NCBI GenBank assembly: GCA_002011475.1
Contig: MTNP01000037.1
Location: forward strand, 77,246-141,245
DNA: 64,000 nt
Source of the DNA: Dehalococcoides sp. JdFR-54
GTDB taxonomy: Bacteria; Chloroflexota; Dehalococcoidia; JdFR-54
Direction of reading: 5' to 3'
The notes below the pieces were generated by a model. The model was not told the origin of the DNA. It saw only the letters and a list, made by a program, of their open reading frames with translations, and did no database searches. Both the position numbers and the translations under genes were made by a program. This document shows positions 1 through 64,000 of the stretch, one piece after another; within the stretch, counting starts at the first letter, position 1, and each line of letters starts with the position of its first letter.

Positions 1-674
1 ATGTCGCCGGCACCTTCCACGTCCTAGAGGCGGCTCGGTTAATGGGTGTTGAGAGCGTGCTCTTCCCCATTACCATTGCCACCTACGGCCCGGGGGTGCC
101 CCCCGAGGTGAACGAGGATGCCCCGCAACTGCCGCCTAATATGTACGGCACCACCAAGGTCTGTGGCGAGCGGCTGGGGGAATACTATCATCGGAGGTTC
201 GGGGTCAACTTCCGCGCCGTCAGGTTTCCGCCCATCATGGGGCCGGGGCGCAAGGGGGCTGCCCCCAGCGCCTATAGCTGTTACGTCATTGAGGAGCCGG
301 CCCTGGGCCGTCCCTATACAGTCTATGTGGACAAGGAGGCCCGAATACCGCTGCTTTATGTTGAGGACGCAGTGCACTGCCTCATCGCCTTGAAAAATAG
401 CCATGAGAACAGGTTGAAGAGGCGGATCTACAATATCCATGGCTTCTCGCCCACGGCCCAGGAGCTGGCCAATGCGGTGCGAAAGCACATCCCGGAGGCC
501 AAAATAGGCTTCGACCCTGACCCTGCCACCATGGCCATCATCAATAACTGGCCCAGGCGATTGGATGACGCCCGGGCCCGGGAGGAGTGGGGGTGGAGCC
601 CCCGCTACACTCTGGACGAGGCCGTCGCGGACTTCGTCGCCGCCGTTCGAGCCAACCCGGCGATGTACCAATAG
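1..674 (+). CDS. NAD-dependent epimerase/dehydratase family protein (L-threonine 3-dehydrogenase-like), C-terminal fragment; 5' end lies outside the window
   Basis: Frame open from position 3. The translation (...YGTTKVCGERLGEYY...IYNIHGFSPT...) matches the SDR/epimerase C-terminal region. The ORF track gives 42..674 in the same frame. Confidence 0.6.
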   Translation, partial: VAGTFHVLEAARLMGVESVLFPITIATYGPGVPPEVNEDAPQLPPNMYGTTKVCGERLGEYYHRRFGVNFRAVRFPPIMGPGRKGAAPSAYSCYVIEEPALGRPYTVYVDKEARIPLLYVEDAVHCLIALKNSHENRLKRRIYNIHGFSPTAQELANAVRKHIPEAKIGFDPDPATMAIINNWPRRLDDARAREEWGWSPRYTLDEAVADFVAAVRANPAMYQ

Positions 675-685
675 GCGGGCTGTCG

Positions 686-976
686 CTACCAGTCGCTCAG
701 CTCCACCTGGGTGACCCCCGCACCCCCATGGTAGCGGTCGGCGGCGCTGTAGCCCTTGACCAGGGGATGGCTGGAGAGGCAGCGCCTCACCTCCCGCCGC
801 AATGCCCCGGTGCCCTTGCCATGTATCACCCACACCCGGCGCAACCCGGCCCTGAAGGCGGCATCCAGATAGCTCTCCAGCGCCACCAAGGCCTCATCGA
901 CGGTGAGGCGGTGCAGGTCCAGCTCCTCGTCCACTGGCCTCATCTCGGGATTCGATTTACTGCGCGGCCTGCCCAT
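686..976 (-). CDS. Smr domain-containing protein
   Basis: 96 aa with DLHRLTVDEAL...VWVIHGKGTGALRREV, typical of the Smr (MutS2 C-terminal-like) domain. Confidence 0.55.
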   Translation of the reverse strand: MGRPRSKSNPEMRPVDEELDLHRLTVDEALVALESYLDAAFRAGLRRVWVIHGKGTGALRREVRRCLSSHPLVKGYSAADRYHGGAGVTQVELSDW

Positions 977-1073
977 CTCCTGCGTGGTGGCTATTATATC
1001 ACGAAATTCGTTTCCCCAGGGCAGGCTTGCCGCAATAGGGGTGGATTTCCAGTTGTGCTATAATGGGGCTACT

Positions 1074-2219
1074 ATGAGGGAGGCCAAGACCGTATCAGGG
1101 CAGAGCCCCGTCTATCGCCGTATCGTGGCCAAGTTCGGCACCAATGTGCTCACCCGAGGCAGCGACCGGCTCGACCTGGAGGTGATGGGCTCCCTGGTGG
1201 GCCAGGTGGCCCGTCTCCATGGCCAGGGCCTGGAGCTAATTGTGGTCTCCTCGGGGGCCATCGCCGCCGGTCGGCACAAGCTGGGCCTGTTCAAGGAGCG
1301 CCGCGGCATCCCCTTTAAGCAGGTGTTGGCCTCGGTGGGGCAGAGCCGCCTGATGCAGGCCTATGAGCAGCTCTTCGCCTGGCATGGCATCACTGTAGCC
1401 CAGGCCCTGCTCACCAAGGCCGACCTCTCTGACCGGGCCGGCTACCTCAACGCCCGCAACACCCTCCTCGCCCTCCTGGAGCTAGGGGTGATCTGCATCG
1501 TCAACGAGAACGATGTGGTGGCCACCGAGGAGATCGAGGAGGCCCGCTTCGGCGATAACGATAACCTCTCGGCCATGGTGGCCAATCTGGTGGATGCCGA
1601 CCTCCTGGTCATCCTCACCGATACCCAGGGGTTGTATACTGCTGACCCCAACCGCGACCCCCAGGCCCGGCTCATCCCCCGGGTGGAGCGCATCGATGAG
1701 GAAATAGAGAGGCTGGCCGTGGAGGGCACCAGCCGCCGGGGGGTCGGGGGTATGACCACCAAGATCGAGGCGGCCAGGCTGGCCACTGCCTCCGGGGTGG
1801 CGGTGGTCATCGCCTGCGGTTTCGAGCCCGAGGTGCTGCCCCGGCTGGCCAGGGGGGAGTCCCTGGGAACCCTGTTTGTGCCCGCCACCAGCAAGCTGGA
1901 GAGCCGGCAGCGCTGGATGTTGAGCGGGCTATCCACCAGGGGGAAGCTGGTGGTGGATGCCGGGGCGGCCCACGCGCTGAGGAAGCAGAATAAGAGCCTG
2001 CTCCCTGCCGGGGTCAAGGGGGTGGAGGGCCTGTTCGAGAGGGGCGAGGTGGTGAATATCTATGACGCCTCTGGCCAGAGGATCGCCTGCGGCATCGCCA
2101 ATTATGGCTCCCAGGACATCGCCCGGATAAAGGGGGCCCGCTCCGACCGGATAGCTGATCTCCTGGGCTATGAGTATGGGGCTGAGGTGGTGCACCGGAA
2201 TAACCTGGTGGTTCTTTAA
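1074..2219 (+). CDS. proB: glutamate 5-kinase (with C-terminal PUA domain)
   Basis: ATG at 1074 inside the 903..2219 ORF. The translation has the amino-acid kinase fold motifs (VVKFGT, IVVSSGAIAAG, ENDVVATEEI) and a PUA-like C-terminus. It lies adjacent to proA. Confidence 0.9.
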   Translation: MREAKTVSGQSPVYRRIVAKFGTNVLTRGSDRLDLEVMGSLVGQVARLHGQGLELIVVSSGAIAAGRHKLGLFKERRGIPFKQVLASVGQSRLMQAYEQLFAWHGITVAQALLTKADLSDRAGYLNARNTLLALLELGVICIVNENDVVATEEIEEARFGDNDNLSAMVANLVDADLLVILTDTQGLYTADPNRDPQARLIPRVERIDEEIERLAVEGTSRRGVGGMTTKIEAARLATASGVAVVIACGFEPEVLPRLARGESLGTLFVPATSKLESRQRWMLSGLSTRGKLVVDAGAAHALRKQNKSLLPAGVKGVEGLFERGEVVNIYDASGQRIACGIANYGSQDIARIKGARSDRIADLLGYEYGAEVVHRNNLVVL

Positions 2220-2278
2220 GAGGCAAGCCATGGCCCTCTTTTGACCTGGGGGGCCGTTCTCCCTTGCTTCGGGTGTTT

Positions 2279-2335
2279 AAGAGGGGCGAAGCCCCTCTTT
2301 CGATAAAGTTCCCCCTCTCCTGGAAGGAGAGGGGG
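2279..2335 (+). promoter_or_regulatory. two perfect GC-rich hairpins in the proB-proA spacer (aagaggggc-gaa-gcccctctt; ccccctctcc-tggaa-ggagaggggg)
   Basis: Read directly from the sequence. The second hairpin ends 20 nt upstream of the proA GTG start. Confidence 0.3.
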
Positions 2336-2354
2336 ATAAAGGGGGTGAGGTCGA

Positions 2355-3629
2355 GTGTTGGCTGCCAGCGCTGAACTGGAGCAGAAGGCCAAGGCTGCCA
2401 AGGCGGCGGCCCGCCGGATGGCCTATCTGTCCACGGAGATAAAGAACCAGGCCCTGCACAACATCGCCGAAAACCTTGTAAGTCGTCAGGACGAGATCCT
2501 AGAGGCCAATAAAGTCGACTGCCAGGAGGGCGAAAAAGCCGGGCTCAGCCCGGCCATGCTCGACCGGCTCCTGCTCAACCCGGAGCGCCTAGCGGGCATG
2601 GCCTCGGATGTGCGCGCCGTGGCCGCCCTCCCCGACCCGGTGGGCGAGGTCTTCGATATGCGCACCTTGCCCAACGGCCTCGTCCTGGGTCGCAAGCGGG
2701 TGCCCCTGGGGGTCATCGCCTCCATCTACGAGAGCCGCCCCAATGTCACCGTGGACATCTCTGTGCTGTGCCTTAAGGCGGGGAACGCCGTTATCCTGAG
2801 GGGTGGCCGCGAGGCCATTAACTCCAACAAGGCCCTGGCCAAGGTGGTGCAGGACGCTGTCTATAGCGCTGGCGTGCCCCAGGGGGCGGTGCAGCTCATC
2901 GAGTCCACGGAGCACGCCCTGGTGGACGAGATGCTCCAGATGAGGGACTATATCGACCTGCTGGTGCCCCGGGGCGGCGCCGGCCTCATCAATATGGTGA
3001 AGGAGAGGGCCCTGATGCCAGTGGTGGCCGGTGGGGTGGGGGTGTGCCATACCTATGTAGATGCTGCCGCCGACCTGGCCAAGGCGGTGTCCATCGTCTA
3101 CAACGCCAAGGTGCAGCGCCCCACGGTATGCAATGCCCTGGACACCATTCTGGTTCACTCCGCGGTGGCCCGGCCCTTTCTGGCGGCGGCCGCCCCGGAG
3201 CTGGCCAGGGCCGGGGTGGAGCTGCACTGCGACCAGCGCTCGCTGGCCATACTCGAGGATATGTCTGGCCTCAATATCAAGCCCGCCACCGAGGAGGACT
3301 GGGGCAAGGAGTTCCTGGCCCTCATCGCCGCCGTCAGGGTGGTGGACTCCCTGGACGAGGCCCTGGCCCATATCGAGCGCTACGGCTCGGGCCATTCCGA
3401 GGCCATCGTCACCGAGGACTACTCGGCGGGGATGCGCTTCCTCAATGAGGTGGACGCTGCCTGCGTATATGTCAACGCCAGCACCCGCTTCACCGATGGC
3501 GGTCAGTTCGGGCTTGGGGCGGAGGTGGGCATCAGCACCCAGAAGTTCCATGCTCGTGGCCCCTTGGGTTTGCGGGAGCTCACCAGCTATAAGTGGATAA
3601 TCATGGGCAGCGGGCAAGTGCGGGGGTGA
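2355..3629 (+). CDS. proA: gamma-glutamyl phosphate reductase
   Basis: GTG start. 424 aa with aldehyde-dehydrogenase-like ProA motifs and the C-terminus LTSYKWIIMGSGQVRG. Sits in the proB-proA operon context. Confidence 0.9.
   Translation: MLAASAELEQKAKAAKAAARRMAYLSTEIKNQALHNIAENLVSRQDEILEANKVDCQEGEKAGLSPAMLDRLLLNPERLAGMASDVRAVAALPDPVGEVFDMRTLPNGLVLGRKRVPLGVIASIYESRPNVTVDISVLCLKAGNAVILRGGREAINSNKALAKVVQDAVYSAGVPQGAVQLIESTEHALVDEMLQMRDYIDLLVPRGGAGLINMVKERALMPVVAGGVGVCHTYVDAAADLAKAVSIVYNAKVQRPTVCNALDTILVHSAVARPFLAAAAPELARAGVELHCDQRSLAILEDMSGLNIKPATEEDWGKEFLALIAAVRVVDSLDEALAHIERYGSGHSEAIVTEDYSAGMRFLNEVDAACVYVNASTRFTDGGQFGLGAEVGISTQKFHARGPLGLRELTSYKWIIMGSGQVRG
3567..3627. repeat. copy 1 of a ~60-bp direct repeat (native 3' end of proA); candidate att site
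   Basis: ggtttgcgggagctcaccagcta[t/c]aagtggataatcatgggcagcgggca[a/g]gtgcggg recurs at 4288-4348 with 2 mismatches. Confidence 0.6.
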
Positions 3630-3655
3630 GAAGGGTCAAGTTGAGAAGTTTTCCC

Positions 3656-3684
3656 TTGACGTTGGTATACAATTTGTATACACT
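3656..3684 (+). promoter_or_regulatory. candidate promoter (TTGACG-17nt-TACACT) with an embedded 8-1-8 palindrome gtatacaa-t-ttgtatac (likely BrnA operator)
   Basis: Read from the sequence. It lies immediately upstream of the brnT start. Confidence 0.4.
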
Positions 3685-3702
3685 TATGGGTAGAGGGGAT
3701 GA

Positions 3703-3990
3703 TTGGTGCTTCGCATAGAGGCTCTGGAAATTGATGACCACATCCTGGAAAAGATCGAGTCGAAGCACCGAGTTTCCTTTACGGAAGTTGAGGAGGCCTG
3801 CCTCTCAGAAGGGCGGCACATCAGGAGAGGCAGGGAAGGGCTATACAAGGTCTTTAGCCAGACTGCAGCCGGACGCTACATTTTGGCGGTGTTGGTAAAC
3901 CTGGGTGGAGGCAATTGGAGGGTCGTTACCGCCAGGGAGATGACCGATAACGAAAGGCGATTGTATATCAGGGCAACTGGGGGCAAGTAA
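3703..3990 (+). CDS. brnT: BrnT-family (DUF497) ribonuclease toxin
   Basis: 95 aa, ...HRVSFTEVEEA...GRYILAVLVNLGGGNWRVVTAREMTDNERRLY, matching the DUF497/BrnT pattern. TTG/GTG start. The antitoxin gene begins 2 nt downstream. Confidence 0.6.
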   Translation: MVLRIEALEIDDHILEKIESKHRVSFTEVEEACLSEGRHIRRGREGLYKVFSQTAAGRYILAVLVNLGGGNWRVVTAREMTDNERRLYIRATGGK

Positions 3991-3991
3991 A

Positions 3992-4231
3992 ATGGCTGAT
4001 CTAGACGGAGAAATCGAGCGTATCGAGCAGGGCGATGCCTGGGATGAAGGGGATGAGGTTGTCCAGGTAGAGGTAAAGAAACCCCTGGACAAGGTGATAC
4101 CGGTGCGGCTCTCAGCAGAAAAGTGGGAGGAATTAAGAAAAGAAGCCCGGGAACTGGGCATTGGACCCACCACCCTGGCCCGCATGTGGATACTGGAGCG
4201 GTTGCGTCATAGGACGAAAGCGGGGGTCTAG
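3992..4231 (+). CDS. brnA: BrnA-family antitoxin (RHH-type)
   Basis: 79 aa. C-terminal VIPVRLSAEKWEELRKEARELGIGPTTLARMWILERL resembles BrnA. Follows brnT in the toxin-first order typical of BrnTA. Confidence 0.6.
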   Translation: MADLDGEIERIEQGDAWDEGDEVVQVEVKKPLDKVIPVRLSAEKWEELRKEARELGIGPTTLARMWILERLRHRTKAGV

Positions 4232-4284
4232 CCTCGTCAACCAGGGCCTTTGATTCAGGCATGGCTTCCCGTTGCCACGGCCCG

Positions 4285-5994
4285 CTAGGTTTGCGGGAGC
4301 TCACCAGCTACAAGTGGATAATCATGGGCAGCGGGCAGGTGCGGGGATAAGAAATTAAAGGTTAAGTTCGAATCCGGCCTGGGGAGCCAGGCTAACGGCG
4401 CAGAGCGCGGGTTACCCGCTTCTAATACCCGAGCGAATCGCCCTTGTTCGGGAGGTCTCCCGTAGAGGGCGATTTTTATTTCCTCCTCGGACAGCACCGC
4501 CTTGTGCAGCACCAGGCGCACCAGTTCTTTCTGCTGGTGGGGCTGGAGGCTGGCGAACACCCCGTCCATTTTCTCCAGGGCTGCCTTCACGGTATCCCTG
4601 CTGACGGCGTCCCTCTCGATCTCCCCGACAGCCACTTCCAGGGAGGCTATGCCTTCTTCCAACTCTCGGCGGCGCTTGGCCAGGCTATCCAGTTTTTCCT
4701 TCAAGAACGCGTCCCCTTCTGATCCTGCTATGGTCGCCCATCTCGACATTAAACCATCTGCCGTATTCTTCACCTCCGTCAACTCCCGCTGAAGGAGCGC
4801 CTTCTGCTGCAGAAGCTGGGGCATCTCCTGGTGGAGCTGCTCGTTAGTGGCAGTCACCAGTTCGGCCAAGATGTCTTCCCTCAGGGCGAGCTCTTTAAGC
4901 CGGCCCAGGATGAGGCCCTCAATCTCTCCCGCAGGCACCTTGAAGCGGCACTCACGGTTTTTGCACCTGTAGTAGTAATACTTTATGCCTTTGCTTCCGG
5001 TGCCGCATATACCCTCCATCTCGGCACCGCACTTCCCGCACCAGAGCAGGCCGCTGTTCAGGATATAGTTGTGTCTCACGGCCCTCGCCCTGTTGCCGTT
5101 GGAACGGTCATTGGCCGCCAGCAGCCTTTGCACCTGGTGGAATTTTTCCTCATCCACTATGGCGGGCCAGACCGCTTTCACCACCCTATATCTCTCAGCT
5201 TCGGGCAGCTTAGCCTGGTCCTCGCTCTTGCGTTTCTTGTTGACCTCTTTCTTCCCTATGTAGGCCATATTGGTGAGCATCCAGTGGACGCCGGAGTAGG
5301 TGAAGCGCTGAGGGGGATGGTAGATGCCCCGGCGGGAGGTGTATTCCTTCATGCGATAGCCCTTGCGGTTCAGCTCCTTGGCAGTTTCAAACACTGACCC
5401 GCACTTGAGATAGGTATCAAAGGCGAAATTGACGATGGCAGCTTCCCCTTCGTTGGGGATAAGATAGCCCTTCTTTGCCGGGTCAGTGTCATAGCCCAGC
5501 AGATGGCCGCCGTTCCAGAGTCCTCGTTCCGCTCGGGCCAGGGTAGCATCCCGGGTTCTCTCTGAGGTCTGCTCCCTTTCAAACTCGGCCAGAGCCATGA
5601 CTACAGTGATAAAGAGGCGCCCATGGGCCGAGGTGGTGTCGTAGTTCTGCTTGAGGCACACGAACTCCACATTGTGCTGGTTGAGGATTTCAAAGAAGTT
5701 GAGGAAGTCTTTGACCGACCTGCTGATACGGTCCAGGGCAGTACAGAGGACGGTGTTGACCTTGCCCAGGCGGATGTCCTCGAAGAGGCGGGCGAACTCC
5801 CGGCTGCGGAAGGAGTCTTTACCTGATACGGCCTTGAGCACATAGCGTTCGCTTTCTACCCATCTTTCCTCGCCCGTCATATTCTTGTATTCAATATGGG
5901 CGCGGAGGCGCTGAAGTTGAGTAGTTAAGGAGCCCTCCTCGTTCTTCGCCTGACGGTCGGTGCTCACCCGGATGACTAAGCCACATTTCTTCAC
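4285..5994 (-). CDS. large serine recombinase (phage integrase)
   Basis: 569 aa, GTG start. N-terminal resolvase domain (GLVIRVSTDRQ with catalytic Ser, ...LDRISRS), a recombinase domain, a Cys-rich zinc ribbon (CGKCGAEM...YYYYRCKNREC) and a coiled-coil. The last ~20 codons read through repeat copy 2. Confidence 0.85.
   Translation of the reverse strand: MKKCGLVIRVSTDRQAKNEEGSLTTQLQRLRAHIEYKNMTGEERWVESERYVLKAVSGKDSFRSREFARLFEDIRLGKVNTVLCTALDRISRSVKDFLNFFEILNQHNVEFVCLKQNYDTTSAHGRLFITVVMALAEFEREQTSERTRDATLARAERGLWNGGHLLGYDTDPAKKGYLIPNEGEAAIVNFAFDTYLKCGSVFETAKELNRKGYRMKEYTSRRGIYHPPQRFTYSGVHWMLTNMAYIGKKEVNKKRKSEDQAKLPEAERYRVVKAVWPAIVDEEKFHQVQRLLAANDRSNGNRARAVRHNYILNSGLLWCGKCGAEMEGICGTGSKGIKYYYYRCKNRECRFKVPAGEIEGLILGRLKELALREDILAELVTATNEQLHQEMPQLLQQKALLQRELTEVKNTADGLMSRWATIAGSEGDAFLKEKLDSLAKRRRELEEGIASLEVAVGEIERDAVSRDTVKAALEKMDGVFASLQPHQQKELVRLVLHKAVLSEEEIKIALYGRPPEQGRFARVLEAGNPRSAPLAWLPRPDSNLTFNFLSPHLPAAHDYPLVAGELPQT
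4288..4348. repeat. copy 2 of the proA 3'-end direct repeat; candidate att site at the prophage left end
   Basis: 58/60 identity to 3567-3627. Overlaps the 3' end of the serine recombinase ORF. Confidence 0.6.
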
Positions 5995-6266
5995 GATGGT
6001 GCCTCCCCTTCAGATTCGGCACCATTCATGCTCAAATCTGGCGAAGAGTCAAGTCTTTCCTGCTGGTCATCCGGGCGATCCAGGATGAGCCTGCTGGTGT
6101 CCTGTAGCAGCCTGGAGACTGCATCCTGGCGCCCCTTGTCCTGGCGAAGCAGCCCCTCTCTTTTCAGGTATTGAAAAAGCCCCTTGGCCAGGAGACGGGT
6201 AATGGCTTGCCGCCATTCGCTGCCTTCCGCTCCATCCTCGGTATAGGTTCTGTCCACCTTGGACAC
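5991..6266 (-). CDS. hypothetical small protein upstream of and overlapping the integrase start (possibly spurious)
   Basis: GTG start with AGGAGG 10 nt upstream. It contains the recurring promoter-like motif D, which weakens the coding interpretation. Confidence 0.3.
   Translation of the reverse strand: MSKVDRTYTEDGAEGSEWRQAITRLLAKGLFQYLKREGLLRQDKGRQDAVSRLLQDTSRLILDRPDDQQERLDSSPDLSMNGAESEGEAPS
6021..6060 (-). promoter_or_regulatory. conserved leftward promoter-like motif, copy D (upstream of the serine recombinase)
   Basis: caccattcatgctc...gaagagtcaagtctttcc. Related copies at 35684-35724, 37996-38037 and 55146-55179. Confidence 0.4.
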
Positions 6267-6374
6267 GCAGGAAAACCTCCTGCCCTATACCTACAGATTT
6301 CCTGGCTACTTTGTCGGGAGGTGCTTTTGAGACAGTTCTCCAGCTAGGGCGTCCACCACCTCGGATACAAAAAG

Positions 6375-6421
6375 TCCGTTAGCCTCCGCACCACCCCAGC
6401 TACAACCTCCGTTAGCCTCCG
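6375..6421. promoter_or_regulatory. two 14-bp direct repeats TCCGTTAGCCTCCG (6375-6388, 6408-6421) in the divergent integrase/sigma-factor intergenic region; candidate operators
   Basis: Exact repeats spaced 33 bp apart, seen in the sequence. Confidence 0.4.
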
Positions 6422-6467
6422 TTATTCCGCAGCTTTCAGGGCCCAGATAGCCTCTAAATAGGCCCCG

Positions 6468-6504
6468 TTCGGACACGCCGAAAAAAACCGGGAGTGTGTC
6501 CGAA
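6468..6504. promoter_or_regulatory. 9-bp inverted repeat TTCGGACAC...GTGTCCGAA flanking an A7 tract, overlapping the sigma-factor gene start
   Basis: Seen in the sequence. GGACACGC also occurs at 6261. Confidence 0.35.
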
Positions 6505-7064
6505 TGGGGTCAAGCTATGAAGGCGTATTTGAGGACTGGGAAGTAGCTATCGCCAGGAAGCTATCCAGCGAGTTTCTGGCAAGACATAGCTGGATCAAGG
6601 GAATCGAGCTGGACGACTTGGTGCAAGAGTGCCTGCTTCAGTGGTATTTAGCCAGGCATACCTATCAGCAACGCAAGGGGGCCTCACCACAGACATATAT
6701 GGCGAAGGTCGTCAGACACAGGCTGCACAACATCCTTGAGGAGCACCTTGCCGAGAAGCGGAGAGCTGACCGAATGGCTACATCGTTGGAAGCCTCGGTA
6801 GGGGAAGGCGAGGCAACGCTAAAGGAAGTCATCCCCATAGCAGGAGTAGGTGTCGAGGCTACCACCTCTTTACGCCTCGACCTGGAACAGGCGATGGAAA
6901 AGCTAACCCCGCTCCAGAGAAAGCTATGCACTCTCTTGTGGCAGGGCTATGGGGTAACGGAAATCGGCGCCATTCTAAACAGGCCCAGACCCACCATCTA
7001 CGACGAGATGAAAAGGATAAGGAGGGTCTTCGCTGACGCCGGGCTGGATGAGTACCTGGCATAG
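6504..7064 (+). CDS. sigma-70 family (ECF-like) RNA polymerase sigma factor
   Basis: 186 aa. A region-2-like segment (ELDDLVQECLLQWYLA) and a region-4 HTH (LTPLQRKLCTLLWQGYGVTEIGAILNRPRPTIYDEMKRIRR). Confidence 0.65.
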   Translation: MGSSYEGVFEDWEVAIARKLSSEFLARHSWIKGIELDDLVQECLLQWYLARHTYQQRKGASPQTYMAKVVRHRLHNILEEHLAEKRRADRMATSLEASVGEGEATLKEVIPIAGVGVEATTSLRLDLEQAMEKLTPLQRKLCTLLWQGYGVTEIGAILNRPRPTIYDEMKRIRRVFADAGLDEYLA

Positions 7065-7170
7065 CCCGACGTTTCGCAGGGATTTTCTGTAGGTATAGGC
7101 AGACGAGGCAAAGGGCAGACAAAGCCGACACTTTGGGGAGTTTCTCTGTAGGTATAGGTAGGAGCCAGGG

Positions 7171-7476
7171 ATGAAGGCTGTATGCAAGTTCACCTTCCCG
7201 AAGGACACTGCCAGGGAGCTGGTTGAGGCAGCTATCGCCTCAGCCATCTTTAACGCTGAGTGCGTCTTTGGCAAACCCAGGGTCAGGGTTAGTGGCGCTG
7301 CCTATTACCTGGCGGAGGACAGCCCCCAGTGTGTCATCGACGTAAGCACTGAGGTAGGAGAGCACATCGCCCAGGTGTTCACCGGAATCATGATTAACAC
7401 CCTGGGCGAGGAGAAGTTCCAGGTGCGCAGGATCGAGGGAGCGGTTAGCCCCGTGGCAGAGAAATCCAGGAGTTAA
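7171..7476 (+). CDS. hypothetical protein
   Basis: 101-aa ORF within the phage early region. Confidence 0.4.
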   Translation: MKAVCKFTFPKDTARELVEAAIASAIFNAECVFGKPRVRVSGAAYYLAEDSPQCVIDVSTEVGEHIAQVFTGIMINTLGEEKFQVRRIEGAVSPVAEKSRS

Positions 7477-7486
7477 GGAGGCACGG

Positions 7487-8521
7487 ATGGACACAATCAG
7501 GACCTTTGATCACGTGGTGGCTGAGGCACAGCGGAGAACCATTGAACTCAACCCGGTGGACAGGTGGTCTTCCCTGGACCGCTTTGAGTTCTTGCCCACC
7601 GAAGGAGAACGAAGGCTGGCCTACCTGAAGCCCCTGGAAGGCACGTCACCAGGATTACCTCCACTCCAGCTCAGCGAGCATGCCCTGAGGCAGCTAATGG
7701 CCCGGGTCGACTATCCCATCAAGCTACTGGACCGCCTGCCCGCAAAGCTTAGCCACCTCTCCGTCAACTGGCTTCTTCAGCACTACTTGGGCGAACGGGA
7801 GGCCTTAATCCGCACCGTGAGAGGCAACATCGCCAGGGCAGTGCTGGGCTCCCGCTACACGCCTCTTGATGATGTAGAGATTCTCACCCTGGCCGCCCCT
7901 TACATGGACGGGGCATTGGTCAGGTGGGAGGCCTTCGGCGAGCTGGGCACCCATATCTCAGTGTCATGGCCCGCCGAGGCTGAGGACGGCCTGGAGCGTG
8001 GAGTCCATATCGCCAATAGCGAGGTAGGAGTTCGCTCCGTCACTATCCAAGCGATCCTCTACCGAGCAGCATGCGGCAATATCCTGCCTGCTCTCGGTAG
8101 AGGCGACGGCGACGACATATATCGCAGGCGTTCTCCCTTCAGCCGGAACCGGGCCCAGCTCGGCACCGTGGCTGGCGGCTGGAGGTTCATCCACACCGGA
8201 GACAAGGACCGCCTGGCTGCTTTCGTGAGGGACGCCATTGAGGACACCAGGCGGCAGTACGATACCCTCCTCGCCCGCTACCGGGCCGGGTTGGAGAAAG
8301 AGATAGACGCTATCGGCGCCATCGAGGAGCTGAGCAAAGAAGGAGACCTCACCAGGGAGCAGATGAAGCGCACCCTGGAGGCCTTTGCCCAGGAATACAG
8401 CCCCACAGTCACCGGGGTGGCCAATGCCTTCACCCGGGCGGCTCGATATGAGGAAGACCCAGAGGAGCGCTACTACATGCAGAACCTGGGCACGGCGGCC
8501 CTGCATGTCTACTTGAACTGA
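7487..8521 (+). CDS. DUF932-like phage/plasmid-associated protein
   Basis: 344 aa. Weak resemblance to the DUF932 family (...IANSEVGVRSVTIQAILYRAACGNIL...). Confidence 0.4.
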   Translation: MDTIRTFDHVVAEAQRRTIELNPVDRWSSLDRFEFLPTEGERRLAYLKPLEGTSPGLPPLQLSEHALRQLMARVDYPIKLLDRLPAKLSHLSVNWLLQHYLGEREALIRTVRGNIARAVLGSRYTPLDDVEILTLAAPYMDGALVRWEAFGELGTHISVSWPAEAEDGLERGVHIANSEVGVRSVTIQAILYRAACGNILPALGRGDGDDIYRRRSPFSRNRAQLGTVAGGWRFIHTGDKDRLAAFVRDAIEDTRRQYDTLLARYRAGLEKEIDAIGAIEELSKEGDLTREQMKRTLEAFAQEYSPTVTGVANAFTRAARYEEDPEERYYMQNLGTAALHVYLN

Positions 8522-8535
8522 ACCAGGAGCAGGAG

Positions 8536-9006
8536 ATGGAACTGAAGCAGGCCCAGGCTTTGGCTCAAGAAATCGTAGACCAGCTCGCTCCTTACTATGA
8601 GCGGATTGAGGTTACAGGGTCGATTCGCCGCCAGAGGCCCTTCCCCAGGGACATCGATATCGTCCTCATCCCCAGGAGCCAGGGCAAGCTGGCTATGGCG
8701 CTGGAGGCCCTGGGTGAGGCCAGGCTCGGCGGCAAGAAGCTGGAGGAGCGCATCTACAAAGGCGTCCAGGTAGACCTTTACTTCGCCACCCCTGAGACCT
8801 GGGCCACCCTTCTCCTTATCAGAACGGGGAGCAAGGCCCACAACATTAAGCTCACCACCCTGGCGAAGAAACGAGGTTGGCACCTTTATGCCAGCGGCCG
8901 TGGGCTTATCAACGACAGGGGCGAAAGGATAGCTGGGGATAGCGAGGAGTCATTCTTCCAAGCGCTCGGCCTTCCTTACGCCGAACCCTGGGAGCGGGAA
9001 CGATGA
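8536..9006 (+). CDS. DNA polymerase beta-like (family X) minimal nucleotidyltransferase
   Basis: VTGSIRRQRPFPRDIDIVLIP fits the Pol-beta NTase motif hG[GS]x9-13Dh[DE]h. The C-terminus TGSKAHNIKLTTLAKKRGWHL resembles the PolX thumb. Confidence 0.55.
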   Translation: MELKQAQALAQEIVDQLAPYYERIEVTGSIRRQRPFPRDIDIVLIPRSQGKLAMALEALGEARLGGKKLEERIYKGVQVDLYFATPETWATLLLIRTGSKAHNIKLTTLAKKRGWHLYASGRGLINDRGERIAGDSEESFFQALGLPYAEPWERER

Positions 9007-9338
9007 CGGTGGTCCAGGTTCTGATAGACGAGAGCCCGACAAGGGCAACAACCTTCGAGCCGATGGGCAAGCCTGAAGGAGGCCTCGACCTGGAGCATCC
9101 CTGCAACCGGAAGGCTTTGCGCCAGATTGACTGGGAGGCCGTCAGCAAATTGAGGGAGCGTGAGCCCCCACCCAGTGTGGATGACCTCTTCCTGGCCGCT
9201 GTCTGCAATCCCGGCTCCTGTCCCATCGGCTGGAGCGAATGCAGAAGGCATGACTGGAAATCGTGCCACTACTACGACCTGCTCAAGGCAGTGGAAGCGA
9301 TAAGACATGAGGAGGATGACGATGGCAGACACAGGTAA
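9003..9338 (+). CDS. hypothetical protein (Cys/His-rich)
   Basis: 111-aa ORF that overlaps its neighbours by 4 nt. Confidence 0.35.
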   Translation: MTVVQVLIDESPTRATTFEPMGKPEGGLDLEHPCNRKALRQIDWEAVSKLREREPPPSVDDLFLAAVCNPGSCPIGWSECRRHDWKSCHYYDLLKAVEAIRHEEDDDGRHR

Positions 9339-10215
9339 AGAAATCGTTCCCTGGCGGCCCTTCGAAATCATGGAGCGAGTGGAGGACGAGGCGGTCATCC
9401 AGGAGCTTCGTGGCGAGGTCATCGAGACCCTGGTCTACGAGTTCACCGACCGGGACGGCCGGAGGGTAGTGGGCCTCTCCAAGGCCGGGGTAGACCGGGT
9501 GGCCAGCGAGATGGCCATGAAAGGGGAGGTGCTGAGGGAGCTGGACTTCGAGCTCATCCCTGATGCCGATAGCGTGACTGCGGTGGTCAAGGCGGGGCGG
9601 TTCGCTGTGAGCCAGGATGGGCGGGAGATCCTCCTGGAGACGGTCTTCGGCACCAAACGGCAACCTCGCAAGAGGGAAATCTACGTCCGGGGCAAGGATG
9701 GCAAGCCCATCATCAAGGACGGGCACCCCCTGAAGCGACTGGAGGAAGACCCCTTCGTAGTGGAGGTGGCCATGGTCAAGGCCGCCCGCAATGCTAAGCG
9801 GAGGCTCATGCCCGAGTCCCTGATTACCAAGGTCATCGACATGGCCAGGCGGGAAGGCAAGGTGAGGAAACTGGGCCCCCCTGAGGAGCCGGCGGTGACC
9901 AGGCCAGCGCATCCTGCTGCGCCGCCCAGGCAAGAAACCAGGGCCCCTGCTTCAGAACCCGACATCAGCCAGGAGGACTTTGTCCTTCATGCCAAGGCCA
10001 GAGGCTACGGTAGCTGGCGGGAAATCCTGGAAGCCCTGGGGATGAAGTCCACCAGGGAGGTCAGGGAGATGGGGTATCGGAAGGCGCTGGAGCAGCTGCC
10101 AGACAGGACCAGGGCTGAGCCCGAGGGCGCCGTCGAGGTGGTTGACGAGAGGATTCTTGAGACAAGTGAAGCTCAGGCTGAACCGGCGGAGGTAGAGGCA
10201 GACCTTGACTTCTAG
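9307..10215 (+). CDS. hypothetical protein (possible recombination/replication accessory)
   Basis: 302-aa ORF with an acidic C-terminus. Context only. Confidence 0.45.
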   Translation: MRRMTMADTGKEIVPWRPFEIMERVEDEAVIQELRGEVIETLVYEFTDRDGRRVVGLSKAGVDRVASEMAMKGEVLRELDFELIPDADSVTAVVKAGRFAVSQDGREILLETVFGTKRQPRKREIYVRGKDGKPIIKDGHPLKRLEEDPFVVEVAMVKAARNAKRRLMPESLITKVIDMARREGKVRKLGPPEEPAVTRPAHPAAPPRQETRAPASEPDISQEDFVLHAKARGYGSWREILEALGMKSTREVREMGYRKALEQLPDRTRAEPEGAVEVVDERILETSEAQAEPAEVEADLDF

Positions 10216-10645
10216 GAAGGCAAGCGCAGTTTTGCCAGGCTCGGACACTCTGGACAGGGAGATGCTGCAGCAAATCCAGGTGCTGCTTATGCAGTTCTTC
10301 GGCCGCAGCTACGAGCCCCTCTCGTCCCCTATCTGGATGGTGCTCCGCTGCCCCGCTTGCGGCAGAACAGGCATGGCCTATGTGGATGGGGGCTTCCTCC
10401 ATGTGGCCGAGGACCACACGGAGGCCTACGAAACGGTGGCCACAGGCCTTACCTGGAGACAAGCTCGGAGCTACTTCGGCACCCCTGTTGAGGAGATATT
10501 CGGCATCGGGCCCTTCTTCGATTGGGAAGACATAGGAACCGCTGAGGAGGCCCGGTGCAGGAAGCGCCGGGAGCGCTTCATCGCTATGGCCGATTACCTT
10601 ACAGGCGTTACTGCCAGGAAGCCCTGCAACGGGAGGCACCTATGA
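10205..10645 (+). CDS. hypothetical protein
   Basis: 146-aa ORF. The start is uncertain. Confidence 0.3.
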   Translation: MTSRKASAVLPGSDTLDREMLQQIQVLLMQFFGRSYEPLSSPIWMVLRCPACGRTGMAYVDGGFLHVAEDHTEAYETVATGLTWRQARSYFGTPVEEIFGIGPFFDWEDIGTAEEARCRKRRERFIAMADYLTGVTARKPCNGRHL

Positions 10646-12234
10646 GCAGGCACGCCGAGGTGCTGCTCAAACTCATTGTGGGGCGCACCGACGCCTATGC
10701 CGTGCAGCAGCCCGACGGCTCCTACCTGGCCATCAGGAGGCCGTTGACCCTGGAGCTTCTCAAGGAGCACCTGGCAGGGCGAAGGACGGTGGGCACCTAC
10801 CTGGTAACCCCCGACGGCAAAGCCCGATGTGGCGTCTATGACTTTGATGAGAAGACCGACACGGTGCGCCACGCCCTGGACTGGTTGCGGCGGTGGTTTG
10901 AGCACTGGGACATCCGGCTGTGCCCCGAGTCCTCAGGGAGCAAGGGCTATCACGGGTGGATCATTACCAGGGACTTCATCCCTGCCTTCAAGCTCATCAA
11001 GCTCCTTAAGCTGGCCCTTCGGCAACTGGAGGAAAGGGAGGGGATATCGTGCCGGGTGGAGGTCTTCCCCAAGCAAGCGGTGGCTCAAGACCTGGGTAAC
11101 CTCATCAAGCTCCCCTGGGGAATCCACCGCAAGAGTGGCAAGCGCACGGCCTTCCTGGATGAGAGCTTCAAGCCCCTGCCTGACTGGGGAGTCAGCCTTG
11201 TCGAAACCCTGCCCCCCATCGCGGAGGCCAGGATCGACGAAATCCTGGCCGAATACCCCGAGGAAGAGGAGTCGCCTCCCCCTCCTGGGCAGCCCCCCAA
11301 TAGAAAGGTGGCCCTCCCTTGCTTTACCCGGATGCTGGAGGGGGTGAAGGAGGGCTTTCGGCACATCGCCAGCTTCCGCCTGGCGGTGATGCTCTACCGG
11401 CAGGGCATGGACCAGCAGCTGGCTAAGGCCATCCTCCTCAAGTGGGACATGGAGCGCAATCAGCCACCTCTGGGCGAAAGGCAGCTGGGCTACAACCTGA
11501 GGGACGCCTATTCAGGGAAATACAAGCTGGGCTGCCCCGACATCGAAGCCGCAGGCTACTGCTCCGAGGACTGCCCTGTCTATCGTAAGAGGCTGGGAGA
11601 AAGGGACAGGAGGGTTGAAGCTCCCCCACCCGACACCGTTGGCGTGAAGCGAATCGTGAAGCTGGCCACCGACCCGCCCAAATACGAGGTGGAAGTCGAC
11701 GGCAATGTGCTCAGGCTGAAGCACGAGCAGCTTTTCAACCTCAGGGAGTTCCAGAAGCTCTATCACCAGAAGTTCGACGTCATCCCCAACGTGGGGATGA
11801 AGCAGAGGGACTGGTTCGAGTATGTCAACAAGCTTCAGGCCCAGATGGAGAGACATGAGGCCCCGCCGGATGCCGCCGACAGGAGCCGCTACATAGACCT
11901 CATCTGGCAATGGCTGGAGACCACGACACCGGCTCAGTCGGAAGCGGATGTGGAGGCTGGCAGGCCGGTTCAGAAAGGCGACCGGTTCTATTTCAAGGCA
12001 GGCGCTGCCCAGGAGTACCTGAAGGCAAGACACCGCCTCAACATAGAGCGCTCAGAGCTGTGGGCTCTCATACGGCAGTTCGGGGGGATGGAAAAGCCCC
12101 AGGTCATCAGGGTAGGCAACAAGACTTTCCGCCTGTGGTCTCTTCCGATGAGGGTAGAAGTGAACGAGGAGGGCGAGCTTCTGCTGCCCCAGCCAGAGAA
12201 CGAGGAGGACATCAATGAAGACCTCGAGTTCTAA
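10642..12234 (+). CDS. archaeo-eukaryotic primase (AEP) family primase-polymerase
   Basis: ATG at 10642 (MSRHAEV...). VYDFDEKTD and SGSKGYHGWI resemble the AEP catalytic motifs (DxD, sGxrGxH). 530 aa. Confidence 0.6.
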   Translation: MSRHAEVLLKLIVGRTDAYAVQQPDGSYLAIRRPLTLELLKEHLAGRRTVGTYLVTPDGKARCGVYDFDEKTDTVRHALDWLRRWFEHWDIRLCPESSGSKGYHGWIITRDFIPAFKLIKLLKLALRQLEEREGISCRVEVFPKQAVAQDLGNLIKLPWGIHRKSGKRTAFLDESFKPLPDWGVSLVETLPPIAEARIDEILAEYPEEEESPPPPGQPPNRKVALPCFTRMLEGVKEGFRHIASFRLAVMLYRQGMDQQLAKAILLKWDMERNQPPLGERQLGYNLRDAYSGKYKLGCPDIEAAGYCSEDCPVYRKRLGERDRRVEAPPPDTVGVKRIVKLATDPPKYEVEVDGNVLRLKHEQLFNLREFQKLYHQKFDVIPNVGMKQRDWFEYVNKLQAQMERHEAPPDAADRSRYIDLIWQWLETTTPAQSEADVEAGRPVQKGDRFYFKAGAAQEYLKARHRLNIERSELWALIRQFGGMEKPQVIRVGNKTFRLWSLPMRVEVNEEGELLLPQPENEEDINEDLEF

Positions 12235-12320
12235 GGCATTCTCAATTCCTATCCCTATTTATAGAAGGCTATTTGACTCCATCAACATGGTGACCATTTT
12301 GGGGCTGGTCAGTGAGCGAA

Positions 12321-12402
12321 GCTGTTACTTTTGTCACTCATATCTGAGTAACAGAGCCCAGATAGAGAGGGTATAGCTATGTTACTTTGTTACTCCGTTA
12401 CC
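12321..12402. repeat. GTTAC(T/C) iteron-like cluster with an inverted copy; candidate replication origin or operator
   Basis: gttact at 12324, 12381, 12389; gttacc at 12397; agtaac at 12347. AT-rich spacer between the primase and helicase genes. Confidence 0.3.
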
Positions 12403-12471
12403 TGGGGTTTTGCTCACTATCTCGATAGATGTAAAAAAGCCCCCATATAACAGGAAGGGGAAAGAACTCGG

Positions 12472-14079
12472 ATGTCACCTAAGACTATGCGCATCTTCGG
12501 TCCGCCTGGCACAGGCAAGACCACCGCCCTGCTGGATGTGGTGGAGCGGCACCTGCGGGAGGGTGTGCCAGCCCACGAGATAGGCTTCATGGCCTTCACC
12601 CGGGCGGCGGCGCGAGAGGCCAAAAATCGGGCTCTTCAGGTATTCCCCTGGCTGGACAGTGACGACCTGAGATGGTTCAGGACGATCCATTCTGCATGCT
12701 ATTCGCTCCTGGGTCTGGGGCGAGGTTCGGTGGCCACGGGAGCCAAGCTACGGGACTTCGCCCTCCAGTTTGGCTACGAGATGAGCCCTCCTGCCGACAG
12801 AGACCCTGAGGACTTTGAAGTCCAGGAGATGATGCTGCGTACCCTGGGCGACTACCTCCTCTTCTTTGAGGACTGGCGGCGCAACCTGATGCTCTGGGAC
12901 ATCACTGAGGCATACAACCGCTTCCTGGAGCCGGTGGACTGGCCCGACGGCTGGTCGCTCCAGCAGGTGAGGGAGTTCCACCAGCGCTACCGCCAGTGGA
13001 AGGCGGATAACGGCCTGGTGGACTTCGCCGACATGCTCATGCTGGTGCTCCGGGACAGGGTTGCCCCACCCGTGTCGGTTCTCATCGTGGACGAGATGCA
13101 GGACCTGTCTCCCCTCCAGGCCGAGGTGATCAGGCTTTGGGCCAGCGGCGCCCGTCTCCTCTACCTGGCGGGGGACCCCGACCAGGCCATCTACACCTTC
13201 AACGGCGCAGACCCCGGCATCTTTCTTAACTGGCCGCACGATGACGACCGCCAGCTCACCCAGTCCCACCGCGTGCCCCAGACGGTCCACGAGATAGCCC
13301 TGCGCCTGATAAGGCGAAACCGGGAGCGGGTGGATGTTCCCTACAAGCCGCAGCAGGAGGAGGGCTATGTGAGGTTCGGCTACCTGAATAGCCTTCCCAT
13401 CGAGACCCTGGCTCAAGAGGGCAGCGTCCTGCTGCTGGCCCGCAACCGCTACCTGCTCAGCGATTTCACCGACGCCCTGGTAGCCAGGGGCTTACCCTTT
13501 GAAGCTCTGCGGGGAAGCTCGCCGCTGAGGACAGGCGTCACCTCGGTGATCCTGGCGGGCACCCGGCTGACCCGAGGAGAGCGGGTAAGCATAGCCGATG
13601 CCGCCCGCTTTGTAGATGCCCTACCCAGTGACCGCTACCTGGTGCGGGGCGCCAAAGCGAGAATGGCGGAGCTTGCCAGGCAGTGTCCTGAAGCTGACAT
13701 CGCTGTCTGGGAGATGGAGCCTCACTTCAAGCCCTCCTTCTGGGATTTGCTGGTCAACCGCAACGGAAGCTTTATCGAGGCGTTGCGGCTGCCACCTCTT
13801 CAGAGGGCCTATTACAAAAAGCTCCTGGAGCGGGGTGGCGAGCGGGCCCTCCTTGACGCGCCCCGGATAAAGGTGGGCACCATCCATAGCGCCAAAGGGA
13901 TGGAAGCAGACTTCGTGGTGCTGAGGCCGGAGATGGCGGGCAGGACCTACGCCGAGTGGCTGAGGGCCCCCGAAGGGGAGCGCCGCTGCTGGTACGTGGG
14001 CCTGACCCGGGCCAGGAAAGGGCTGTGGCTCCTGGAGCCGGCCGGGATGCGGGCGATCGACTGGAGGCTGGAGCTATGA
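12472..14079 (+). CDS. UvrD/PcrA-family SF1 DNA helicase
   Basis: Walker A GPPGTGKTT, VLIVDEMQDLSP (UvrD motif II), C-terminal UvrD_C-like region. Confidence 0.75.
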   Translation: MSPKTMRIFGPPGTGKTTALLDVVERHLREGVPAHEIGFMAFTRAAAREAKNRALQVFPWLDSDDLRWFRTIHSACYSLLGLGRGSVATGAKLRDFALQFGYEMSPPADRDPEDFEVQEMMLRTLGDYLLFFEDWRRNLMLWDITEAYNRFLEPVDWPDGWSLQQVREFHQRYRQWKADNGLVDFADMLMLVLRDRVAPPVSVLIVDEMQDLSPLQAEVIRLWASGARLLYLAGDPDQAIYTFNGADPGIFLNWPHDDDRQLTQSHRVPQTVHEIALRLIRRNRERVDVPYKPQQEEGYVRFGYLNSLPIETLAQEGSVLLLARNRYLLSDFTDALVARGLPFEALRGSSPLRTGVTSVILAGTRLTRGERVSIADAARFVDALPSDRYLVRGAKARMAELARQCPEADIAVWEMEPHFKPSFWDLLVNRNGSFIEALRLPPLQRAYYKKLLERGGERALLDAPRIKVGTIHSAKGMEADFVVLRPEMAGRTYAEWLRAPEGERRCWYVGLTRARKGLWLLEPAGMRAIDWRLEL

Positions 14080-14429
14080 GAGGACAGCCGAGCGGAACCC
14101 AGCAGCTTTCCCTTCTGGAGCCACAACGGAACCTGGCGGACGGGAGAGCAGCAGAGCTTGCCGCCCGCATCAGGAAGGGCAACAAGCTCCTCTGGGAGAG
14201 GTGGCGGCTCATAGGGAACATGCAGCCAGGGGAAAGGCGGGACAGGCTCCTGGCGGGATGGGACAGGGGCGTGGAGAAGCTCCAGAGGCTTTGCGCTGAG
14301 CTGGCTTCCCTGGACGGCAGGTGCGCCTACGAGGGGGCGGAGGAGCCTACGGAGTTCTGCCTGGCCTGCTCGGTGCCCAACGAGCGCTGGTCAAAAGAGC
14401 GGTGTCCGGCGTGGAAGCTGGAGCTATGA
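14076..14429 (+). CDS. hypothetical protein
   Basis: ATGA overlap with the helicase stop. 118 aa. Confidence 0.4.
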   Translation: MRGQPSGTQQLSLLEPQRNLADGRAAELAARIRKGNKLLWERWRLIGNMQPGERRDRLLAGWDRGVEKLQRLCAELASLDGRCAYEGAEEPTEFCLACSVPNERWSKERCPAWKLEL

Positions 14430-14896
14430 GGCTGGGACGAATGGCGATAAAGGCGCAAAAGGACAGGGCAAGGGAGCTAAGGATCATCAGGCTCACCCTC
14501 TACGGCGACCCTGTGGGCAAGGCCAGGCCCAGGGTGACCAGGACCAGGACAGGCAGGTCCCTGACCTACACGCCGTCCAGGACAGCCCAGGCCGAGGAGC
14601 AGTGGAAGGCCCTCTTCCTGGAGAGCGGGCAGAGGCCTTTCCCCGAAGGCACGCCGCTCTGCCTTTTGCTCCGAGCTTATCTAAGCAGACCCCGGTATCT
14701 ACGGAAAAGGGGGAGGCTGCCCATAACCAGGCCCGACCTGGACAACCTGACCAAGCTGGTGACCGACGCCCTGGAGGGGCTGGCCTATCACAGGGACTCC
14801 AACTTCGTGGCCATGACGCTAAGCAAGCACTATGTGGTCTATCCCGACCCGCCCCGGGTGGAGATAGAGATAACCGAGGCAAGCGAAGATGATTGA
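14426..14896 (+). CDS. rusA: RusA-family Holliday junction resolvase
   Basis: GKARPRV..., PDLDNLTKLVTDALEGLAYHRDSNFV matches the RusA catalytic Asp region. ATGA overlap with the upstream gene. Confidence 0.7.
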   Translation: MRLGRMAIKAQKDRARELRIIRLTLYGDPVGKARPRVTRTRTGRSLTYTPSRTAQAEEQWKALFLESGQRPFPEGTPLCLLLRAYLSRPRYLRKRGRLPITRPDLDNLTKLVTDALEGLAYHRDSNFVAMTLSKHYVVYPDPPRVEIEITEASEDD

Positions 14897-15659
14897 CCGA
14901 CTTTCTTTCAGCGCCGTGGAGACCTATCTCAAGTGTCCCAGGATGTTCGAGTATCGCTATTTGTGGAAGATGCCCCGGCCCGTGGGCGGCGGGCTAATCC
15001 AGGGCAAGGCGTACCATGCGGCGCTGGCCGCCGCCCTGGTGCAGAAGCTCCACACCGGCCAGTCCCTTCCTCTGGAGGAGACCCTGGACGCCTACTGTCA
15101 TTCCTTTGAGCAGGCCATCCTCAAGGAGTCCGATGAGGAGCTCGGCCCCATCTCAGGTGTCGACTGGGGCGAGCGCAAGCCAGGAGAGTGGAAAGACCAG
15201 GGCATCGCCCTGGTAAAACTCTACTACCAGGAGCACCTCCCCGGCCTGGAGCCCTACCTGATTGAGCAAAGGCTGGAGACAAGTGTCGACGGCATCCCCG
15301 TGGTGGGCTATGTCGACCTGGTGCTGAAGGATGGCAGGACGATAGACCACAAGGTCGTAGCCAGAACCTGGGCCGAGGAAGACGCTCATAAGGACCTCCA
15401 GCCCTCCTTCTACGCCCTGCTCCAGCGCCGACCCATCGACTTTGAGTTCCACCTGGCCATAAACACGAAGGAGCCCAGGCTGTCGGTCGTAGCTACCCGG
15501 CGGGACGAGCAGGCCATCCTGTGGACCGAGGATTTGATTCGCAAGGTCTGGGCACTGATGCAGACCGGAGTCTACCCAGGGAATCCAGTTGGCTATTGGT
15601 GCAGCCCCAAATTCTGCGGACATCAGGACTTGTGCAAGCGGGAGTTCAAGGTTCATTGA
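14889..15659 (+). CDS. PD-(D/E)xK nuclease, Cas4/RecB-like (DUF83-like) with a C-terminal Cys cluster
   Basis: N-terminal Cys (YLKCPRMFEY), GYVDLVL...IDHK, C-terminal YWCSPKFCGHQDLCK. Confidence 0.55.
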   Translation: MIDRLSFSAVETYLKCPRMFEYRYLWKMPRPVGGGLIQGKAYHAALAAALVQKLHTGQSLPLEETLDAYCHSFEQAILKESDEELGPISGVDWGERKPGEWKDQGIALVKLYYQEHLPGLEPYLIEQRLETSVDGIPVVGYVDLVLKDGRTIDHKVVARTWAEEDAHKDLQPSFYALLQRRPIDFEFHLAINTKEPRLSVVATRRDEQAILWTEDLIRKVWALMQTGVYPGNPVGYWCSPKFCGHQDLCKREFKVH

Positions 15660-15922
15660 CTACGGCGGCGGAGACAAAGCTGAGGGCTATCCCCTGGGGC
15701 AGGCCCACAGGATCGGCCCTTGAGGTGAGGACCCACTACGAGGATGCCAGGGTGCGCATCCTCAATGGGGATGTGCTGGCCGCGCTGCGCTCCCTCCCTG
15801 AAAGGAGCGTGGATATGGTGCTCACCTCCCCACCCTACTTCGGCTTGAGGGACTACGGCTACGGCGGAAACAACGACATGGTCAAAGCCCTGGAGGAAGT
15901 ATCGGCGTCACTTCCAGGGTAG
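15656..15922 (+). pseudogene. N-terminal fragment of a beta-class N6/N4 DNA methyltransferase (motif IV SPPY), out of frame with the downstream body
   Basis: VDMVLTSPPYFGLRDYGYGG in frame 2 terminates at 15922. The continuation (GGQLGLEQ...VEIFREVWRVLKDEGSFW) is in frame 0. Confidence 0.5.
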
Positions 15923-16025
15923 GGATTGCGAGTTCTCCTCCTATCTGCATGACGAGATAGCCCCCTTCGCCTGGTACATCAAGTATGGCGGGCAGCTAGG
16001 GCTGGAGCAGCGCTGGCAGTGGTAT

Positions 16026-18086
16026 GTGTGGCACCTGGTGGAGATATTCCGTGAGGTGTGGCGGGTGCTCAAGGACGAGGGCAGCTTCTGGCTGGTGATG
16101 GGCGATACCTACGCAGGCTCAGGCTGCGGCTGGAGCAAGCACGGCGGCACGGTGGGAATCCATTCCATCGACACCCGTGACCCCGGCATCTGGCCCAAGG
16201 GAAGACCACCCCAGTTCATAAGCAGCTCCAGGTACCCGGTGATGCGGCCCAAGCAGAAGATGCTCATCCCGGACAGGGTAGCTATGGCGCTTCAGCAGGA
16301 CGGCTGGCTCCTCAGGAACGACTGTATATGGCACAAGCCAAACAGTATGCCCGCCAGTGTGAAGGACAGGCTCTCCAACACCTTTGAGCATATATTTCAC
16401 TTCGTCAAGCGGGAGCGCTATTACTACCACCTGGATGCCATCCGTGAGCCCCACAAGACCTCCAGCCTGGAGCGCTACCAGAGGGGGCTGAATCAGAAGG
16501 CGGGACTGGGAAGGGCCTATCAAGGGAAACACAAAGGCCGAGAAGCGCAAACAAACAGGGAAGGTGGCACCCTGGGCAGCGCGGTGAGAGAAGGGGTGTC
16601 CTGCCATCCCCCACAGTGGTTCCAGGAGATGTTCCCGCCTGACACCCGCTACAAAGGCAAGTTTGACGACCTGGCCGAGCTCCAGGTCAAGCGGCCTGGC
16701 AGCAGGGCCAACAACCTCAATTTGAAGGTGGCGCACCAGAACCGGAACTTCATGTCCTATAAGCCCAGGAACTTCGACCTGCTCTCGGAGGAGGACAAGG
16801 TGCGAGTCCTGGAGGCCCTGGAAGCAGGGTTGAGGGTGGACATCGTCACTAAGGCCACGGCCGCCAGCATCCGGGCCCATGACAGTGGCAGGGCCAGGGA
16901 GATCGCCGAGAAGGGCTACGCCATCTACATAAACCATCCCCGGGGGCGCAACCCGGGCGACGTCATCCACGCCGGAACCAGGCAATTCTCCAAGAAATGG
17001 CGCAAGGAGACGGGGGAGCCCAGCGCCAGCCAGGAGGAGAGGCTGGCCCTGTACCACCCCCTGGGCCGAAATCCTGGCGATGTGCTGGCACCTGCCCAGG
17101 ACAAATACCAGCAGGCCATAGAGGAGGGCAAAGACTACCGACCTCCCCACTGGCCGGGGAACAGCCGCACCGGGGCAGCGGTATCCTCAGCGTATTCCAG
17201 GGAATGCCCTGGGCATCCCCTGGGGAAGAACCCTGGCGACATTCTGTTTGCAGACGAGAGGGGAAAACTGGGAGCCGAAAGACAGGTGATGGAGGAGTCG
17301 GGGTATGTTAACCAGCACTCAGGCTACATGCTGGCGGGACTGAAAATAAAGTCAAGGCTGGGCATAGATATAAGACATCCCCTGGGGAAGAACCCTGGCG
17401 ACTTAATCGAGGCAGGAGAGCGCCTGGGCGTGGACGCCCAGCCTGGCGGCAAAGGGCGTCCTCGTGCCGGGCTGGACATCCCTCACCAGAATCACCCTTT
17501 GGGTCGCAACCCAGGGGATGTGATGGGCAGACACCACGGTAGTGGCCCCCAGTACAAGCTCTCTGGCTTGAGGCGAGGGCAGAAGTATGTCGAGAACCCT
17601 CAGCCCGGCAGTCGCAGCCATATCCGCATGGGAGCCGAGTTGACCCAAGCCGCCGAGGACAACCTGCATCCCCTGGGACGGAATCCGGGGGACGTAGCTC
17701 ACCTGGCAGATGGACTGGGGCTGCCCCTGGACACCGATAGCCTGTTCTGCGATTACATCATGCGTCTCATAGCGGAGAAAGAGCGTGCCAAGCAGGAAGG
17801 ACGGGAGCCCGACTTCTGGTCGGTGAACACTCAGCCTTACCCCGAAGCCCACTTTGCGGTATTCCCCGAGGAGATCTGTCGTAAGCCCATCCTGGCCACC
17901 TGCCCGCCTGGTGGCACGGTGCTGGACCCCTTCTGCGGCTCGGGCACCGTTCTTGCAATGGCCAGGAGGCTGGGCAGAAAGGCTATTGGCATAGACATAG
18001 TGGAGAAGTACTGCGAGCTGGCCGCCCGCCGCTGCCAGCAGCAGGTGCTGCCCCTGGGGGCAGGTGAAGGAGGTGACAGGTCATGA
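16026..18086 (+). CDS. DNA methyltransferase (N6_N4_Mtase family) body. Contains six degenerate HPLG(R/K)NPGD repeats and a canonical C-terminal motif I (VLDPFCGSGT)
   Basis: REVWRVLKDEGSFWLVMGDTY, ...HFAVFPEEICRKPILATCPPGGTVLDPFCGSGTVLAMARRLGRKAIGID. Frame 0 is open from 15849. Confidence 0.7.
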   Translation: MWHLVEIFREVWRVLKDEGSFWLVMGDTYAGSGCGWSKHGGTVGIHSIDTRDPGIWPKGRPPQFISSSRYPVMRPKQKMLIPDRVAMALQQDGWLLRNDCIWHKPNSMPASVKDRLSNTFEHIFHFVKRERYYYHLDAIREPHKTSSLERYQRGLNQKAGLGRAYQGKHKGREAQTNREGGTLGSAVREGVSCHPPQWFQEMFPPDTRYKGKFDDLAELQVKRPGSRANNLNLKVAHQNRNFMSYKPRNFDLLSEEDKVRVLEALEAGLRVDIVTKATAASIRAHDSGRAREIAEKGYAIYINHPRGRNPGDVIHAGTRQFSKKWRKETGEPSASQEERLALYHPLGRNPGDVLAPAQDKYQQAIEEGKDYRPPHWPGNSRTGAAVSSAYSRECPGHPLGKNPGDILFADERGKLGAERQVMEESGYVNQHSGYMLAGLKIKSRLGIDIRHPLGKNPGDLIEAGERLGVDAQPGGKGRPRAGLDIPHQNHPLGRNPGDVMGRHHGSGPQYKLSGLRRGQKYVENPQPGSRSHIRMGAELTQAAEDNLHPLGRNPGDVAHLADGLGLPLDTDSLFCDYIMRLIAEKERAKQEGREPDFWSVNTQPYPEAHFAVFPEEICRKPILATCPPGGTVLDPFCGSGTVLAMARRLGRKAIGIDIVEKYCELAARRCQQQVLPLGAGEGGDRS
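16935..17696 (+). repeat. six in-frame copies of the peptide motif HP[LR]G[RK]NPGD[VIL] (nt 16935, 17055, 17214, 17376, 17493, 17667) inside the methyltransferase gene
   Basis: Seen in the translation. Confidence 0.6.
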
Positions 18087-18376
18087 CCGACCTTGAGATG
18101 TGGTCGTTGCTGGTGGGCTTCTTCCTGCCACCGGCCATAGCCGTAGTTCAGCGGAAAGAGTGGTCCGACGGCGTGCGAGCGCTGGTCGCCTTTGCCGCCT
18201 GCATTGTGGCTGCCCTGGGCACCTGCTACTTCAACGGCTCGCTGGATGGCAGGAGCCTCGTATCCGCAACCCTGACGGTGCTGGTCACTGCTGTGGCCAC
18301 CTACAAGGCTTTCTGGCACAAGACCGGGGTGAGCGACGCCATAGAGAGGCTGACCCGCCGGAAGATCAAGGCATAG
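18083..18376 (+). CDS. small membrane protein (2 predicted TM helices)
   Basis: 97 aa, hydrophobic. ATGA overlap with the methyltransferase stop. Confidence 0.4.
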   Translation: MTDLEMWSLLVGFFLPPAIAVVQRKEWSDGVRALVAFAACIVAALGTCYFNGSLDGRSLVSATLTVLVTAVATYKAFWHKTGVSDAIERLTRRKIKA

Positions 18377-18638
18377 CTTCAGGAGATGAAGGCGACATTG
18401 GCACCAGGTAAGGAACCGCGATATAATCAGCTTGAACTCACCGAGAGGGAGCGCAAGCTCATCGAGTTCATTCGAGAACTGGAGTTCGGCTCCCTCACTG
18501 TGGAGGTGCAGAGGGGAGAGCCGGTGGTTATTAGACAGCCCCTTAAGACGGTGAAGCTTTGAGTTTATGGCAATGGCTGTGTGGCGGGGCCTATGAAAAA
18601 GTGTTATCATTGAGCTGGAGAGAGGCAGGTGGCCTAAA

Positions 18639-19727
18639 ATGGTAACCGATGCGGTTCAGAAGTGGGTGGAGAATGCAGAGAGAGGCATCTTGCACAGAAG
18701 GCCTGGGCATGTGCTGACCAGTAGTAAGGAACTTAAGAAGTTAGGCAAATCTGATGTCGCTGAAAGCCTTTTAAGACAAGCGTTGGCGGAACTTCCTGCT
18801 GAAATTGACAAAACTAGAATACTTGTCGACCTCTGCTCTATAGTTATGCAGACAAATCCTGCTGAGGTTCTAGACCTTGTCAAAATGGGTGGGAAGAAGG
18901 ACCCAGGTTTGCTCCTAATGGAAGCAACAGCATTGGGGCGGCTGGAGAAGCGTGACGAAGCAATAGCTCGGCTGGAAGACGAAATTAAGTTAGACCCTCA
19001 CCTTGGAAAGAACGTCTTTATTGCCACCAAATTAGCGACATTGTACTTAGAAGAGGGGAGAAATCAAGAAACTATCAAGTTCTTAGAGCCCTTGGTTAGC
19101 GCAGGACACTTTGGACGCCATCTCCAAATTAAACAAATCCTGGCGGATGCATACATCAAGACTGGAAGAGCTGATAAAGCACTTGAACTGTTAAGTGGCT
19201 TGAGGGACGACCGGAGCCGCGAACTCGCTAACAGAGCGCAAGAAGTCCTCGGCGAGGGAGCACCCGTAGCGCCAGGTGGAGGACCTCGTGTCTTCGTAGT
19301 GCATGGGCATGATAGGCCTTCCCTTTCTGAGCTTAAGAATTTACTTTATAAGATTGGTGCCGAGCCTTTAACCTTCGATGATCTCCCCAAGCCTGGATCC
19401 CCGACCGTAATTGAGCTTTTGGAAAAACATGTTCCCACCTTTGACGCACTTGTTGCGCTTCTTACACCGGATGATGAAGGCAGAAAACGAGGCGAGACGG
19501 AGTGGGAGTTGAGAGCGAGGGAGAATGTCTTGATAGAAGCTGGCTACGGACTAATTTCCCGACGCGAAAGAAGCCTGATTGTGGCCCTGGGTGGAGTGTC
19601 AATCCCCTCTGACCTTGAGGGCATTCATCGCGTAGTAGGCGATGAGTGGACTGCCGCGGTAGGAATGAAGGTAGCAAGACGGCTACGCGATATGCAGCTT
19701 AACGTGGATGCATCAAAAGCGGCATAA
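18639..19727 (+). CDS. TPR-like N-terminal domain fused to a TIR-like nucleotide-binding domain (PF10137-type); moron
   Basis: C-terminal VFVVHGHD...ALLTPDDEG...RARENVLIEAGYGLISRRERSLIVALGGVSIPSDLEGIH fits the predicted-nucleotide-binding TIR-like family. GC is markedly lower than the flanks and its own terminator follows. Confidence 0.6.
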   Translation: MVTDAVQKWVENAERGILHRRPGHVLTSSKELKKLGKSDVAESLLRQALAELPAEIDKTRILVDLCSIVMQTNPAEVLDLVKMGGKKDPGLLLMEATALGRLEKRDEAIARLEDEIKLDPHLGKNVFIATKLATLYLEEGRNQETIKFLEPLVSAGHFGRHLQIKQILADAYIKTGRADKALELLSGLRDDRSRELANRAQEVLGEGAPVAPGGGPRVFVVHGHDRPSLSELKNLLYKIGAEPLTFDDLPKPGSPTVIELLEKHVPTFDALVALLTPDDEGRKRGETEWELRARENVLIEAGYGLISRRERSLIVALGGVSIPSDLEGIHRVVGDEWTAAVGMKVARRLRDMQLNVDASKAA

Positions 19728-19825
19728 GCAGAAGACAGCGGCGAAGGCCTCGCAGGTCGTCGTGGATAGGAAATAGAAATAGCGTGAGAAAAGTCTAAAA
19801 CCGAATACGCCAGGGAGGACAACTC

Positions 19826-19858
19826 GCGGCAAGCTTCGAAAGAGGTTTGCCGCTTTTT
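19826..19858 (+). terminator. rho-independent terminator (gcggcaa-loop-ttgccgc-TTTTT)
   Basis: 7-bp GC stem plus a T5 run, 100 nt after the TIR-like gene. Confidence 0.55.
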
Positions 19859-20298
19859 GTTTGCCCACGAGGAACAGCAGGGAATGACTACCGGAAATAC
19901 GCATATTTGTGTCCAAAGGAAAGGCTCACTTTTGAGTGCTCGGGGTGAGCTGGGCTCTGTAAGCACTCTCCGGGCCTCTGCTCTCGTCAGGAGGTGCTCC
20001 CTGGAAGAGGTGCAGAAGGGGCTGAAGAAGGCTGCGCCCGCCTCCGCCGGGGCTGGCCGTTCTGGGCCTGCGGGTGGAGTGCGCATAACACCATGTTATC
20101 TGCACTCTTCCGTAGCTATGATTTCAGCCTTGTTGCCGGGCTTTCCGGCTAAAAAATTCAAGATTTTCCCCCACGCGGCGCAGCGCCATTTTGTCATCCC
20201 TCACCTTCCAGGTGCTTCACCGTTGCGGGCGCTGTCGGGGGTTCTGTTGGGGCTTTGTTACGGTCGCCCCCGCGCTTTGTTACGGAGTGTTGGAGTCT

Positions 20299-20955
20299 AT
20301 GGCTGACAGAAACCCCTCTGAAAAGCAAAACCGCGAGGGCTTGCGCGGGGTGTCTGTCTCCGAAGGGGAAAAGAGAAGGCCCGGCGAGCACGGCCTGCTC
20401 CCTGGCCTGTGCCGAGTATGCCAGAGCCCCCATCGCAAGGACTATGAGCGGAGGATGGCTGAGGGGTGGTCTGGCCGCAGGCTGGAGCGATACAGCAGGG
20501 AGATTGGGGAGCCCATCTCGGTGTCCAGCTTCCTGAATCACAGGGAGAAGCACTTCAAGGGGGAGCTGGAGAAGCTCAAGGACGAGCGGATGGAGGAGAT
20601 AGCCAGGAGCCGAATCAGGCTGGGGATGGAGGCCATAGAGGTGCTGAAGTCCAACCTGGAGGTGATGAACAAGGGCAAGGAAGCTCTGGCTAAGGTGTTC
20701 GCTAACCCTGAGGGGCTGTCGGGCACCATGATGGGCAACGCCGCCAGGCTCATGGGCGAGATACGGCTCACCTCGGACGCCCTGGAGGCCAAGCTGGAGA
20801 AGCTGCGGGGCCTGGGCGAGGTGGATGAGGAGGCCCTGGCCTCGGACCTTACCAGGCTCATTGGCCTCCTCTGCCCTGAGTGTCGGGTGCGGGTGGCCGA
20901 GGAGATCGGCCTGGACCCTGGGGACATCGTGAAGACGGCCAGGGGGTTGCTATGA
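20299..20955 (+). CDS. putative terminase small subunit (assigned by position)
   Basis: 218 aa. ATGA overlap with the large terminase start. Coiled-coil C-terminus. Confidence 0.4.
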   Translation: MADRNPSEKQNREGLRGVSVSEGEKRRPGEHGLLPGLCRVCQSPHRKDYERRMAEGWSGRRLERYSREIGEPISVSSFLNHREKHFKGELEKLKDERMEEIARSRIRLGMEAIEVLKSNLEVMNKGKEALAKVFANPEGLSGTMMGNAARLMGEIRLTSDALEAKLEKLRGLGEVDEEALASDLTRLIGLLCPECRVRVAEEIGLDPGDIVKTARGLL

Positions 20956-22274
20956 CCACGGGCTTTGCCCTGCGCCTGGTGAGGGAGAGGCTTGCCCAGG
21001 GCTTCTACGACTCCCTGGTGGTGTTCGCCCGGCATGAGCTGAGCCTGAGGCTCTCGGAAGATCAGCGGCGGCTGGCGGAGTTCCTCCAGGATGTGGAGAA
21101 CCGAAGGGCCATAGTGTCGGCGGGGAGAGGAGCGGGGAAGACGCTGATGGGGGCGGTGCTGGCGGTGTGGTCGGCAACGGCCCTGGCTGAGAGGTTGAGG
21201 AGGCCCTACCAGGTGATGGTCATCGGCGGTACCCAGAAGCAGGCCGACTTCCTCTACGACTACTGCCGCCGCTTCTTCGACCGCTCGCCCTACCTGTCCT
21301 CCCGAATCCGGGGCGAGCCTTTGAAGTCGGAGACCCGCTTCAAGAACGGCTCCCTCATCATGGTGCACGCCGCCTCCCCAGGTGGGGTGAGGCACGCCCA
21401 TGTGGACTGCCTCATCTTCGACGAGGTGGCGGTGGCCCGGGACGACATGGTGCGGGCCTCCTTCTCCATGGTGGACGAAGCTCCCTACCCCAGGATAGTG
21501 CTCCTGTCCACGCCCCACGACCCCATGTCGGTGTTCGTGGCTATCTGGCAGGACGCCGAGCGGGAGGGCTTCAGGAAGTTCAACTGGGACTCCTCCCGCT
21601 GCCCCTGGAAGGACAGGGAGGAGGTGGCGCTGAAGGAGAGCACCCTGTCGAGAGAGCAGTTCACCGTGGAGTATCGGGGCCTCCCCTCCAGCTACGAGAA
21701 CGCCATCTTCAACCTGGGCGACATCAGGGAGTGCCGGGTGAGCCAGAAGCCCAGGCGGGATGGAGATAACCCTGTGGTCATGGGCATTGACTGGGGCTTT
21801 GCCCCCGGGCTTCACGAGACGGTGGTCACGGTGGTGCAGAGGCAGGGCGAGCTCTTCGTGGTGCTGCATGCCGAAAAGATAGAGGGAAGGCCCGAGGAGA
21901 AGCAGGAGCGCATCAAGGCCATCTACTACGAGCTTCGGGCGGAGAGGGCCTTCGCCGACATGAGCCACATCTCCGAGAACCAGCGCTTGGCCGAGGCGGG
22001 GCTCCAGGTGACCCAGGTGCCCTTCCAGAACCGCAAGAAGGAGATGGTCTACCGGGCACAACGGCTGTTCCAGCAGCGCCAGGTAAGGATATTCGACCAG
22101 GAGCTGGAGCTGATAAAGCAGCTCACCCACTACCAGTGGGCGGAGTCCAAGACGGGGAAGCTCACCCCGATGAAGGGGAGGGACGACTTCGTGGACTCTC
22201 TCCTGCTGGCGCTGACGGGGGCGGAGACCTATCACGCCCCTTCGCCGATAAAGGCGGGGAGGTATAGCTGGTGA
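20952..22274 (+). CDS. terL: terminase large subunit
   Basis: Walker A SAGRGAGKT, Walker B LIFDE, C-terminal nuclease-like region. 440 aa. Confidence 0.8.
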   Translation: MTTGFALRLVRERLAQGFYDSLVVFARHELSLRLSEDQRRLAEFLQDVENRRAIVSAGRGAGKTLMGAVLAVWSATALAERLRRPYQVMVIGGTQKQADFLYDYCRRFFDRSPYLSSRIRGEPLKSETRFKNGSLIMVHAASPGGVRHAHVDCLIFDEVAVARDDMVRASFSMVDEAPYPRIVLLSTPHDPMSVFVAIWQDAEREGFRKFNWDSSRCPWKDREEVALKESTLSREQFTVEYRGLPSSYENAIFNLGDIRECRVSQKPRRDGDNPVVMGIDWGFAPGLHETVVTVVQRQGELFVVLHAEKIEGRPEEKQERIKAIYYELRAERAFADMSHISENQRLAEAGLQVTQVPFQNRKKEMVYRAQRLFQQRQVRIFDQELELIKQLTHYQWAESKTGKLTPMKGRDDFVDSLLLALTGAETYHAPSPIKAGRYSW

Positions 22275-23602
22275 GCTGGCTTGACCGCCTGACAGGGAAG
22301 AGACGGGGGCCCAGGGTCCTGGAGAGCCTGGTGCGAGTGGGCACCTATGGCGACGCCCAGGCAGCCGAGGCCCGCCGCCGACCCGAGGAGGGGAAGTGGC
22401 TCACCCGGGTGGACCCGCAGAAGCTGTGCCTGCTCTACATCGTCGAGCCTACCTTCTTCCGGGCGGTGAACACCTACGCCCATATCCTGTCCTCCCTGCC
22501 CTACAGGGTGGAATCGGAGAGCGAGGAGGCAAAGAAAGTAGTAACTGACTTCTGCCAGGGCATCGACCTCCAGGGCAGGATCGAGGAGATAGTGCGCCAC
22601 CAGGGGATCATCGGCAACGCCTTCGCCGAGCTTATCAGGAACGGGGCAGGCCACATCGTTGACCTTCTGGTGGTGGAGAACCCGGAGACCTTCGACTTCA
22701 TCAGGAATGCCTCGGGGGACATCGAGTTCGACCAGGACGGCCTGCCCAGAGGCTACGAGCAGAAGCTGTCAAAGGAGATAAGGGGCAGGCAGTTCTCCAG
22801 GGAGGACATCGTCCACTTCCGCCTGTTCACCGCCCCTGGCGTCTACTGGGGCATCGGCCTCATCGAGCCCCTCTACAAGACGGCGCTGCGCAAGCTCAAC
22901 ATCGAGGAGGCCCTGGCCGAGGTGGCCCACAAGAGGTCGGCCCCCATAGCGGTGTTCAGGATGGGGGTCCTGGAGCCCCAGGAGCGGATGCCCACCGCCC
23001 AGGAGCGCAAGGACCTGGAAGAGATGATGGCCAACCTCAAGAGCCAGAGCTACATCTTCCTGCCTCCCTACATCGGCCTGGAGTTCAAGTCGCCCGAGGG
23101 GATAGAGCGGGTGGTGGAGAGCCTGAAGCACTTCAACGAGCTCATGGCCACCGGGCTGGGGGTGCCCCCTACCATCCTGGGGCTCACCGATACCCCGGTG
23201 GGTGCGGCCAGGTCGGCAGATGTGGCCTTCGAGCGCAATATCAGGGCCTATCTCCGCTCCCTATCTCGCACCTTCGAGCGGGAGGTATTCGCCAGGCTGC
23301 TGGAGCAGGAGGGGATAGAGGCCCGGGTGCATCTCAGGTGGGGAGACCTCTCCGAGCCCGACAAGCTCTCCAGGGCGAGGAGGCTGGGCGTCTACGCCCG
23401 GGCGGGCCTGCTCTCCCCTGACCTCAGGCTGGAGAACTGGATCAGGCAGTACGAAGACCTGCCCGAAAAAGAAGAGGCCAGGGTTGCGCTCTCCGGCGAA
23501 GAGGAGCTTCGTAACCTCATCGGCCAGGAGATGCAGCGTCTGGAGGAGAAGGTTAGGGAGATAGTCAAGCAGGAGCTTAGAGATGAGTGGCAGGACTACT
23601 GA
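22271..23602 (+). CDS. portal protein
   Basis: 443 aa. GTGA overlap with terL. Position and size typical of a portal. Confidence 0.6.
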   Translation: MSWLDRLTGKRRGPRVLESLVRVGTYGDAQAAEARRRPEEGKWLTRVDPQKLCLLYIVEPTFFRAVNTYAHILSSLPYRVESESEEAKKVVTDFCQGIDLQGRIEEIVRHQGIIGNAFAELIRNGAGHIVDLLVVENPETFDFIRNASGDIEFDQDGLPRGYEQKLSKEIRGRQFSREDIVHFRLFTAPGVYWGIGLIEPLYKTALRKLNIEEALAEVAHKRSAPIAVFRMGVLEPQERMPTAQERKDLEEMMANLKSQSYIFLPPYIGLEFKSPEGIERVVESLKHFNELMATGLGVPPTILGLTDTPVGAARSADVAFERNIRAYLRSLSRTFEREVFARLLEQEGIEARVHLRWGDLSEPDKLSRARRLGVYARAGLLSPDLRLENWIRQYEDLPEKEEARVALSGEEELRNLIGQEMQRLEEKVREIVKQELRDEWQDY

Positions 23603-24335
23603 GAAGGTGCCGGAGCTTGAGCTTCTGCCCATATCCCGGAACCAGGCGGCGGCTTTTGTCCGGGAGCACCACTACGCCAGGAAGCTGCCCTCTACCTGCA
23701 AGCTCTACCTGGGCGGCTTCACCAGGGAGGGCCTCATGGCGGTGGCGGTCTGGGGCTATGGGGTGCGTCCCCTGCACACCGCCAGGAAGCTGGTCATGGG
23801 GGCCAGCACCGCCGAATACCTGGAGCTCAACCGCCTCTGCGTCCACGATTCGCTGCCCAGGAACAGCGAGAGCCATTTCCTATCGCTTTGCGTGAAGTGG
23901 ATAGAGCAGAACATGCCCCAGGTGGAGTGGCTCTTCTCCTTCGCCGACGGCATCTACGGCAAGCCGGGCTATGTGTATCAGGCAGCGGGCTGGCTCTGCG
24001 TGGGCAGGATACTCACCGAGAGATATGTCCTCGCCGATGGCACCGTTGTCCATCCCAGGCTGCCCGTCACCCGAAACGGCACCAGAACCTGGGCCTTCAT
24101 GGTGCGCCACTATCCGGGGATCAAGCGCCTCTGGGGATACCAGTTCAAATATCTCAAGCCCATAGGCTCCAGCACCGACAAGAGGCACGTGCTGAGGCGA
24201 TTGCTGGCGTCACCTCAGCCGTATCCGAAACATGGCGACTGCGTGATTTACGAGGCGGTGGAGGGCTCGAGGGTGAGCCGCCGTGTTTCCTTCACGGAGG
24301 GGCAGGTTCGACTCCTGCCCACCGCTCCAGCTTGA
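23583..24335 (+). CDS. Mom-like acyltransferase-fold protein (candidate DNA-modification enzyme)
   Basis: ...ELNRLCVHDSLPRNSESHFLS...LFSFADGIYGKPGYVYQAAGWLCVG resembles the Mom/GNAT-like pattern (SFAD...G..G.vYqAagW). Confidence 0.4.
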   Translation: MSGRTTEKVPELELLPISRNQAAAFVREHHYARKLPSTCKLYLGGFTREGLMAVAVWGYGVRPLHTARKLVMGASTAEYLELNRLCVHDSLPRNSESHFLSLCVKWIEQNMPQVEWLFSFADGIYGKPGYVYQAAGWLCVGRILTERYVLADGTVVHPRLPVTRNGTRTWAFMVRHYPGIKRLWGYQFKYLKPIGSSTDKRHVLRRLLASPQPYPKHGDCVIYEAVEGSRVSRRVSFTEGQVRLLPTAPA

Positions 24336-24354
24336 AAAGCAAGGCCGAATTGCA

Positions 24355-25731
24355 ATGGCAAAGGCAATCGAGGAACTTCAGAAGGAGGCGATAGAGAGGC
24401 TGTCGAAGCAGTTCCATCGGGAGCTTACCCGCGCCTTTCGCACCGCCGCCCACAGGGTAATTGAAGCCCAGCGCAGGGACTGGGGACGAAGCATGGAGCC
24501 CTGGGAGCTGGGCAAGGTGGAGGGCAGTCTCAAGGCGGCGGACAAAGCCCGGGAAGCTTTGCTGAAGGAGCTACAAGCCCTGGTGGATAGGTTTATCCCC
24601 CGGGCCTTCCGTGAGGAGCGCAGAGAGGCCTTCTCCCGGGGCAGGTCGCCTCAGGTGGTTCTTGAAGAAGGGATGAGCTCCCTGCAGGAGCGGCCCCTTA
24701 CCGCCGCCGAGGAGCGGATGGTGCGTGCCCTGACCCGGTTCACCTACGAGACCTACAGGACGGTGGCCGCCGAGTGGCATGGCAGGGTGCGCACCACCAT
24801 CGCCCTGGGGGTGCTCCGGGGCGACGACATGCGCACCGTCTCCCGCAGGATAAGGGAGCAGACAGGAGTTCGCCTCTCCGACGCCGAGAGGATAGCCAGA
24901 ACCGAGACCGCCCGGGTCTCCCAGGCAGCCAGGATGGGGGAATACCAGAAGCGCCGTGTGGAGAAGCTGGACTGGATTCTGGCCGACCGTCCCTGCACCG
25001 TATGTGAGGACATCGCCAGGGGCAGCCCCTACGAGCGTGACAAGGTTCCTGCCCTTCCTGTCCATCCCCATTGCATGTGCGCCGTGGCTCCCGTGATTGA
25101 GGAGTTGCCCGAGCCGCCACCGCCTGAGAAGGACTGGGAGCCGAGAGTGATCAACGCTGGCTACTCCGAGCTGGAGCGGGCCAGGATCAACCGCCTGCTG
25201 GATAAGCTTCCCCAGGAGGACAAGGAGCGAATGATGGGCTACCTCGCCAGCGAGGAGCACTGCCCCGTCATCCTGCGCCCCGAGGACATGAGGCGGCGCC
25301 TGGGCTTCGACGCCGAGGCCAAATACGGCAGGGACTACAGGCCCTACGTGGACTGGGCGGGGCTCTACGAGCCCTCCACCAACCGGGTGTGGGTGCTTCC
25401 CGAATACAGGGACCACGCCCTCGTCCACGAGATAGGGCACCAGTACTACTGGCACGGCGTGTCGGCGGGGAGGCGCAGCAGCCTGGTGCTGAACCGGAAC
25501 TACGAACTCTATCAGAAGGCGAAGGCGGCGGGCAGAGCGGTGACCGACTACGCCCTCACCAACGAGCGGGAGTACTTCGCCGAGGGTGTCAAGTTCTTTA
25601 TCCAGGACCCCCGCCGGCTGCACCAGAGGGATATTGCTATGTATCGCTTCTTGAACGAGCAGGTGTTCCCCGGCACCTACAAGAGGCTGCCCCGGCCAGG
25701 GGCGAAGCTCCAGGAGGTCCAGGTTGGCTGA
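24355..25731 (+). CDS. head morphogenesis (SPP1 gp7/Mu F-like) protein with a C-terminal zinc-metalloprotease-like domain (HEIGH)
   Basis: Position after the portal. C-terminal ALVHEIGHQYYWHG zincin motif. Confidence 0.5.
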   Translation: MAKAIEELQKEAIERLSKQFHRELTRAFRTAAHRVIEAQRRDWGRSMEPWELGKVEGSLKAADKAREALLKELQALVDRFIPRAFREERREAFSRGRSPQVVLEEGMSSLQERPLTAAEERMVRALTRFTYETYRTVAAEWHGRVRTTIALGVLRGDDMRTVSRRIREQTGVRLSDAERIARTETARVSQAARMGEYQKRRVEKLDWILADRPCTVCEDIARGSPYERDKVPALPVHPHCMCAVAPVIEELPEPPPPEKDWEPRVINAGYSELERARINRLLDKLPQEDKERMMGYLASEEHCPVILRPEDMRRRLGFDAEAKYGRDYRPYVDWAGLYEPSTNRVWVLPEYRDHALVHEIGHQYYWHGVSAGRRSSLVLNRNYELYQKAKAAGRAVTDYALTNEREYFAEGVKFFIQDPRRLHQRDIAMYRFLNEQVFPGTYKRLPRPGAKLQEVQVG

Positions 25732-26038
25732 GTATGAGGTGGTAAGGTATCACGGCCATCCCGAGGCGCCTACCCAGGAGCTGGTGGGCAGACTGGTGTG
25801 GGATGCCGAAAAGAAGCAGCTTTCCTACGAAGCCTGGGATGAGAGGCTGGCGCAGCTCCTGGCCGAGGTCAGGCGCAGGCGGGCGGTAAAACGCTTCGCC
25901 CCTGGCCCCGAGCCGGAGCGGGAAGACGTGGTCGTGGACAGCATCGTGGACGCCCCTATGGACGACCCGAAGTTCATCACTTACCTGGACGACTGGCTCG
26001 CCAACTGGGGCTTCAACCTGGTGGAAATGGAGACATGA
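25724..26038 (+). CDS. hypothetical protein
   Basis: 104-aa ORF with 4-nt overlaps. Confidence 0.4.
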   Translation: MAEYEVVRYHGHPEAPTQELVGRLVWDAEKKQLSYEAWDERLAQLLAEVRRRRAVKRFAPGPEPEREDVVVDSIVDAPMDDPKFITYLDDWLANWGFNLVEMET

Positions 26039-27174
26039 TAAGGGTTACTTTCCTGGGCACCAGAGCCGAGGTGGAAATACCTCAGGAGGGCCACGACGAT
26101 CCCCAGTGCCAGGAAGCCCGTCGCCTGGGTAATGACTACTACCATAAGCTGCATTCCTCCCTGCTCATTGAGGCAGAGGGCAGCAGGCTCATGCTCGATG
26201 CCGGGGAGGGGCACGAGGAGATGGTGGCCAGGGTAAAGCCCGACGCCATCCTGGTCACCCATGCCCATCCCGACCACCTCTCCAGAAGGCTGGAAGCCCT
26301 TGAGCCTGCCATCCCCGTCTACATGAGCGAGGATACCGCCGAGGTTATCAAACTGCCCCACGAGCAGGTATTTCCTGAAGACAAGCCCTTTGAGGTGGCG
26401 GGGTTCAAGGTGGTGGCCCATCCCGTTGTCCACTCCCTGGTGGCCCCAGCTGTTTGCTTTAAGGTGTCAAAGGGGGACTTCACCCTGGTCTATGCCCCGG
26501 ATGTGGTCTCCATACCCGACCGCCAGCACTTCCTCAAGGGCGTTGACCTCTACATCGGCGATGGCTCCTCCCTTACCAGGGACATCATCCGCCGCAGGGA
26601 CGATAAGCTCATCGGGCATGCCAGTATGCTCAGGCAGCTTCGCTGGGCAGAGGGGATGAAGCAGGTTCTCTTCACCCATGTGGGGCACCTGAAGAAGACC
26701 GAGGCCGATGTCAACCAGGCCCTGCGCATCGCCTCCGATGGGAGGGCCCGCCTGGCCCGGGACGGGATAAGCCTGGAGTTTGAGAGCCTCCAGGTCACCA
26801 TCGAGACCATTGCCCCGGTTCTGGCTCCAGCTATCCCCACCAGAGCTGAGCCTCAAGACCTTATCCAGGATGCAGAGAGCTACGATGCCTCTGCCCCCAG
26901 GGATGACCAACTCAGGGACGACTGGCGCATCGTCTGCGGCTGGTATGCCACCCTGAAGAGCGGCGGCGACATCAAGTTCGATGAGGCCACCATCGTGGCT
27001 CTGGGGCAGAAAATCCTCAAGGAGCTGCTGCGCCGCAAGCGGAAAGACCCCCTCAGTCTTTACCGCCCACCCCGGGGAGATGAAGGAGTATCCCAGGGAG
27101 CTCTACGAGCGCATCACCAGAGAGTGGGACCCAGAGGACAAAGCCTTCCTGGAGACCGAGCCGGAGGAGCTTGA
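26035..27174 (+). CDS. metallo-beta-lactamase-fold hydrolase (candidate nuclease)
   Basis: LVTHAHPDHL (HxHxDH) and further MBL motifs. The C-terminal ~30 codons overlap the next gene and look low-complexity, so the true stop is uncertain. Confidence 0.55.
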   Translation: MIRVTFLGTRAEVEIPQEGHDDPQCQEARRLGNDYYHKLHSSLLIEAEGSRLMLDAGEGHEEMVARVKPDAILVTHAHPDHLSRRLEALEPAIPVYMSEDTAEVIKLPHEQVFPEDKPFEVAGFKVVAHPVVHSLVAPAVCFKVSKGDFTLVYAPDVVSIPDRQHFLKGVDLYIGDGSSLTRDIIRRRDDKLIGHASMLRQLRWAEGMKQVLFTHVGHLKKTEADVNQALRIASDGRARLARDGISLEFESLQVTIETIAPVLAPAIPTRAEPQDLIQDAESYDASAPRDDQLRDDWRIVCGWYATLKSGGDIKFDEATIVALGQKILKELLRRKRKDPLSLYRPPRGDEGVSQGALRAHHQRVGPRGQSLPGDRAGGA

Positions 27175-30100
27175 GGCTACCACTGAGGGCATGAGCGAAC
27201 TGGAAGAGCTTGCCAGGCAGCCCTTTGGCTCCCCTGGCGGCAAGCTGTGGATGGCACCCCGGATAGCCTCCCTGATACCACCACACAGGATATATGTGGA
27301 GCCCTTTGCCGGGGCTGCCGCCGTCTTCTGGGCCAAGGAGCCGTCTGAGGTGGAGGTGCTGGGCGACATCGACCCCGAGGTGATGTTCGCCTATCGCTTC
27401 ATCCAGAGGGCATCCTCCAAGGAGATAGCCCGGCTCAGGCGCTACGAGTGGCGGCACAGGAGGGACCTGTTTGAGGAGTTGAAGGCAGCCAGACCGAAGG
27501 ACGAGGTGGAGCGCTTCCGTCGTTTCCTCTACCTGCGAAAGGCAAGCTACGGCAGCCGGGGCGTCAACTTCATGGAGGCCAAGCGGGAGCGGGCCATCAG
27601 CCTGGACAGCTTTGAGAGGTGGCAGGAGCGGCTCAAGGGGGTGCACCTGCATACTGGCTCCTATGAGCAACTGCTGGACAGGTATGACGGCCAGGATGCC
27701 TTCTTCTACCTTGATCCCCCATACCCTGGCCACTGGCAGGGGGAGGAGCACGGCTTCACCCAGGAGCAGTGGGATGGCCTCATAGAGAGGCTGAAGAGGC
27801 TCAAGGGTAAGTTCATCCTGTCTCTGTTCAAAGACCTGGCGGGGACGCTGCCCTCTGGCTGGCATACCAGGCGCATCAAGACCCACCGCGCCCTGGGGCA
27901 GGACGATGCAGGCAAGGTGCTCTTCCACTACGAGTACCTGGCGGCCAACTTCCCCCTGGGCGGCAAACTGGAAGCAGAAGACGGACAAGTAGAAGACTTG
28001 CGCTGGGGCGCCAACCAGCCCTTCGGCAGCCCCGCTGGCAAGACCTATCTGGCCAGGCGCATCGCCGCCATGCTGCCTCCCCACAAGACCTATGTGGAGC
28101 CCTTCGCTGGTGGGGCCGCTGTCTTCTGGGCCAAGGAGCCGGTGGAGAGGGAGGTGCTCAACGACATCGACCCCGAGATAGCTTTCGCCTACCGCTTCCT
28201 GAAGAAGATGACCCCGGAGCAGTTCGCCCGCCTCAAGCGCTTCGACTGGGAGCGCCGGCCGGACAAGTTCGAGAAGGTCAAACGCTCAAAGCCCAGGGAC
28301 GAGGTGGAGCGGTTCCATAAGTTCTACTACCTCACCCTGGCCAGCTTTGGCCATGCCCGCAACACCTTTGGCTGGGGCAAGGGCGGCAATGTCATCGACA
28401 TAGACAAGCTGGAGCGCTACACCCAGCGGCTCAAGAACGTGGCCATCCACAACGAAGACTTCGAGCCGGTGGTGAGGCGCTACGATTCGCAGGAGACCGT
28501 ATTCTACCTCGATCCCCCTTATCCGGGCAGGGTGTTCCACGGGCCCCAGTTCACCCTGGAGGACCTGGAGCGGCTGATAAAGGTGCTCAAGGGCATCAAG
28601 GGCAGGTTTGTGCTCAGCCTGGGCACGGAGCATGAGAGGTATCTTCCGGAGTCCTGGTTCGTGAAGCGGGTCAAGGTGCAGCGCAACCTGGTGGACCCCA
28701 GGACGGGGAAGCCCATCCCCTCGGGCTTCGAGATACTGGCCGCCAACTTCACTCCCGGCAGGGAAAGCCTGGAGGCGCTGGAAACCGATGAAGAAGGCGA
28801 GGCCGCGCCCGACGAGGCGATGATCGAGCTCCCCGAAATTACAGACTTCATGGTGATACCCGACTTCATCAGCCTGGTGGGGAGCGCCGTCAAGGGAGAG
28901 GCGCCCAAAGACCTGGACATCCTCATCCGCTCGGCAGCCCGGAGCGAGAGCCTGGAGGTGGCTATCGGGAAGCAGCTTGACCCGGAGAAGCGGGGCTACC
29001 TCCACTTCATCTACGAGCCCGCTGGCCCCCACGACGACTACATCCCTCTGTGGGACCTGGTGGCTTTGAGGAAGCCCGGAATCGAGGTTGTAGAGGTGGG
29101 GCTGAGCAGAGCAAAGGGGCTCGTGCCCGGCAAGCCCTTTACTCCATTAAAGACGGCAGGCGGCTACGGGGAGCTGGAGTTCTCGGTGGACGCCGCCGAC
29201 AAGCTCTGGGAGACCTGGGGCCAGGGATACAAAGACGTGGGCCTCATAGTCCAGGAGAAGTTCGACGGCTACCGGCTCACCCTTCATCGCAAAGGCGACA
29301 GGGTCTTCGCCTTCTCCGAGGATGCCAGGCGAGATATTGTGAGCGCCCTTCCTGGCCTTGAGGAAGACCTCAAGGCCCTACCCGATGGCGACTTCATCCT
29401 GGATTCGGAGCTGCTGCTCTATGCCGAGGAAGCGGTGGAGCTTAATAACCCATACAAGCCCGGCGACAAGATAGAGCGCATGGACATGGCTTCCTTTCTG
29501 GGTAAAAGCCCGGCGGCCAGGTTCCGCGCCCTCTGCCAGGTTTTCGATTGCCTCTACCTGAACGGCGAAGACCTGCACCAGAGGCCCCAGACAGAGAGGC
29601 TGGAGGCGCTGCATAAGCTGCTGAGCCCGGTGGACACCCTCCACCTCAAAGAGGTGGAGAGCAGGCTGGTCCGCAGCAGGGAGGAATTCTTGAAAGCAGT
29701 CAAGTGGGCGGCCTCCAGGCCACACAGCGAAGGGGCCATGGTGAAGGTGGCCGACTCGGACTACCCCCTCACTGGACGCTCCAGCACGATAGCCAAGCTC
29801 AAGAACTTCAAGGAGATAAGGGGCAGGGTGGTCAGTAAGCGGAAGACCGAAGCAGGTGCCTACGTCTATGAGATCGCTCTCTCCGACGGCTCGGTCATCG
29901 GCTCCACCTATGCCACCAGGCTGGAGGCGGAGGTGGGCGACATCCTGGAGGTGCGCGCCGCCGAGATTAAGGTAAAGGAGGAGGATGGCAGGAGGGTCTT
30001 CACCTGGGATAACCCCATCGTGGTCAGCATAAAGCCAAAGGGAACGGCCCTCACCACCCCGGAGCAGGCCGAGGCGATGGCCAGGAAGCGCAGGGGCATG

Positions 30101-30934
30101 ACGGCAGAGGAAGAAGGCGAGACCAGAAGTGAAGCAGCGGAGAGGTTCTGGCGGGAGAACTGGCACAAGTCCTTCCCGCCCTCAGGCAAAGGGGAGTTCG
30201 TTTACCATCACCACTGGCGGGGGCTATCGGAGGAGGAGACAAAGCTATCTGAGGATGAGCTTCTCAAGACCGACCACTCGGTGCATGGTGACCTGAGGTT
30301 GCAGTTTTCCGACGAAGCCCTCTTTGGCTTCACCGTTTTCCTGGGCACCACCGATGAGATGGGGGAAGCTGGCGGAGACCGGTTGGCGAACCTGCCGCCT
30401 GACGATAAGCTCCAGGGGGCCTGGAAGCTGCAGCAGCCTATCGCCTGGCTCAAGGTAGGAAGGGAGAAGCCCCTGGTCACCGCGCCTGGTGAGGTGGGAG
30501 CTACCTCGGAGAAGTATTCCAAGTTCTTCGCCGAGGACTGGGGCACCTACGAGATAGGCGTATGGCGGGAGCACTTCTTCGAGCTTTTCCTTCATGGCAG
30601 GAAGCTCAAGGGGCGCTACACCATCCAGTATGCCCCACTGGGTGGCAGGAGGGTATGGCTCATCGGCAAGCCCAAGGACCAGACGCCCTACGCTGAGGCT
30701 CACGAGCTTGAGGACGTCGTTAAAGAGCTGAAGGGCAAAGGACAGAGATACCTGGTGTGGGCCAGGCCGGGCGAGGAGCCCAAACTAATCGAGGTTGGAA
30801 AGGCCGAACAGCTAACCTGTCCCAAATGCGGGGAGACCCTGGACCCGGGAACCACAAGGCTGGCAAAGCTGAGCGATGATTTCCACGATGTGTTCCGCTG
30901 TGCTCATTGTAGGCACATTTTTAGTCCAAGTTGA
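27080..30934 (+). CDS. multidomain fusion: two tandem Dam-like (D12-class) N6-adenine methyltransferase domains + ATP-dependent DNA ligase (KFDGYR) + LigD-like 3'-phosphoesterase domain + C-terminal zinc ribbon
   Basis: FGSPGGKLWMAPRIASLIPPH...FYLDPPYPG (nt ~27220-27760) and FGSPAGKTYLARRIAAMLPPH...FYLDPPYPG (nt ~28020-28540). Ligase motif I LIVQEKFDGYR at ~29245. PE-like HHHWRG...HGDLRL...DWGTYEIG...LFLHGRKLKGRY at 30180-30700. CPKCG...CAHC at the end. Confidence 0.75.
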   Translation: MKEYPRELYERITREWDPEDKAFLETEPEELEATTEGMSELEELARQPFGSPGGKLWMAPRIASLIPPHRIYVEPFAGAAAVFWAKEPSEVEVLGDIDPEVMFAYRFIQRASSKEIARLRRYEWRHRRDLFEELKAARPKDEVERFRRFLYLRKASYGSRGVNFMEAKRERAISLDSFERWQERLKGVHLHTGSYEQLLDRYDGQDAFFYLDPPYPGHWQGEEHGFTQEQWDGLIERLKRLKGKFILSLFKDLAGTLPSGWHTRRIKTHRALGQDDAGKVLFHYEYLAANFPLGGKLEAEDGQVEDLRWGANQPFGSPAGKTYLARRIAAMLPPHKTYVEPFAGGAAVFWAKEPVEREVLNDIDPEIAFAYRFLKKMTPEQFARLKRFDWERRPDKFEKVKRSKPRDEVERFHKFYYLTLASFGHARNTFGWGKGGNVIDIDKLERYTQRLKNVAIHNEDFEPVVRRYDSQETVFYLDPPYPGRVFHGPQFTLEDLERLIKVLKGIKGRFVLSLGTEHERYLPESWFVKRVKVQRNLVDPRTGKPIPSGFEILAANFTPGRESLEALETDEEGEAAPDEAMIELPEITDFMVIPDFISLVGSAVKGEAPKDLDILIRSAARSESLEVAIGKQLDPEKRGYLHFIYEPAGPHDDYIPLWDLVALRKPGIEVVEVGLSRAKGLVPGKPFTPLKTAGGYGELEFSVDAADKLWETWGQGYKDVGLIVQEKFDGYRLTLHRKGDRVFAFSEDARRDIVSALPGLEEDLKALPDGDFILDSELLLYAEEAVELNNPYKPGDKIERMDMASFLGKSPAARFRALCQVFDCLYLNGEDLHQRPQTERLEALHKLLSPVDTLHLKEVESRLVRSREEFLKAVKWAASRPHSEGAMVKVADSDYPLTGRSSTIAKLKNFKEIRGRVVSKRKTEAGAYVYEIALSDGSVIGSTYATRLEAEVGDILEVRAAEIKVKEEDGRRVFTWDNPIVVSIKPKGTALTTPEQAEAMARKRRGMTAEEEGETRSEAAERFWRENWHKSFPPSGKGEFVYHHHWRGLSEEETKLSEDELLKTDHSVHGDLRLQFSDEALFGFTVFLGTTDEMGEAGGDRLANLPPDDKLQGAWKLQQPIAWLKVGREKPLVTAPGEVGATSEKYSKFFAEDWGTYEIGVWREHFFELFLHGRKLKGRYTIQYAPLGGRRVWLIGKPKDQTPYAEAHELEDVVKELKGKGQRYLVWARPGEEPKLIEVGKAEQLTCPKCGETLDPGTTRLAKLSDDFHDVFRCAHCRHIFSPS

Positions 30935-31042
30935 TAGAGGTGCTTCACTGCGCAAGCGCCATCCTGTTTTTTGTGCACTCTAGTAGAAAGACCTATGTCC
31001 AGTGAGCAACCACCAAGACAGAGTCAGCTACTTAAAAGGCTA

Positions 31043-33529
31043 CTACGATACTGACACTGACGCTTTCCAAATGCTTGTTGGAATTGTTACCCTTTCTTTC
31101 TTACCTACTGCAGCAGGATCCTTCACTAAATAGATATTGGGGTTCTCTGGTATTTCAGACACCACACAGAGGTAGAAGGAGTTCCTGTATTTGTCCGCCG
31201 TCTCTGTCTCGTTGCGATCTAGCTCAACATCTCGATCGTGGCTTAGTCCCTTGACTTCTATACGCATAGTTTCACCGCTGTGAGTCTCCGCTTCTATATC
31301 GTAACCGAAGTTCCTTTTATCCACTGGTTTGACGTTTCTATAGGCCGCTTTTAGTTTTTCTATAGCATAATTCATGGCAAATTCTTCCACGCCATTATCA
31401 GGGTCATCCTTGATTCCTCCGTTTTTGAGGAATTGCCGCCATGCTCTTAACTGGTCGTCATTCGTAACGCCAGTAAGATAGTCCACGCTCAGAAAATTGA
31501 GGCCAGATACATATTGCTGACGAGTTTCCCAGTCTCTCTCAGGTTTGAACTCCTTGGGGAAAAACACTTCTCTCGCTGCTCGCACCTCGCCTTGCTTTGT
31601 AAGAACCCAGAATTCCAAGCCTCTCCCGACTTCCTCTCCAAGGATTCGCTGGCATTGAATGGTATATAGTAGCAGGTCGCGTGGCGTAGGTTTGGGTGCA
31701 GTGGTTAAAATCCTGGGTAACAAAGCCTCTTTACAGACTGTGTTCGCGTCTAAGACCGGCACACCGGTCAATCCTGTGAGGAAGCCTCTAATATTTTTCC
31801 GTTCTTCTTCGCTCTTGGCTCTCCCCAGAATATCCGGGTGTAATATTGACCTAGACTTTTGCAGGGTTTCGGTTACATCCTTCAGAATGGGATCAGAGGG
31901 CTGGAAGTCGGGGAGCCATACATTCCTGCCTTCAAGAAGCTCTCCCTCTGCTGTCAACACGATCCTTGAGCTCCAGTAACCCTCCTGGTACCAATAGCCT
32001 TTTCTGCTATAGCTGCCACGCGGGTGCGTCTGGAGCCATAAATATAAGCTCCTGAACCACTCAGCCGCAGCAGAGCTTTTACATTTTTCCTCGAGGAATG
32101 CTTCGTTACTCAGTAGCCCCAGCCGATCTACTTTCTTGAAAGGTGACGAATCTGGTTCTACTACATCGGGAGCTATCACCTCCAAATCAGGTTGCCCACC
32201 CATAGCTGCCGCTATTTGGTCTTTGCTCAAGATACCCATACGTACAAGGTCATCAATGGCTTTCTGATCCTCGTTAACTTTTACTGCTTGTTTAGGCTTC
32301 GTCCAGCCTCCCTCTGCGGTGGGCACACACGTATCTTCTTCCAGATAGGTTTCTACTGGCTCAATCAGTTTAGGCCCGAATAGCTTGTCATGGGCTTCAA
32401 GGCCCTTCGACTTTGTGAACTCAAAGGCAGGCAGAAACTGGTACTTCCATGTCTTGTGATTCTTAAAACAGTTTATGGCCTCCTTGCATAGGTCAGCCAC
32501 CTGCTCTACTAGCCAGTGATTCCATTTCGCTTCATAGTTGATGGCCTCTCGTCCTGGCTGAACAAGAAAATCAGCTTGTATCGGAAACTTAGCGCCACTT
32601 CTTGCCTCACCCAACGGCAAAAAGGAGTATACGCCTCCATACATTGCCCCAGCCTGTAAAGGAGCGAGATTGCCTTCATTGTCAAGTGCAAAAGCTATGG
32701 CTATTTCTCTGCGAGTTACATTGGCTCTATATTCCTGTGTAAGCCTGTCTGCCTTCACCCAATCCGGCACTGAGCAAACTCGCCGGAAGAACCTGAACCT
32801 TTGCTCCTGCCCATTATGCCTGAGAGTTGTGATACCGTCCTCGCTTTCTCCGATGTTCTCCAGAGTCCAGGTTCGTCCGTATACCTCATCTACAATCTCT
32901 ATTCGCTTTAACCAGCGAAGGAATAGATATAGCTCGGTGCTCAGCCTTGTTACTTCCTGAAGCAGGGCTGAATAATAGGTCTCCTCCCTAAAAGGGATGA
33001 TGAACGTTGTCCTCTCGTGTTCGACGGCTTCCGAGGGTTGGTCAATCCAGATGGGTAAGACGTGCCATGGTGTGCGACTGGGGTCCTCCCACTCTTTATG
33101 GTTTCTGTCGAATTTGAATTGGAAGCCACCAGAATATACCTCAGGGCAATCAGTGACTTTAAAAACGGATTTGAATCCTATGCCCAGATATCCCAATGTG
33201 CCTTTTTCCGGCTTCTTTGATGACCTGATGCCACAGAGCGCCTTTACATCGTCTTGGTTAAAGGGACGGCCATTATGTATCACCTTTGCTCTATGCTGGT
33301 TAATTCTTACTTCGAACACACCGAGAGTCTCTAAACCCAAACCAGCATCCTCGGCATTCTGAAGTAGCTCAAGGACAAACCCAGAACTTCTCGTAAATAT
33401 GACTTGGGCGATCAATTTTAGAGCGTTAATATAATCGTCCCATATCCTTGTCCCTTTAGATGCTTTAATCTCCTCCTGGATAGTGTCTATAATTCTCTTT
33501 GCCTCGCGAGGATTCAAACCTACCGCCAT
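31043..33529 (-). CDS. GHKL-type (sacsin/MORC-like) ATPase with a C-terminal DUF3883/PD-(D/E)xK-like domain; low-GC moron
   Basis: N-terminal VLELLQNAEDAG (HATPase_c motif). C-terminal ...YDIEAETHSGETMRIEVKGL (D...E.K). Opposite strand to the flanking phage genes. AT-rich. Confidence 0.55.
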   Translation of the reverse strand: MAVGLNPREAKRIIDTIQEEIKASKGTRIWDDYINALKLIAQVIFTRSSGFVLELLQNAEDAGLGLETLGVFEVRINQHRAKVIHNGRPFNQDDVKALCGIRSSKKPEKGTLGYLGIGFKSVFKVTDCPEVYSGGFQFKFDRNHKEWEDPSRTPWHVLPIWIDQPSEAVEHERTTFIIPFREETYYSALLQEVTRLSTELYLFLRWLKRIEIVDEVYGRTWTLENIGESEDGITTLRHNGQEQRFRFFRRVCSVPDWVKADRLTQEYRANVTRREIAIAFALDNEGNLAPLQAGAMYGGVYSFLPLGEARSGAKFPIQADFLVQPGREAINYEAKWNHWLVEQVADLCKEAINCFKNHKTWKYQFLPAFEFTKSKGLEAHDKLFGPKLIEPVETYLEEDTCVPTAEGGWTKPKQAVKVNEDQKAIDDLVRMGILSKDQIAAAMGGQPDLEVIAPDVVEPDSSPFKKVDRLGLLSNEAFLEEKCKSSAAAEWFRSLYLWLQTHPRGSYSRKGYWYQEGYWSSRIVLTAEGELLEGRNVWLPDFQPSDPILKDVTETLQKSRSILHPDILGRAKSEEERKNIRGFLTGLTGVPVLDANTVCKEALLPRILTTAPKPTPRDLLLYTIQCQRILGEEVGRGLEFWVLTKQGEVRAAREVFFPKEFKPERDWETRQQYVSGLNFLSVDYLTGVTNDDQLRAWRQFLKNGGIKDDPDNGVEEFAMNYAIEKLKAAYRNVKPVDKRNFGYDIEAETHSGETMRIEVKGLSHDRDVELDRNETETADKYRNSFYLCVVSEIPENPNIYLVKDPAAVGKKERVTIPTSIWKASVSVS

Positions 33530-33549
33530 CGTTCCCCTCGTTCTGGATT

Positions 33550-33864
33550 CTAAAGGTACCCGAGTTCACGTAAAGCTCGAGCCACGCCATCCATGTCGGG
33601 CATTACCCAGTAAGCTCTCCTGCCACCCCTTACCGTTTCTCCTTCCTTCCTCAAAATTCCATATTTCTCAAGCATTCTCAAGCCAGGAAACCATCCGATC
33701 CTGTCCACAACCCAAGCACCAGCAAAGCTTCTACCTTCAAGCCTCTTAGCTTCGTCATAGCAACCTCTTACCACTTTAAGCCAGTCTACGTCAAAAACAG
33801 GGGGACCACCCTTTGCTTTGAAGGGGTGGTCTTGTGCTAATTTCATTACGCCCTGATAGCTCAT
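33550..33864 (-). CDS. hypothetical protein, co-directional with and upstream of the GHKL protein
   Basis: 104-aa ORF, 20-nt gap to the GHKL gene. Confidence 0.4.
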   Translation of the reverse strand: MSYQGVMKLAQDHPFKAKGGPPVFDVDWLKVVRGCYDEAKRLEGRSFAGAWVVDRIGWFPGLRMLEKYGILRKEGETVRGGRRAYWVMPDMDGVARALRELGYL

Positions 33865-34050
33865 GTTTGCCTTTAGACAGTGAGATTTGCTTCTGTCAGT
33901 GTAAGCAGCAAGAGCCTGTCCCAGTTCCTATGTCACTTCAGCCAGGTGCCACGTAACCAAGGGGTCGTGCGAGTCTATCTTTCTGACATCCTGGCTCGGT
34001 CAAGGCCATGAGCGCCTGAGTCGCCGCAGAGCCCCTGACGAATTCGACCT

Positions 34051-34308
34051 TTATACCGCCACATACTCACGGATGTCCACCTGGACGCCAGCGCGGGCAG
34101 CTTCTTCTGCGGTCTGAAGGAGCCGCTCCGTGATTTCCTCCTCTACATACTCCTCCCCGCAGTTCGGGCAGACCCTCGCTGGCACACCCTTAATCACCAG
34201 GGTGGCGCCATCCCGCTCCAGGGTCACTGTAGCCTTGCCGGGACGGGTCTCCGCTTGCCTACAAATAACGCACTTCATTGTCTCCTCCTTCTGAACCCGG
34301 GCTCCCAT
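34051..34308 (-). CDS. YgiT/MqsA-type zinc-finger antitoxin
   Basis: MKCVICRQAETRPGKATVTLERDGATLVIKGVPARVCPNCGEEY matches the YgiT zinc-ribbon pattern. Overlaps the upstream toxin gene. Confidence 0.55.
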   Translation of the reverse strand: MGARVQKEETMKCVICRQAETRPGKATVTLERDGATLVIKGVPARVCPNCGEEYVEEEITERLLQTAEEAARAGVQVDIREYVAV

Positions 34309-34559
34309 TGGGTCAGGTCAGGTTCATATACAGTGATTACAATAGTTTCCTGACCCTCCATGTTCTCCGCAGCTACCACATGGATAGGGCGTGATCCACG
34401 CCATCCGAGCACCAAGTGGCTCGGATAGGGAGTGTCGTTGGGATAATCCTCAATCACCTCTCCTGTCGATAGCACGTGGCGGACATCATCCACACTGATT
34501 CGGCGCTGAAACATACGCTGGATGGCGTGTACACGGAAAACCAGTCGGTCAAAGGTCAC
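34275..34559 (-). CDS. DUF4258-family toxin
   Basis: HAIQRMFQRRISVDDVRHVLSTGEVIEDYPNDTPYPSHLVLGWRGSRPIHVVAA...IVITVYEPD matches DUF4258. It is the toxin-first partner of the zinc-finger antitoxin. Confidence 0.55.
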   Translation of the reverse strand: MTFDRLVFRVHAIQRMFQRRISVDDVRHVLSTGEVIEDYPNDTPYPSHLVLGWRGSRPIHVVAAENMEGQETIVITVYEPDLTQWEPGFRRRRQ

Positions 34560-34809
34560 ACCCTTGCTCCCCCGAGGAGGTCGATCCGGCGATCACCGGC
34601 AAGGGATGGCCCAGTTTGAAGCCGACCAGAATCCAGTCTTCCAGGGTAGAGCGCAGTTCATCCTGGCACTCCCGCAGGGTGGTGCCGAAAGCCACCACGT
34701 CCTTGCACTGAGGAATTCGCCCTGAAAAGGTGCTGTCCACCAGCTTATCGTAGACTGCCTGGGACGAAGCCTGCTCTACATAGTCGGTAAGGACCAATTT
34801 CACACCCAT
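34549..34809 (-). CDS. HicB-like (UPF0150) antitoxin-fold protein; no HicA partner recognised
   Basis: ...IPQCKDVVAFGTTLRECQDELRSTLEDWIL resembles the HicB N-terminal domain. Confidence 0.35.
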   Translation of the reverse strand: MGVKLVLTDYVEQASSQAVYDKLVDSTFSGRIPQCKDVVAFGTTLRECQDELRSTLEDWILVGFKLGHPLPVIAGSTSSGEQGCDL

Positions 34810-34912
34810 AACACGCCCTTGCTTTCCGCCAGCTTAGATTATACCACGAAAGCAGGGAGGGCCCAATTGCTCCCCCTGCCCCAGATAACGCACCAGGCTG
34901 TCTATTCGGCTA

Positions 34913-35401
34913 TCATGCTCCCGCCGCCGCGGGCACGCAGTCGGGATGATAGTAGCCGTTGGCCCTCTTGACCACCAGGGTGCCTCGGGTCATGCGCCCC
35001 TGGCACCCCTTGCAGGTGACCACGGCAGCCACCAGCTTCTGTGGCTCATCATTGGTAGTCGCTGACGCTTGAGCTACCAGTGCCTCCTCTGTGGCTGGCG
35101 TCTCATCCGCCTCAATCGCCTCGCTGGATTCAGCTTCCGTCTCTGTGACCTCGGCCAGCGCCTCGGAGGGTTGGGCCTGGCCAACGGTCACCTCACCCCG
35201 CAGCTCGGCCTCCACCTGGCGGCAGTCCTGAGCGTCCTCCTCGCTGCCCCCGCCGAAGGCCCTGACAATTCCCTTCAGCGTAAGCTCAGGCCAGCTTCGG
35301 GCATGCCGCCTCTTGAGCCGTTCCAGCGCCTGGAAGGTCGGCTCGCTCACCCGGAAGGCGATGACCTTCTCCGCTACTGTCTGCTTTCTTTCCCTTGCCA
35401 T
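34913..35401 (-). CDS. hypothetical protein with a C-terminal Cys cluster
   Basis: Start chosen at the internal ATG preceded by AAGGAGGT 7 nt upstream. 162 aa. Confidence 0.45.
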   Translation of the reverse strand: MARERKQTVAEKVIAFRVSEPTFQALERLKRRHARSWPELTLKGIVRAFGGGSEEDAQDCRQVEAELRGEVTVGQAQPSEALAEVTETEAESSEAIEADETPATEEALVAQASATTNDEPQKLVAAVVTCKGCQGRMTRGTLVVKRANGYYHPDCVPAAAGA

Positions 35402-35406
35402 TGCGT

Positions 35407-35664
35407 TTACCTCCTTCGAGATTTGATTTGGGCTTCGCTGCCCTCTGTCTCTTGCTTCTTTTGCCACCAGGCTTCTACGGAGAGGATGTCGGTGAGGATA
35501 TGGATGTCGCCGCAGTCCACCGTCACAGCGGGGAAGCCGCTTCGGTGCTCCTTCATCTCGACCCTCTCCCCTGCCTTGTAGCGGCGGTGGATCTCCTCGT
35601 AGACCTGGATTTTCTCGGCATCCGGCTTCAGCCTGATGTCCTGCCGCTCTATGCGCTTTGCCAT
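35407..35664 (-). CDS. hypothetical small protein (first gene after conserved leftward promoter motif A)
   Basis: Start at MAKRIERQ, preceded by GAGGAGGTG. 85 aa. Confidence 0.45.
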   Translation of the reverse strand: MAKRIERQDIRLKPDAEKIQVYEEIHRRYKAGERVEMKEHRSGFPAVTVDCGDIHILTDILSVEAWWQKKQETEGSEAQIKSRRR

Positions 35665-35683
35665 CGCTTCACCTCCTCGTTTA

Positions 35684-35724
35684 GCTTCACACACATCCAT
35701 CACTCAGCTTCGCCAGGAAGTCAA
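35684..35724 (-). promoter_or_regulatory. conserved leftward promoter-like motif, copy A (gcttcacacacatccatcactc + ggaagtcaa)
   Basis: 22-nt block identical to 37996-38017. On the minus strand it reads TTGACTTCC...GAGTGATGGATGTGTG. Confidence 0.45.
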
Positions 35725-36487
35725 TAGCCTTCGAGGAGACTTGGTGAGGTCTCCGCTCGGCTAGCTCAAACCCTGCCAGCCCTTTGAGGCAGTTGTCCCT
35801 GGTGGCCTGGTAGCCGCAGCAGGGCTTGAGCGCCCTTACCTCAACATCCTCGCCCAGGACCGACCTGAGCAGGTCGGCCTGGGAGCCGAACCAGAGGGCG
35901 CCCCGCTCCATGTCCTTCGCCACCACCAGGGGCCGGTGGTTACGGCAGAGCCAGATGGCGGGCAGGCGCAGGTCGGCGAAGGCTATGGCGTAATCCCCCC
36001 TGAGCCTGGCCAGGGCTTTCCTGATCCCCCTGGGTCGCACCCTGCCGTTGCTATGGCGGCGCAGCAGCCGGAAGATCACCTCCGAGTCCACCTCCGCCGT
36101 AGCCCCCACCTCTGCTCTAAGCTGCCGATAGTTGTAGATGACGCCGTTGTGGACGCCGAGGATGGGCCCGGCCAGCAGGGGATGGTTGTTGCGGTTGTCG
36201 GCGGGGTCGCCATGAGTCGCCCACCGGGTGTGGCCCACCACGCCGACGGTGTCGTTGTCCACGGCGTCCAGCAGCTGCCAGAATTGGGGCTGCGCCACCA
36301 GCCTGGAGGCGGGGCCAGGCTGCTTGAGGTATTTCGCCACGCCTTGCTTGAGCACGAAGGCCCCCGCTGCATCCCTGCCCCTGATCTCGGTGGCTGCCAG
36401 CAGGGTGGCGAAGTCCTCCCGGATGCCCTCCAGCTCCTGCTCGCTCCTGTTTCGCCTGTCAAGAACGAATCCTGCTATTCCGCACAT
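35687..36487 (-). CDS. class-II (Ntn) glutamine amidotransferase domain protein
   Basis: Begins MCGIAGF (Cys2 nucleophile). ...GHTRWATHG..., NHPL. Start set at the ATG giving MCGIAG. Confidence 0.6.
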   Translation of the reverse strand: MCGIAGFVLDRRNRSEQELEGIREDFATLLAATEIRGRDAAGAFVLKQGVAKYLKQPGPASRLVAQPQFWQLLDAVDNDTVGVVGHTRWATHGDPADNRNNHPLLAGPILGVHNGVIYNYRQLRAEVGATAEVDSEVIFRLLRRHSNGRVRPRGIRKALARLRGDYAIAFADLRLPAIWLCRNHRPLVVAKDMERGALWFGSQADLLRSVLGEDVEVRALKPCCGYQATRDNCLKGLAGFELAERRPHQVSSKAIDFLAKLSDGCV

Positions 36488-36897
36488 GGTGCGCCTCCAT
36501 CGTAAAAGAGATATTTGCCATCCTGGACCTCCCGGGTGCTGAACACCCTGGAGCACATCCTGACCGAAGGCGTGTTGCTCTGCGCCACCAGCGACCTGAG
36601 CTGGCATCCCCTGGCGGCGGCCAGCTCCTTCTTGGCTTTCAGCAGGGCGGTGCCGATGCCCCGGTTCCTGAAGTCCCGCCGCACCACGGTGATGGAGTAT
36701 TTGCTATGCCCATTGGGGCAGGCCGTAAAGCTCAGGCCCACCAGCTCACCGTCGATGCGGTATTCCAGCAGGATGTCGCCCTCCGAGCCTCCCGCCTTGT
36801 AGTAGTCGAAGCTTTTCTGCCTTATGTGGCGGTCGCCGTTGGCCCGGATGAAGCCCAGGTGCTCTGGGCAGACCTGGCTAACCCTGGCAATCTCCAT
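36475..36897 (-). CDS. GNAT-family N-acetyltransferase
   Basis: VVRRDFRNRGIGTALL (motif A). Start at MEIARV. 13-nt overlap with the amidotransferase gene. Confidence 0.55.
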   Translation of the reverse strand: MEIARVSQVCPEHLGFIRANGDRHIRQKSFDYYKAGGSEGDILLEYRIDGELVGLSFTACPNGHSKYSITVVRRDFRNRGIGTALLKAKKELAAARGCQLRSLVAQSNTPSVRMCSRVFSTREVQDGKYLFYDGGAPCAE

Positions 36898-37150
36898 CCT
36901 CGTCCTCCCTGCCCAGGTAGCGGATGAGCTCCGCCCGCTCCAGGCTCGCCAGGAATCGCTCAGCAGAAACGGTATCCAGGGGCTTCCCGTAGACCATCTC
37001 CGTCCGCTCGGCCACCCGACCCTTGTATTCCCCCAGGCTGAGGTGTCTCTCAAACAGGGCCGAGCGCCTCATGGCCCTGACTACCTCAGTGGGGCTATCG
37101 CCACTGAAGCGGTCTCCAGTGAAGGTCATCTCGATAACTATCCTTGCCAT
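36878..37150 (-). CDS. hypothetical small protein within the amidoligase cassette
   Basis: 90 aa from MARIVIEM. Overlaps its neighbours. Confidence 0.4.
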   Translation of the reverse strand: MARIVIEMTFTGDRFSGDSPTEVVRAMRRSALFERHLSLGEYKGRVAERTEMVYGKPLDTVSAERFLASLERAELIRYLGREDEDGDCQG

Positions 37151-37152
37151 CT

Positions 37153-37977
37153 CTACACTCCCTTCCACACCAGCTTGTGGTGCTGAAATAGCCTCCGCTC
37201 CTCGGCGGTGAGCCCCAGGCCCCGGGCCAGCCTGTAGAGCGGGTTTCGGCGGGTCTCCATGGGCTTTATCCCCCGCAGCACCCTGGCCTCGCTGAGGCTC
37301 TTGAGCACCAGCCTCAGGCACAGGGTGACCCAGGCCTTGACATCGGCGGAGCTGAGGGTGCCGTCGAAGTAGCGGAACTCTATGGTGCCCCGGTAGTTGA
37401 AGCTGTGCAGGTTGAGGCCCCGGTAGCGGCTGGGGTGATACTTATGGCTGAATATGCGAGGTAGCTCCTGCCGGGGCACGCCATACCACCGCTCCCAGAA
37501 GCGCTTGAAGGTCTTGGCCTTCATCAGCCCATCGTAGTCGGTCTCCCGGCTGCGGTGGACCTCCTCGATGGGCTTGCAGTAGCGGTAGTGGTTGCCGTTC
37601 CTGCCCCGGTGCTCGGCGTCTCCTCCTCGGGCTATCTGGTAAATCCAGGGCTCGTAGGCCCTGGTGTTCTGCACCAGCCTCTTGATGCCCTCCAGGTCGA
37701 AGCCGCTACCGTCCACGTGGATGTGAATGCTGCACCGCTCGCTCACCCTGGCCCCGTGGCGCTTGAGCAGGCTGAGCACCCGCTCTATCTGGCCGAAGTC
37801 GCCCAGGGTCAATGGGGGCGATACAATCTCGCAGCCGTCGTGCAGGCTGCCGTCGCTGGCTACCTTCCAGCCTCCTGGCAGGGCAAGCTCCCGCCGGGCT
37901 CGCTCGGTGGAGATGCCTTCCACCTCTATCTCCACCCCGAACCGGCGGCTGTCTATGGTGGCACTTCGGTTTGTCAT
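37153..37977 (-). CDS. putative amidoligase (PF12224-like, glutamine-synthetase-like fold)
   Basis: GVEIEVEG...WKVASDGSL...CEIVSPPL...CSIHIHVD matches the amidoligase family signature. Confidence 0.6.
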   Translation of the reverse strand: MTNRSATIDSRRFGVEIEVEGISTERARRELALPGGWKVASDGSLHDGCEIVSPPLTLGDFGQIERVLSLLKRHGARVSERCSIHIHVDGSGFDLEGIKRLVQNTRAYEPWIYQIARGGDAEHRGRNGNHYRYCKPIEEVHRSRETDYDGLMKAKTFKRFWERWYGVPRQELPRIFSHKYHPSRYRGLNLHSFNYRGTIEFRYFDGTLSSADVKAWVTLCLRLVLKSLSEARVLRGIKPMETRRNPLYRLARGLGLTAEERRLFQHHKLVWKGV

Positions 37978-37995
37978 CTCCTTCCTCCGAATCTG

Positions 37996-38037
37996 GCTTC
38001 ACACACATCCATCACTCTGAATCTGGAGGAAGTCAAG
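37996..38037 (-). promoter_or_regulatory. conserved leftward promoter-like motif, copy B (upstream of the amidoligase)
   Basis: gcttcacacacatccatcactc-10nt-ggaagtcaag, followed upstream by gtctttcc as in copy D. Confidence 0.45.
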
Positions 38038-38168
38038 TCTTTCCAGAGCGAATCTGCGGAGGCTCCAGAAAATCCGTTCTGCCTGTTGTGCGTCCGAAAA
38101 GTATTGCTAATGTCACACTTCTCTTGACAAGCGCAGGAGATTTGATATGCTTAGAGTGGGGGTGTGAC

Positions 38169-38702
38169 ATGAAACAAAAAGCGATTTACTTTAGGGCTTC
38201 ACCCGAGCTTGCTTCCCGGGTCAAAGAGCAAGCTGCTAAGAAAGGTGTTTCAGCCAGCGCCGCTGTAGCGGAGTTGGTAGAGGTAGGACTCGAATTTGTG
38301 GACAAGCAGGGAACTATCGAGGACCTTAAGAAGTCCTTGGAGCAAGAGAGGCACGCTCGGAGCATTGCTGAGGGAGAAGTTCAGAGGCTACGGAGGGAGA
38401 AGCAGCAAATACAGGAAGAGACTGGACGGAATTTGCGTATGCTACAAGATTCGTATAATGGGCTGCTTGGACATCTACGCGTGACCGACTTGGCTGTCTG
38501 CCCAAGCTGTCGCCAGATTCTTAGTGCCTACGACGTTATTATCCAAAGAAGGTGCTCCCAATGCAGCATAGCTGTTAGCTTGGGGTCAGTGGCAGATCCC
38601 CAAAGACCTGGCCCGCTGATTAGGGACTTGTTGGCAGTTGTCGGCGGAATAGCAGTATTTGCCGGTATTGTGAACGCCTTGTCTAACAGGGATTCGGCCT
38701 AG
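38169..38702 (+). CDS. ribbon-helix-helix (Arc/MetJ-like) N-terminal domain protein with Cys-rich and hydrophobic C-terminal regions
   Basis: MKQKAIYFRASPELASRVKEQAAKKGVSASAAVAELVEVGL. Candidate promoter TTGACA(38114)-16nt-TATGCT upstream. Low GC. Confidence 0.45.
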   Translation: MKQKAIYFRASPELASRVKEQAAKKGVSASAAVAELVEVGLEFVDKQGTIEDLKKSLEQERHARSIAEGEVQRLRREKQQIQEETGRNLRMLQDSYNGLLGHLRVTDLAVCPSCRQILSAYDVIIQRRCSQCSIAVSLGSVADPQRPGPLIRDLLAVVGGIAVFAGIVNALSNRDSA

Positions 38703-38902
38703 GAGCTTGGGTCACCAGTGGATGGTCGAGAGAAAAGTAGGGCATATAGTTCTCCAAATGCTACTTTTTGACACCACAGTGGGGAACAATTGGCCATTGC
38801 AGGTCATTTTTTGCCTCCCGGTGGGGAGCAGAATGCACACTTTGGAGTGGTGACCCAGCCGCCGGATTTGGGGCGACAATTGGTTGTAAATGGATGTAGG
38901 CC

Positions 38903-39820
38903 GTGTCGTTATTTCACTATGTGAAGGGACGGCTTCACCGCTTAGAGGCCCTAGGGGTGACCATCGGGCCTGGCTTTAGCCTGAGCAGGCTAAGGGGGCA
39001 CCTGGGCGACTTACTGCGGGCGGACTCTGAAGTCTCGCTTGCGGAGATAGTAGGGTCTAGGGTGGGCTATCGTCATGTCTACCTTTCACCAGGATCGCCA
39101 GGGTTTGGGGGTGACATTGATTTAGGCTTCATCCACCGCTCAGAGTATTATAGTGCACAAGTGAAGACCTTTGATATCATGAGCTCCTCCTTGGGCCAAC
39201 GTATTGCCCAGCTATCGAGAAACTTCGACGTTGGCTATGAAGGCTATGGCAACATTTTCTCTGACCGACTTTTTGTGGGCGATACACTGGCTGCTCAAAG
39301 CTTGCGCCGAGTGCCAGGCATTCCTCGGAAAGCAAGTATAGGGGTCGACCGATTCGAGCCATCCATCGAGGATTTGCTACGTGGCGTGTTAAAGATAAGG
39401 AAAGAACTCAGGGCAAAAAGCTGGCAACTCCGGAACGCCCCTGGCTACAAGCTTATTGTGTTCGACATGAGAAGGTCCCATATTGAGCCTGACTTGCTTA
39501 CGAAGACTGTGACCTACGCTCTGACTCATTCGCACGAGTTCGACCATTTGGCTTGCGTGGCCATGCTGTGGTATAACTTTCTGGCCAAAAGCGCTACTTA
39601 CGAAAGCGAAACAATGTTGGTTCCGCTTGCATTCAACGAGCGGTTTAAGTTCGACAGAGGCATCCTATTACCTGCCGTGCCCTATATTCCCGCCAAAGTG
39701 ACCCCATTTACTCTGCCCACACATATGGAGTTCCTCAAAACGGGTTGGCAGAATCTCTTTGCTGTGGAGAAAGGTGTCATCACTATAGATGGCGTGGAGT
39801 ACGGGCCTCTTTTTAGGTAG
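38903..39820 (+). CDS. hypothetical protein (low-GC moron)
   Basis: 305-aa ORF, no recognisable motif. Confidence 0.45.
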   Translation: MSLFHYVKGRLHRLEALGVTIGPGFSLSRLRGHLGDLLRADSEVSLAEIVGSRVGYRHVYLSPGSPGFGGDIDLGFIHRSEYYSAQVKTFDIMSSSLGQRIAQLSRNFDVGYEGYGNIFSDRLFVGDTLAAQSLRRVPGIPRKASIGVDRFEPSIEDLLRGVLKIRKELRAKSWQLRNAPGYKLIVFDMRRSHIEPDLLTKTVTYALTHSHEFDHLACVAMLWYNFLAKSATYESETMLVPLAFNERFKFDRGILLPAVPYIPAKVTPFTLPTHMEFLKTGWQNLFAVEKGVITIDGVEYGPLFR

Positions 39821-39918
39821 CTTACCTCTTATAAAGGCCCCTTGACAAACTTGCGGTTCCGCGATACGCGTAGATCAGAGACCACGCCCGGGAAGTAGCC
39901 CGGAGCGGGCAAAAGGTG

Positions 39919-39959
39919 AGACGAGCTCACTCGGTCGGAGTGGGCTCGTCTTTTTATTT
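39919..39959 (+). terminator. rho-independent terminator (agacgagc-17nt loop-gctcgtct-TTTTATTT)
   Basis: 8-bp stem plus a T-run immediately before the structural module. Confidence 0.5.
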
Positions 39960-39980
39960 GGCCGAGCCCAGGGGAAAAGG

Positions 39981-41090
39981 ATGGCAGAGGAAACAGGACA
40001 GCCGATTCTTGAGGAGCTAACCCAGGAGCTGGAGCAGGCCCACCAGGAGATACTCCGGCTCAAGGGCTACGCCGTGTCCACCGGCCTGGCGTCCTCGGCG
40101 TCCGCCGAAGGCAAGGTGGTCAGGCTGCGGGGGATCGCCATCTCCGAGGGCACCCACAACGGCAAGTACTACCCCTGGGAGGAACTCTCCAGGGACTCCT
40201 TTGTGGACTCCTTCGTGGGGAAGCCGGTGGTGGTGGACCACAAGGAGGGGCTGCCTTCAGAGGTAGGGCTGGTCAAGGCGGCACGGAGAGACCCCGAACA
40301 GAAGGCCATCCTGGTCGACCTGGAGATATACGACGAGGCCCGTGGCAAGCAGGTGCTCTACCTCATGGAGAACAGCCGTCCCGTGGGCCTTTCGGTGCAG
40401 GTATGGGAGAGAGTGTCGCACGAAGACGGAAGGGAGGTGGCCCGAGACCTGGAGCTCCAGCACCTGAGCCTGACCATGGACCCCGCCGACAAAGAAGCCC
40501 GCATCGTGGCCAAGCTGAGCCAGAGCGGGCAGGTCAAGGAGGCTGAAATGACCGAGGAGACGAAAGAGGCAGTCCAGAACCCTTTGACAGGCCTTCGGGC
40601 TGAGGCCCTCGAGGCCGAAGGCTCAGGGCAGACCCTGAAGGTTGACGACTTTGAGAGGCTGGCCAGCGAAGTGAGAGAGGATGAGGTGCTCATCGCCACC
40701 CGCATCCCGCTAGCTTCACTGGCCCAGCATGGCTACCCCTACTACGCCTATCCCAGATACGGGAGGGCGCCAGGCCCTGACCTGGCTCAGAAGGTAGCCG
40801 AGTTGGAGAAGCGGGTGTCTGCCCTGGAGGAGACGGTGAAGAAGCTCTCCTCCAAGTCCGAGGCCGAGCACGAGGCGGCCGTGACCGAGGAATCTGCAGC
40901 CAGCGCCGAGGCGCAATCCCCCCAGGCGGAAAACCCTCCCGCCGAGGAGCCCGGAGCACAGGTTGAGGAAATGTCCTCCAGGGAGGACAAGCCCAGCGAC
41001 GAGGAGCGCACCCGTGAGGCCCTTTCCCAGCTCCACCCCGCTGACCTCATCTTCCTGGAGCAGATCGCCAAACGGAGGGAGAGGGTATGA
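39981..41090 (+). CDS. prohead protease (HK97/S78-like) with a C-terminal scaffold-like acidic/coiled-coil region
   Basis: GIAISEGTHNGKYYPWEEL...GKPVVVDHK...GLSVQ pattern. Located upstream of the capsid gene. Confidence 0.55.
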   Translation: MAEETGQPILEELTQELEQAHQEILRLKGYAVSTGLASSASAEGKVVRLRGIAISEGTHNGKYYPWEELSRDSFVDSFVGKPVVVDHKEGLPSEVGLVKAARRDPEQKAILVDLEIYDEARGKQVLYLMENSRPVGLSVQVWERVSHEDGREVARDLELQHLSLTMDPADKEARIVAKLSQSGQVKEAEMTEETKEAVQNPLTGLRAEALEAEGSGQTLKVDDFERLASEVREDEVLIATRIPLASLAQHGYPYYAYPRYGRAPGPDLAQKVAELEKRVSALEETVKKLSSKSEAEHEAAVTEESAASAEAQSPQAENPPAEEPGAQVEEMSSREDKPSDEERTREALSQLHPADLIFLEQIAKRRERV

Positions 41091-41362
41091 GCGAGCCCCT
41101 TGAGGAGCTAACCCAGGTCTTGAAAGAGACCAGAGAGATACTGGCCCGGCTCTCCCAGGAGAACCGGGAGCTTAAGGAAAAGCTGGAAGGCTCGCAGCGG
41201 GAGCTGGAGCGGCTGAAGAGGCCCCTGCCCCGAAAGACGAGCCCCGAGTCCAGGGAAAGCGTGTCCCTGAGCCAGGCCGTAGAGAGCCTGAAGGATTCAC
41301 GACAGGCCACCGAGCTTGCCGTGGAGACCATCATCGAGTCAAGGAGGAGGGGGCTGCTATGA
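41087..41362 (+). CDS. hypothetical coiled-coil protein (scaffold or decoration candidate)
   Basis: 91 aa. ATGA overlaps on both sides. Confidence 0.4.
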   Translation: MSEPLEELTQVLKETREILARLSQENRELKEKLEGSQRELERLKRPLPRKTSPESRESVSLSQAVESLKDSRQATELAVETIIESRRRGLL

Positions 41363-42444
41363 AGACCCTTGAAGAGCTGGCTGCTGTAGATACCACCACC
41401 ATCACCGAGATGCTGCCCAGGGTCATCTCCAGGGCAGTGGAGCTCAAGGCACGGGAAATCCTCCTGGGTAGAAACCTCCTCCGGCGCAACACCGACATCC
41501 TGGTGCCCAAGCCGGGGAAGAGCGTGTTCCTGCCCATCAGGAGCCAGATAACCGCCCAGGAGTTCGCCGAGGGCGCTGACATGAGCGCAGTGACCCCCGA
41601 GGGGGTGACCTACGCCGACACGGTGGAGGTGACCCCCACCAAGTTCGGGGTGCCGCTGAAGATCACCCAGGAGGCCATCGACGCCGCCCAGCACGATGTC
41701 ATTCGGGACAACATCGACGAGGCGGGCTACGCCATGGCCCTGCTGGAGGACACCCGCATCATGAACGAGATCTTCGGCGTGACCACGGTCACCGACGAGA
41801 ACGTGGCCATCGCCGAAGGGCAGACCGATGGTGTCCTGGCCCAGAGTCCGGTGCTCGCCATCACCAGCATCACCGTCCCTGGCGGCTACACCCTGGTGGG
41901 CGTCAACTACAAGGACGGCAAGATCAGGGTCACCCCTGCGGCTGGAGTAGGCGGCATCGTGGTCACCGTGAGCTACATCTACGCCTCGGGGCGGAACTAC
42001 CACTACATCCAGACGGGCACCACCCACGCCGACCTCACCTACAAGGACATCCTGGCGGCCCAGGCGGAGGTGCTGGCCAGGAAGGAGAGGCCCAACTTCC
42101 TCATCCTGGATGCGGCGGGGGCCAACCTGCTGCAGAAGGACCTGGTGGGCTACCTCACCTTCCAGGCTGGGGAGGGCGCCATCAGGGTGCCGGGCGAGAT
42201 CGGGGCTGTGGGCAGCCTCAGGGTAGCCATCTCGGGGCAGGTGCCAGCGGGCAACGGGCTCATCATCGCCACCGAGCGGGCGGGCTGGATCGTGGACAAG
42301 CGGGACCTCACCACCAAGCGGGAGGACGAGGCCAGGACCGACTCCATCCGCTTCTACATCACCAGGATTTCGGCGGCCAAGATCACCATGCCCGACGCCC
42401 TGATCATCGTCGGCGGCATGCAGTCCAACGCCATCTACTTCTAG
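41359..42444 (+). CDS. major capsid protein (HK97-fold candidate)
   Basis: 361 aa directly after the protease/scaffold gene. Composition typical of a major capsid protein. Confidence 0.6.
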   Translation: MKTLEELAAVDTTTITEMLPRVISRAVELKAREILLGRNLLRRNTDILVPKPGKSVFLPIRSQITAQEFAEGADMSAVTPEGVTYADTVEVTPTKFGVPLKITQEAIDAAQHDVIRDNIDEAGYAMALLEDTRIMNEIFGVTTVTDENVAIAEGQTDGVLAQSPVLAITSITVPGGYTLVGVNYKDGKIRVTPAAGVGGIVVTVSYIYASGRNYHYIQTGTTHADLTYKDILAAQAEVLARKERPNFLILDAAGANLLQKDLVGYLTFQAGEGAIRVPGEIGAVGSLRVAISGQVPAGNGLIIATERAGWIVDKRDLTTKREDEARTDSIRFYITRISAAKITMPDALIIVGGMQSNAIYF

Positions 42445-42465
42445 CTTTGTGACTGAGGAGGCCCC

Positions 42466-42630
42466 GTGAACGAGCAGGAGCCCCTTACCAGGGGCGAGTT
42501 TCAGAGGTGGCGGGAGAACGACTTCAAGCACCTGGTGAAGAAGGTGTGGCGGATAGAGGGCATCCTCTATGTGCTGGTGCCCCTGGTGCTGGCGGTGCTG
42601 GCAGCGGTGCTGGCCATTTTGATGCGATGA
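42466..42630 (+). CDS. possible 54-aa membrane peptide (GTG start), not in the ORF track
   Basis: Hydrophobic ILYVLVPLVLAVLAAVLAILM. Confidence 0.2.
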   Translation: MNEQEPLTRGEFQRWRENDFKHLVKKVWRIEGILYVLVPLVLAVLAAVLAILMR

Positions 42631-42645
42631 GAAGGGAGAGGGCGA

Positions 42646-43221
42646 GTGGCCGATAGGGTCCAGGAACACTGGCCGGGATACATCCCCAGGCGCTACCGTG
42701 ACATGGGCGACGGCTCCTTTGCCGAGCGCCAGGTGGCGGCCATTGAGGACGCCTCGGGCCAGAGGATAAACCCGGCGAAGGAGGACGGCAACCTGGCCTC
42801 CATCCTGGCCCAGCTGGACATGACCCTCTCTGCCCTCAGGGATGCCATCTGCGCCGCCGCCCCTGACAGCAAGAGCCTCAACGACCTTTATACCAGGCTG
42901 GACTCCATAAACAACCGGGTCTACGAGGCCAGCCAGACCCGCACCAACTACGGCTCTTCTACCGGGGCTGCCCTGACGGTGGACCTGGACACCTCGGAGC
43001 TGGGCGGGCGGATGGAGGTGGACGTCTGGGTCAAGAGCTCGGCGGCGGCAACCTTCGAGGTGCGGGGCAGCAGGAACGGGACAGACTGGCGCCTGATCGA
43101 CACCATCAGCCTCTCGGCGGCGGGCGAGGAGCACCGCCACTACTCCAACGCCTACAGGCACCTGAGGGTAACCACCCCTGCCGCCAACAACAACGAGGCG
43201 GAGATTGTAGCCACGAGGTGA
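42646..43221 (+). CDS. hypothetical structural protein
   Basis: 191-aa ORF in the head module. Confidence 0.45.
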   Translation: MADRVQEHWPGYIPRRYRDMGDGSFAERQVAAIEDASGQRINPAKEDGNLASILAQLDMTLSALRDAICAAAPDSKSLNDLYTRLDSINNRVYEASQTRTNYGSSTGAALTVDLDTSELGGRMEVDVWVKSSAAATFEVRGSRNGTDWRLIDTISLSAAGEEHRHYSNAYRHLRVTTPAANNNEAEIVATR

Positions 43222-43225
43222 GACA

Positions 43226-43351
43226 TGAGGTGCATCTACGGCGGTTCAACCATGAGGAGAAGGCAGGCTCCTCTGGGCGACTGCCCCAAAAGGGTGAAAT
43301 ACACCTGCCGAAACTGCGGACACATCCACGTCATCGTGGAGGTCAAATAAA
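43226..43351 (+). CDS. possible 41-aa zinc-ribbon peptide (CPKRVKYTCRNCGH)
   Basis: Short ORF with a CxxC...CxxC arrangement. Unverified. Confidence 0.2.
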
Positions 43352-43373
43352 AAACACGTAAGGAGGTTTCAAA

Positions 43374-44377
43374 ATGGCCAACTGTGCAGAGTGCAGGCCC
43401 AAGCTCTCAGCGGAGGAGCTGGAGCGCAGAGCCCAGGAAAGGAGGGTGCCCCCGCTGCCGGGGGTAGGGGAGTTCTCCACGGGCAAGCCTCCCCTCAGGC
43501 TGAGGTTTCTTTCGGAGAAGCTGGGCATCCCCATCGCTGACCTTGAGAAGCGGCCTCCCCAGGCCATCCGGGAGCTGGTGGAGGGGCATGCTGACAGGCT
43601 AGGGGTGAGGGTGCTCAAGGTGGAGCCTGAGAAGCCCAACCTTCCGGCGACCTCAGCCGAGCTTCAGGACAGGATCGACAAGGCCAAAGCTTACATCGAC
43701 AAGCTCTACGAGATAGACGGGAGCTACGACTATGTGAAGGAGTATCCCGCCTATCCCACCGGCATCTACAACCAGTCCAGGTCAGGTGACGGAACCCAGC
43801 CCAGGCTCCTGGCTCACTACATCGAGAGCCACAGCTATGTCTTCGGCAAGATAACCTGGGTGGCCATCGGCCAGGGCTACGAGTTCATGGACGTCACCTT
43901 CGAGGATGCCTACGACTGGGACTACGGCGAGCCCCTGGTGTGGCAGGACAGGAGCTACGGGACCGACGGCAACACCACCTATGCCACCTCCATCCGCTCC
44001 TATGGGGGCACCGACGTGGTGGACTTCTACCTGGGCGACACCCTGCTCCTGAGCGACCTCAAGAGCAAGTCGCTGCCCCAGACCTTCACCCACACCAAGT
44101 CCGGCGGAGCCTGCTTCCCTGCCCATCGCTACACGGTGAGGCACGGAGCCCAGCTCTGCGACCTCATCTACCAGGTGTGGGGAGACCACTGGGGAGGCTA
44201 CTACCTGAGGAACCTGATCAACGCCTTCGGCTTCACCTACGACATCTACGACCCCTGTTCAAGGAGTCGGTGTCGGAGGCGGACGACTTCTTCTTTAACG
44301 GCCAGGCATACCACGACTGCGACCTGGCCGATGTGGGCGTTAGCTCGGCGTTGCCCTGGGGATTGTATCTGCGGTAA
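43374..44377 (+). CDS. hypothetical structural protein, apparently interrupted by a -1 frameshift near 44250 (CCCC run)
   Basis: Frame 0 gives ...NAFGFTYDIYDP and then Arg/Ser/Thr-rich junk. Frame 2 continues with a protein-like LFKESVSEADDFFFNGQAYHDCDLADVGVSSALPWGLYLR* ending at 44377. Confidence 0.45.
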
Positions 44378-44484
44378 GGGAAACGGAGCCAGAAATAGGT
44401 CGCATCCTGGAGGTAGCAGGTAGCAGGATAGTCAAAGGCTAAAAGGGGCTCGGGCCGAGCGAAGGCCAGACGAGGAGAGAGCCG

Positions 44485-45312
44485 ATGGAAAGTTTCGAGC
44501 AGGTCGCGGGAATCCTGCAGGACATTCTGCGTAACAAGATAGCCGACCCCCTGTTTGGGCAGAGGCCCAATGGCCAGACTGAGGCCACCGAAAGCTTCAC
44601 TGCCCAGGGAAGCGCCTCGTTTATCCTCTCCCACAAGCTGGTGCGCAACGTGAAGCAGGTGACGGTGGGCGACCAGGAGCGCCTGCGCTGGGTGCACTTT
44701 GATGTCTCCTTCGACGACCCCGCTGACCCGAACTCAAAAGCCAGCGTCATCTTCCGGCAGGGATATGTGCCCGTCGTCGGGCAGAAGGTGACCATCACCT
44801 ACAGCTACGGGCGCAACCACTGGATTTACACCGACTACCCCGAGGACGAGGCGGTATTTCCCCGCATCTCCATCACCCTGGCCTCCAGCCCTGGGGCCAG
44901 GCCCGTGGGCCTGGGCGGCTATGTCGAGAACGGGAAGAAGGCATCCTGGTACTCGCATACCTGTGACATCTCGGTATGGGCGCAGCGGGGGGTTACGGCA
45001 ACGGTGAACGGCGAGAGGATGCCCTGGCAGAGGCTGGCGCGGTATCTCGCCCACCAGGTGCGCTCCGTCCTTGAGGATAACAAGAACACCCTCTTCTGGC
45101 AGGGGCTGGCGCGGTATCTCGCCCACCAGGTGCGCTCCGTCCTTGAGGATAACAAGAACACCCTCTTCTGGCAGGGGCTGGTGGAGCCGCCCCGGGAAGC
45201 GGCCTCCAGCACCACGGTGGAGGAGTTCGAGCAGGCAGGCCGAGAGGCCCGAGGGCGAATTCAGGTTTTCCGAGTCCAGATGATGTATCAGGCCACCATC
45301 GAGGTGGCATGA
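44485..45312 (+). CDS. hypothetical structural protein containing a perfect 72-bp in-frame tandem duplication
   Basis: 275 aa with ARYLAHQVRSVLEDNKNTLFWQGL repeated twice. Confidence 0.5.
   Translation: MESFEQVAGILQDILRNKIADPLFGQRPNGQTEATESFTAQGSASFILSHKLVRNVKQVTVGDQERLRWVHFDVSFDDPADPNSKASVIFRQGYVPVVGQKVTITYSYGRNHWIYTDYPEDEAVFPRISITLASSPGARPVGLGGYVENGKKASWYSHTCDISVWAQRGVTATVNGERMPWQRLARYLAHQVRSVLEDNKNTLFWQGLARYLAHQVRSVLEDNKNTLFWQGLVEPPREAASSTTVEEFEQAGREARGRIQVFRVQMMYQATIEVA
45034..45180 (+). repeat. perfect 72-bp tandem duplication (unit about 45037-45108 / 45109-45180)
   Basis: Identical nucleotide blocks read in the sequence. Confidence 0.8.
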
Positions 45313-45321
45313 GGAGGATGT

Positions 45322-45519
45322 ATGGCTAAAAAGAAGCGAGAGACCCCGGAGCAGTTCTGCCGCAGGGTAAGGCAGGAGAATATCAGGAGGGCGATGGCCG
45401 AAGGGAGGCTGGAGGAGGCCGAGGCTTACATTAGAGGCTACCTCTCCAGGGGGCTGCTGAGCCGGGGCGACGTCACCTCCTTTCAGGCCGAGCTCGCCAG
45501 GAGGAAGGGAAATGCCTAA
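45322..45519 (+). CDS. hypothetical small protein (paralog of the next gene)
   Basis: Shared motif E(A)EAYIRGYL...G.L.RG. Confidence 0.4.
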   Translation: MAKKKRETPEQFCRRVRQENIRRAMAEGRLEEAEAYIRGYLSRGLLSRGDVTSFQAELARRKGNA

Positions 45520-45772
45520 GAAGCGCACGGAGCAGGATGCTGTTCCGCTGGAGGCCGAAGCGGAGCAGGCAACCAAGACGCCAGAAGCCACTTCGGAAAC
45601 TGTCAGGCAAGCCATAGCCCGGGCCAACATTGAGCGGGCCCTGGCTGACAGGCGCACCGCTTCGGCGGAGGGATATGTCCAGGTCTACCTGGAGAAGGGG
45701 GTGCTCACCCGGGCCGAGGCGGAAGGTTACCTGGCGGAGATCCACAGGCAGAGATACGGAGGTGCGACATGA
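45512..45772 (+). CDS. hypothetical small protein (paralog of the previous gene)
   Basis: ASAEGYVQVYLEKGVLTRAEAEGYLAEI. Confidence 0.4.
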   Translation: MPKKRTEQDAVPLEAEAEQATKTPEATSETVRQAIARANIERALADRRTASAEGYVQVYLEKGVLTRAEAEGYLAEIHRQRYGGAT

Positions 45773-46443
45773 CGGTCTACAAAGGCTGGAACGGGGAGCT
45801 GAAGCTTAACATCCCCGAGGGTCCGGAGGGCATCGGCACCGGCGATGGGGTTCAGACAGAGTTCGGCCCGGTGGCGCATGCCAACACCGACGGCAGCTAC
45901 TTCGCCGACACCGACGGGGACGGGTGGAGGACATCCCTGGACGTCTCGGTTTACTTGGACGGGGTGAAGCAGGACGCCACCACCTACACCATTAGCACGG
46001 CCACGGGCACGGTCACCTTGGCCACCCCACCGGGGGCGGGGGTGGCGGTCACCATCGACTATGCCTACGAGATGGTGGTGGGCCGCTGCCAGGGGGTGAG
46101 CTTCGACGTGGACTACGGCATGGAGCCGGTGAGGGTCATCGGCAGGAGGTCTCCTTTGCTCATAAAGGAGGGCCCCATAGAGATCACGGGCACCATCGAC
46201 AAGCTCTTCGTGGATAACTCCCTGGTGCAGCGGGTGGAGCCGGCCAGGGATACCGACGGCTACCCCACCGAGCAGTACGCCTTCATCCTGGACATGGAGG
46301 TAACCGACTCGGCAGGGTCCAGGAAGCACGCCACCCTCAAGGGGGTGAAGTTCTCCAGCTACTCCCGGGAGCTGCCCCAGGACGACTTCTACTCCGAGTC
46401 GGTGGACTTCCAGGCCACGGACATCCTGTTTGCGGCCACTTAA
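45769..46443 (+). CDS. major tail (tube) protein candidate
   Basis: Position before the chaperone/tape-measure genes. 224 aa. Confidence 0.45.
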   Translation: MTVYKGWNGELKLNIPEGPEGIGTGDGVQTEFGPVAHANTDGSYFADTDGDGWRTSLDVSVYLDGVKQDATTYTISTATGTVTLATPPGAGVAVTIDYAYEMVVGRCQGVSFDVDYGMEPVRVIGRRSPLLIKEGPIEITGTIDKLFVDNSLVQRVEPARDTDGYPTEQYAFILDMEVTDSAGSRKHATLKGVKFSSYSRELPQDDFYSESVDFQATDILFAAT

Positions 46444-46837
46444 GGAGGTGAATGAGATGCCCATATTCAGTGGATGGGAAGCGGAGATACTCCTGGACGG
46501 CGGGGTTATCGGCGACGCCCAGGGGATAACTTGGGAGATAAATCCCAACCTGGAGTCGGTCTACGAGCTGGGGAGCCGCCAGCCCGCCGAGTTCCACCAG
46601 GGCAACGAGGAGATAACGGGCACCATAGACAAGCTCCATGTGAGCAAAGACTTGGTGGAGCGGATTCTGGGGGATTACCCCACGCCGGTGACCCTGGTGG
46701 TGCGACCGAAGAAGGGCTCTTCCCCGGTGTACACCCTTAGCGGAGTCCTCTTCGAGACGGCGGGGATAGAGATAGGGGCCGAGGACCTCACCACCGAGTC
46801 CATCGATTTCAGGGCCCAGTCCATGACCATAAGCTAA
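46430..46837 (+). CDS. tail tube protein paralog
   Basis: EITGTIDKLHVSKDLVERI parallels EITGTIDKLFVDNSLVQRV of the preceding gene. Confidence 0.45.
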   Translation: MRPLKEVNEMPIFSGWEAEILLDGGVIGDAQGITWEINPNLESVYELGSRQPAEFHQGNEEITGTIDKLHVSKDLVERILGDYPTPVTLVVRPKKGSSPVYTLSGVLFETAGIEIGAEDLTTESIDFRAQSMTIS

Positions 46838-46846
46838 GGAGGAGCT

Positions 46847-47182
46847 ATGAGTAGCCACGAAGAACGCTTTCTCACCAAGGAGATGCTCCTTCGCGGGAGC
46901 AAGAGGACGGTGGAGGTCAGGCTGGACGGCTTTGACCACCCGGTGCTGATGCGCCCTCTTTCCGGGGCCGAGGTGGATGCCATCGCCAGGAACCAGGGGC
47001 TTAGCGACTTTCAGAGGTCGGCGGCCATGATCGCCGCCTCCCTGGTGGAGCCCAGGCTTTCCCCCGAGGAGGTGCAGGAGCTCGATATGGGGCTATTTGC
47101 CAGGCTGTCCGAGAAGGTGGTGGAGCTCTCCGGGCTCGAGGTGCGCCCCTTTCGAGCTGAGGGCCTTCCTTCGGGACAATGA
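46847..47182 (+). CDS. tail assembly chaperone (G-like)
   Basis: 111-aa acidic protein immediately upstream of the tape measure gene. Confidence 0.5.
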   Translation: MSSHEERFLTKEMLLRGSKRTVEVRLDGFDHPVLMRPLSGAEVDAIARNQGLSDFQRSAAMIAASLVEPRLSPEEVQELDMGLFARLSEKVVELSGLEVRPFRAEGLPSGQ

Positions 47183-47333
47183 GGGGCAGACCCTGTTCGC
47201 CCTCATGCACGAGTTCCACTTCACCTTCCAGGAGCTGGCGGAGATGACACCCCTCCAGTGGAGCTTCCTGGTGGAGGGATTGAGCGACCATTACAAGAGG
47301 CTACAGAGGGCGACCAGAAGGAGACGCAGGTAG
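47097..47333 (+). CDS. T-like extension of the tail assembly chaperone, in the +1 frame relative to G
   Basis: Overlaps the 3' end of G. Protein-like sequence DNEGQTLFALMHEFHFTFQELAEMTPLQWSFLVEGL. Confidence 0.4.
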   Translation: MPGCPRRWWSSPGSRCAPFELRAFLRDNEGQTLFALMHEFHFTFQELAEMTPLQWSFLVEGLSDHYKRLQRATRRRRR

Positions 47334-47426
47334 AATGCCAGGCCGTGAAGAGGAGCTGAAGGTAAGGATCACCGGCGAGGACCAGCTCTCGCCCGTCCTG
47401 GACAGGGTCAGAGGAGGGCGGAGAGC

Positions 47427-49185
47427 ATGTCGGCCAGGCTGAAGAAGGCGGGGCAGGCCGCCGCCAAAGGCATGATGGTCATCGGCGGGGCTGCCTCGGC
47501 CATGGCCGGGCTCTCCGTCAAGGCCGCCACCGACTTCGAGGCCTCCATGAGCCGTGCCCTTATGATGTTCGGCGACATCTCCCAGGAGCAGCGGAACAAC
47601 CTCTCTCAGCTTGCCCGCACCATCGCCGTAGAGACGGGAACCTCAAGCAGGCAAGGCAGCCGAAGCCCTGTGGTTCCTGGGCTCGGCGGGCATGGAGGCT
47701 TCCGAGGCGGGCAAGGCCCTGGGGGACATCATGAAGGTGGTGGCCGCCCGGGGCATAGACGCCGCCTCCATGGGGGAGCTGGCCATGACCTCCATGCAGC
47801 TCTTCGGCTATGAGGCAAAGGACACGGCGAAGGTGCTCAATATCCTGGCCGGGGCCGAGGCCTCGTCTCTCATCAACCTGGAAGACCTCAGGGAAGCCTT
47901 TGTCTATGCGGCGCCCACGGCCGCCCAGCTGGGCATGTCCCTGGAGGAGACGGCGGCCACCATCGCTGCCCTGGGGCGGGCCGGGGTCAGGGGCTCCATA
48001 GCCGGCACCGCCCTGGCTCGGGTGATGGAAGGGATGCTGGACCCCACCGATGAGGCCCGGGCCATGCTGCAGAGGCTGGGCATCTCCATCTGGGACCAGG
48101 AGGGCCGGATGCGCTCGGTGGTGGATGTCATCAAGGACATCGAGAAGGCCACCCGGGGGATGACCCAGCAGCAGAAGACCATGATCTCCACCACTCTCTT
48201 CGGCACCCGGGAGCTACGGGCCTTCAATGCCATCACCCAGGTGAGCACCGATTTCATCAACGAGCTCACCGAGCAGCTCAAGACCTCCAACGATGTGCAG
48301 AGGCAGTGGGAGGACTGGACCCAGACCAACGCCTACCGTCTGGGGCAGCTCAAGGCGAAGCTGGAGGATACCGCCATATCGGTGGGCGAGAAGCTCGTGC
48401 CCGTGCTCACGCCCTTAATCGAGTCCTTCGGCAGAATCCTGGACAAGCTGACGCCCCTCATCGAGAAGCACGGCGACCTCATCGCCAAAGTGCTGCTGGC
48501 TACAGCGGTTCTCCTTCCCCTGGGCCTGGCCCTCCAGGTAGCCATCAGCGCCGTGGGTGGGCTGGTCACCATTATGAGCGTCCTCCCCGCTGTGTTCACC
48601 GCCCTTACCGGCCCGGCAGGGATCGCGGTGGCTGCCATCGCTGCCCTGGTCACAGTGGGCATCCTGGTGCGGAAGAACTGGGACACCATTAAGGAGGCCC
48701 TGGTGAACATCTGGAACGCCATCGTCTCCGGGGCCAGGGCCGCCTTCGAGGGGCTGAAGGCCGCCCTGGCCGCCATCTTCAAGGGCATCCTCACCTACAT
48801 GCTGGCCCCCTTTCAGGGCATCCTGGAGCTTATCGATAAGGTCATTGGGGCAGTGCGCCGCATCCCCATCATCGGAAGTAGAATCCCCGGCCTGGGAGCC
48901 ATGGCTGACCTGGTGAGAACGGCCAAGGAGGCCATAGGCAGGGTGACCTACTTTGAGCACGGCGGGCTTATCCCCGAGCCCACCCTGCTCTACGGGCTCA
49001 GGTCAAGGCGGCCGTACGCCATCGCTGGCGAGCGAGGCCCGGAGTGGGTGGGGCCACCCGGGTCGGTGAACAACTACTTCCACATCCGCCAGGTGACGGT
49101 GAGGAGCGAGGACGACATCCAGAAGATAGCCCGGGCCCTCTACGAGCTCCAGGAGAGGCGGGCGCGGGCGGTGGGGGTGAGGTAG
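47427..49185 (+). CDS. tail tape measure protein (TP901-like), interrupted by a +1 frameshift near 47650
   Basis: Frame 0 47427 through ...IAVETGTSS and then Gly/Arg-rich junk. Frame 1 opens at 47632 (...AAEALWFLGSAGMEASEAGKALGDIM...) and runs to 49185. Confidence 0.7.
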
Positions 49186-49928
49186 TGTCCAGCTTCAGCT
49201 TCGGGGGGCAGGACTTCAAGCAGTGGGGCGTCTATCTCCTGGAAGGCTCCGAGAGGCAGGTGCTGGCCCCCTCCAGGGACAGGATGATCGAGATACCGGG
49301 GAAGCACGGCGCCTATGACTTCTCCCCAGAGTACGCCCCCAGGGAGTTCAGGCTCAGGTGCGTGGTGCTGGCAAGTTCTCACAGCCAGCTCCTATCCAGG
49401 CTTCAGTCCATAGCTGGAGCTCTGAACCTCTTGAAGGGGGCGCAGCAGCTTATCTTCGACCTCCAGCCCGACCGCTACTGGCTGGCCCGGTATTCGGGGA
49501 ACCTGGCGGCTATCCTGGGGGCCATTAATGGAGAGTTCGACCTGGAGATGCTCTGCGCTGACCCTTTCGCCTACAGCACAGCCGAGAGCCAGCAGACAGA
49601 CGCTATCCCTGCCACCTTCAATGTCCCGGTGGGCGGCGACGCCGAGGCCTGGCCGATCTATGAGCTCACCGCCAGCACTGGAGGCAGCGGCACGGTCTCC
49701 ATAACGAATAATACTTTGGGCAAGACCCTTAACTGGGCTGGCTCCTGGGCCCTCGGTGATGTGCTCAGGATAGACACCGCCAGGTGGATGGTCTACCTGA
49801 ACGGCAGCCCCAGCATGGGTGGGGTGAGCGGCGACTTCCCCAGGCTCAAGGGAGGAGCCACCAATAGCTTAACCGTCTCGGGGATGAGCGGCACCTGCCA
49901 GACGACCTTCCGGGCGAGATGGCTATGA
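49185..49928 (+). CDS. distal tail protein (Dit-like)
   Basis: GTG overlapping the tape-measure stop (TAGTG). 248 aa in the siphovirus-typical position. Confidence 0.5.
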   Translation: MSSFSFGGQDFKQWGVYLLEGSERQVLAPSRDRMIEIPGKHGAYDFSPEYAPREFRLRCVVLASSHSQLLSRLQSIAGALNLLKGAQQLIFDLQPDRYWLARYSGNLAAILGAINGEFDLEMLCADPFAYSTAESQQTDAIPATFNVPVGGDAEAWPIYELTASTGGSGTVSITNNTLGKTLNWAGSWALGDVLRIDTARWMVYLNGSPSMGGVSGDFPRLKGGATNSLTVSGMSGTCQTTFRARWL

Positions 49929-52900
49929 GCCAGCTTTATCGGGTAGAGATAAGAGACGCCAGTGGAGACCTGAAGGCCATCCTGGAGAACGCCTTCGCTG
50001 TGGGCTATGAGACGGCCTTCAACGAGGTGGGGGCTGCCTGGTTCTCCCTGCCCGCCGACGACCCCAAGGCCCCCGAAATCCAGCTGGGGCGGGAGGTCTG
50101 GCTCTACGAGCAAGGGAGCCTGGTGGACGTCTACCGCATCGCCCGCCGGGAGACTCGCCGCCAGGGGACTGAGCTGGTAGCGGCGGTCTCCTGCGAGCAG
50201 GTGGGCGCCTGCCTGCTGAACGATGTCATCCCCTTCAAGGAATGGCAGAACCAGAGCGTCTCCACCATTCTGCAGGACATCCTTGGTTACCAGTCCTCTC
50301 CAAAGATCATTTTTGGCGGCGTTGACCCTGGTCTGAACCAGAGCCGCTCCCTGCGTGCCGAGTGGGATACCCTCCTCGAAGCCTGCCTCAATGTCCAGGA
50401 GACTGCAGGCGGGGTGCTCCTCATCCTGCCCGATGCCGGCGACCCCACCACCAGGAGGCTCTACCTCAAGGAGACCTGGAACGTGGGGGAGGACACGGGT
50501 CAGCAACTCCGCTACGGCAAGAACCTGGCCGAGAGCAGCCGAACCGTTGACCTCAAAGGCCTGGTGACCAGGCTCTATCCCCTGGGCTACGGTGAAGGGG
50601 AGAACCAGCTAAGGCTCTCCTGGCTGGTGGTGCAGGACGAGGAGGCCGTGAAGAGCAGCGACGCCACCTACGGCTACCTCACCCTGGGCGGCGAATACTC
50701 CTGCTATGAGGGGTACACCGGGCCGGGAGATGCGCTGCCACAGGGGATGGTGGTCAAGAAGAACGGGGTGGACGACTCGGCTAACTGGAGCCAGGGGCCG
50801 ACCGACCAGATGCTCAGGTGCCCTATCGCCGTATTTGACCCTGCCGCTACCTACACCATCACCTACCGCCATGCCGACTACCTCAAGGCGGACACCTGGG
50901 AGACCTGGGGCATCGTGGCTGCCCCCTGGGTGGACAAAGAGCAGCTCTTCTTCGATAGCCTTATCCAGGGCGGAAGGGTAGCCCTGGGCAGGCTCAAGAG
51001 CCCCAGGGTAACCTACTCCGTCAAGGCTGTCGACCTGGCCAAACTGGGCCCGGAGTGGAACTTCGAGAAGCTCTCCCTGGGCAACCGGGTAAGGGTCATC
51101 GACGAGGAGCTGGGCATCTCCATAGAGGAGTATGTGGTCCGCATCCGCAAGGGCGACCTGGCCGACCCCCTGGACTTCGAAATTGAGCTCTCCAACAGGG
51201 TGGCCGACCTGGGGGATGCGGTGGCTTCCCTCATCGACCGTCAGGGTGGGTGGGAGAGGCACACCACCAGCCAGATAGGGGCGGAACAGGTCACCCTGGA
51301 AGGGCAGGAAAGGACGAAGCTGGCCTCCTGGCAGCACGCCAGCGACCCGAAGAAGATAGACGGCGCTAAGGTCTACTTCGGCACCATCGACACCGAGCAG
51401 CTGGCGGCCCTGGCGGTCCAGTTCCAGAACCTGGGCGACGAGGTGAGGGCGGGCATCGGGCGAGAGTGGTTCGGCTGCTTCTACGAGGCAGAATCCCTGC
51501 CCGGCGGCCCTGGCAGCGTGGTAGCCGACCCCTCAGCCTCAGGCGGCTCCTGCCGCAGAGCCCTCTCCACTGACACTGCTGGCTACCTGGTCTATGGCCC
51601 TTATCTCAGCACCCTGGCCGCAGGCAACCACTGGGTGCTCTTCCGCCTCAAGGTGGCCTCCAATGTATCCTCCGACCAGGTGGCTACCCTGGATGTCTAC
51701 TGCAGCCGGGGCATCCTGGCGTCAAGGGTGGTCAAGGCCAGCGACTTTTACCAGGCCAACGTGTGGCAGTCCTTCTCCCTCCTGGCCGAGGTGCGGGAAG
51801 ATGATGCCAATCTGGAGTTCCGGGTCTATTTCCACCCAGGGGCAACTGACCTATCCTGCGACTTCGTCAGGGCCATCCCCCTGGGCCTGGTGTCCACCCA
51901 GGTCATCGAGAACCTGGCGGTGACCAATGCCAAGATCGCCGATGCCGCTGTGGGCACCCTGAAGGTGGCCGACGGCGCCATCATCGCCGGCAAGATGAAC
52001 CTCATCAGCCACATCCTGGACGGCGTGGCCTGGGGCGACAACTCTCCTTCACCAGGCTACGTCTCCTGGAGCGGGGCCAGGGTGATCTACAAAGGCGTGA
52101 CCTACAACATCGCTGACGGCAACACCAGCCTCAGGTACATCTGGTGGGACTATACCTATCCCAGCTCCTTCCAGGCCAGCGATACCAAGCCCGACCTCGC
52201 CGATGACGACTTCCTGGTCTGCCTCAACCTCAACGGGACTCACCTCCAGGTCTGGGCGGGCACCCTGATTCACGGCGGCACCATCCGCACCGGCAGCATC
52301 TCCACCGAGGAGCTCCAGGCGAGCTCAGTAACTGCAGAAAAGCTCAATGTGCTCGGCCTGGACGCCAGCGGCAAGCTCATCCTCACTCAGATAGGCTCGG
52401 GCTCCCTGGACGACATCCCCGAGGGCGCCGTCTACGGCAGGGTTAAGATAGGTGCCCTGACCAACGGCCAGGTGGACCTGAGCAAGGCCGACGTCATCAA
52501 TAAGGTCGCCGACAATATCGCCGAGTCCGCCACCAGGAAATGGGCGGCGGAAACGGGGGCCGATGTTACCGCCAACCACGAGGCGGCCCAGGCAAGGAAG
52601 CTCACCCAGAACCAGTACCTGGATGAGTTCGGCATAGAGATAGCCTCCTCCTCAGGCCCGACCAGGGTGGTCATGTCCCAGTACCGCATCGCTGGCTACA
52701 ATGCGGGCAGCCTCCAGTTCGAGCTCAGGGCCTCCGATGGCCGGGCCTACGCCGGAGGGGGCAGCGTCATCCTGGACAGCGACGGCATCACCATCAATGG
52801 CACCCTGAAGCTCATCACCTTCAAGCCCACCGCCGACTGGAGCTTTATCTACGGCGGCTCCGATGGCTACCTGCACATTGAGACCCCGGAGCTCCAGGTG

Positions 52901-53656
52901 CACGGAGATATGTATTTTGATGGCCTCGACCTCCGTACCTACGTGGGCTTCGGCTACTATGCCAGGGTCGGGCCGGATAGCGATTCCTCTGCCTATACCT
53001 TCTTCCGCACCCTGAACATAGCGGGCTCCGGGAATGTGGACCACAAGTTCTGCCCCACGGCGGGAGCCTGGGGCTACCTGGGGGATGCTACCTACTACTG
53101 GTATAAGACCTACGTCGCCTACGCTTACTTTCTAGATGTGCTGCCCAAGAACGGCCCGGATACAGGGAGCGTGGGCAACCCCACCGACTACTGGTTCAAC
53201 GGCTATTTCCACTACCTCCGCTACAAGGACCTGGGCTCCTTCCAGGAGCACGACGACATCGACCTGATACGGCAGCTGCGCCCCGACCCGGTGCGCAAGG
53301 GGCTCGTAGACAGGGCTTCCATTCCTCGGGAGATGAGGGGGCAACCCGACCCCGAGGCGGTGGCTCGCCACAGGGAGGCCATCCTCAGAGACGCCCAGAA
53401 TGAGGCAGCCAGGATTCTGGCCGAGCCAGAGCGGAAGAAGGACGTCAGCGAGGCAGAGCGGGCGCTTCTGCGGGCTGAAGCTAAGAAGCAGAGTGAGAAT
53501 ATCCTGGCCCAGGCTCAGAAGCGAGCCCTGGAGCTGGATGCGGAAGCCGATGAAGGGATCGATGTGGGTGCCTCCATAGGGCTGGCCTTCGGAGCTATTC
53601 GCCAGCTTGCCGACAGGCTGGAAGCCCTGGAAAGGGCTATCGCAGGGAGGGCATGA
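49919..53656 (+). CDS. tail tip / host-specificity protein (Tal-like prophage tail endopeptidase N-terminus with a long fibre-like C-terminal region)
   Basis: 1245 aa following Dit. The C-terminal part is rich in beta-strand repeats and ends in a coiled-coil. Confidence 0.6.
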   Translation: MAMSQLYRVEIRDASGDLKAILENAFAVGYETAFNEVGAAWFSLPADDPKAPEIQLGREVWLYEQGSLVDVYRIARRETRRQGTELVAAVSCEQVGACLLNDVIPFKEWQNQSVSTILQDILGYQSSPKIIFGGVDPGLNQSRSLRAEWDTLLEACLNVQETAGGVLLILPDAGDPTTRRLYLKETWNVGEDTGQQLRYGKNLAESSRTVDLKGLVTRLYPLGYGEGENQLRLSWLVVQDEEAVKSSDATYGYLTLGGEYSCYEGYTGPGDALPQGMVVKKNGVDDSANWSQGPTDQMLRCPIAVFDPAATYTITYRHADYLKADTWETWGIVAAPWVDKEQLFFDSLIQGGRVALGRLKSPRVTYSVKAVDLAKLGPEWNFEKLSLGNRVRVIDEELGISIEEYVVRIRKGDLADPLDFEIELSNRVADLGDAVASLIDRQGGWERHTTSQIGAEQVTLEGQERTKLASWQHASDPKKIDGAKVYFGTIDTEQLAALAVQFQNLGDEVRAGIGREWFGCFYEAESLPGGPGSVVADPSASGGSCRRALSTDTAGYLVYGPYLSTLAAGNHWVLFRLKVASNVSSDQVATLDVYCSRGILASRVVKASDFYQANVWQSFSLLAEVREDDANLEFRVYFHPGATDLSCDFVRAIPLGLVSTQVIENLAVTNAKIADAAVGTLKVADGAIIAGKMNLISHILDGVAWGDNSPSPGYVSWSGARVIYKGVTYNIADGNTSLRYIWWDYTYPSSFQASDTKPDLADDDFLVCLNLNGTHLQVWAGTLIHGGTIRTGSISTEELQASSVTAEKLNVLGLDASGKLILTQIGSGSLDDIPEGAVYGRVKIGALTNGQVDLSKADVINKVADNIAESATRKWAAETGADVTANHEAAQARKLTQNQYLDEFGIEIASSSGPTRVVMSQYRIAGYNAGSLQFELRASDGRAYAGGGSVILDSDGITINGTLKLITFKPTADWSFIYGGSDGYLHIETPELQVHGDMYFDGLDLRTYVGFGYYARVGPDSDSSAYTFFRTLNIAGSGNVDHKFCPTAGAWGYLGDATYYWYKTYVAYAYFLDVLPKNGPDTGSVGNPTDYWFNGYFHYLRYKDLGSFQEHDDIDLIRQLRPDPVRKGLVDRASIPREMRGQPDPEAVARHREAILRDAQNEAARILAEPERKKDVSEAERALLRAEAKKQSENILAQAQKRALELDAEADEGIDVGASIGLAFGAIRQLADRLEALERAIAGRA

Positions 53657-53659
53657 GCC

Positions 53660-53875
53660 GTGTCTGACAGAGAGCAGGAACAGAAGCCGATGGGCATCTT
53701 CACCATCGCCTTTGACCCACAGCAGGGCCGCTTCTCCTTCGTGGGCAATATGCCGGTGGAGCAGGCTCTCGCTATCCTTCAGCAGGCCCTGGCACAGCAG
53801 CAGCGGGAACGAATGAGGCAGGAAATCCTTAAGGAGCTGGAGAGCAAGGCCAACCAGTCAGAGGCGCCGCCTTAG
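53660..53875 (+). CDS. hypothetical small protein
   Basis: 71-aa ORF. Confidence 0.35.
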   Translation: MSDREQEQKPMGIFTIAFDPQQGRFSFVGNMPVEQALAILQQALAQQQRERMRQEILKELESKANQSEAPP

Positions 53876-54183
53876 CGGTGATGTGTCAGGAGCTTTCCCC
53901 CGAACTTAAGCAGCCGTACCATGCCCTCTGCCAGCAGAACGATGGCCAGCCCGGAAATAAGGAGCATAGCTATGAGCATGGCTGCGACTTGGACAATGAA
54001 GCCCGCTTCTCCAAGGAACGTGCTCCTTGGACTGGGTATGACGCTGAGGATCAGATAGACGAGACCAAGGATGGGTCCTCTCCAAAGGAGAAGGCAAAGA
54101 ATAGCTACGATTCCGATAGCCATAATAGCTGCAAGGGTTGCCCTCTCCGTTGGATCGAACTCCAGGCCGCGCATCGCTATCAC
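53872..54183 (-). CDS. small multi-pass membrane protein (holin-like candidate)
   Basis: Three hydrophobic segments. No endolysin recognised nearby. Confidence 0.3.
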   Translation of the reverse strand: MIAMRGLEFDPTERATLAAIMAIGIVAILCLLLWRGPILGLVYLILSVIPSPRSTFLGEAGFIVQVAAMLIAMLLISGLAIVLLAEGMVRLLKFGGKLLTHHR

Positions 54184-54226
54184 TTCTAAAGATAATAGCC
54201 TCTTTGCAACGAGAATGCCACCTGCT

Positions 54227-55120
54227 CTACCCCCTCAGCAGGCTGTCGGCGGGGGAGTATTTCCGATGCTGAGCCTGGACGTCGGTGCTCCAGAGGTTCA
54301 CATACAGCCTGACGGTTTGCAGGCTGCTATGTCCCAGTATCTGCTGCAAGCTGAAGGGGTCGCCTCCGTTCAGCAGGTACTTCCTGGCGAAAGTATGGCG
54401 GAAGGTATGGGGAGAGCATCGCTTGCCGTTGACTCCGGCGAGCCTGGCGCATTCCTCAATGATGTATTCCAGCCTGCGCACCCCCAGGGGCTTCCCGTTG
54501 CGGCCAGAGAATAGCCAGCCCGAGCGGCGGTCACTCAGGTATCTCCGTAGTTGCCTGGTGGCCTCTCTGCCGATGGGCACCATGCGCTCCCTACCCCCCT
54601 TGCCCAAGACTTTGGCTGCAGCTGTGCCATTCTCAAAGTGGATGCGCTCTACCTCCAGCCTGGCAAGCTCCGACACCCTGAGCCCGCTGTCCAGGAGCAG
54701 CAGGAAAATGGCCTTGTCACGCTGGGGGTTCCGGGTGCTGCGGGTGGCCTTCAGGAGCAGCCTTACCTCTTCGTCCGAGAAAGGCTCAGGCAGCTTGCGG
54801 GATGGCCTGGAAAGTCTGACAGCAGCGAAGGGGTCATTATGGACCTTGCCTTCGGCGACCAGCCACTTCAAGAAGGCTTTGACTACGACGGCGTTCTGCC
54901 TGGGCGTTCCGTTGCCACCTCCATTTGCCTGCAGGTGGGTAATGTAGGCCCTGAGGTCGGTAGCGGATAGAGTTCCTGGCTCCGTCTTTCCGTTGTCACC
55001 GCACCAGTCGGCGAAGCGCCTGAGCCTGGCGCCATAGACCTTCAGAGTGCGCTCTGCCTTTCCCTCAACGGCCAGCGCCGCCAAATATTCCCCCACGACC
55101 CTGTGGATAGCTGTCATCAT
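54227..55120 (-). CDS. tyrosine-type site-specific recombinase/integrase (XerC/D-like)
   Basis: N-terminal SAM-like domain. Catalytic region R...HTFRHTFA...LGHSSLQTVRLY. Start set at MMTAIHRV (GGAGG upstream). Confidence 0.8.
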   Translation of the reverse strand: MMTAIHRVVGEYLAALAVEGKAERTLKVYGARLRRFADWCGDNGKTEPGTLSATDLRAYITHLQANGGGNGTPRQNAVVVKAFLKWLVAEGKVHNDPFAAVRLSRPSRKLPEPFSDEEVRLLLKATRSTRNPQRDKAIFLLLLDSGLRVSELARLEVERIHFENGTAAAKVLGKGGRERMVPIGREATRQLRRYLSDRRSGWLFSGRNGKPLGVRRLEYIIEECARLAGVNGKRCSPHTFRHTFARKYLLNGGDPFSLQQILGHSSLQTVRLYVNLWSTDVQAQHRKYSPADSLLRG

Positions 55121-55145
55121 GCCCTCCTGTGCTTCTTGCCTTGCC

Positions 55146-55179
55146 CACATTCATCGCTCTCCTCCCGCAGGAAGTCAAG
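55146..55179 (-). promoter_or_regulatory. conserved leftward promoter-like motif, copy C (upstream of the tyrosine integrase)
   Basis: cacattcatcgctc...caggaagtcaag. Confidence 0.4.
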
Positions 55180-55277
55180 CTGCAGGGACAAAAGGGGATT
55201 GACTTCTCCAGTCTTGACATGCTACTATTGCGGCAGCGAAAGGCTCAAATGTTCGGACATATTAGGGAGTATAAGCC

Positions 55278-55496
55278 ATGCCTGTGCTTGATACCTATCT
55301 GAATGTAGTGGAGGCAGCTGCTATTCTTGGAGTCCACTGGGAGACGGTTAAACGCCTGTGCCGGGAAGGGCGCATCCCGGCGGAGAAAGTTCACAATACC
55401 TGGCTCATTCACAAAGACAAGCTGGAACAGTTTGCCGGAACCTACAATGACCCTAGGCGCGGCAAAAGAAAGAAAACTGGACGAGTAGTCCCATAG
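55278..55496 (+). CDS. excisionase-family / MerR-like HTH DNA-binding protein
   Basis: LNVVEAAAILGVHWETVKRLCREGRIPAEKVHNTWLIHKDKLEQF fits the excisionase-type HTH pattern. Confidence 0.55.
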   Translation: MPVLDTYLNVVEAAAILGVHWETVKRLCREGRIPAEKVHNTWLIHKDKLEQFAGTYNDPRRGKRKKTGRVVP

Positions 55497-55618
55497 GAAC
55501 ATTAGAGTGATGCCCCAAGCTCGTAGTAAGGACCGCTCTGCGCTGACGTGGGAAGTCTGTGGGGTCAGGACTGAGCCATCCGTCCTTCTGCTCAACACTA
55601 TGAAGCAGGCAGGGCAAA

Positions 55619-58300
55619 ATGGATGAAAGTACTCAATGGGACTTAATCAGGCGCGCTGCTGAGCGCGGGTATCTAGAAATTAGGGACAACAGGGTCCGCT
55701 ATATTTGCAGGCGGGTTTACGACGACGATTTCACTGACCCTGAGGAGCCTGTAAGAGCAGCTATATATGCGTGGCTGATCCTAGAGCGGGAGTACCCAAA
55801 CACGCAGATCGATGTCGAAGTGACCGTACCTCGAAGGATTCCAGCGGATCGGGCTGACATTGTCGTGTATGAAGATGCGAGATGTCTCCAGCCCTATTTG
55901 GTGGTAGAAACTAAGGAACGCGGCATAGGCCCAACGGAGCTAGCAAGAGCCATAGAGCAAGCTTTTGGGAATGCTAACTCTATTAGGGCGAAATATGCTC
56001 TGTTTGATAATCTAGACAGCTCGCGGCTTTACGATGTAGCAAACTTTCCGCCAGCGGAACGCGACGCCAACTATCTCGGGCCACGGGAAAACCTGCCCTC
56101 GGAGTTCGGCAGAGCTCTTGAATTTCGCCTCATTGCAGGCACCCCAGCAGATATAAGATCAGTAAGTGCCTCAGACCTCGAAAATCGGGTCAGGCGTGCC
56201 CATGGGATGATATGGGCCGGGGGCATGCGCGACCCTCTTACAGCGTTTAACGAGTGGTCAAAACTGATATTCGCAAAGGTACATGACGAGCGGCACACTC
56301 CAAATGGCCAACCTCGAAGATTTCAAGTCGGGGCTGGCGAAAGTGCTGTCAGGCTTGGTAATAGAATTCGGGCTCTGTACGACGAAGCCCGAATTGGTGA
56401 CCCATCTATTTTTTCTGAGCCAATATCACTTCCCGACGACAAGATTCGTGAGGTAGTGCGCACCTTTGAGGAAGTCGGCCTCACCTTAATGGACGTTGAC
56501 GCGCTCGGGGCAGCGTTCGAGGCATTCTTTGGCACTGTTTTCAGAGAAGAGTTGGGGCAATATTTTACTCCGCGTCCGCTGGTTCGTTTCACCGTAGCGA
56601 TGCTGATGCCCCAAGAGCGCGATATCCTGCTTGACCCCACTGCTGGAACAGGTGGGTTTCTTCTCGAGGCTTTGTTCCAAGTGTGGAAGGGCATAGACAA
56701 GGCATATGCGGGACAGCCTGAGCTTGAGCGGCGCAAGTATGATTTCGCACGGCAGCGATTGTATGGTATCGAGGTGCACCCCATAGTGGGCAGAATCTGC
56801 CAGACTAACCTATTAGTGCATCGTGACGGGCACACAAACATAGAGGTGGGAAAGACCTGCCTCGATGCAAGCTTCAGAAATCATCGCATTACAACAGTAA
56901 ATCCACCCTTCACCATCGTGCTGGGGAATCCACCATTCGGAGATGCAATTGAAGAAGGAGACAGTGACCGTCTCGGTTCTAGCCACCTAGACGACTTTGA
57001 GTTAGCCAGGGGCAGAAACAAGATCGACTCGGAGATAGTAATACTGGAGCGGGCTATCAAATTCCTTGCCCCTGGCGGCCGCCTTGGAATGGTAGTTCCA
57101 GATGGGCTTCTGAATAATACTGGTGAGCAATCACGCTGCCCTGCGTTTCGAAGATTCTTACTAAAATATACTCGTGTGCTGGCTGTAGTGTCGCTGCCGG
57201 ACCATGCGTTCAGAAAACAAGGTGCCCAGAATAAGACAAGCCTTTTGTTTTGCCGAAGATATACACAAGAAGAAGAACGGGCCTTTGAGCGGTCTTATAG
57301 TCAAGCCCTCCAGGAAATGAAAGACGCCCCCTTGTCCGACGTTGAGAAGGAGAGTGAGGCTATCAAGAAAGCCCTCATACATCATAGGTATAAAGTTTTC
57401 ATGGCAGAAGCGAATAATGTCGGATATACGGCGACGGGAATGCCGAGCCAACTTAACGACCTATACCATGCCGAAGACCGTGTTCCGCAGTATGAGGCTC
57501 AAGACACAATCCTCGGCCAATATGTTCAGTTTCTCAGAGATCCAGATGCATACGAGGGGACTCTACAGCCACCTTGCTTGGCAGAGTGGATAGACCAAGT
57601 GTTCGAGGCTCATAAGTCACATCGCTTGGACCCCAAATATCATCTTTTCAAGCGCGAAGAACACCAAGGTAGCCCGGAGGGAATGAAGCGATACAAACTT
57701 GGCGACGTTCTGAGGAGAAGGAGAGAAGCCTTAGTCCCTTACGACAGTCCTGACAGAGAGTTCTTAACGCTTACCCTTACGCAGGAAGGGGAACTGAAGC
57801 CACGCGAAGCGGGGGTCGGGAATAACCCGCCCGCATGGTTTGGCATCTATTTCACACCGGGAGTTAGATGGTATCGGGCTCGGGCCGGAGATCTCATCGT
57901 CTCTCGTATAGATGTGTGGAAGGGGTGCGTATCAGTCATCCCTGATGAATATGACGGTGCAATTGTGACCCAGGAATTCCCCATATACGCGGTGCGAGAG
58001 GAGATTATTCGTCCCTATTACCTCAAGCTGCTCCTCCGGACCGACTACTTCAGAAGAGCTATACGTGCCGTTACTACTGGACATTCAAATCGGCGGCGGA
58101 CCCAGGACGATGATTTTGAGAACCTGGAAATCCTTCTCCCAGATGTCACGGTGCAAGACAGGATTATTGAAGTGGTCCGGAAGAAAGAAAATGATAAAGA
58201 AGCTGCTGCACGCCAACATGAAGAACTTCTCACAAGGGTGGAGAAGGTCATTATGGGCAGCACTGATATCGGTGAATTCCTAAAGGAAGTTGGCAGCTAA
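55619..58300 (+). CDS. single-chain Type IIG/IIL (MmeI-like) restriction-modification enzyme: N-terminal PD-(D/E)xK nuclease, gamma-class N6-adenine methyltransferase, C-terminal target-recognition domain
   Basis: ADIVVYED...YLVVETK (D/ExK). Motif I LLDPTAGTGGFL. Motif IV LGNPPFG. A ~250-aa C-terminal target-recognition-like region. Confidence 0.65.
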   Translation: MDESTQWDLIRRAAERGYLEIRDNRVRYICRRVYDDDFTDPEEPVRAAIYAWLILEREYPNTQIDVEVTVPRRIPADRADIVVYEDARCLQPYLVVETKERGIGPTELARAIEQAFGNANSIRAKYALFDNLDSSRLYDVANFPPAERDANYLGPRENLPSEFGRALEFRLIAGTPADIRSVSASDLENRVRRAHGMIWAGGMRDPLTAFNEWSKLIFAKVHDERHTPNGQPRRFQVGAGESAVRLGNRIRALYDEARIGDPSIFSEPISLPDDKIREVVRTFEEVGLTLMDVDALGAAFEAFFGTVFREELGQYFTPRPLVRFTVAMLMPQERDILLDPTAGTGGFLLEALFQVWKGIDKAYAGQPELERRKYDFARQRLYGIEVHPIVGRICQTNLLVHRDGHTNIEVGKTCLDASFRNHRITTVNPPFTIVLGNPPFGDAIEEGDSDRLGSSHLDDFELARGRNKIDSEIVILERAIKFLAPGGRLGMVVPDGLLNNTGEQSRCPAFRRFLLKYTRVLAVVSLPDHAFRKQGAQNKTSLLFCRRYTQEEERAFERSYSQALQEMKDAPLSDVEKESEAIKKALIHHRYKVFMAEANNVGYTATGMPSQLNDLYHAEDRVPQYEAQDTILGQYVQFLRDPDAYEGTLQPPCLAEWIDQVFEAHKSHRLDPKYHLFKREEHQGSPEGMKRYKLGDVLRRRREALVPYDSPDREFLTLTLTQEGELKPREAGVGNNPPAWFGIYFTPGVRWYRARAGDLIVSRIDVWKGCVSVIPDEYDGAIVTQEFPIYAVREEIIRPYYLKLLLRTDYFRRAIRAVTTGHSNRRRTQDDDFENLEILLPDVTVQDRIIEVVRKKENDKEAAARQHEELLTRVEKVIMGSTDIGEFLKEVGS

Positions 58301-59422
58301 ATGCCTAGACATAGAAGTTTGACCCTGAAGAAATTCATCACAGCCATCAACGACACCGACCCTGGTCTGGTTGAGCGATACTTTTTACAGCTCATCCCAA
58401 AGGAGAAGCTACCTCCATACCTAATGATTATGCACTACGACTATGTGAGGCACTTGCTGGAGGGGTTGGAGGACGAGCGGCTACGGGGGACAATTTACGA
58501 AGACCTCCGCCGGATAAACGACATCGGCGAAAAAGCGATGGGCACCCTGGTGAGGACCACCAAGCGCTTCGGAATCGAGACCAACCAGAACGAGAAGCCT
58601 CAGGCTCTAGCTATGAGATTGTTCCTAGACCATCCTGAAGCTTTCGATTATGCTTGGGCCTGGTACTGTTATTACTACTCAACGAGCAAGATAAGCCAGC
58701 ATCGCATCGACTGCCAAGGGTTCAGCATCGATGTCGACAAACTGGATGCCTTCAAAGAGGAAGTGAGGTCATTCTTCTCTGACCTGGCCAAGGGCGAGGA
58801 ATGTCGAGTAAGCCACTATGAAGAGGACAACGAGGTAGTGATACTCGTTGCCCACGGCTCTTATATTCGGACAGTTGCCCGTTGGGAAGGTCGTGAAATA
58901 AAAATCGAGTCCTTTCGGCCCGCCTATGAGGACATTCTCCTCTACGACAAGACCCGCTCCCTGCTCTGTATAAAAGCTACCCTGGACAAGGATCGAGAGC
59001 AGTATATCAAGTCATTCACCAATGCCATCCTTGCTAACCCAGCCCTGGCGGAGAGCCCGAATAGGGATAAAGTCTATACCCTGCGCCCGCTTCAAGACGG
59101 CACCTTTAGCTGGGATGGGAACGAGCACATAACTTCCATAATCCCCTTAGAGGCGAGGCTGAAGCTCAGGGGCTCAACGGAGCCCGTTGTCGAGATAAGG
59201 TCTAAGGACTTGAGGCGAACCTTCGAAGACGACCTTGAAGGGCTTGATCTGGCCTCAGGGGAGCTGGTCTACATGAAATTCAGATTTACCATTGAGGTTG
59301 AGGATAAGGTCGAGAAGATTACCTTTATCATCGCCCCTCCGGATGTCACTGACCTGGCCAAGAAGAAGCACGCCGATATTATCTCGGCCTATCTCAAGGA
59401 AAATGGAGTGCAGCTAATTTGA
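58301..59422 (+). CDS. hypothetical protein (first of a two-gene operon between the restriction-modification gene and the deaminase-STAND gene)
   Basis: 373 aa. Starts 1 nt after the restriction-modification gene stop. Confidence 0.5.
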   Translation: MPRHRSLTLKKFITAINDTDPGLVERYFLQLIPKEKLPPYLMIMHYDYVRHLLEGLEDERLRGTIYEDLRRINDIGEKAMGTLVRTTKRFGIETNQNEKPQALAMRLFLDHPEAFDYAWAWYCYYYSTSKISQHRIDCQGFSIDVDKLDAFKEEVRSFFSDLAKGEECRVSHYEEDNEVVILVAHGSYIRTVARWEGREIKIESFRPAYEDILLYDKTRSLLCIKATLDKDREQYIKSFTNAILANPALAESPNRDKVYTLRPLQDGTFSWDGNEHITSIIPLEARLKLRGSTEPVVEIRSKDLRRTFEDDLEGLDLASGELVYMKFRFTIEVEDKVEKITFIIAPPDVTDLAKKKHADIISAYLKENGVQLI

Positions 59423-60510
59423 TTGACTGGATACTGCGAGAGCTGGAAAAACACCCGAATACGCTCTTTTATGAGAAGGAGCTGAAGGTTAGGGATGCCG
59501 CTGAATTTACTAAGATGAGGCGGGAGAGGCTCCTGGGCTACGTTCAACCTGATGACCGTAGTGAGACCTACGGGGTTGGGCAGGCAAAGCCTCTCTCAGT
59601 GGTCAACATTGGTGGCGAGCTTTACGGTATTGATGACGAGGACGCCGAAAAGGACCCCGTCCACCTGAGAAAGACAGACTTGGCTAGATATAGTTTTTCC
59701 CTGGACCGGTTCATAGATAAGCTTAGAGCGGTAAACAACCTTCTGGGTTCAGCCTCGCCGCTGGACAAGCGTCTGTTTTTCGCAGGGGAGAAGACTGTCA
59801 ATGGTAAGAGGGTGGCTTTTGTATTCGCGTTGCTTGACTCCGAGAAAAGGGCGGCTGACCTGCTCCTAACCCTACCCAGCCGGGTGTCTCCTAATCATGA
59901 CCGCATTGCTGTAGTTACTCCCTCCTTCACAGTTAAATCCGAGGCTGTGAGAGCACAGCTTGAGAGATTGCGTATCTATGTAATGCCACTCGGCGATACC
60001 ATGAGCCTTGAAACGGACGTATCGAGCCTTTTTAAAGAAGCGCCTCAACCATCGCCGTCAGCGTTGCTTACCTCCGAGCAAGAAGAGGAATTCGCTCGGT
60101 ATGGCTATAAGAGCAGATTGCCAATCTATATCACAGGGGATGTCGAGAAGCGGGCAACTAACATTGTCGAGATAAATGAGACCCGGGTTCCAATAGGAGA
60201 TGCTGCCTTTACCCTCTTTCTAAGGCTCGTGGTGGAGCTCAAGAAGAATAAGAAGGGCTCGGTTTCAAAAAGCACCCTTATAAGAGGCGGATACATCAAG
60301 GCTGATGGGGAATTCCAGGCCATTGCCCGGCTACGGCAAGCATTTAATGCGGCTCTTGGTTGGCTTGCTCCGCAGGAATTCATAGAAGCCCCGAAGCCGA
60401 AGACATTGCGCCTTTCCACCCATCCGGACCTCGTAACCTATGACAAAGAGAAGCTACTACGGCATAGCAACGAAAAGATAAGGAGGCTGGCACGACGGTT
60501 ACCCGGGTGA
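59419..60510 (+). CDS. hypothetical protein (second gene, 4-nt overlap)
   Basis: 363 aa. Confidence 0.5.
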   Translation: MIDWILRELEKHPNTLFYEKELKVRDAAEFTKMRRERLLGYVQPDDRSETYGVGQAKPLSVVNIGGELYGIDDEDAEKDPVHLRKTDLARYSFSLDRFIDKLRAVNNLLGSASPLDKRLFFAGEKTVNGKRVAFVFALLDSEKRAADLLLTLPSRVSPNHDRIAVVTPSFTVKSEAVRAQLERLRIYVMPLGDTMSLETDVSSLFKEAPQPSPSALLTSEQEEEFARYGYKSRLPIYITGDVEKRATNIVEINETRVPIGDAAFTLFLRLVVELKKNKKGSVSKSTLIRGGYIKADGEFQAIARLRQAFNAALGWLAPQEFIEAPKPKTLRLSTHPDLVTYDKEKLLRHSNEKIRRLARRLPG

Positions 60511-60596
60511 CTGAGGCTCGTTGTCACTTAGCCGCTACAGGCGAAGCAGATCATATCTAGCGTCATTCCGCTTGTGGGAGATGGAGGGATTAACAG

Positions 60597-63320
60597 TTGA
60601 GTCAGGAAGAAATCAATTACATGAACTTGGCAATAGAAGAGGCTAAGAAATCAAGACCTGAGCCTGACGGGCGAGCCCACCCCAAGGTGGGGGTAGTCGT
60701 CGTAAGAGACGGCAAAATCTTGGGTACAGGTTACAGGGGAGAAATATCCTTTGGTGATCATGCTGAATATACCGTTCTTGAAAGAAAACTGCCTGACATC
60801 GATTTGACTGGGGCGACACTTTACACCACCCTTGAGCCGTGCACGAGGCGTAATCATCCAAAGGCACCTTGTGCGAAAAGAATCGTGGACAGAAGAATAG
60901 GTAAAGTCGTAGTCGGGATTTTAGACCCAAATCCGGACATTTATAAGAGCGGTCTATTCCTTCTAAGGGAAAGGGGGATATCGGTAGAACATTTTCCTGC
61001 TCAGTTACCAGGTGAAATAGAGGAGCTAAATAGGGACTTCTTGAAAGCTCAAAAAGAAGCTCGAGAGCGAGAATTGGAACCGCTCTTATTTCATCCTTTT
61101 CCCCTCCCCAAGAACTTTGCTGGACGTGAGCGAGAGTTAGACGATCTCGTTAAGATGCTTTCGGATGAAAGCGATGAGGCACCGCGAGTGGTCGCTATTT
61201 ATGCTATCGGCGGAACAGGAAAGTCGTGCTTAACGCGCAAGCTCATAGAAGAACGCCATCGCATTGCTCCACCATTCGATGCCATCTTCTGGTTTTCGTT
61301 CTACGAGGCTAAGCTGGAGGAGGCGGCCTTTGACCAGTTCTGTGAGGCTGCGCTTATTTACCTGACTAACGGGAAGTTCGACCCTACTTCTCCTCCCCTC
61401 TCCCCTGCTGCGAAGCGTGTGAAGCTTGACGACCTGCTACGTGGCCGGAGGGCACTCTTGGTGCTCGATGGCTTGGAAGTGGCACAGCGTCCTGATTTTA
61501 GACACCCTCGCTACGGTGAGGTCATTGATCGGGAGCTCCGCAGGTTCATCCAGGGCGCATGTGCTTTGCAGCGCAGTCGCCTATTGGTAACGACGCGGTT
61601 TCCTATCAGCGACTTGAGGGAAGTGCGTGGTTTCCATAGCCTATTACTCGAAGATTTGGCACCTCAGGACGCGCTAGGGTTCTTGCGCAAACAAGGCGTG
61701 AAAGGTAAAGGATACCGTCTCCGGGAAGTTGCTGCACACTATGGTCATCATGCTCTTACCTTAACTGTGCTGGCAGACTATTTAGTACGTTTCTATGATG
61801 GTGATATCGAGCAAGTGAGACGACTCGCTTATTTACCTGCCGAATCGAGGCAGGGCGAGAAACTTCAGTCTGTCCTCAATGGCTATTGGGAAATGCTGAC
61901 AGAAGCAGAACGCTTCTTTATGACGCGTCTTAGCGCTTTTCGTAGCGGAGTAGATGAGCAGGCGTTTGCTGTGCTGACGGTGGGCGATCCCAGCGACCCG
62001 ACATTCCGGGCAATGTTGTCACGGTTGCTTGATTCATCTTTGATTAAGAAGGAGGAGAGGCACAAAAAGGTTTACATTGCACATCCTGTTATTAAAACAT
62101 ATTTCTATGACCGCATGGGGCAAGAGGAGAGGCGACAGACGCATTTGGCATTGAGAGATTACACTGCTGGCTTGCCAGTACCAGATGAGCCACAGACGAT
62201 CGAAGATTTGGAACCACTGTTTGAACTGTTTCACCAATGTCTCGGTGCAAGACTGTATAACGAGGCGTTTGAGGTATATGGGCGTGGCAAAATGGATATT
62301 ACCCTTCTCTATTGGGGTCATTATGATGCAAATCGTCAGCTGGTCGAACCTTTGATTACTGCGTTTGAGCAGACGCCACCCGTTTGGGATGCTGCTCCCC
62401 ATCAACGCATTCGCCTGTGGTATGTATCCGCTCAACTTCATGCACGCTCCGGACAAACAGAGCAAGCGATTCATCGTCTTAAAGCTGCAATTGCTGCTCA
62501 CCAAGACTCCAAGGGCACCAAAAAAGAGACTCTATCAACAGGCTGGAGGTACTTAACTGAAGTCCTGATTCAATGTGGGGATTTGAATGGAGCACGTGCA
62601 AGCCTAACTGAGTTTCATGCGGTGGAGGAGGCTCTCAAACGTAGAAGAAAGTCTGACCTATTTATGGGGCTATCAGGCTGGTGCTCATTAGAACTTGGCG
62701 ATGTGAAGTCCGCTGCTGAAAACCTTTCAGCAGCGTTGTCAACAAGCCGTGAGCGCTACACTCCTCGAACTCGAATGGAATGCTTATGGCTTTGTAAACT
62801 GGGGGACCTTCATTTGCGAACGGACCAACTAGAGCAAGCGTTTTCAAACTATAAAAACGCTTTAACGATAAGCGTGGCGAAGAAATATAGAGATTGGGAA
62901 GGCCATGCGCTCCGAGGATTCGGCGACTTTTATCGCCTTGTACGCAACTATGAGAGCGCTGAGAAATACTATCGCCATGCGCTTTATGTCGCGGAGGGGA
63001 CTGGCTATCAGTATTTAGAGGCAGAGGTGTGCGTGGGGTTAGCACGCCTCTCTGTGGTGTCTGAGGCTAGAAGCCGAGTGCCAGACCTTGAGGCACCTCA
63101 GCACTGGATGAAAAAGGTGCTCATGATTGCCGAAGAGTGTGGCTACCGCGTGCAAAAGACAGAAGGACATTTGATTGCAGCACAGTTAGCTTTGGAGCAA
63201 CGCGAAGTAGAGTCAGCACAGTATCATGTGAAGGCAGCGAGGGAACTCGTCGATTTCACAGGGCACTATTGGACGCTAAAGGAGTTGGAAGAGCTTGAGA
63301 ACACGTTGCGCCTTGGCTAA
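60597..63320 (+). CDS. CMP/dCMP-type (TadA/RibD-like) zinc deaminase domain fused to an NB-ARC/STAND NTPase and C-terminal TPR repeats; candidate antiviral STAND
   Basis: Deaminase motifs DHAEYTV and [15 protein letters not shown]...[11 protein letters not shown]. Walker A IGGTGKSC, Walker B LLVLDGLE, hhhTTR (LLVTTRF), then TPR-like repeats to the end. TTG start (alternative ATG at 60621). Confidence 0.7.
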
Positions 63321-63430
63321 ACCGTTTGGCATGGGTTCTGGTCAGCGCCAAGCCAGCCCTATGTAATTTCCAGCAAATTGCTCAGCTTTGAGGAATATAT
63401 GAAGAAAAGACAAAATAACAAACCGCTGGC

Positions 63431-63949
63431 GTGCCTCGGCAGCCTGGCCTTGCTGTGCGAGAATACCAGCAGCTGGCTGAGGAGATACCACAGCTTATCA
63501 CTGACATCGTTGCATCGGAGCGACGAGTGCCAGTTTATACACGTGAGCGTGATGGCACGATTCTTTCGGGCTACGGGGCTATCGGGCAGGCGAATGTGAG
63601 GCTTCAGGTTGCAGAGCGATTCTTTGAAACTCACAGAGAGCTAAAGGCGTGGATGCTACCGCACTTCTTTGAGGTTTGGGACAATGACAAGCCCGTGCTT
63701 AAGCAGCATATCGTGCTTGGTCTAGGCACAGCTGTTCAGGGCATTAGAGATGGGCGCAAGCGTGACTACGTCTTAGTCGAGCTGAGCCAAATAAACTTTC
63801 AAGGCAAAGCCCTGGACAATAGGCGCGTCACCATCCTGTCAGAAGAAGCGCAACTCCCGGCTCAGCAGCAACCGTCAGCTAGACGGGGCCAAAGAGGAAG
63901 GGCGCAGGCAACACAAGGGACACTGCTTGAAGAGGATGATGAGCCATGA
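63431..63949 (+). CDS. hypothetical protein
   Basis: 172-aa ORF at the window edge. Confidence 0.35.
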   Translation: MPRQPGLAVREYQQLAEEIPQLITDIVASERRVPVYTRERDGTILSGYGAIGQANVRLQVAERFFETHRELKAWMLPHFFEVWDNDKPVLKQHIVLGLGTAVQGIRDGRKRDYVLVELSQINFQGKALDNRRVTILSEEAQLPAQQQPSARRGQRGRAQATQGTLLEEDDEP

Positions 63950-64000
63950 AGTGTAAAGTAGCCTTCCAAACAGTTAAAAACATGGGGGCAGGGTGTTGAC

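Follow-up and report, generated by a model that had tools for sequence, protein, structure and literature searches.

The window, by which we mean the whole 64-kb stretch of DNA analyzed here, carries on its minus strand genes for a large serine recombinase and a tyrosine integrase, together with a cargo operon encoding an Amidoligase_2 protein, a GNAT protein, and a class-II GATase (Table 1). A further window protein, encoded at 6504-7064, carries Sigma70_r2/r4_2 and is an ECF-like sigma factor. The initial annotation had described four copies of a promoter-like element before leftward transcription units. All four are present on the minus strand, each consisting of TTGACT, a 13-nt spacer, a GAG...ATG..TG block, a Shine-Dalgarno (SD) sequence, and a start codon. 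The 22-mer GAGTGATGGATGTGTGTGAAGC is indeed identical in the 35.7- and 38.0-kb copies.

We searched both strands of the 64 kb with a covariance model that uses sequence only and was trained on 28 copies from other organisms, none from the window. Its four best matches are exactly these four copies: three strong (38003-38038, E = 1.1e-8; 35691-35724, E = 1.5e-7; 55146-55179, E = 1.6e-7) and one marginal (6023-6054, E = 0.088, with a 1-nt gap). The next match has an E-value of only 2.3, and the model finds none in the window on the plus strand, nor any copy before a rightward operon. The pattern TTGACT-N(10-20)-GAKYRATGRATGTG occurs three times in the window (35692-35724, 38004-38036, and 55146-55178), against 0.00 expected from 100 dinucleotide shuffles of the same sequence. 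The repeated element is confirmed.

Table 1. Coordinates of the element copies and associated features in the window
Feature	Position	Strand	Remarks
Large serine recombinase gene	4285..5994	-	Downstream of the marginal 6.0-kb copy
Marginal copy	6020..6052	-	TTGACT 6052-6047; GAGC 6033-6030; ATGAATGGTG 6029-6020
Copy upstream of the 85-aa gene (ATG 35664)	35692..35724	-	TTGACT 35724-35719; block 35705-35692
Amidoligase_2 - GNAT - class-II GATase cargo operon	35687..37977	-	Lies between the two 22-mer copies
Amidoligase SD and start	37975..37988	-	SD GGAGGAAG 37988-37981; ATG 37977
Copy upstream of the amidoligase operon	38004..38036	-	TTGACT 38036-38031; spacer 38030-38018; block GAGTGATGGATGTG 38017-38004
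Canonical divergent promoter, TTGACA-16-TATGCT (with TG)	38124..38151	+	Serves the rightward operon starting at 38169
Tyrosine integrase gene behind the 55.1-kb copy	54227..55120	-	Integrase homologues in other loci also bear the motif
Copy upstream of the tyrosine integrase (ATG 55120)	55146..55178	-	TTGACT 55178-55173; block GAGCGATGAATGTG 55159-55146
Canonical divergent promoter, TTGACT-18-TACTAT (with TG)	55199..55228	+	Serves the excisionase-type HTH ORF 55278-55496

The copies differ in their surroundings. The 38.0-kb copy stands in a 190-nt divergent gap in which a promoter scan finds no canonical leftward sigma-70 promoter; in this gap and in that at 55.1 kb, the scan places canonical promoters only on the strand opposite the copies. 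No obvious co-directional transcription, against which insulation might be needed, lies upstream of these two copies. The 35.7-kb copy sits within the 3' end of the GATase ORF (stop TGA 35689-35687), and the 6.0-kb copy lies within ORF 5991-6266, 25 nt upstream of the serine recombinase GTG (5994). The latter copy reads TTGACT-N13-GAGC-ATGAATGGTG and fits the model only with a 1-nt gap; it has GGAAAGACTTGACT and CCAGATT in common with the 38.0-kb copy. The ORF around it had been suspected of being spurious. Against this, its GC content by codon position (0.65/0.45/0.63) is of the coding type, like that of its neighbors, and its stop codon overlaps the recombinase GTG (GTGA). It has no Pfam or PHROG match and is best regarded as a putative gene.

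Conserved form and genomic distribution

Hundreds of contigs that belong to phages, prophages, or Mu-like transposons carry the motif; they come from Clostridia, Melainabacteria, Acidobacteria, Chloroflexi, Actinobacteria, and Armatimonadota. Conservation of the motif is confined to mobile elements yet spans phyla, at least six of them, and as far as we found the element is undescribed in the literature. Behind it lie genes for tyrosine integrases, DUF2924/serine-recombinase operons, genes for Mu-type transposases and amidoligases, and other cargo. In the window, as initially annotated, the element stands in front of the two recombinase genes and of the cargo operons; its association with integrases, serine recombinases, and amidoligases recurs in unrelated elements. 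Homologues of the serine recombinase, for instance, lie behind the motif and DUF2924 in L055, L096, L148, L150, L160, L166, and L173.

Across these elements the general form is cTTGnnn-N13-GAGYGAT-NN-ATGTG. The order of parts given in the initial annotation stands, while its consensus needs revision to this form. The distance from the hexamer to GAG is 13 nt in 130 of 138 matches (12-14 permitted), so that GAT is 17 bp away and AT 18 bp. With TTG alone kept constant, the first hexamer varies in the manner of a -35 (TTGACT, TTGCTT, TTGCCT, TTGATG, TTGCAT, TTGCAA, and TTGATA, among others). A C precedes it in 49 of 79 copies, and A is found in 31-41 of 79 at three positions 5-7 nt before it. The block is asymmetric, without dyad symmetry, and is shared between families that each have their own spacer and flanks. 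At the position four nucleotides past the block, T is depleted (9/79) and purines reach 48/79, the only sign of a possible transcription start there.

The element is oriented with respect to genes. Among the 79 nonredundant copies, an SD sequence and the beginning of an ORF with 50 aa or more occur within 150 nt downstream in 56, compared with 11 in the opposite direction, and the block lies a median of 36 nt before the start. At least five independent families (L001, L009, L182, L217, and L254) have the -35 only 28-71 nt from the start of a divergent gene, and one Heliusvirales copy has a terminator ~60 nt upstream. In 56 of 67 copies, the first ORF on the upstream side runs in the same direction, and it often overlaps the -35 or ends within 40 nt of it; an intercistronic RNA element would be suited equally well by this arrangement.

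A probable promoter with a noncanonical -10 block

The promoter-like nature proposed in the initial annotation is supported by sequence anatomy, spacing, orientation, and contexts. We put at roughly 60% the probability that the element is a compact portable promoter, probably read by the host primary sigma, with a fold-back between spacer and SD sequence in about one-third of families. Several properties expected of a sigma-70 promoter are found: a TTGACA-like -35 (TTGACT in all four window copies), a constant spacing within the 16-18 bp range, and a sense position where a promoter is needed, both before genes generally and in the divergent gaps. A TATAAT-like -10 is absent, and a consensus scan calls none of the copies. 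The block fails the canonical -10 test because an A at -11 never coincides with a T at -7 in any register.

In the cassette as we picture it, a short A-tract and the -35 hexamer (cTTGACT in the window, TTGnnn generally) would be followed by a 17-bp spacer made up of 13 free bases and GAGY. An atypical 7-nt -10-like element, GAT-NN-AT, would come next, equivalent to the ATAAT of TATAAT lengthened by one base between its A and final T; GTG would follow. Transcription would start a few bases past the block, so that the 5' UTR measures some 25-45 nt and includes the SD sequence. The reader is most likely the host primary-sigma holoenzyme, to judge from the sigma-70-type -35 and from hosts in many phyla. 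Temperate phages and Mu-like transposons would place the cassette before genes that need expression independent of neighboring operons, such as those for integrase, DUF2924/serine recombinase, transposase, amidoligase, or other cargo.

The 14 nearly invariant bases exceed by far what a primary sigma needs of a -10 element, which hints at a further reader. The block, far longer than a normal -10 and matching TATAAT in no register, might be read by a dedicated factor, either an alternative or element-encoded sigma (e.g., the ECF-like protein of the window) or an activator over the -10. Apart from the window's own Sigma70_r2/r4_2 protein, a family comprising L007, L155, and L172 has the motif before a gene whose product, judged by eye, is like sigma region 2; a 97-aa N-terminal fragment of that product has no Pfam match. 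However, the window sigma has no homologue in any other motif-bearing locus and no protein family is common to all motif families in the flanks, which cover 8-14 kb at most and are so short that absence from them is weak evidence. Furthermore, the rightward operons behind the sigma gene have no copy in front of them, and in Gastranaerophilales Mu-like elements the motif has only a transposase, an ATPase, and a few small genes nearby. We consider a dedicated factor unlikely. Dependence on the window's ECF-like sigma in particular is not supported, there being neither a homologue in the other loci nor a plus-strand copy in the window.

The initial annotation had suggested a common regulator, for example a repressor-controlled family of lysogenic promoters; read in this way, the element would be the operator of a repressor encoded by this phage. 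All four copies in this one element are on leftward units, and the 38.0- and 6.0-kb copies share an extra GGAAAGAC as well as CCAGATT, a possible local operator. Yet the block lacks a dyad and is identical across phyla without a common candidate repressor (the six or more phyla share no regulator gene in the examined flanks), and family specificity lies in the spacer and the flanking sequence rather than in the block. A common regulator specific to this phage thus finds no support, and we regard this model as highly improbable.

Some other function at the DNA level, superimposed on a promoter, may also preserve the block, which would then be either a recognition site for the DNA methyltransferases carried by these phages (a methylation-sensitive -10, as in IS10 pIN) or a crossover point for cassette exchange. 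Genes for ParB-type or other DNA methyltransferases lie within a few kilobases of the motif in 34 loci, and in Heliusvirales phages methyltransferase genes stand directly upstream of motif-bearing amidoligase genes. As for exchange, the two 22-mer copies of the window flank one cargo operon as direct repeats, and in Gastranaerophilales the upstream flanks switch abruptly just before the -35. Nevertheless, we see no methyltransferase in the Mu-like elements and, by eye, no evident known methylation motif in the block, and recombination alone cannot hold 12 of 14 bases across phyla while the spacer drifts. The chance that either function explains the block is very small.

Complementarity between spacer and SD sequence

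Duplex energies between the spacer and the 5' UTR have a mean z of -0.96 over 76 families (Stouffer -8.3). Pairing is significant (p < 0.05) in 25 of these, compared with seven and four of 76 in two control segments, and the paired 3' segment is mostly located 9-29 nt ahead of the start codon. Pairing is not a universal feature, ~2/3 of families having no significant complementarity. All three strong window copies are among the 25.

At 38.0 kb, the SD sequence GGAGGAAG is perfectly complementary to CTTCCTCC (38032-38025), within the -35 and spacer. At 35.7 kb, ACTTCCT (35721-35715) is complementary to the SD AGGAGGT (35677-35671), and at 55.1 kb CTTCCTG (55174-55168) to CAGGAGG (55129-55123). 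The recombinase SD is covered at 6.0 kb by an interrupted hairpin, CTCTTC-GC-CAGATT (6048-6035)/AATCTG-AA-GGGGAG (6016-6003). On folding, the long forms of the 6.0-, 35.7-, and 38.0-kb copies pair the SD (fold z-scores -2.65 at 6.0 kb and -2.44 at 35.7 kb), and of the short forms that at 38.0 kb is essentially unstructured, with its SD open, and that at 35.7 kb weakly folded. The SD of the 55.1-kb copy is unpaired in the full fold. Outside the window, three paralogous copies of one phage (L272) have compensatory arms: CCTGTGCTT/AAGCACAGG, CTTGTGTTT/AAACACAGG, and CCTTTCAG/CTGAAAGG.

In about one-third of families, the window copies included, the 13 free spacer bases would carry an anti-SD (CTTCC...) able to pair with the SD of the gene behind them. 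Since this arm lies upstream of the cassette's own start as we infer it, transcripts coming in from outside should fold back on themselves and mask the SD; a transcript started by the cassette would be translatable. The complementarity suggests that read-through transcripts are translationally silent.

The same complementarity, with its compensatory changes, could belong to a cis-regulatory RNA located in a 5' UTR or between two cistrons. In such a model a hairpin between spacer and pre-SD region hides the SD, and the block, in the loop, is bound by a protein, RNA, or ribosome that opens the hairpin or keeps it shut, or the hairpin is opened by translation of an upstream ORF. Most copies are closely behind a co-directional gene or overlap its 3' end; in the 35.7- and 6.0-kb copies, which are within upstream ORFs, ribosomes would cross the 5' arm. 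However, pairing is significant in only a minority of families, and recombinant copies (L030 and L038) are unpaired. The 13-nt spacing is constant though stems vary in length and position, and the TTGnnn hexamer and upstream A-tract have no role in an RNA model. Tight divergent contexts leave no space for an upstream promoter, and in Gastranaerophilales complementary boxes also occur upstream of the -35, in either orientation, resembling operator half-sites. Rfam 15 gives no gathering-score match in the window or 13 loci, except two tRNAs elsewhere, and around the 38.0-kb copy only chance-level matches at E up to 10. An RNA element seems rather improbable to us.

Significance

If the element is a promoter, it is a sequence tag for independently expressed genes in uncultured prophages and transposons, among them integrases, recombinases, transposases, and cargo such as amidoligase systems, and would help to predict prophage genes expressed apart from the lytic program. 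Among its carriers is Ca. Heliusvirales, a very widespread order of gut phages. The invariant noncanonical -10 poses a question of promoter recognition: a -10 element 1 nt longer, or a further reader. The anti-SD in the spacer, if true, would be a very compact way to tie translation to the origin of the transcript, applicable to the design of synthetic insulation.

More tentatively, mobile elements across phyla may share a private promoter grammar, with a canonical -35 and a 7-nt -10 (GAT-NN-AT) between invariant GAGY and GTG, read in an unrecognized mode of the primary holoenzyme or by a new conserved factor. Together with the spacer anti-SD, by which translation would depend on the transcript's origin, this might form a new class of transcription/translation insulator for integrase, transposase, and cargo genes, a possibility to which we give less weight than to the portable promoter itself.

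Comparison with known systems

Sigma-70 promoters, including those with an extended -10 or the Gram-positive "-16 region," resemble the cassette in the TTGACA-like -35, the upstream A-tract, the 17 bp between the -35 and an A/T-containing element, a G where the TG motif has its G, and a sense orientation tens of nucleotides before an SD and start codon. The cassette differs from them in having no TATAAT-like hexamer, its A and final T being five rather than four positions apart (GAT-NN-AT), in its invariant flanking GAGY and GTG, and in being restricted to mobile elements while crossing phyla. The CII-dependent integrase promoters of lambda, of the PI/PRE type, are likewise a dedicated class for int and other lysogeny functions within one phage. 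In contrast to these, the cassette has no activator repeats of the TTGC-N6-TTGC type, has a good -35, and is conserved far beyond one phage group.

In IS10 and IS50, fold-back protects transposase genes from outside transcription. IS200 combines a terminator with an SD-sequestering stem (PMC4513863). In all three, as proposed for the cassette, a mobile element hides the SD of a recombinase gene in a stem. One arm of the cassette is upstream of its own inferred start, so only foreign read-through RNA would be silenced. Unlike in these insertion sequences, the 5' arm lies inside the 13-bp promoter spacer, the pairing is predicted in only ~1/3 of families, and cargo genes have it too.

Morons of lambdoid and other temperate phages are promoter-gene-terminator units, and to our knowledge their promoters have no one common sequence. 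The cassette-bearing units are similarly autonomous between or against phage operons, with an amidoligase/GNAT/GATase cargo in the window, but here one cassette recurs before nonhomologous genes in unrelated elements. Putative mobile promoters, too, are highly similar upstream sequences before nonhomologous genes, sometimes across distant bacteria, in groups defined by overall upstream-sequence similarity (PMC3575422). In the element described here, by contrast, only two short blocks at a set spacing are conserved and the rest diverges, which indicates functional constraint rather than recent copying.

Four copies of a conserved element in the window

On the minus strand, each of the four stretches picked out in the initial annotation carries TTGACT, a 13-nt spacer, a GAGYGATGRATGTG-type block, a Shine-Dalgarno (SD) sequence, and a start codon, and the 22-mer GAGTGATGGATGTGTGTGAAGC is indeed common to the copies at 35.7 and 38.0 kb. 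The pattern TTGACT-N(10-20)-GAKYRATGRATGTG occurs three times in the window, whereas none is expected in shuffled sequence. As an independent test, we searched the window, unfiltered, with a sequence-only profile built from 28 copies of other organisms. Its four best matches on either strand are the same four copies (E = 1.1e-8, 1.5e-7, 1.6e-7, and 0.088), and the next-best match has E = 2.3. The 6.0-kb copy fits only with a 1-nt gap (TTGACT-N13-GAGC-ATGAATGGTG) and is therefore a diverged or marginal member. An exact-protein look-up found the same amidoligase operon on a near-identical 3-kb JGI metagenome contig; in the 240 nt upstream of the operon (L278 480-720 vs. window 37950-38190), the two differ by a single SNP, in which the base that opens the conserved block changes from G to T.

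Features of the window around the four copies, with the complementary spacer and SD segments of each copy
Feature	Position	Strand or direction	Remarks
Host genes	window start to ~4.2 kb
Large serine recombinase	4285-5994	-	91-aa ORF upstream, its stop overlapping the recombinase GTG
91-aa ORF	5991-6266		no family match; stop overlaps recombinase start (GTGA)
6.0-kb copy	6023-6054	-	CTCTTC-GC-CAGATT with AATCTG-AA-GGGGAG
Replication and methyltransferase genes	6.5 to 31 kb	rightward	first gene ECF-like sigma
1317-aa multi-domain protein	26981-30934		two methyltransferase-type PHROG matches and a ligase-like region; end of rightward replication block
Cargo block	31-38 kb	leftward	NOV_C/SACS, small toxin-antitoxin-like genes, 184-aa gene, 85-aa gene, GATase-GNAT-Amidoligase_2 operon
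Low-GC island	31043-34809	leftward	GC 0.48-0.53; 828-aa NOV_C and SACS-domain protein; MqsA-like, DUF4258, and UPF0150 small genes
35.7-kb copy	35692-35724	-	ACTTCCT with AGGAGGT
38.0-kb copy	38004-38036	-	CTTCCTCC with GGAGGAAG
TCTTGACA(A/T)G	38110-38130	+	supplies the -35 of the rightward promoter
Canonical sigma-70 promoter	38124-38151	+	TTGACA-16-TATGCT; 38.0-kb divergent gap
Head, tape-measure, and tail genes	38.2 to 53.7 kb	rightward
Tyrosine integrase	54227-55120	-	divergent from excisionase-type HTH ORF
55.1-kb copy	55146-55178	-	CTTCCTG with CAGGAGG
Canonical sigma-70 promoter	55199-55228	+	TTGACT-18-TACTAT; 55.1-kb divergent gap
TCTTGACA(A/T)G	55205-55220	+	within the spacer of the rightward promoter
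117-aa ORF	55245-55598	-	overlaps excisionase-type HTH ORF
Excisionase-type HTH ORF	55278-55496	+	own canonical promoter; restriction-modification genes after

In the two divergent gaps, a promoter scan found canonical sigma-70 promoters on the plus strand only and none leftward; the 38.0- and 55.1-kb copies thus occupy sites that call for a leftward promoter but have no canonical one. Both gaps also contain TCTTGACA(A/T)G, which may be a shared local operator. The 117-aa ORF is probably spurious, since the HTH ORF that it overlaps has a promoter of its own. The remaining two copies lie inside final codons: those of the GATase gene (35.7 kb) and of the 91-aa ORF (6.0 kb). The suspicion that this latter ORF is spurious is not borne out, its GC pattern being coding-like. 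In other elements, a DUF2924 gene occupies the same position before the serine recombinase. The profile search placed no copy in the low-GC island, which looks like separately acquired defence or toxin-antitoxin cargo.

Distribution among mobile elements

Exact-pattern scans returned 16 IMG/VR contigs, more than 118 genome contigs, and 40 metagenome contigs (GGAT variant alone); being pattern-based, they give a lower bound for the taxonomic range. Judged by record titles among the matches listed, the motif occurs in Gastranaerophilales/Melainabacteria, Christensenellales, Oscillospiraceae, Caproicibacter and other Bacillota, Dehalococcoidia, Terriglobia, Bryobacteraceae, Thermoleophilia, and Armatimonadota, with several motif-bearing contigs from these taxa 57-292 kb long. 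It was not seen in Proteobacteria or Bacteroidota among the matches listed from these scans. The few matches in Thalassarchaea and Sulfurimonas fall within coding regions and look like chance.

The genes downstream from the motif are varied. Amidoligase_2 follows the motif in 18 loci besides the window, but the motif is missing from distant amidoligase loci in other phages, and we reject a tie to amidoligase as such. Other copies precede DUF2924 genes followed by serine recombinases homologous to that of the window, large serine recombinases directly, tyrosine integrases homologous to that of the window (for which peptide patterns found no relatives in IMG/VR), DUF3489-type proteins (judged by eye), several small unknown proteins, and, in Gastranaerophilales, a multi-copy Mu-type transposase (rve and Mu-transpos_C). 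The Gastranaerophilales loci (L017-L134; e.g., L094 1733-7859) pair this Mu/Tn552-type transposase (~585 aa) with a MuB/TniB-like ATPase; a copy stands before each transposase gene, with another variant of the motif, GAGCGATTAATGTG, 1-3.5 kb upstream.

Many motif loci are phage in nature, with genes for HNH, small and large terminase, portal, and ParB-type methyltransferase proteins. Their annotated relatives are Ca. Heliusvirales gut phages, in which a run of several genes between the methyltransferase and terS has a copy ~50 nt upstream of each gene. Six such phages (L272-L277; PV036453, PV036415, PV036459, PV036439, PV036458, and PV036426) have small cargo genes arrayed between their methyltransferase and terminase genes; these comprise amidoligase, gamma-glutamyl cyclotransferase, and unknowns. 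Several of these genes have their own copy, extended after the block by a conserved ACTACCAAAAA. In one viral contig (L244 2231-3489; IMGVR_UViG_3300036856_000065), three tandem copies within 1.3 kb each precede a small gene, and all three have their -35 hexamer, TTGCCT, between the arms of an 8-bp inverted repeat, CCGGGCGC/GCGCCCGG; this repeat may represent a terminator-like hairpin joined to the promoter. We found no description of the motif in the literature, by sequence strings or by topic; in the main paper on Heliusvirales phylogeny (PMC11283538), there is no mention of a promoter or of a motif.

The element is real and more general than the window phage. The initial annotation had proposed a common regulator, such as a repressor, for the four leftward units; an operator specific to this phage agrees poorly with the asymmetry of the block and with its occurrence in elements that share no regulator in their flanks. 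Dependence on the ECF-like sigma of the window is not supported either: The other motif-bearing loci have no homologue of it, and the rightward operons of the window have no copy upstream.

Anatomy of the element

With 12-14 nt allowed between the hexamer and GAG, 130 of 138 matches have a gap of 13 nt. When the search pattern fixes only TTG, the hexamer varies (TTGACT, TTGCTT, TTGCCT, TTGATG, TTGCAT, TTGCAA, TTGATA, and others), and the two central bases of the block, when freed, are GA, GG, TA, GT, AT, CA, TC, or CG. Relaxing GAGY in the viral scan gave mostly chance-looking matches. From these scans we derive the consensus c-TTGnnn-N13-GAGYGAT-NN-ATGTG.

Across 79 non-redundant copies, C directly precedes TTG in 49, A is enriched 5-7 nt upstream of the hexamer (31-41 copies), and T is depleted 4 nt past the block (nine copies). 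In 56 copies, the 150 nt downstream contain an SD and the start of an ORF at least 50 aa long, compared with 11 in the opposite direction; the median distance to the ORF start is 36 nt. Translation from the ATG within the block was considered, but the resulting ORF is in frame with the downstream gene in seven of ~19 families, not clearly above expectation.

Promoter or RNA element

Several features point to a promoter. The first block degenerates in the manner expected of a -35 hexamer, with an A-tract where a proximal UP subsite would lie. The spacer is rigid in length but free in sequence, and conservation ends where the block ends. In five loci (L001, L009, L182, L217, and L254) only 28-71 nt separate the -35 from a divergent start codon, often that of terS, which leaves no room for another promoter, and one Heliusvirales copy has a terminator ~60 nt upstream. 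An intercistronic RNA element has a modest probability: In 56 of 67 copies, the first ORF on the upstream side is nearby and runs in the same direction, by naive ORF calling (as in all our statistics on neighboring ORFs), and this keeps such a reading alive. Rfam gave no family match at gathering or permissive thresholds, a further point in favor of a promoter.

As a sigma-70 promoter, the element would have a good -35 but a non-canonical -10 region: No register of the block has both A-11 and T-7, the block reading GAT-NN-A at 17 bp and AT-NN-AT at 18 bp. We read the block as a putative 7-nt -10, GAT-NN-AT, which would be the ATAAT of TATAAT lengthened by one base between the pair captured by sigma region 2 and would be flanked by a partial "-16 region" (GAGY) and GTG. 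Fourteen nearly fixed bases exceed what the primary sigma should require, so another reader, not the primary sigma alone, may recognize the block. Other known signals fail on inspection: box C/k-turn (GUGAUGA), the hammerhead core, an extended SD complement, the DnaA box, the Fur box, the right arm of CIRCE (GAGTG), the ECF -35 (xxACTT), and the phiEco32 gp36 promoter. Likewise, a CsrA site (GGAUGU) exists only in the G variant, and sigma-H (RNNGAAT) and sigma-28 (CGAT) both mismatch at the -35.

Overall, we class the element as a portable cassette of promoter type that belongs to temperate mobile elements. Its -10 region is non-canonical yet strikingly invariant, and the spacer often encodes an anti-SD as well. 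Its start site, its holoenzyme, and the effect of the fold-back we infer from sequence.

Complementarity between spacer and SD

In all window copies, the pyrimidines that follow TTGA can pair with the SD. Folds that begin at the -35 bury the SD in the copies at 6.0, 35.7, and 38.0 kb (z = -2.65, -2.44, and -0.96, respectively) and not in that at 55.1 kb; in folds that begin where the block ends, the leader at 38.0 kb has essentially no structure and that at 35.7 kb folds only weakly. We compared duplex energies of spacer and 5′ UTR with composition-preserving shuffles in 76 non-redundant copies with an identifiable gene. The z-scores average -0.96 (Stouffer -8.3), and 25 copies reach P < 0.05, compared with seven for the segment upstream of the -35 and four for a coding segment. 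These shuffle-based scores and control segments replace a cognate vs. non-cognate permutation test, dropped because matched GC content confounds it. The paired 3′ segment mostly lies 9-29 nt ahead of the start codon, a smaller set agrees, and three paralogous copies of one phage have compensatory arms.

Such pairing is absent in about two-thirds of families and in recombinant copies. In Gastranaerophilales, complementary GTCTCA/TGAGAC boxes stand in the spacer and at the start codon; the same boxes are found upstream of the -35 too and may face either way, as operator half-sites do. We conclude that the pairing is an optional add-on, not the defining structure of the element. At 35.7 and 6.0 kb, where the copies are embedded in upstream ORFs, the stem could serve instead for translational coupling with the upstream gene.

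The IS10 and IS50 transposase genes are protected from transcription that enters from outside. The geometry here would be the same: The 3′ arm covers the SD, and the 5′ arm precedes the probable start site. IS200 has related devices (PMC4513863).

What the first reader, a model, noticed from the sequence alone, without database searches (positions are those of the whole stretch)
15656..18086. Phage DNA methyltransferase with six internal HPLG(R/K)NPGD repeats and a disrupted N-terminus
The beta-class methyltransferase has its DPPY-type motif IV (SPPYFGLRDYGYGG) in one frame, ending at 15922. The rest of the protein (GGQLGLEQ...VEIFREVWRVLKDEG...) is in another frame that opens at 15849. The two reading frames bracket ~125 nt, and similar TAYGGCGG stretches lie at each edge. 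That points to an insertion, a frameshift, or a sequencing error. Between the catalytic region and the canonical C-terminal AdoMet motif (HFAVFPEE...NPGD-like ...VLDPFCGSGT), the protein has six spaced copies of HP[LR]G[RK]NPGD[VIL]. These look like degenerate reiterations of the HPxxFP/NPGDxVLDPF segment. I do not know of such a repeat array in N6_N4 methyltransferases. It may form a repeated DNA-contacting module.
Basis: seen in the sequence. Interest (0 to 1): 0.6.

Follow-up and report, generated by a model that had tools for sequence, protein, structure and literature searches.

The report
Frameshifted prophage methyltransferase with cassette array
A prophage DNA methyltransferase gene is broken by one extra C, not by an inserted element, and its six HPxG(K/R)NPGD repeats mark the ends of unrelated, strongly conserved cassettes sitting where this enzyme class reads its DNA target, an arrangement that is rare, undescribed, and may let one enzyme recognise several sites.

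Summary
Both observations are real. The gene (15725-18086, +) is a beta-class N6/N4 DNA methyltransferase (PF01555) in a Mu-like prophage of a Dehalococcoidia MAG.

The frame break is not a 124-nt insertion. That stretch is conserved coding sequence, read in frame in relatives. The window has one extra C (CCC at 15888-15890; relatives have CC). A second assembly carries the same extra C, and a ~97% identical intact allele of 805 aa exists. The break is probably a very recent inactivating mutation.

The six HP[LR]G[RK]NPGD copies are conserved as peptide, with differences mostly at synonymous sites. [quoted passage not shown] Here it ends five cassettes of 39-58 aa.

- The cassettes are not detectably homologous to one another.
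- They recur in shuffled combinations in relatives carrying 1-11 or more copies.
- They are gained and lost motif-to-motif among close relatives.
- They evolve under dN/dS of about 0.09, the same as the catalytic core.

AlphaFold gives no solenoid. No Pfam, PHROG or NCBIfam model and no paper found covers the array.

Best reading, inferred only: tandem TRD-like cassettes, analogous to the multispecific C5-methyltransferases of Bacillus phages.

The parts
15725..18086 (+). Whole methyltransferase gene, read in two frames and repaired to 786 aa by removing one C. The start, GTG 15725, follows the call made for relative P0003 and is uncertain. Stop is TGA 18084-18086.
   Evidence: Pfam PF01555 E=1.6e-47. 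Foldseek top hits are M.RsrI, CcrM, M.BceJIV and M.PvuII.
15725..15922 (+). N-terminal segment in frame 2, ending at the premature TAG 15920-15922 created by the frameshift.
15827..15838 (+). Catalytic motif IV, SPPY.
   Evidence: S35/P36/P37/Y38 are nearly invariant across the 120 aligned sequences.
15888..15890 (+). CCC run holding the one extra C, which causes a +1 frameshift. Relatives have CC here: AAAG-CCTGG, read K-A-W.
   Evidence: DNA alignments A1, A4 and A5. Coordinates checked.
15869..15992 (+). Conserved coding segment NNDMVKAWRKYRRHFQGRDCEFSSYLHDEIAPFAWYIKYGG.
   Evidence: Read in frame in P0002, P0003 and P0149. 92-96% nucleotide column identity to L001/L002 and to L123.
16026..18086 (+). 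The mechanically listed C-terminal ORF (686 aa, frame 0; the frame is open from 15849). NCBI annotated 682 aa of it (HEX77152.1). It lacks motif IV.
16476..16934 (+). First part of the TRD-position region (residues 251-403). It includes a small confidently modelled alpha/beta unit at about residues 350-403 (pLDDT 85-93).
   Evidence: Shared with P0007 and P0008.
16935..17696 (+). Cassette array: six junction motifs delimiting five cassettes of 40, 53, 54, 39 and 58 aa (residues 404-657).
   Evidence: dN/dS 0.08-0.10. pLDDT 33-47.
16935..16964 (+). Motif copy 1, HPRGRNPGDV.
17055..17084 (+). Motif copy 2, HPLGRNPGDV.
17214..17243 (+). Motif copy 3, HPLGKNPGDI.
17376..17405 (+). Motif copy 4, HPLGKNPGDL. 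It is identical to copy 3 over 27 nt.
17493..17522 (+). Motif copy 5, HPLGRNPGDV.
17667..17696 (+). Motif copy 6, HPLGRNPGDV.
17697..17798 (+). Helical linker (AHLADGL...AKQE) between the last full motif and the canonical junction.
   Evidence: Helices 654-664 and 670-690 in the model. Conserved in P0002, P0003 and P0149.
17799..17819 (+). Degenerate seventh, canonical copy GREP-DFW, leading into strand beta-6 (DFWSV).
   Evidence: It aligns with PKDVWSV at residue 194 of M.BceJIV 8URK, which is the end of that enzyme's TRD. Compare GKNPGDVWKIS in P0113.
17850..17867 (+). Motif X, HFAVFP.
17919..17948 (+). Motif I, the AdoMet-binding site, VLDPFCGSGT.

Best explanation
What is shown.
- The locus is the gene for a beta-class (motif IV - TRD - motif X - motif I) amino-DNA-methyltransferase.
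- It lies in the replication and early region of a Mu-like prophage in a Dehalococcoidia genome.
- One extra C in a C-run (15888-15890) shifts the frame 63 codons after the start and creates a stop at 15920-15922.
- As it stands in this genome, the gene cannot make an enzyme that contains motif IV.
- An intact, ~97% identical allele exists elsewhere. The window copy shows no other damage, so the lesion is very recent, or less likely a read-level error.
- The six HPxG(K/R)NPGD repeats are extra copies of a junction motif. Ordinary relatives have it once, at the C-terminal end of the target-recognition domain, immediately before strand beta-6.
- Each extra copy closes a 39-58 aa cassette.
- The cassettes are not detectably homologous to one another.
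- Each belongs to a family that recurs in other methyltransferases in different combinations and orders.
- A family almost never occurs twice in one protein.
- Cassettes are inserted or deleted exactly motif-to-motif among close relatives.
- They are under purifying selection as strong as the catalytic core.

What is inferred.
- Origin: the arrays grow and shrink by unequal or inter-gene recombination at the conserved junction codons.
- Function (my probability about 0.35-0.4): each cassette is a small TRD-like DNA-reading module. Cassette size (39-58 aa) is comparable to the 28-residue TRD of M.BceJIV.
- On this reading, one catalytic core carries several alternative target readers. A phage enzyme could then methylate several sites and protect against several restriction systems, as the multispecific C5-methyltransferases of Bacillus phages do.
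- The cassettes are expected to be disordered until DNA is bound.
For: Frameshift.
- Relatives read through the region.
- DNA alignments show a single 1-nt gap at the C-run against L001, L002 and L123.
- The same extra C is in a Logan assembly of SRR3723048.
- dN/dS between the window and the intact allele is 0.10-0.11.

Family and position.
- PF01555 E=1.6e-47.
- Structural neighbours are all beta-class methyltransferases.
- The window's P-DFWSV aligns to residue 194 of M.BceJIV.
- That enzyme's TRD is residues 167-194 and lies between the motif IV-VIII block and the motif X/I-III block (PMC11380664).
- The class beta order is IV-TRD-I, and postulated TRDs of earlier beta-class structures were disordered without DNA (PMC7544214).

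Canonical single copy.
- P0107 and P0113 have one motif followed directly by (I/V)(F/W)KI..K.F..AHFA.
- In the AF2 model of P0113 the motif (residues 252-257) lies in a block with pLDDT 87, followed by strand 258-260.
- 116 of 119 genome loci and 32 of 38 IMG/VR loci have one copy.

Cassette behaviour.
- 275 cassettes fall into about 69 clusters.
- Only 10 cassettes repeat a family already present in the same protein.
- Order is variable.
- hhalign between families gives at most 44% probability.
- The window, P0002 and P0003 carry 5, 3 and 1 cassettes, with junctions exactly at the motifs.
- Cassette 3 is 84-87% identical to P0005, P0006 and P0121, where the N-terminal core is 45-70% identical.
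- Array dN/dS is 0.08-0.10 against 0.08-0.12 for the core.
- Motif copies differ mostly at third codon positions.
- Internal copies are as well conserved as terminal ones.
- Some cassette families also occur in the pre-motif region of other relatives, including single-motif enzymes: 33 of 96 regions.

Mobile-element context.
-.

Precedent.
Against: - No experiment or structure shows that any cassette touches DNA or sets specificity.
- AlphaFold gives the array pLDDT 33-47. That is compatible with true disorder, or with a shallow per-cassette alignment, and so proves nothing either way.
- Only 1 of 32 single-motif viral enzymes has a pre-motif segment matching an internal cassette family. The link from cassette to the sole TRD of a simple enzyme therefore holds only partly.
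- Only the last copy is covalently continuous with strand beta-6. How an internal cassette would reach the DNA cleft is unexplained.
- The window gene itself is frameshifted, so nothing is being methylated by it in this host unless the extra C is an error.
- Whether the two assemblies that carry the extra C come from independent reads is unknown.
Confidence: 0.5

Rival explanations
1. The array is a flexible, basic accessory region that binds DNA without sequence specificity. It would act as a tether, a processivity element or a spacer, rather than as a set of target readers.
For: The array is rich in Gly, Pro, Arg and His, with pI 9.5. Its pLDDT is 33-47 with almost no secondary structure. 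The CcrM C-terminal segment as a non-specific DNA binder is recalled from memory, not checked here.
Against: Compositional roles do not need sequence conservation. Yet cassettes are 70-87% identical between enzymes whose cores are 45-67% identical, and array dN/dS equals that of the core. A cassette family almost never occurs twice in one protein, which a dosage-type tether would not require.
Confidence: 0.2
2. The extra C is a sequencing or consensus error, so the gene is intact and expressed in the real prophage.
For: The site is a homopolymer. There is no second lesion in 2.3 kb, and dN/dS against the intact allele is 0.10-0.11. An allele with CC exists.
Against: A separately built assembly (Logan, SRR3723048) has the identical CCC. 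A 3-base run is not a typical error site for short reads (own knowledge). Whether both assemblies rest on the same reads could not be checked.
Confidence: 0.2
3. The reiterated junction motifs are protein-protein contacts. Candidates are domain-swapped oligomerisation of this obligately dimeric enzyme class, binding of a host or virion partner, or proteolytic processing sites.
For: The motif is a short, invariant linear element repeated in a region predicted to be unstructured. Beta-class enzymes work as dimers with swapped TRDs (PMC7544214 and PMC11380664).
Against: The motif and cassettes were found only in PF01555 methyltransferases or their fragments. This covers the 16 of 36 hits that were inspected from a search of 1.84 billion representatives. 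No partner gene co-occurs consistently in the loci viewed.
Confidence: 0.1
4. The cassettes are neutral scars of illegitimate recombination between methyltransferase genes at the conserved junction codons, and have no function of their own.
For: Indels among close relatives run exactly motif-to-motif. Copies 3 and 4 share 27 identical nucleotides.
Against: Array dN/dS is 0.08-0.10. All six internal motifs are perfect at the peptide level while varying at synonymous sites. Cassettes are more conserved than the core across distant relatives.
Confidence: 0.05
5. The 124 nt between the TAYGGCGG octamers is an inserted element with a target-site duplication, or a coding gap bypassed or spliced out. 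Alternatively, the frame change is programmed.
For: There are 8-nt near-identical direct repeats in codon phase, and removing 124 nt restores the frame.
Against: The segment is present, conserved and translated in frame in P0002, P0003 and P0149. The frame is restored by removing one C. The site AAA-GCC-CUG is not shared by relatives. It also has none of the known slippery features: no re-pairing of Ala-tRNA on CCC, no stop or rare codon, no long homopolymer (own knowledge of +1 frameshift sites).
Confidence: 0.01

Closest known systems
Beta-class amino-DNA-methyltransferases, Pfam PF01555 N6_N4_Mtase (M.BceJIV 8URK, CcrM 6PBD, M.RsrI 1EG2, TTHA0409 2ZIE, M.PvuII 1BOO)
   Same: Motif order is IV (SPPY) - TRD region - X (HFAVFP) - I (DPFCGSGT). 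The Pfam match is E=1.6e-47, and these enzymes are the fold neighbours. The variable region sits where the M.BceJIV TRD (residues 167-194) sits.
   Different: The region between motif VIII and strand beta-6 is about 450 aa instead of about 30-60 aa. It contains six extra copies of the junction motif. No solved structure aligns to the HPxGKNPGD motif itself. The window copy is frameshifted.
Multispecific DNA-(cytosine-C5)-methyltransferases of Bacillus temperate phages (M.SPRI, M.Phi3TI, M.Rho11sI, M.H2I, M.(phi)BssHII)
   Same: These are phage-borne enzymes with one catalytic core and a variable region holding several short, mutually dissimilar target-recognising modules arranged in a row (PMC12707154; references listed in PMC7544214 and PMC8936443). 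That the modules can be deleted or swapped individually is own knowledge from that literature. The window's family shows the same formal architecture and the same plasticity.
   Different: The enzyme class differs: C5 with a PC motif versus an amino-methyltransferase with SPPY. The permutation also differs. No conserved 9-residue junction motif is known for the C5 enzymes (own knowledge). Multispecificity is demonstrated for them and untested here.
Type I restriction-modification HsdS specificity subunits (TRD swapping at conserved repeats)
   Same: Variable target-reading modules are bounded by conserved segments at which recombination creates new combinations (own knowledge).
   Different: HsdS is a separate subunit with two TRDs of about 150 aa each, not an array inside the methyltransferase polypeptide.
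Tandem-repeat-generated disordered regions in proteins of Borg elements (PMC9879509)
   Same: A repeat-bearing, predicted-disordered insertion in a protein of a mobile element.
   Different: Borg repeats are near-perfect nucleotide tandem repeats of recent origin. Here the units are unrelated cassettes, the copies differ at synonymous sites, and they are old enough to be shared across phyla.

Membership tests
Beta-class amino-DNA-methyltransferase (PF01555 N6_N4_Mtase) | Significant match to the family profile. | tested here: met
   PF01555 E=1.6e-47, 162.8 bits against a cutoff of 26.7, on the repaired protein. phrog_67 'DNA methyltransferase' E=4.5e-65.
Beta-class amino-DNA-methyltransferase (PF01555 N6_N4_Mtase) | Motif order IV ((D/N/S)PP(Y/F/W)) - TRD - X - I (FxGxG). 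| tested here: met
   SPPY at 15827-15838, HFAVFP at 17850-17867, DPFCGSGT within 17919-17948. The order is as defined in PMC7544214.
Beta-class amino-DNA-methyltransferase (PF01555 N6_N4_Mtase) | Class beta fold. | tested here: met
   The core of the AF2 model has pLDDT above 90. Foldseek hits with E<=0.001 are essentially all beta-class enzymes, including M.RsrI, CcrM, M.BceJIV, M.PvuII, TTHA0409 and M.MboIIA.
Beta-class amino-DNA-methyltransferase (PF01555 N6_N4_Mtase) | An uninterrupted reading frame encoding both halves, that is, a functional gene. | tested here: not met
   One extra C at 15888-15890 separates motif IV from the rest. The family assignment stands, but this copy is a pseudogene unless the base is an error.
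Beta-class amino-DNA-methyltransferase (PF01555 N6_N4_Mtase) | Target base (N6-adenine or N4-cytosine) and recognition sequence. | not testable with these tools
   SPPY is commoner in N4-cytosine enzymes (own knowledge), and JGI labels several relatives 'cytosine-N4-specific'. There are no activity data.
Multispecific methyltransferase with tandem TRDs (Bacillus phage type) | Several dissimilar modules in series inside the TRD region of one catalytic core. | tested here: met
   The position is mapped through M.BceJIV. There are five cassettes. Cassette families are not homologous by hhalign, and the same family rarely occurs twice in one protein.
Multispecific methyltransferase with tandem TRDs (Bacillus phage type) | Modules individually dispensable or exchangeable. 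| tested here: inconclusive
   Natural variants with 5, 3 and 1 cassettes and otherwise about 85% identical proteins exist. Whether they are active is unknown.
Multispecific methyltransferase with tandem TRDs (Bacillus phage type) | Each module confers methylation of a distinct DNA sequence. | not testable with these tools
   This needs methylome or restriction-protection assays.
Multispecific methyltransferase with tandem TRDs (Bacillus phage type) | C5-cytosine methyltransferase core (PC motif). | tested here: not met
   The core is PF01555 with SPPY. The comparison is therefore an analogy, not membership.
Tandem-repeat or solenoid domain | Units homologous to one another and forming a repetitive fold. 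| tested here: not met
   Only the 9-10 aa motif is shared. hhalign probability between cassette families is at most 44%. AF2 gives no repetitive structure, pLDDT 33-47. TRF was not run, and the repeat finder sees only the 27-35 nt motif.
Inserted mobile element, intron or bypassed coding gap at 15868-15991 | Segment absent from uninterrupted homologs. | tested here: not met
   The segment is present and in frame in P0002, P0003 and P0149.
Programmed ribosomal frameshift | Shift site conserved in relatives and carrying a slippery or pausing context. | tested here: not met
   Relatives L001, L002 and L123 have no shift. No slippery context is seen in AAAGCCCUGGAGG (sequence; criteria from own knowledge).

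The most novel reading that the evidence does not exclude
The HPxGKNPGD junction motif defines a plug-and-play system of target-recognition cassettes in beta-class amino-methyltransferases of phages and other mobile elements. Each cassette would specify a different DNA sequence. Recombination at the junction codons would shuffle cassettes between genes, giving the first multispecific N6A/N4C methyltransferases and a natural toolkit of about 40-aa DNA-reading modules.
Probability: 0.3. Interest if true: 0.75.

Novelty: new variant of a known kind. Interest (0 to 1): 0.5.

Why it matters
The frameshift itself is ordinary. It does correct the annotation: the 682-aa 'site-specific DNA-methyltransferase' in the public record lacks its catalytic motif.

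The array matters more.
- It is a recurrent, strongly selected and so far undescribed architecture inside one of the best-studied enzyme families.
- It is found in bacterial and archaeal mobile elements.
- If the cassettes are target readers, one phage enzyme could defeat several restriction systems. That would extend a strategy known only from Bacillus-phage C5 enzymes to the amino-methyltransferases.
- It would also supply dozens of small, sequence-defined DNA-recognition modules whose specificities can be read directly by methylome sequencing.
- If the cassettes are not target readers, a disordered-looking region under core-level constraint still needs an explanation.

Tried and rejected
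1. 124-nt insertion, target-site duplication, intron or translational bypass. Rejected: the segment is conserved coding sequence, and removing one C restores the frame.

2. Programmed +1 frameshift. Rejected: the shift is not conserved and the context is not slippery.

3. Solenoid or repeat domain. AF2 with a 120-sequence alignment gave pLDDT 33-47 over the array. Cassette families are not homologous by hhalign.

4. Existing annotation for the array. Pfam, PHROGs and NCBIfam cover only the catalytic parts, and the isolated middle region hit no PHROG.

5. GenBank phages. tblastn against 50,697 records matched only the C-terminal catalytic part.

6. Literature. Full-text searches for NPGDVW, GKNPGD, NPGDV, NPGDFW, HPLGKNP and GRNPGD found nothing relevant. 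The classic multispecific-methyltransferase papers (PMC450048, PMC557019) are not held.

7. Solved structures containing the motif. PDB alignments start only at DFW/DVW.

8. Cassette as the TRD of single-motif viral enzymes. Only 1 of 32 matched, so this support is weak. Within the homolog set, 33 of 96 pre-motif regions matched.

9. phmmer of the array against 1.84 billion representatives gave only 36 hits at E<=0.001. All 16 that were inspected are methyltransferases or fragments of them, with no other protein context.

11. Look-up of P0153 found no record. P0151 gave the second assembly instead.

12. Resemblance of NPGDV(I/V) to the (K/R)PGD(I/V)VLDPF strand before motif I in some relatives.

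Full report
**1. The observation**

The region holds two overlapping open frames on the + strand.
- Frame 2 encodes ...VDMVLTSPPYFGLRDYGYGGNNDMVKALEEVSASLPG and stops at TAG 15920-15922.
- Frame 0 is open from 15849 and runs to TGA 18084-18086.
- SPPY (motif IV) is at 15827-15838, HFAVFP (motif X) at 17850-17867, and VLDPFCGSGT (motif I) at 17919-17948.
- TACGGCGG (15860-15867) and TATGGCGG (15984-15991) lie 124 nt apart.
- Six HP[LR]G[RK]NPGD[VIL] copies begin at 16935, 17055, 17214, 17376, 17493 and 17667.
- A degenerate DNA pattern for the motif finds exactly these six sites in the 64 kb. None was found in any of 100 shuffles.

**2. The frame break is one extra C, not an insertion**

A protein search with the 124-nt-deleted construct returned the window's own product. 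It is P0001, 682 aa, accession HEX77152.1, 'MAG TPA ... Dehalococcoidia bacterium', on a 536,624-bp contig. It also returned close relatives P0002 (694 aa) and P0003 (600 aa).

Those relatives read straight through the supposed insert...DYGYGGNNDMLKAWKKYRRRFQGKECEFSAHLDDEVAPFTWFIKYSGQLGLE....

I fetched their DNA (L001, L002) and aligned it. The window differs by a single-base gap:
- window: AAAGCCCTGGAGG
- relatives: AAAG-CCTGGAAG

The run is CCC at 15888-15890. Removing one C gives a 786-aa protein with ...NNDMVKAWRKYRRHFQGRDCEFSSYLHDEIAPFAWYIKYGGQLGLEQ....

The 90% cluster of P0001 contains P0149 (805 aa, JGI sample 3300037673). It is an uninterrupted allele with all six repeats. Its DNA (L123) is 96% identical to the window over the aligned N-terminal stretch and has CC.

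A Logan assembly of run SRR3723048 (L124) has the same CCC and the same split gene. The extra base is therefore not a quirk of one assembler. I could not establish whether the two assemblies use independent reads.

The two TAYGGCGG octamers are just two Tyr-Gly-Gly triplets. The site is not shared by relatives and has no slippery character, so programmed frameshifting is rejected.

The rest of the gene is undamaged, and dN/dS against the intact allele is 0.10-0.11. The lesion is either very recent or, less likely, a read-level error. As written, the downstream ORF that NCBI annotated lacks motif IV and could not be catalytic.

**3. Family and setting**

The repaired protein matches PF01555 (N6_N4_Mtase) at E=1.6e-47, but only over residues 29-224 and the C-terminus.

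PDB sequence neighbours are M.BceJIV, CcrM, TTHA0409, a bdelloid N4C methyltransferase, M.RsrI, M.MboIIA and M.PvuII.

The AF2 model has a confident core (pLDDT above 90). Its Foldseek neighbours are the same beta-class enzymes.

The neighbourhood is a prophage:
- large serine recombinase (4285-5994, -)
- sigma factor
- AEP primase
- UvrD helicase
- RusA
- PD-(D/E)XK nuclease
- this methyltransferase
- a TPR-TIR protein
- terminase
- Mu-type portal
- Mom
- tRNA-Gly
- Mu F

Relatives L001, L002 and L124 are syntenic.

**4. What the repeats are**

At the DNA level the six copies share 18-28 of 30 positions, and most of the variable positions are third codon positions. The peptide is what is conserved.

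Simple relatives have the motif exactly once, immediately before the strand that leads to motif X. An example is P0113...KKHHSKGKNPGDVWKISTKPFLGAHFATFP.

In an AF2 model of P0113 the motif (residues 252-257) lies in a block of pLDDT 87 and is followed by strand 258-260. The middle of its variable region has pLDDT 44-47.

In the window the canonical position is occupied by a degenerate seventh copy, GREP-DFWSVNTQPYPEAHFAVFP (17799-).

phmmer aligns this P-DFWSV to residue 194 of M.BceJIV. The M.BceJIV paper defines its TRD as residues 167-194, inserted between the motif IV-VIII block and the motif X/I-III block. The following loop-6F contacts the minor groove (PMC11380664). The motif therefore marks the C-terminal end of the TRD, and the array lies entirely in the TRD position.

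**5. The units between the motifs are cassettes, not repeats**

I split 119 homologs plus the window at the motif. This gave 275 inter-motif segments with a median length of 45 aa.

With the motif removed, all-against-all BLAST grouped them into about 69 clusters, at least 25 of them recurrent.
- Only 10 of the 275 segments repeat a family already present in the same protein.
- Order varies, with some conserved sub-blocks.
- Profile-profile comparison between families finds no relationship. The best probability is 44% and the rest are at most 6%.

Window cassettes 1, 3, 4 and 5 belong to recurrent families. Cassette 2 was a singleton in that set but matches P0123 at 69%.

Cassette 3 is 84-87% identical to P0005, P0006 and P0121. 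In those proteins the N-terminal core is 45-70% identical and the C-terminal core 56-68%.

Among the near relatives the window has five cassettes, P0002 three and P0003 one. Every indel runs exactly from motif to motif.

dN/dS values:

| Region | dN/dS |
|---|---|
| Array | 0.08-0.10 |
| Catalytic core | 0.08-0.12 |
| Helical linker | 0.18-0.31 |

Internal motif copies are as conserved as terminal ones: H67 P71 x G K84 N P G93 D, followed by [VI][IVL].

Some cassette families also occur in the pre-motif region of other homologs, including single-motif enzymes. That was 33 of 96 in the homolog set, but only 1 of 32 among single-motif IMG/VR enzymes.

**6. How common are the arrays?**

| Sample | Result |
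|---|---|
| Strict DNA pattern in IMG/VR | 38 contigs; 32 with one copy, maximum five |
| Best 80 IMG/VR relatives by profile | 75 lack the motif altogether |
| 147 proteins retrieved with this query (biased towards arrays) | copy number 0-11 by the strict regular expression; P0142 shows about 15 NPGD-like sites by eye |
| Array alone against 1.84 billion representatives | 36 proteins at E<=0.001; all 16 inspected are methyltransferases or fragments of them |

Two other array-bearing genes were examined for context. One lies next to an integrase, and the other is among hypothetical ORFs beside an archaeal Cdc6/Orc1 gene.

No Pfam, PHROG or NCBIfam model covers the array. No GenBank phage has it. 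Full-text searches for the motif found nothing relevant.

**7. Structure**

AF2 on the repaired protein with 120 sequences gave:
- core above 90;
- a small alpha/beta unit at about residues 350-403, pLDDT 85-93;
- the array (residues 405-655) at 33-47, with only one short helix;
- a helical linker at 654-690.

No solenoid is predicted. This is weak negative evidence. Cassette-level alignment depth is low, and postulated TRDs of earlier beta-class crystal structures were themselves disordered without DNA (PMC7544214).

**8. Mechanism**

Shown:
- the position in the TRD slot;
- the cassette architecture;
- motif-to-motif gain and loss;
- core-level purifying selection;
- carriage on mobile elements.

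Inferred:
- Arrays arise by recombination at the conserved junction codons. Copies 3 and 4 share 27 identical nucleotides.
- Each cassette is a small TRD-like reader, giving one catalytic core several specificities.

Three points speak for the inferred function:
- Cassette size (39-58 aa) is comparable to the 28-residue TRD of M.BceJIV.
- A cassette family rarely occurs twice in one protein.

I put this functional reading at about 0.35-0.4. The main alternatives are a non-specific DNA tether (about 0.2) and a protein-contact role (about 0.1). Neutral scars are disfavoured by the selection data.

It is unexplained how an internal cassette, which is not contiguous with strand beta-6, would be presented to DNA.

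**9. Verdict**

The N-terminal 'disruption' is an ordinary single-base frameshift in a prophage gene. It is probably real and recent, and the insertion idea is wrong.

The repeat observation is correct and leads to something more interesting than a repeat domain. It is a rare, undescribed, strongly constrained array of heterogeneous cassettes, each closed by the TRD/beta-6 junction motif, in mobile-element beta-class methyltransferases.

I rate it a new variant of a known kind, with interest 0.5.

Noticed in passing
window 18639-19727 (+): TPR repeats fused to a CAP12/Pycsar-type TIR domain (PF10137, E=1.5e-24). It lies in a low-GC islet (0.53 against about 0.62) between the methyltransferase and the terminase. 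It is present in the near-identical L124 and absent from the syntenic relative L001, so it is a variable phage-borne TIR gene (defence or counter-defence).
   Followed up: partly
window 23583-24335 (+) and 24252-24329 (+): A Mom-family DNA-modification protein (PF25680, E=2.9e-47), with a tRNA-Gly(TCC) gene overlapping the 3' end of its ORF. Together with the PF01555 gene and a Dam-type domain, the prophage carries three DNA-modification functions.
   Followed up: no
window 26981-30934 (+): A 1317-aa ORF fusing a D12/Dam-class N6-adenine methyltransferase domain (residues 353-547) with an ATP-dependent DNA ligase domain (754-941). The N-terminal ~350 aa and the C-terminal ~370 aa have no Pfam match.
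   Followed up: no
window 31043-33529 (-): An 828-aa protein with sacsin-like and NOV_C domains, on the opposite strand, in the lowest-GC part of the window (0.48-0.53). It may be an acquired island at or near the prophage end.
   Followed up: no
window 4285-5994 (-) and 903-3629 (+): A large serine recombinase (Resolvase + Recombinase + Zn ribbon) next to glutamate-5-kinase-like and aldehyde-dehydrogenase-family (proA-like) genes. This is the likely integration module and left edge of the prophage. The attachment sites were not sought.
   Followed up: no
window 18083-18376 (+): A conserved 97-aa ORF, membrane-like by eye (hydrophobic stretches; not tested). Its ATG (18083) overlaps the methyltransferase stop (ATGA). 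The same 97-aa gene follows the methyltransferase in L001 and L124, which suggests translational coupling.
   Followed up: partly
homologs P0009, P0125, P0130, P0134 (proteins): Several relatives of this methyltransferase carry large inserts that look like inteins or homing endonucleases (e.g. ...LRNDICLDGQTML...HNCWYKPNHMP...). The inserts sit inside the conserved 'RND(I)-W.KPN' motif. P0130 has a second insert near the C-terminal junction.
   Followed up: no
window 15869-15992 (+) and homologs P0010, P0011, P0107: The lineage-specific segment after motif IV (one Cys, no obvious metal site) sits where many relatives have a longer segment rich in Cys and His, W.G...C.HEW...C.KCGAW.GQLGLE, which looks like a zinc ribbon. 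The window lineage seems to carry a shortened, degenerate version.
   Followed up: no
window 10555-12234 (+): An archaeo-eukaryotic primase of the 'TOTE conflict system' type (PF22548, E=2.6e-24) with a PriCT-1 domain, used here in a prophage replication module.
   Followed up: no

What the first reader, a model, noticed from the sequence alone, without database searches (positions are those of the whole stretch)
18639..19858. Phage-carried TPR + TIR-like (PF10137-type) protein with its own terminator
The C-terminal ~130 aa match the predicted-nucleotide-binding TIR-like family found in CBASS/Thoeris-associated effectors (VFVVHGHD...LLTPDD...ARENVLIEAGY...PSDLEGI). The N-terminus looks TPR-like. 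The gene sits in a sharp GC trough and is followed by a clean rho-independent terminator, which is the classic moron layout. This is either a stand-alone NADase-type immunity or anti-immunity gene, or one half of a system whose partner is elsewhere.
Basis: partly seen in the sequence, partly recalled or inferred. Interest (0 to 1): 0.6.

Follow-up and report, generated by a model that had tools for sequence, protein, structure and literature searches.

The report
Prophage-carried TPR–TIR NADase defence gene
A prophage in a Dehalococcoidia genome carries a foreign-looking gene that fuses a TPR repeat domain to a TIR domain with an intact NAD+-cleaving site; it is most likely a one-gene anti-phage suicide switch, which is a known kind of prophage cargo rather than a new one.

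Summary
ORF 18639..19727 (+, 362 aa) is real. It has an N-terminal 13-helix TPR solenoid (aa 5-204) and a C-terminal PF10137 (Cap12/Pycsar-type) TIR domain (aa 217-351; 86.7 bits against a cutoff of 24.7).

The TIR fold is predicted with pLDDT about 93, and its best PDB matches are TIR-STING. The SfSTING active-site residues R78/N80/E84/D110 align to R294/N296/E300/D325, each conserved in at least 90% of 72 relatives.

The gene is true phage cargo. A sister phage (TerL 73% identical) keeps the flanking genes but holds a DarT plus ADP-ribosylglycohydrolase pair in the same slot. GC3 is 0.47 against 0.76-0.87 for the neighbours. A -20.4 kcal/mol hairpin with a U-run follows the gene.

No cyclase, STING or SAVED domain, ThsA, or other conserved partner was found in five independent genomic contexts. 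This TPR module occurs only fused to TIR domains, of two Pfam types.

The best reading is a stand-alone sensor-effector: the TPR senses a trigger, the TIR domains cluster, and NAD+ is depleted, which excludes superinfecting phages. A validated single-protein TIR+TPR defence already exists (E. coli TIR-II). I call this a new member of a known kind, of modest interest. Enzyme activity, trigger and defence phenotype are all untested.

The parts
18083..18376 (+). Left anchor of the variable slot. A 97-aa predicted membrane protein conserved in the sister phage.
   Evidence: 86% identical to L109 5705-6001. DNA homology with L109 ends at window 18354.
18355..20301 (+). Variable cargo slot (moron hotspot) between the conserved early-region genes and the packaging genes.
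   Evidence: No DNA similarity to the sister phage L109 across this span. L109 instead holds DarT, an ADP-ribosylglycohydrolase and a 137-aa ORF here, also at low GC.
18386..18562 (+). Small 58-aa ORF (DUF2292/YezD-like) inside the slot, with intermediate GC (GC3 0.64). Probably co-resident cargo rather than a conserved partner.
   Evidence: PF10055, 24.0 bits against a cutoff of 22. Absent from all 109 loci then held, including every homologue context.
18398..18427 (+). Sigma-70-like promoter match (TTGGCA-18 nt-TATAAT, 11 of 12). A possible own promoter, unproven.
   Evidence: Only 2 sites were found against 1.1 expected, the site lies inside the DUF2292 ORF, and Dehalococcoidia promoter rules are unknown.
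18627..18632 (+). Shine-Dalgarno-like AGGTGG, 6 nt upstream of ATG 18639.
   Evidence: Read directly from the sequence. The alternative start at M94 has no such site.
18639..19727 (+). TPR-TIR coding sequence, 362 aa including the stop codon.
18651..19250 (+). TPR solenoid, aa 5-204, 13 helices. Proposed sensor or autoinhibitory module.
   Evidence: AF2 pLDDT 94-98 across the domain. Foldseek top hits are consensus TPR proteins and MamA. TPR_19 and TPR_14 are above cutoff. End-to-end relatives fall in about 16 representative clusters. Of 10 scanned, 9 are fused to a TIR domain and one (P0078) had no Pfam hit.
19251..19286 (+). Flexible linker, aa 205-216 (GEGAPVAPGGGP).
   Evidence: pLDDT falls to about 69 in this stretch. 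Its length varies among homologues.
19287..19691 (+). PF10137 (Cap12/PycTIR-type) TIR domain, aa 217-351.
   Evidence: Pfam E=1.5e-24. The domain-only AF2 model has pLDDT 92.5. Foldseek top hits are TIR-STING 9lmq and 7un8 (TM 0.63-0.65), then the SPARTA TIR. A profile search against PDB sequences gives Cap12 6e-12 and PycTIR 2e-10.
19536..19538 (+). Codon for E300, the predicted catalytic glutamate. It lies within R294-x-N296-V-x-x-E300-x-G302. D325 is the predicted residue supplied in trans.
   Evidence: Aligns to SfSTING E84, with R78, N80 and D110 aligning to the other three. Each is conserved in at least 90% of 72 relatives, and E300 is invariant in the 53-sequence TIR alignment.
19826..19863 (+). 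Intrinsic terminator: 12-bp stem, GAAA loop, then TTTTTGTTTG.
   Evidence: The hairpin alone folds at -20.4 kcal/mol, and it is one of 5 comparably strong + strand sites in the window.
20302..20955 (+). Right anchor: a TerS-like packaging gene. The probable start is M38 of the listed ORF.
   Evidence: 38% identical to L109 9321-10010, which sits immediately upstream of TerL. TerL and portal follow it here.

Best explanation
This is a horizontally acquired, single-gene abortive-infection (superinfection-exclusion) module carried as cargo by a temperate phage of a Dehalococcoidia host.

Proposed mechanism. The N-terminal TPR solenoid acts as sensor and probably keeps the protein inactive. When it binds a trigger, the proteins cluster. 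By analogy the trigger is most likely a protein or assembly of an incoming phage. Clustering brings the C-terminal PF10137 TIR domains into the assembly that completes the NADase site: E300 is the catalytic residue, R294 and N296 contact the substrate, and D325 comes from the neighbouring subunit. NAD+ is then hydrolysed, the infected lysogen stops growing, and the competing phage fails to spread.

The downstream terminator keeps transcription of the cassette from reading into the phage packaging operon.

Shown here: the domain architecture, the fold, the conservation of active-site residues, cargo status in a variable phage slot, and the absence of a conserved partner gene. Inferred: NADase activity, activation by clustering, the nature of the trigger, expression in the lysogen, and the defence phenotype.
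For: TIR identity. PF10137 scores 86.7 bits against a cutoff of 24.7. The full-length AF2 model has pLDDT 93.8 and the TIR-only model 92.5. The best structural matches are the NADase TIR domains of TIR-STING/Cap12 and SPARTA. The profile matches Cap12 (6e-12), SfSTING (1e-10) and PycTIR (2e-10).

Active site. The SfSTING residues R78, N80, E84 and D110 (PMC9402430) align to R294, N296, E300 and D325. All four are at least 90% conserved.

Defence labels. The best PADLOC match is the single-gene candidate PDC-S35 (E=9e-30).

Cargo status. The sister phage L109 keeps the methylase, the 97-aa protein (86% identical), TerS, TerL (73% identical) and portal. In the slot it carries DarT plus an ADP-ribosylglycohydrolase instead. 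GC3 is 0.47 against 0.76-0.87 for neighbours.

Other contexts. One homologue sits in a defence island with type I R-M, Abi_C and SNase genes. Another is a singleton between gmk and dus. A third lies next to a serine recombinase and a Dcm methylase. In all four homologue loci measured and in the window, the gene has lower GC than its surroundings.

TPR module. It is found fused to two Pfam TIR types, PF10137 and TIR_2, and no other effector domain was found on it.

Precedents. E. coli TIR-II is a validated single-protein TIR+TPR defence, also reported in Caudoviricetes (PMC11350192). SpbK is a TIR NADase on a mobile element that is activated by clustering on a phage portal (PMC12847820).
Against: There are no functional data. 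PDC-S35 is an untested candidate (bioRxiv 2024.01.29.577857), and its HMMs cover only aa 179-360, not the TPR.

The characterised PF10137 TIRs (Cap12, PycTIR) are gated by cyclic nucleotides, not by proteins.

TPR-S, a proposed nucleotide-sensing TPR, gives sub-threshold hits in 5 of 9 family members. A small-molecule trigger therefore cannot be excluded.

The full-length model has pTM 0.68, so the relative position of the two domains, and with it autoinhibition, is not resolved.

The promoter is only a consensus match.

One homologue (L029) is followed by an overlapping nucleoside-hydrolase gene, which hints that some family members may have a partner.
Confidence: 0.6

Rival explanations
1. 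It is a second-messenger-gated effector whose partner lies elsewhere. The TPR would bind a nucleotide signal, such as a cADPR isomer or a cyclic nucleotide, made by a host-encoded TIR or cyclase. The PF10137 TIR would then deplete NAD+, as in Cap12, PycTIR or the TPR-containing ThsI.
For: All characterised PF10137 TIRs are signal-gated effectors. TPR-S gives sub-threshold hits in 5 of 9 family members, with a best E-value of 1.6e-4. A TPR domain is proposed to perceive cADPR in type VIII Thoeris ThsI (bioRxiv 2025.12.03.692087).
Against: The TPR-S hits are below the Pfam cutoff and no better than the generic TPR families. They also fall on different repeats in different members. No synthase lies next to the gene in five independent contexts. 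A cargo gene that moves alone between phyla would lose an unlinked partner.
Confidence: 0.13
2. It is a signal-generating TIR in the manner of ThsB. The TPR would sense infection, and the TIR would make an ADPR-derived messenger for an effector encoded elsewhere.
For: The catalytic site is intact. SpbK produces N1-cADPR as well as ADPR. [quoted passage not shown]
Against: No effector gene is conserved next to it. The nearest characterised relatives (Cap12, PycTIR) deplete NAD+ themselves. The best Pfam model is not a ThsB-type family.
Confidence: 0.1
3. It is a phage counter-defence or competition factor acting on host immunity. It could work as a TIR decoy or a signal degrader that blunts host TIR, CBASS or Thoeris signalling. 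Alternatively it could be an NAD+-dependent addiction toxin paired with the DUF2292 ORF.
For: The gene is phage-encoded. TIR domains are uncommon in viral genomes and their role there has been called enigmatic (PMC9503650). A small ORF sits just upstream in the same slot.
Against: Full-length homologues lie in non-phage chromosomal and defence-island contexts. Strictly conserved catalytic residues argue against a decoy role. DUF2292 is absent from every other locus. The equivalent slot in the sister phage holds a DarT-type defence/toxin module.
Confidence: 0.07

Closest known systems
Cap12 (TIR-STING; SfSTING, PDB 7UN8 and 9LMQ) and PycTIR (PDB 8JSJ), the founding members of Pfam PF10137
   Same: They share the TIR subfamily, both by HMM and by structure. 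The R-x-N-V-x-x-E-x-G catalytic helix and the P-S/T-D loop aspartate that completes the neighbour's active site are both conserved. A beta-hairpin insertion before helix C is predicted here as well.
   Different: There is no STING, SAVED or cNMP-binding sensor, and no adjacent CD-NTase or pyrimidine cyclase. A TPR solenoid occupies the sensor position. The NCBIfam Cap12 model scores 17 bits against a cutoff of 450.
PADLOC candidate PDC-S35 (single-gene, untested)
   Same: It is the best PADLOC match (E=9e-30). It shares the TIR domain plus the preceding helix, and it is also a single-gene system.
   Different: Only positions 82-261 of the 264-position profile align, to aa 179-360 here. The N-terminal part of PDC-S35 is replaced by a 200-aa TPR module. 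PDC systems are predictions from genomic embedding, not validated defences.
E. coli TIR-II (Wang et al. 2024, PMC11350192)
   Same: It is a single-protein TIR+TPR anti-phage system that depends on the TIR catalytic residue. It has also been reported in Caudoviricetes and proposed to mediate competition between phages.
   Different: Sequence relatedness, domain order and TIR subtype could not be compared, because no sequence was available. About 30% of TIR-II systems also carry an ATPase, which this protein lacks.
SpbK of ICEBs1 (PMC12847820)
   Same: It is a TIR NADase carried on a mobile element, with an N-terminal sensor domain, that works as a single gene. Binding to a phage portal clusters the TIR domains and activates them.
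   Different: The N-terminal domain is unrelated and not a TPR. The TIR subfamily is different. SpbK's trigger is known, whereas none is known here.
Avs / bacterial NLR-like STAND proteins with TPR sensors, and SARM1 (ARM-SAM-TIR)
   Same: Both have an alpha-solenoid repeat sensor coupled to an effector that fires on oligomerisation. In SARM1 a solenoid autoinhibits a TIR NADase.
   Different: This protein has no STAND NTPase or SAM oligomerisation module. It is only 362 aa, with the TPR joined to the TIR by a 12-residue linker.

Membership tests
Pfam PF10137 (CAP12/Pycsar effector TIR) | HMM score above the gathering threshold | tested here: met
   86.7 bits against 24.7, E=1.5e-24, aa 217-332 matching profile positions 1-115 of 119. 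All 9 family members match.
Pfam PF10137 (CAP12/Pycsar effector TIR) | TIR (flavodoxin-like beta-alpha) fold | tested here: met
   The AF2 TIR-only model has pLDDT 92.5 and pTM 0.86. Foldseek top hits are TIR-STING 9lmq and 7un8 (TM 0.63-0.65, rmsd 3.0 A over 141 columns), followed by the SPARTA, TLR10 and MyD88 TIRs.
Catalytically active TIR NADases | Catalytic glutamate on helix C plus the substrate-contacting residues | tested here: met
   E300, R294, N296 and D325 align to SfSTING E84, R78, N80 and D110. Each is conserved in at least 90% of 72 relatives.
Catalytically active TIR NADases | NAD+ hydrolysis or cyclisation activity | not testable with these tools
   This needs an enzyme assay.
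CBASS Cap12 / Pycsar PycTIR systems | A cyclic-nucleotide sensor domain (STING, SAVED or cNMP-binding) fused to the TIR | tested here: not met
   The N-terminus is a TPR solenoid. NCBIfam Cap12 scores 17.4 bits against a cutoff of 450. The PADLOC PycTIR model matches only the TIR part, at E=1.6e-4.
CBASS Cap12 / Pycsar PycTIR systems | An adjacent CD-NTase or pyrimidine cyclase gene | tested here: not met
   The neighbours are a methylase, a 97-aa membrane protein, DUF2292 and TerS/TerL. None was seen next to homologues either. Not every small ORF in the window was scanned.
Thoeris (ThsB + ThsA) | A ThsB-type TIR with an adjacent ThsA-type effector | tested here: not met
   The best model is PF10137, with no ThsB-type Pfam hit. 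No PADLOC Thoeris hit was returned. No effector gene is adjacent.
PADLOC PDC-S35 | Full-length match to a PDC-S35 HMM as a single gene | tested here: inconclusive
   The match is strong (E=9e-30) but partial. Profile positions 82-261 of 264 align to aa 179-360, and the N-terminal regions differ.
E. coli TIR-II (TIR+TPR single-protein defence) | TIR and TPR domains in one protein | tested here: met
   The family is described in PMC11350192.
E. coli TIR-II (TIR+TPR single-protein defence) | Sequence homology to the validated TIR-II protein | not testable with these tools
   The accessions are in supplementary data that are not held. The TPR module has no match in 72,556 plasmids or 50,697 phage records.
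Phage moron (cargo cassette) | Inserted between genes that are adjacent or conserved in a related phage | tested here: met
   Synteny with L109 is kept on both sides, and the slot content is different.
Phage moron (cargo cassette) | Deviant base composition | tested here: met
   GC 0.498 and GC3 0.47, against GC3 0.76-0.87 for the flanking genes.
Phage moron (cargo cassette) | Own terminator and own promoter | tested here: inconclusive
   The terminator is strong. The promoter is only a consensus match in a clade whose promoters are unknown.
Avs / STAND NLR-like receptors | A central STAND NTPase domain | tested here: not met
   The 362-aa protein is fully accounted for by the TPR (aa 5-204), the linker and the TIR (aa 217-351). 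There is no NTPase hit.

The most novel reading that the evidence does not exclude
The 200-aa N-terminal TPR module may define a distinct, NTPase-free minimal pattern-recognition receptor. It is found only fused to TIR domains of two different subfamilies. It occurs in bacteria (Dehalococcoidia, Verrucomicrobia), and a weaker full-length match comes from a Hadesarchaea MAG. It is absent from all sequenced phages and plasmids. On this reading it would bind a conserved phage assembly directly and use that assembly as the scaffold that clusters the TIR domains. That would be a SpbK-like logic reached independently. Its presence in a prophage hotspot that also hosts a DarT-type module would point to a modular NAD+-based arsenal in phages of uncultured Chloroflexota.
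Probability: 0.25. Interest if true: 0.5.

Novelty: new member of a known kind. Interest (0 to 1): 0.3.

Why it matters
If confirmed, this adds a compact (362 aa) TPR-TIR sensor-effector to the list of single-protein NAD+-depleting defences. It would also show that temperate phages of Dehalococcoidia trade defence cargo at a fixed slot upstream of the terminase genes, as P2-like and lambdoid phages do. Dehalococcoidia is a poorly studied, mostly uncultured clade.

The TPR module is small and occurs only with TIR domains, so it would be a tractable system for finding what a repeat sensor without an NTPase recognises. A practical by-product is a corrected gene start: the public annotation omits the first 93 residues, which is nearly half of the sensor.

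It does not change current concepts. TIR NADase effectors, TPR sensors and prophage-borne defence genes are all established.

Tried and rejected
1. TPR-S (PF20308, a proposed nucleotide-sensing TPR). The hits are sub-threshold, no better than generic TPR families, and fall on different repeats. I did not adopt it.

2. DUF2292 as a partner or antitoxin. It is absent from all other loci.

3. Whole-chain Foldseek was dominated by TPR proteins. I re-modelled the TIR domain alone to get TIR-specific matches.

5. The terminase scan of viral contigs gave only a 4-kb fragment, L011, too short to show the slot. The metagenome scan gave the informative L109.

6. A search for att direct repeats flanking the prophage found only 11-13-nt matches of no clear meaning. 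The integrase is a serine recombinase, so long repeats are not expected.

7. Rfam found nothing in the window at gathering thresholds, including in the 570-nt non-coding stretch after the gene.

8. A literature search for PDC-S35 returned no papers.

9. TIR-II accessions could not be retrieved.

10. The 149-aa ORF at 19857-20306 overlapping the terminator has no homologue in the loci held, and I treat it as non-coding.

Full report
**1. Observation**

- Pfam gives PF10137 (CAP12/Pycsar effector TIR) at E=1.5e-24, 86.7 bits against a cutoff of 24.7, over aa 217-332. TPR_19 and TPR_14 are also above their cutoffs, in the N-terminal half.
- The GC trough is real. The gene has GC 0.498 and GC3 0.47. 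The methylase, the 97-aa protein, TerS, TerL and portal have GC3 0.76-0.87. The gene lies at the 5.6th percentile of same-length windows across the prophage.
- The terminator is real. It has a 12-bp stem with a GAAA loop at 19826-19853, folding at -20.4 kcal/mol, followed by TTTTTGTTTG. The loose consensus scan is not enriched over shuffles. A stricter energy-based scan finds only five such sites on the + strand in 64 kb.

The public annotation of this gene (P0001, a Dehalococcoidia MAG, 269 aa) starts at M94. Eight full-length homologues at 48-65% identity have conserved N-terminal residues, and an AGGTGG site lies 6 nt upstream of ATG 18639. Both support the 362-aa form.

**2. Context**

The window holds host genes at its left end (an epimerase, proB-like and proA-like genes, 1-3.6 kb). 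A prophage of about 50 kb follows. Its genes include:

- a serine recombinase (4285-5994, - strand) and a sigma factor;
- a UvrD helicase and a PD-(D/E)XK nuclease;
- an N6/N4 methylase;
- a TerS-like gene, TerL, a portal, a Mom-like protein and a MuF-like protein;
- a Dam-ligase fusion;
- tail genes, running to 53.6 kb.

After the prophage comes a tyrosine integrase and a separate low-GC island. The TPR-TIR gene sits between the early/replication block and the packaging block.

**3. Is it a moron?**

A related element, L109 from a 113-kb metagenome contig, has a TerL that is 73% identical. It keeps the same order of PD-(D/E)XK nuclease, methylase, a 99-aa membrane protein (86% identical), TerS-like gene (38%), TerL and portal.

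DNA similarity stops at window 18354 and resumes inside the packaging genes. In L109 the gap holds a DarT-family ADP-ribosyltransferase, an ADP-ribosylglycohydrolase and a 137-aa ORF. That block is also lower in GC than its phage.

So the slot from about 18355 to about 20300 is a cargo hotspot, and the TPR-TIR gene is one of its alternative occupants. The 58-aa DUF2292 ORF that shares the slot has intermediate GC and does not recur next to any homologue.

**4. The protein**

The full-length AF2 model has pLDDT 93.8 and pTM 0.68. It shows 13 helices (aa 5-204) forming a TPR solenoid, a low-confidence linker (aa 205-216), and a beta-alpha domain (aa 217-351).

The TIR domain modelled alone has pLDDT 92.5 and pTM 0.86. 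Its best PDB matches are TIR-STING/Cap12 (9lmq and 7un8; TM 0.63-0.65), then the SPARTA TIR-APAZ, then animal TIR domains.

A profile of the TIR domain hits Cap12 (6e-12), SfSTING (1e-10) and PycTIR (2e-10) among PDB sequences. In SfSTING, R78 and N80 contact the substrate. E84 is the catalytic residue. D110 reaches into the dimer mate's active site (PMC9402430). These four align to R294, N296, E300 and D325 here, and each is conserved in at least 90% of 72 relatives.

Neither is missing.

**5. Partner or stand-alone?**

The protein has no STING, SAVED or cNMP-binding domain. NCBIfam Cap12 scores 17 bits against a cutoff of 450. Full-length homologues occur in five unrelated settings:

- this prophage slot;
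- a singleton between gmk and dus, seen in several contigs;
- a defence island with type I R-M, Abi_C and SNase genes;
- a Verrucomicrobia locus where an overlapping nucleoside-hydrolase gene follows it;
- a Hadesarchaea locus next to a serine recombinase and a Dcm methylase.

No neighbour is shared among these. In the four homologue loci measured (L001, L007, L029, L030), as in the window, the gene has lower GC than its locus. This is the signature of a self-sufficient, mobile, single-gene module. The best PADLOC match is the single-gene candidate PDC-S35 (E=9e-30). The match covers only aa 179-360, and PDC systems are untested predictions.

**6. The TPR module**

I searched aa 1-212 exhaustively against 1.84 billion representative proteins. 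About 16 clusters match end to end, and everything weaker is generic TPR. Of ten such clusters scanned, six carry PF10137, three carry a classical TIR_2 domain, and one has no Pfam hit.

Pairwise alignments confirm that P0030 and P0079 share the TPR module (33-46% identity) but continue into FISYARED or FISHS-type TIRs. The module is therefore dedicated to TIR outputs and has been recombined with two TIR subtypes.

It has no match in 50,697 phage records or 72,556 plasmid records. The TIR half alone matches 4 phage records, 17 IMG/VR contigs, phrog_16442 (function unknown) and 1,136 plasmids.

**7. Mechanism**

The best-supported reading, at about 0.6, is a stand-alone sensor-effector. The TPR binds a trigger. 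The TIR domains cluster. The active site is completed in trans. NAD+ is depleted. The lysogen is lost, but the prophage's clonal kin are protected from a competing phage.

[quoted passage not shown] A validated single-protein TIR+TPR defence, TIR-II, exists in E. coli and was also noted in Caudoviricetes. Iyer et al. proposed superinfection limitation for viral TIRs.

The rivals are:

- a second-messenger-gated effector with a distant synthase (0.13);
- a ThsB-like signal generator (0.10);
- an anti-defence or addiction role (0.07).

Each is weakened by the lack of any conserved partner, by the non-phage contexts of homologues, or by the strictly conserved catalytic residues.

**8. Novelty and score**

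The fold, the catalytic logic, the TPR-plus-TIR combination and prophage carriage all have precedents. What is specific here:

- a small, previously undescribed TPR module that occurs only with TIR domains;
- its pairing with a PF10137-type TIR without any nucleotide sensor;
- its location in a cargo hotspot of Dehalococcoidia phages that alternatively holds a DarT-type module.

I rate it a new member of a known kind, with interest 0.3. Nothing functional has been tested.

Noticed in passing
L109:6217-8328 (equivalent to the window slot 18355-20300): The sister phage carries a DarT-family protein (PF14487, E=3e-8) followed by a 477-aa ADP-ribosylglycohydrolase (PF03747, E=5e-56) in the same slot, also at low GC. 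This looks like a DarTG-like pair in which an ARH-type hydrolase takes the place of the usual macrodomain antitoxin. That interpretation comes from my own knowledge of DarTG.
   Followed up: partly
window 31043-33529 (- strand): An 828-aa protein sits in a sharp GC trough (0.47-0.49) inside the prophage, on the opposite strand. It has Sacsin/HATPase-like and NOV_C domains and a strong PADLOC TmtA (Tiamat) match (E=3.5e-97), but it covers only about the first half of the TmtA profiles. It is a second defence-type cargo gene.
   Followed up: partly
window 37812-39951: A third low-GC cargo block (about 0.52) holds two ORFs of 296 and 305 aa with no informative family hit. A very strong terminator-like hairpin (-24.2 kcal/mol) ending near 39951 follows it. 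The layout matches the TPR-TIR cassette.
   Followed up: no
window 16026-18086 and L109:3094-5721: The phage N6/N4 DNA methylase has a long insertion carrying 6 copies (8 in L109) of the decapeptide HP(L/x)G(R/K)NPGD(V/I), spaced about 40-60 aa apart. The motif resembles the segment that precedes the catalytic motif in this methylase family (from my own knowledge). The purpose of the repeats is unknown.
   Followed up: partly
window 54227-64000: A separate low-GC (about 0.50-0.53) integrated island follows the prophage. It holds a tyrosine integrase (54227-55150, - strand), an 893-aa type I-like methylase with a fused specificity domain, two unknown ORFs (373 and 363 aa), and a 907-aa cytidine-deaminase / NACHT-NB-ARC / TPR protein (60597-63320). 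The last looks like an Avs/NLR-like receptor with a deaminase effector, but it has no PADLOC hit.
   Followed up: partly
window 23583-24335 and 24252-24329: A Mom-family protein (PF25680, E=3e-47) lies between the portal and MuF-like genes. ARAGORN calls a tRNA-Gly(UCC) that overlaps its 3' end, but Rfam reports no tRNA at gathering threshold, so the tRNA call is doubtful.
   Followed up: partly
window 26981-30934: A 1317-aa ORF combines a D12-class Dam methyltransferase domain with an ATP-dependent DNA ligase domain. The equivalent ORF in L109 is 1589 aa.
   Followed up: no
window 35687-37977 (- strand): An Amidoligase_2 gene and a class-II glutamine amidotransferase gene lie on the opposite strand inside the prophage, at phage-like GC. 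Their function there is unknown.
   Followed up: no
L029:459-2790: In a Verrucomicrobia MAG, the TPR-TIR homologue (43% identical) is followed by a 415-aa ORF that overlaps it by about 20 nt and has an inosine-uridine nucleoside hydrolase domain (E=2.5e-9). This may be a lineage-specific two-gene variant.
   Followed up: no
window 18639-18917: The public annotation of this gene (P0001, G4O03_01865, 269 aa) starts at M94 and omits 93 conserved N-terminal residues, which is almost half of the TPR module.
   Followed up: yes
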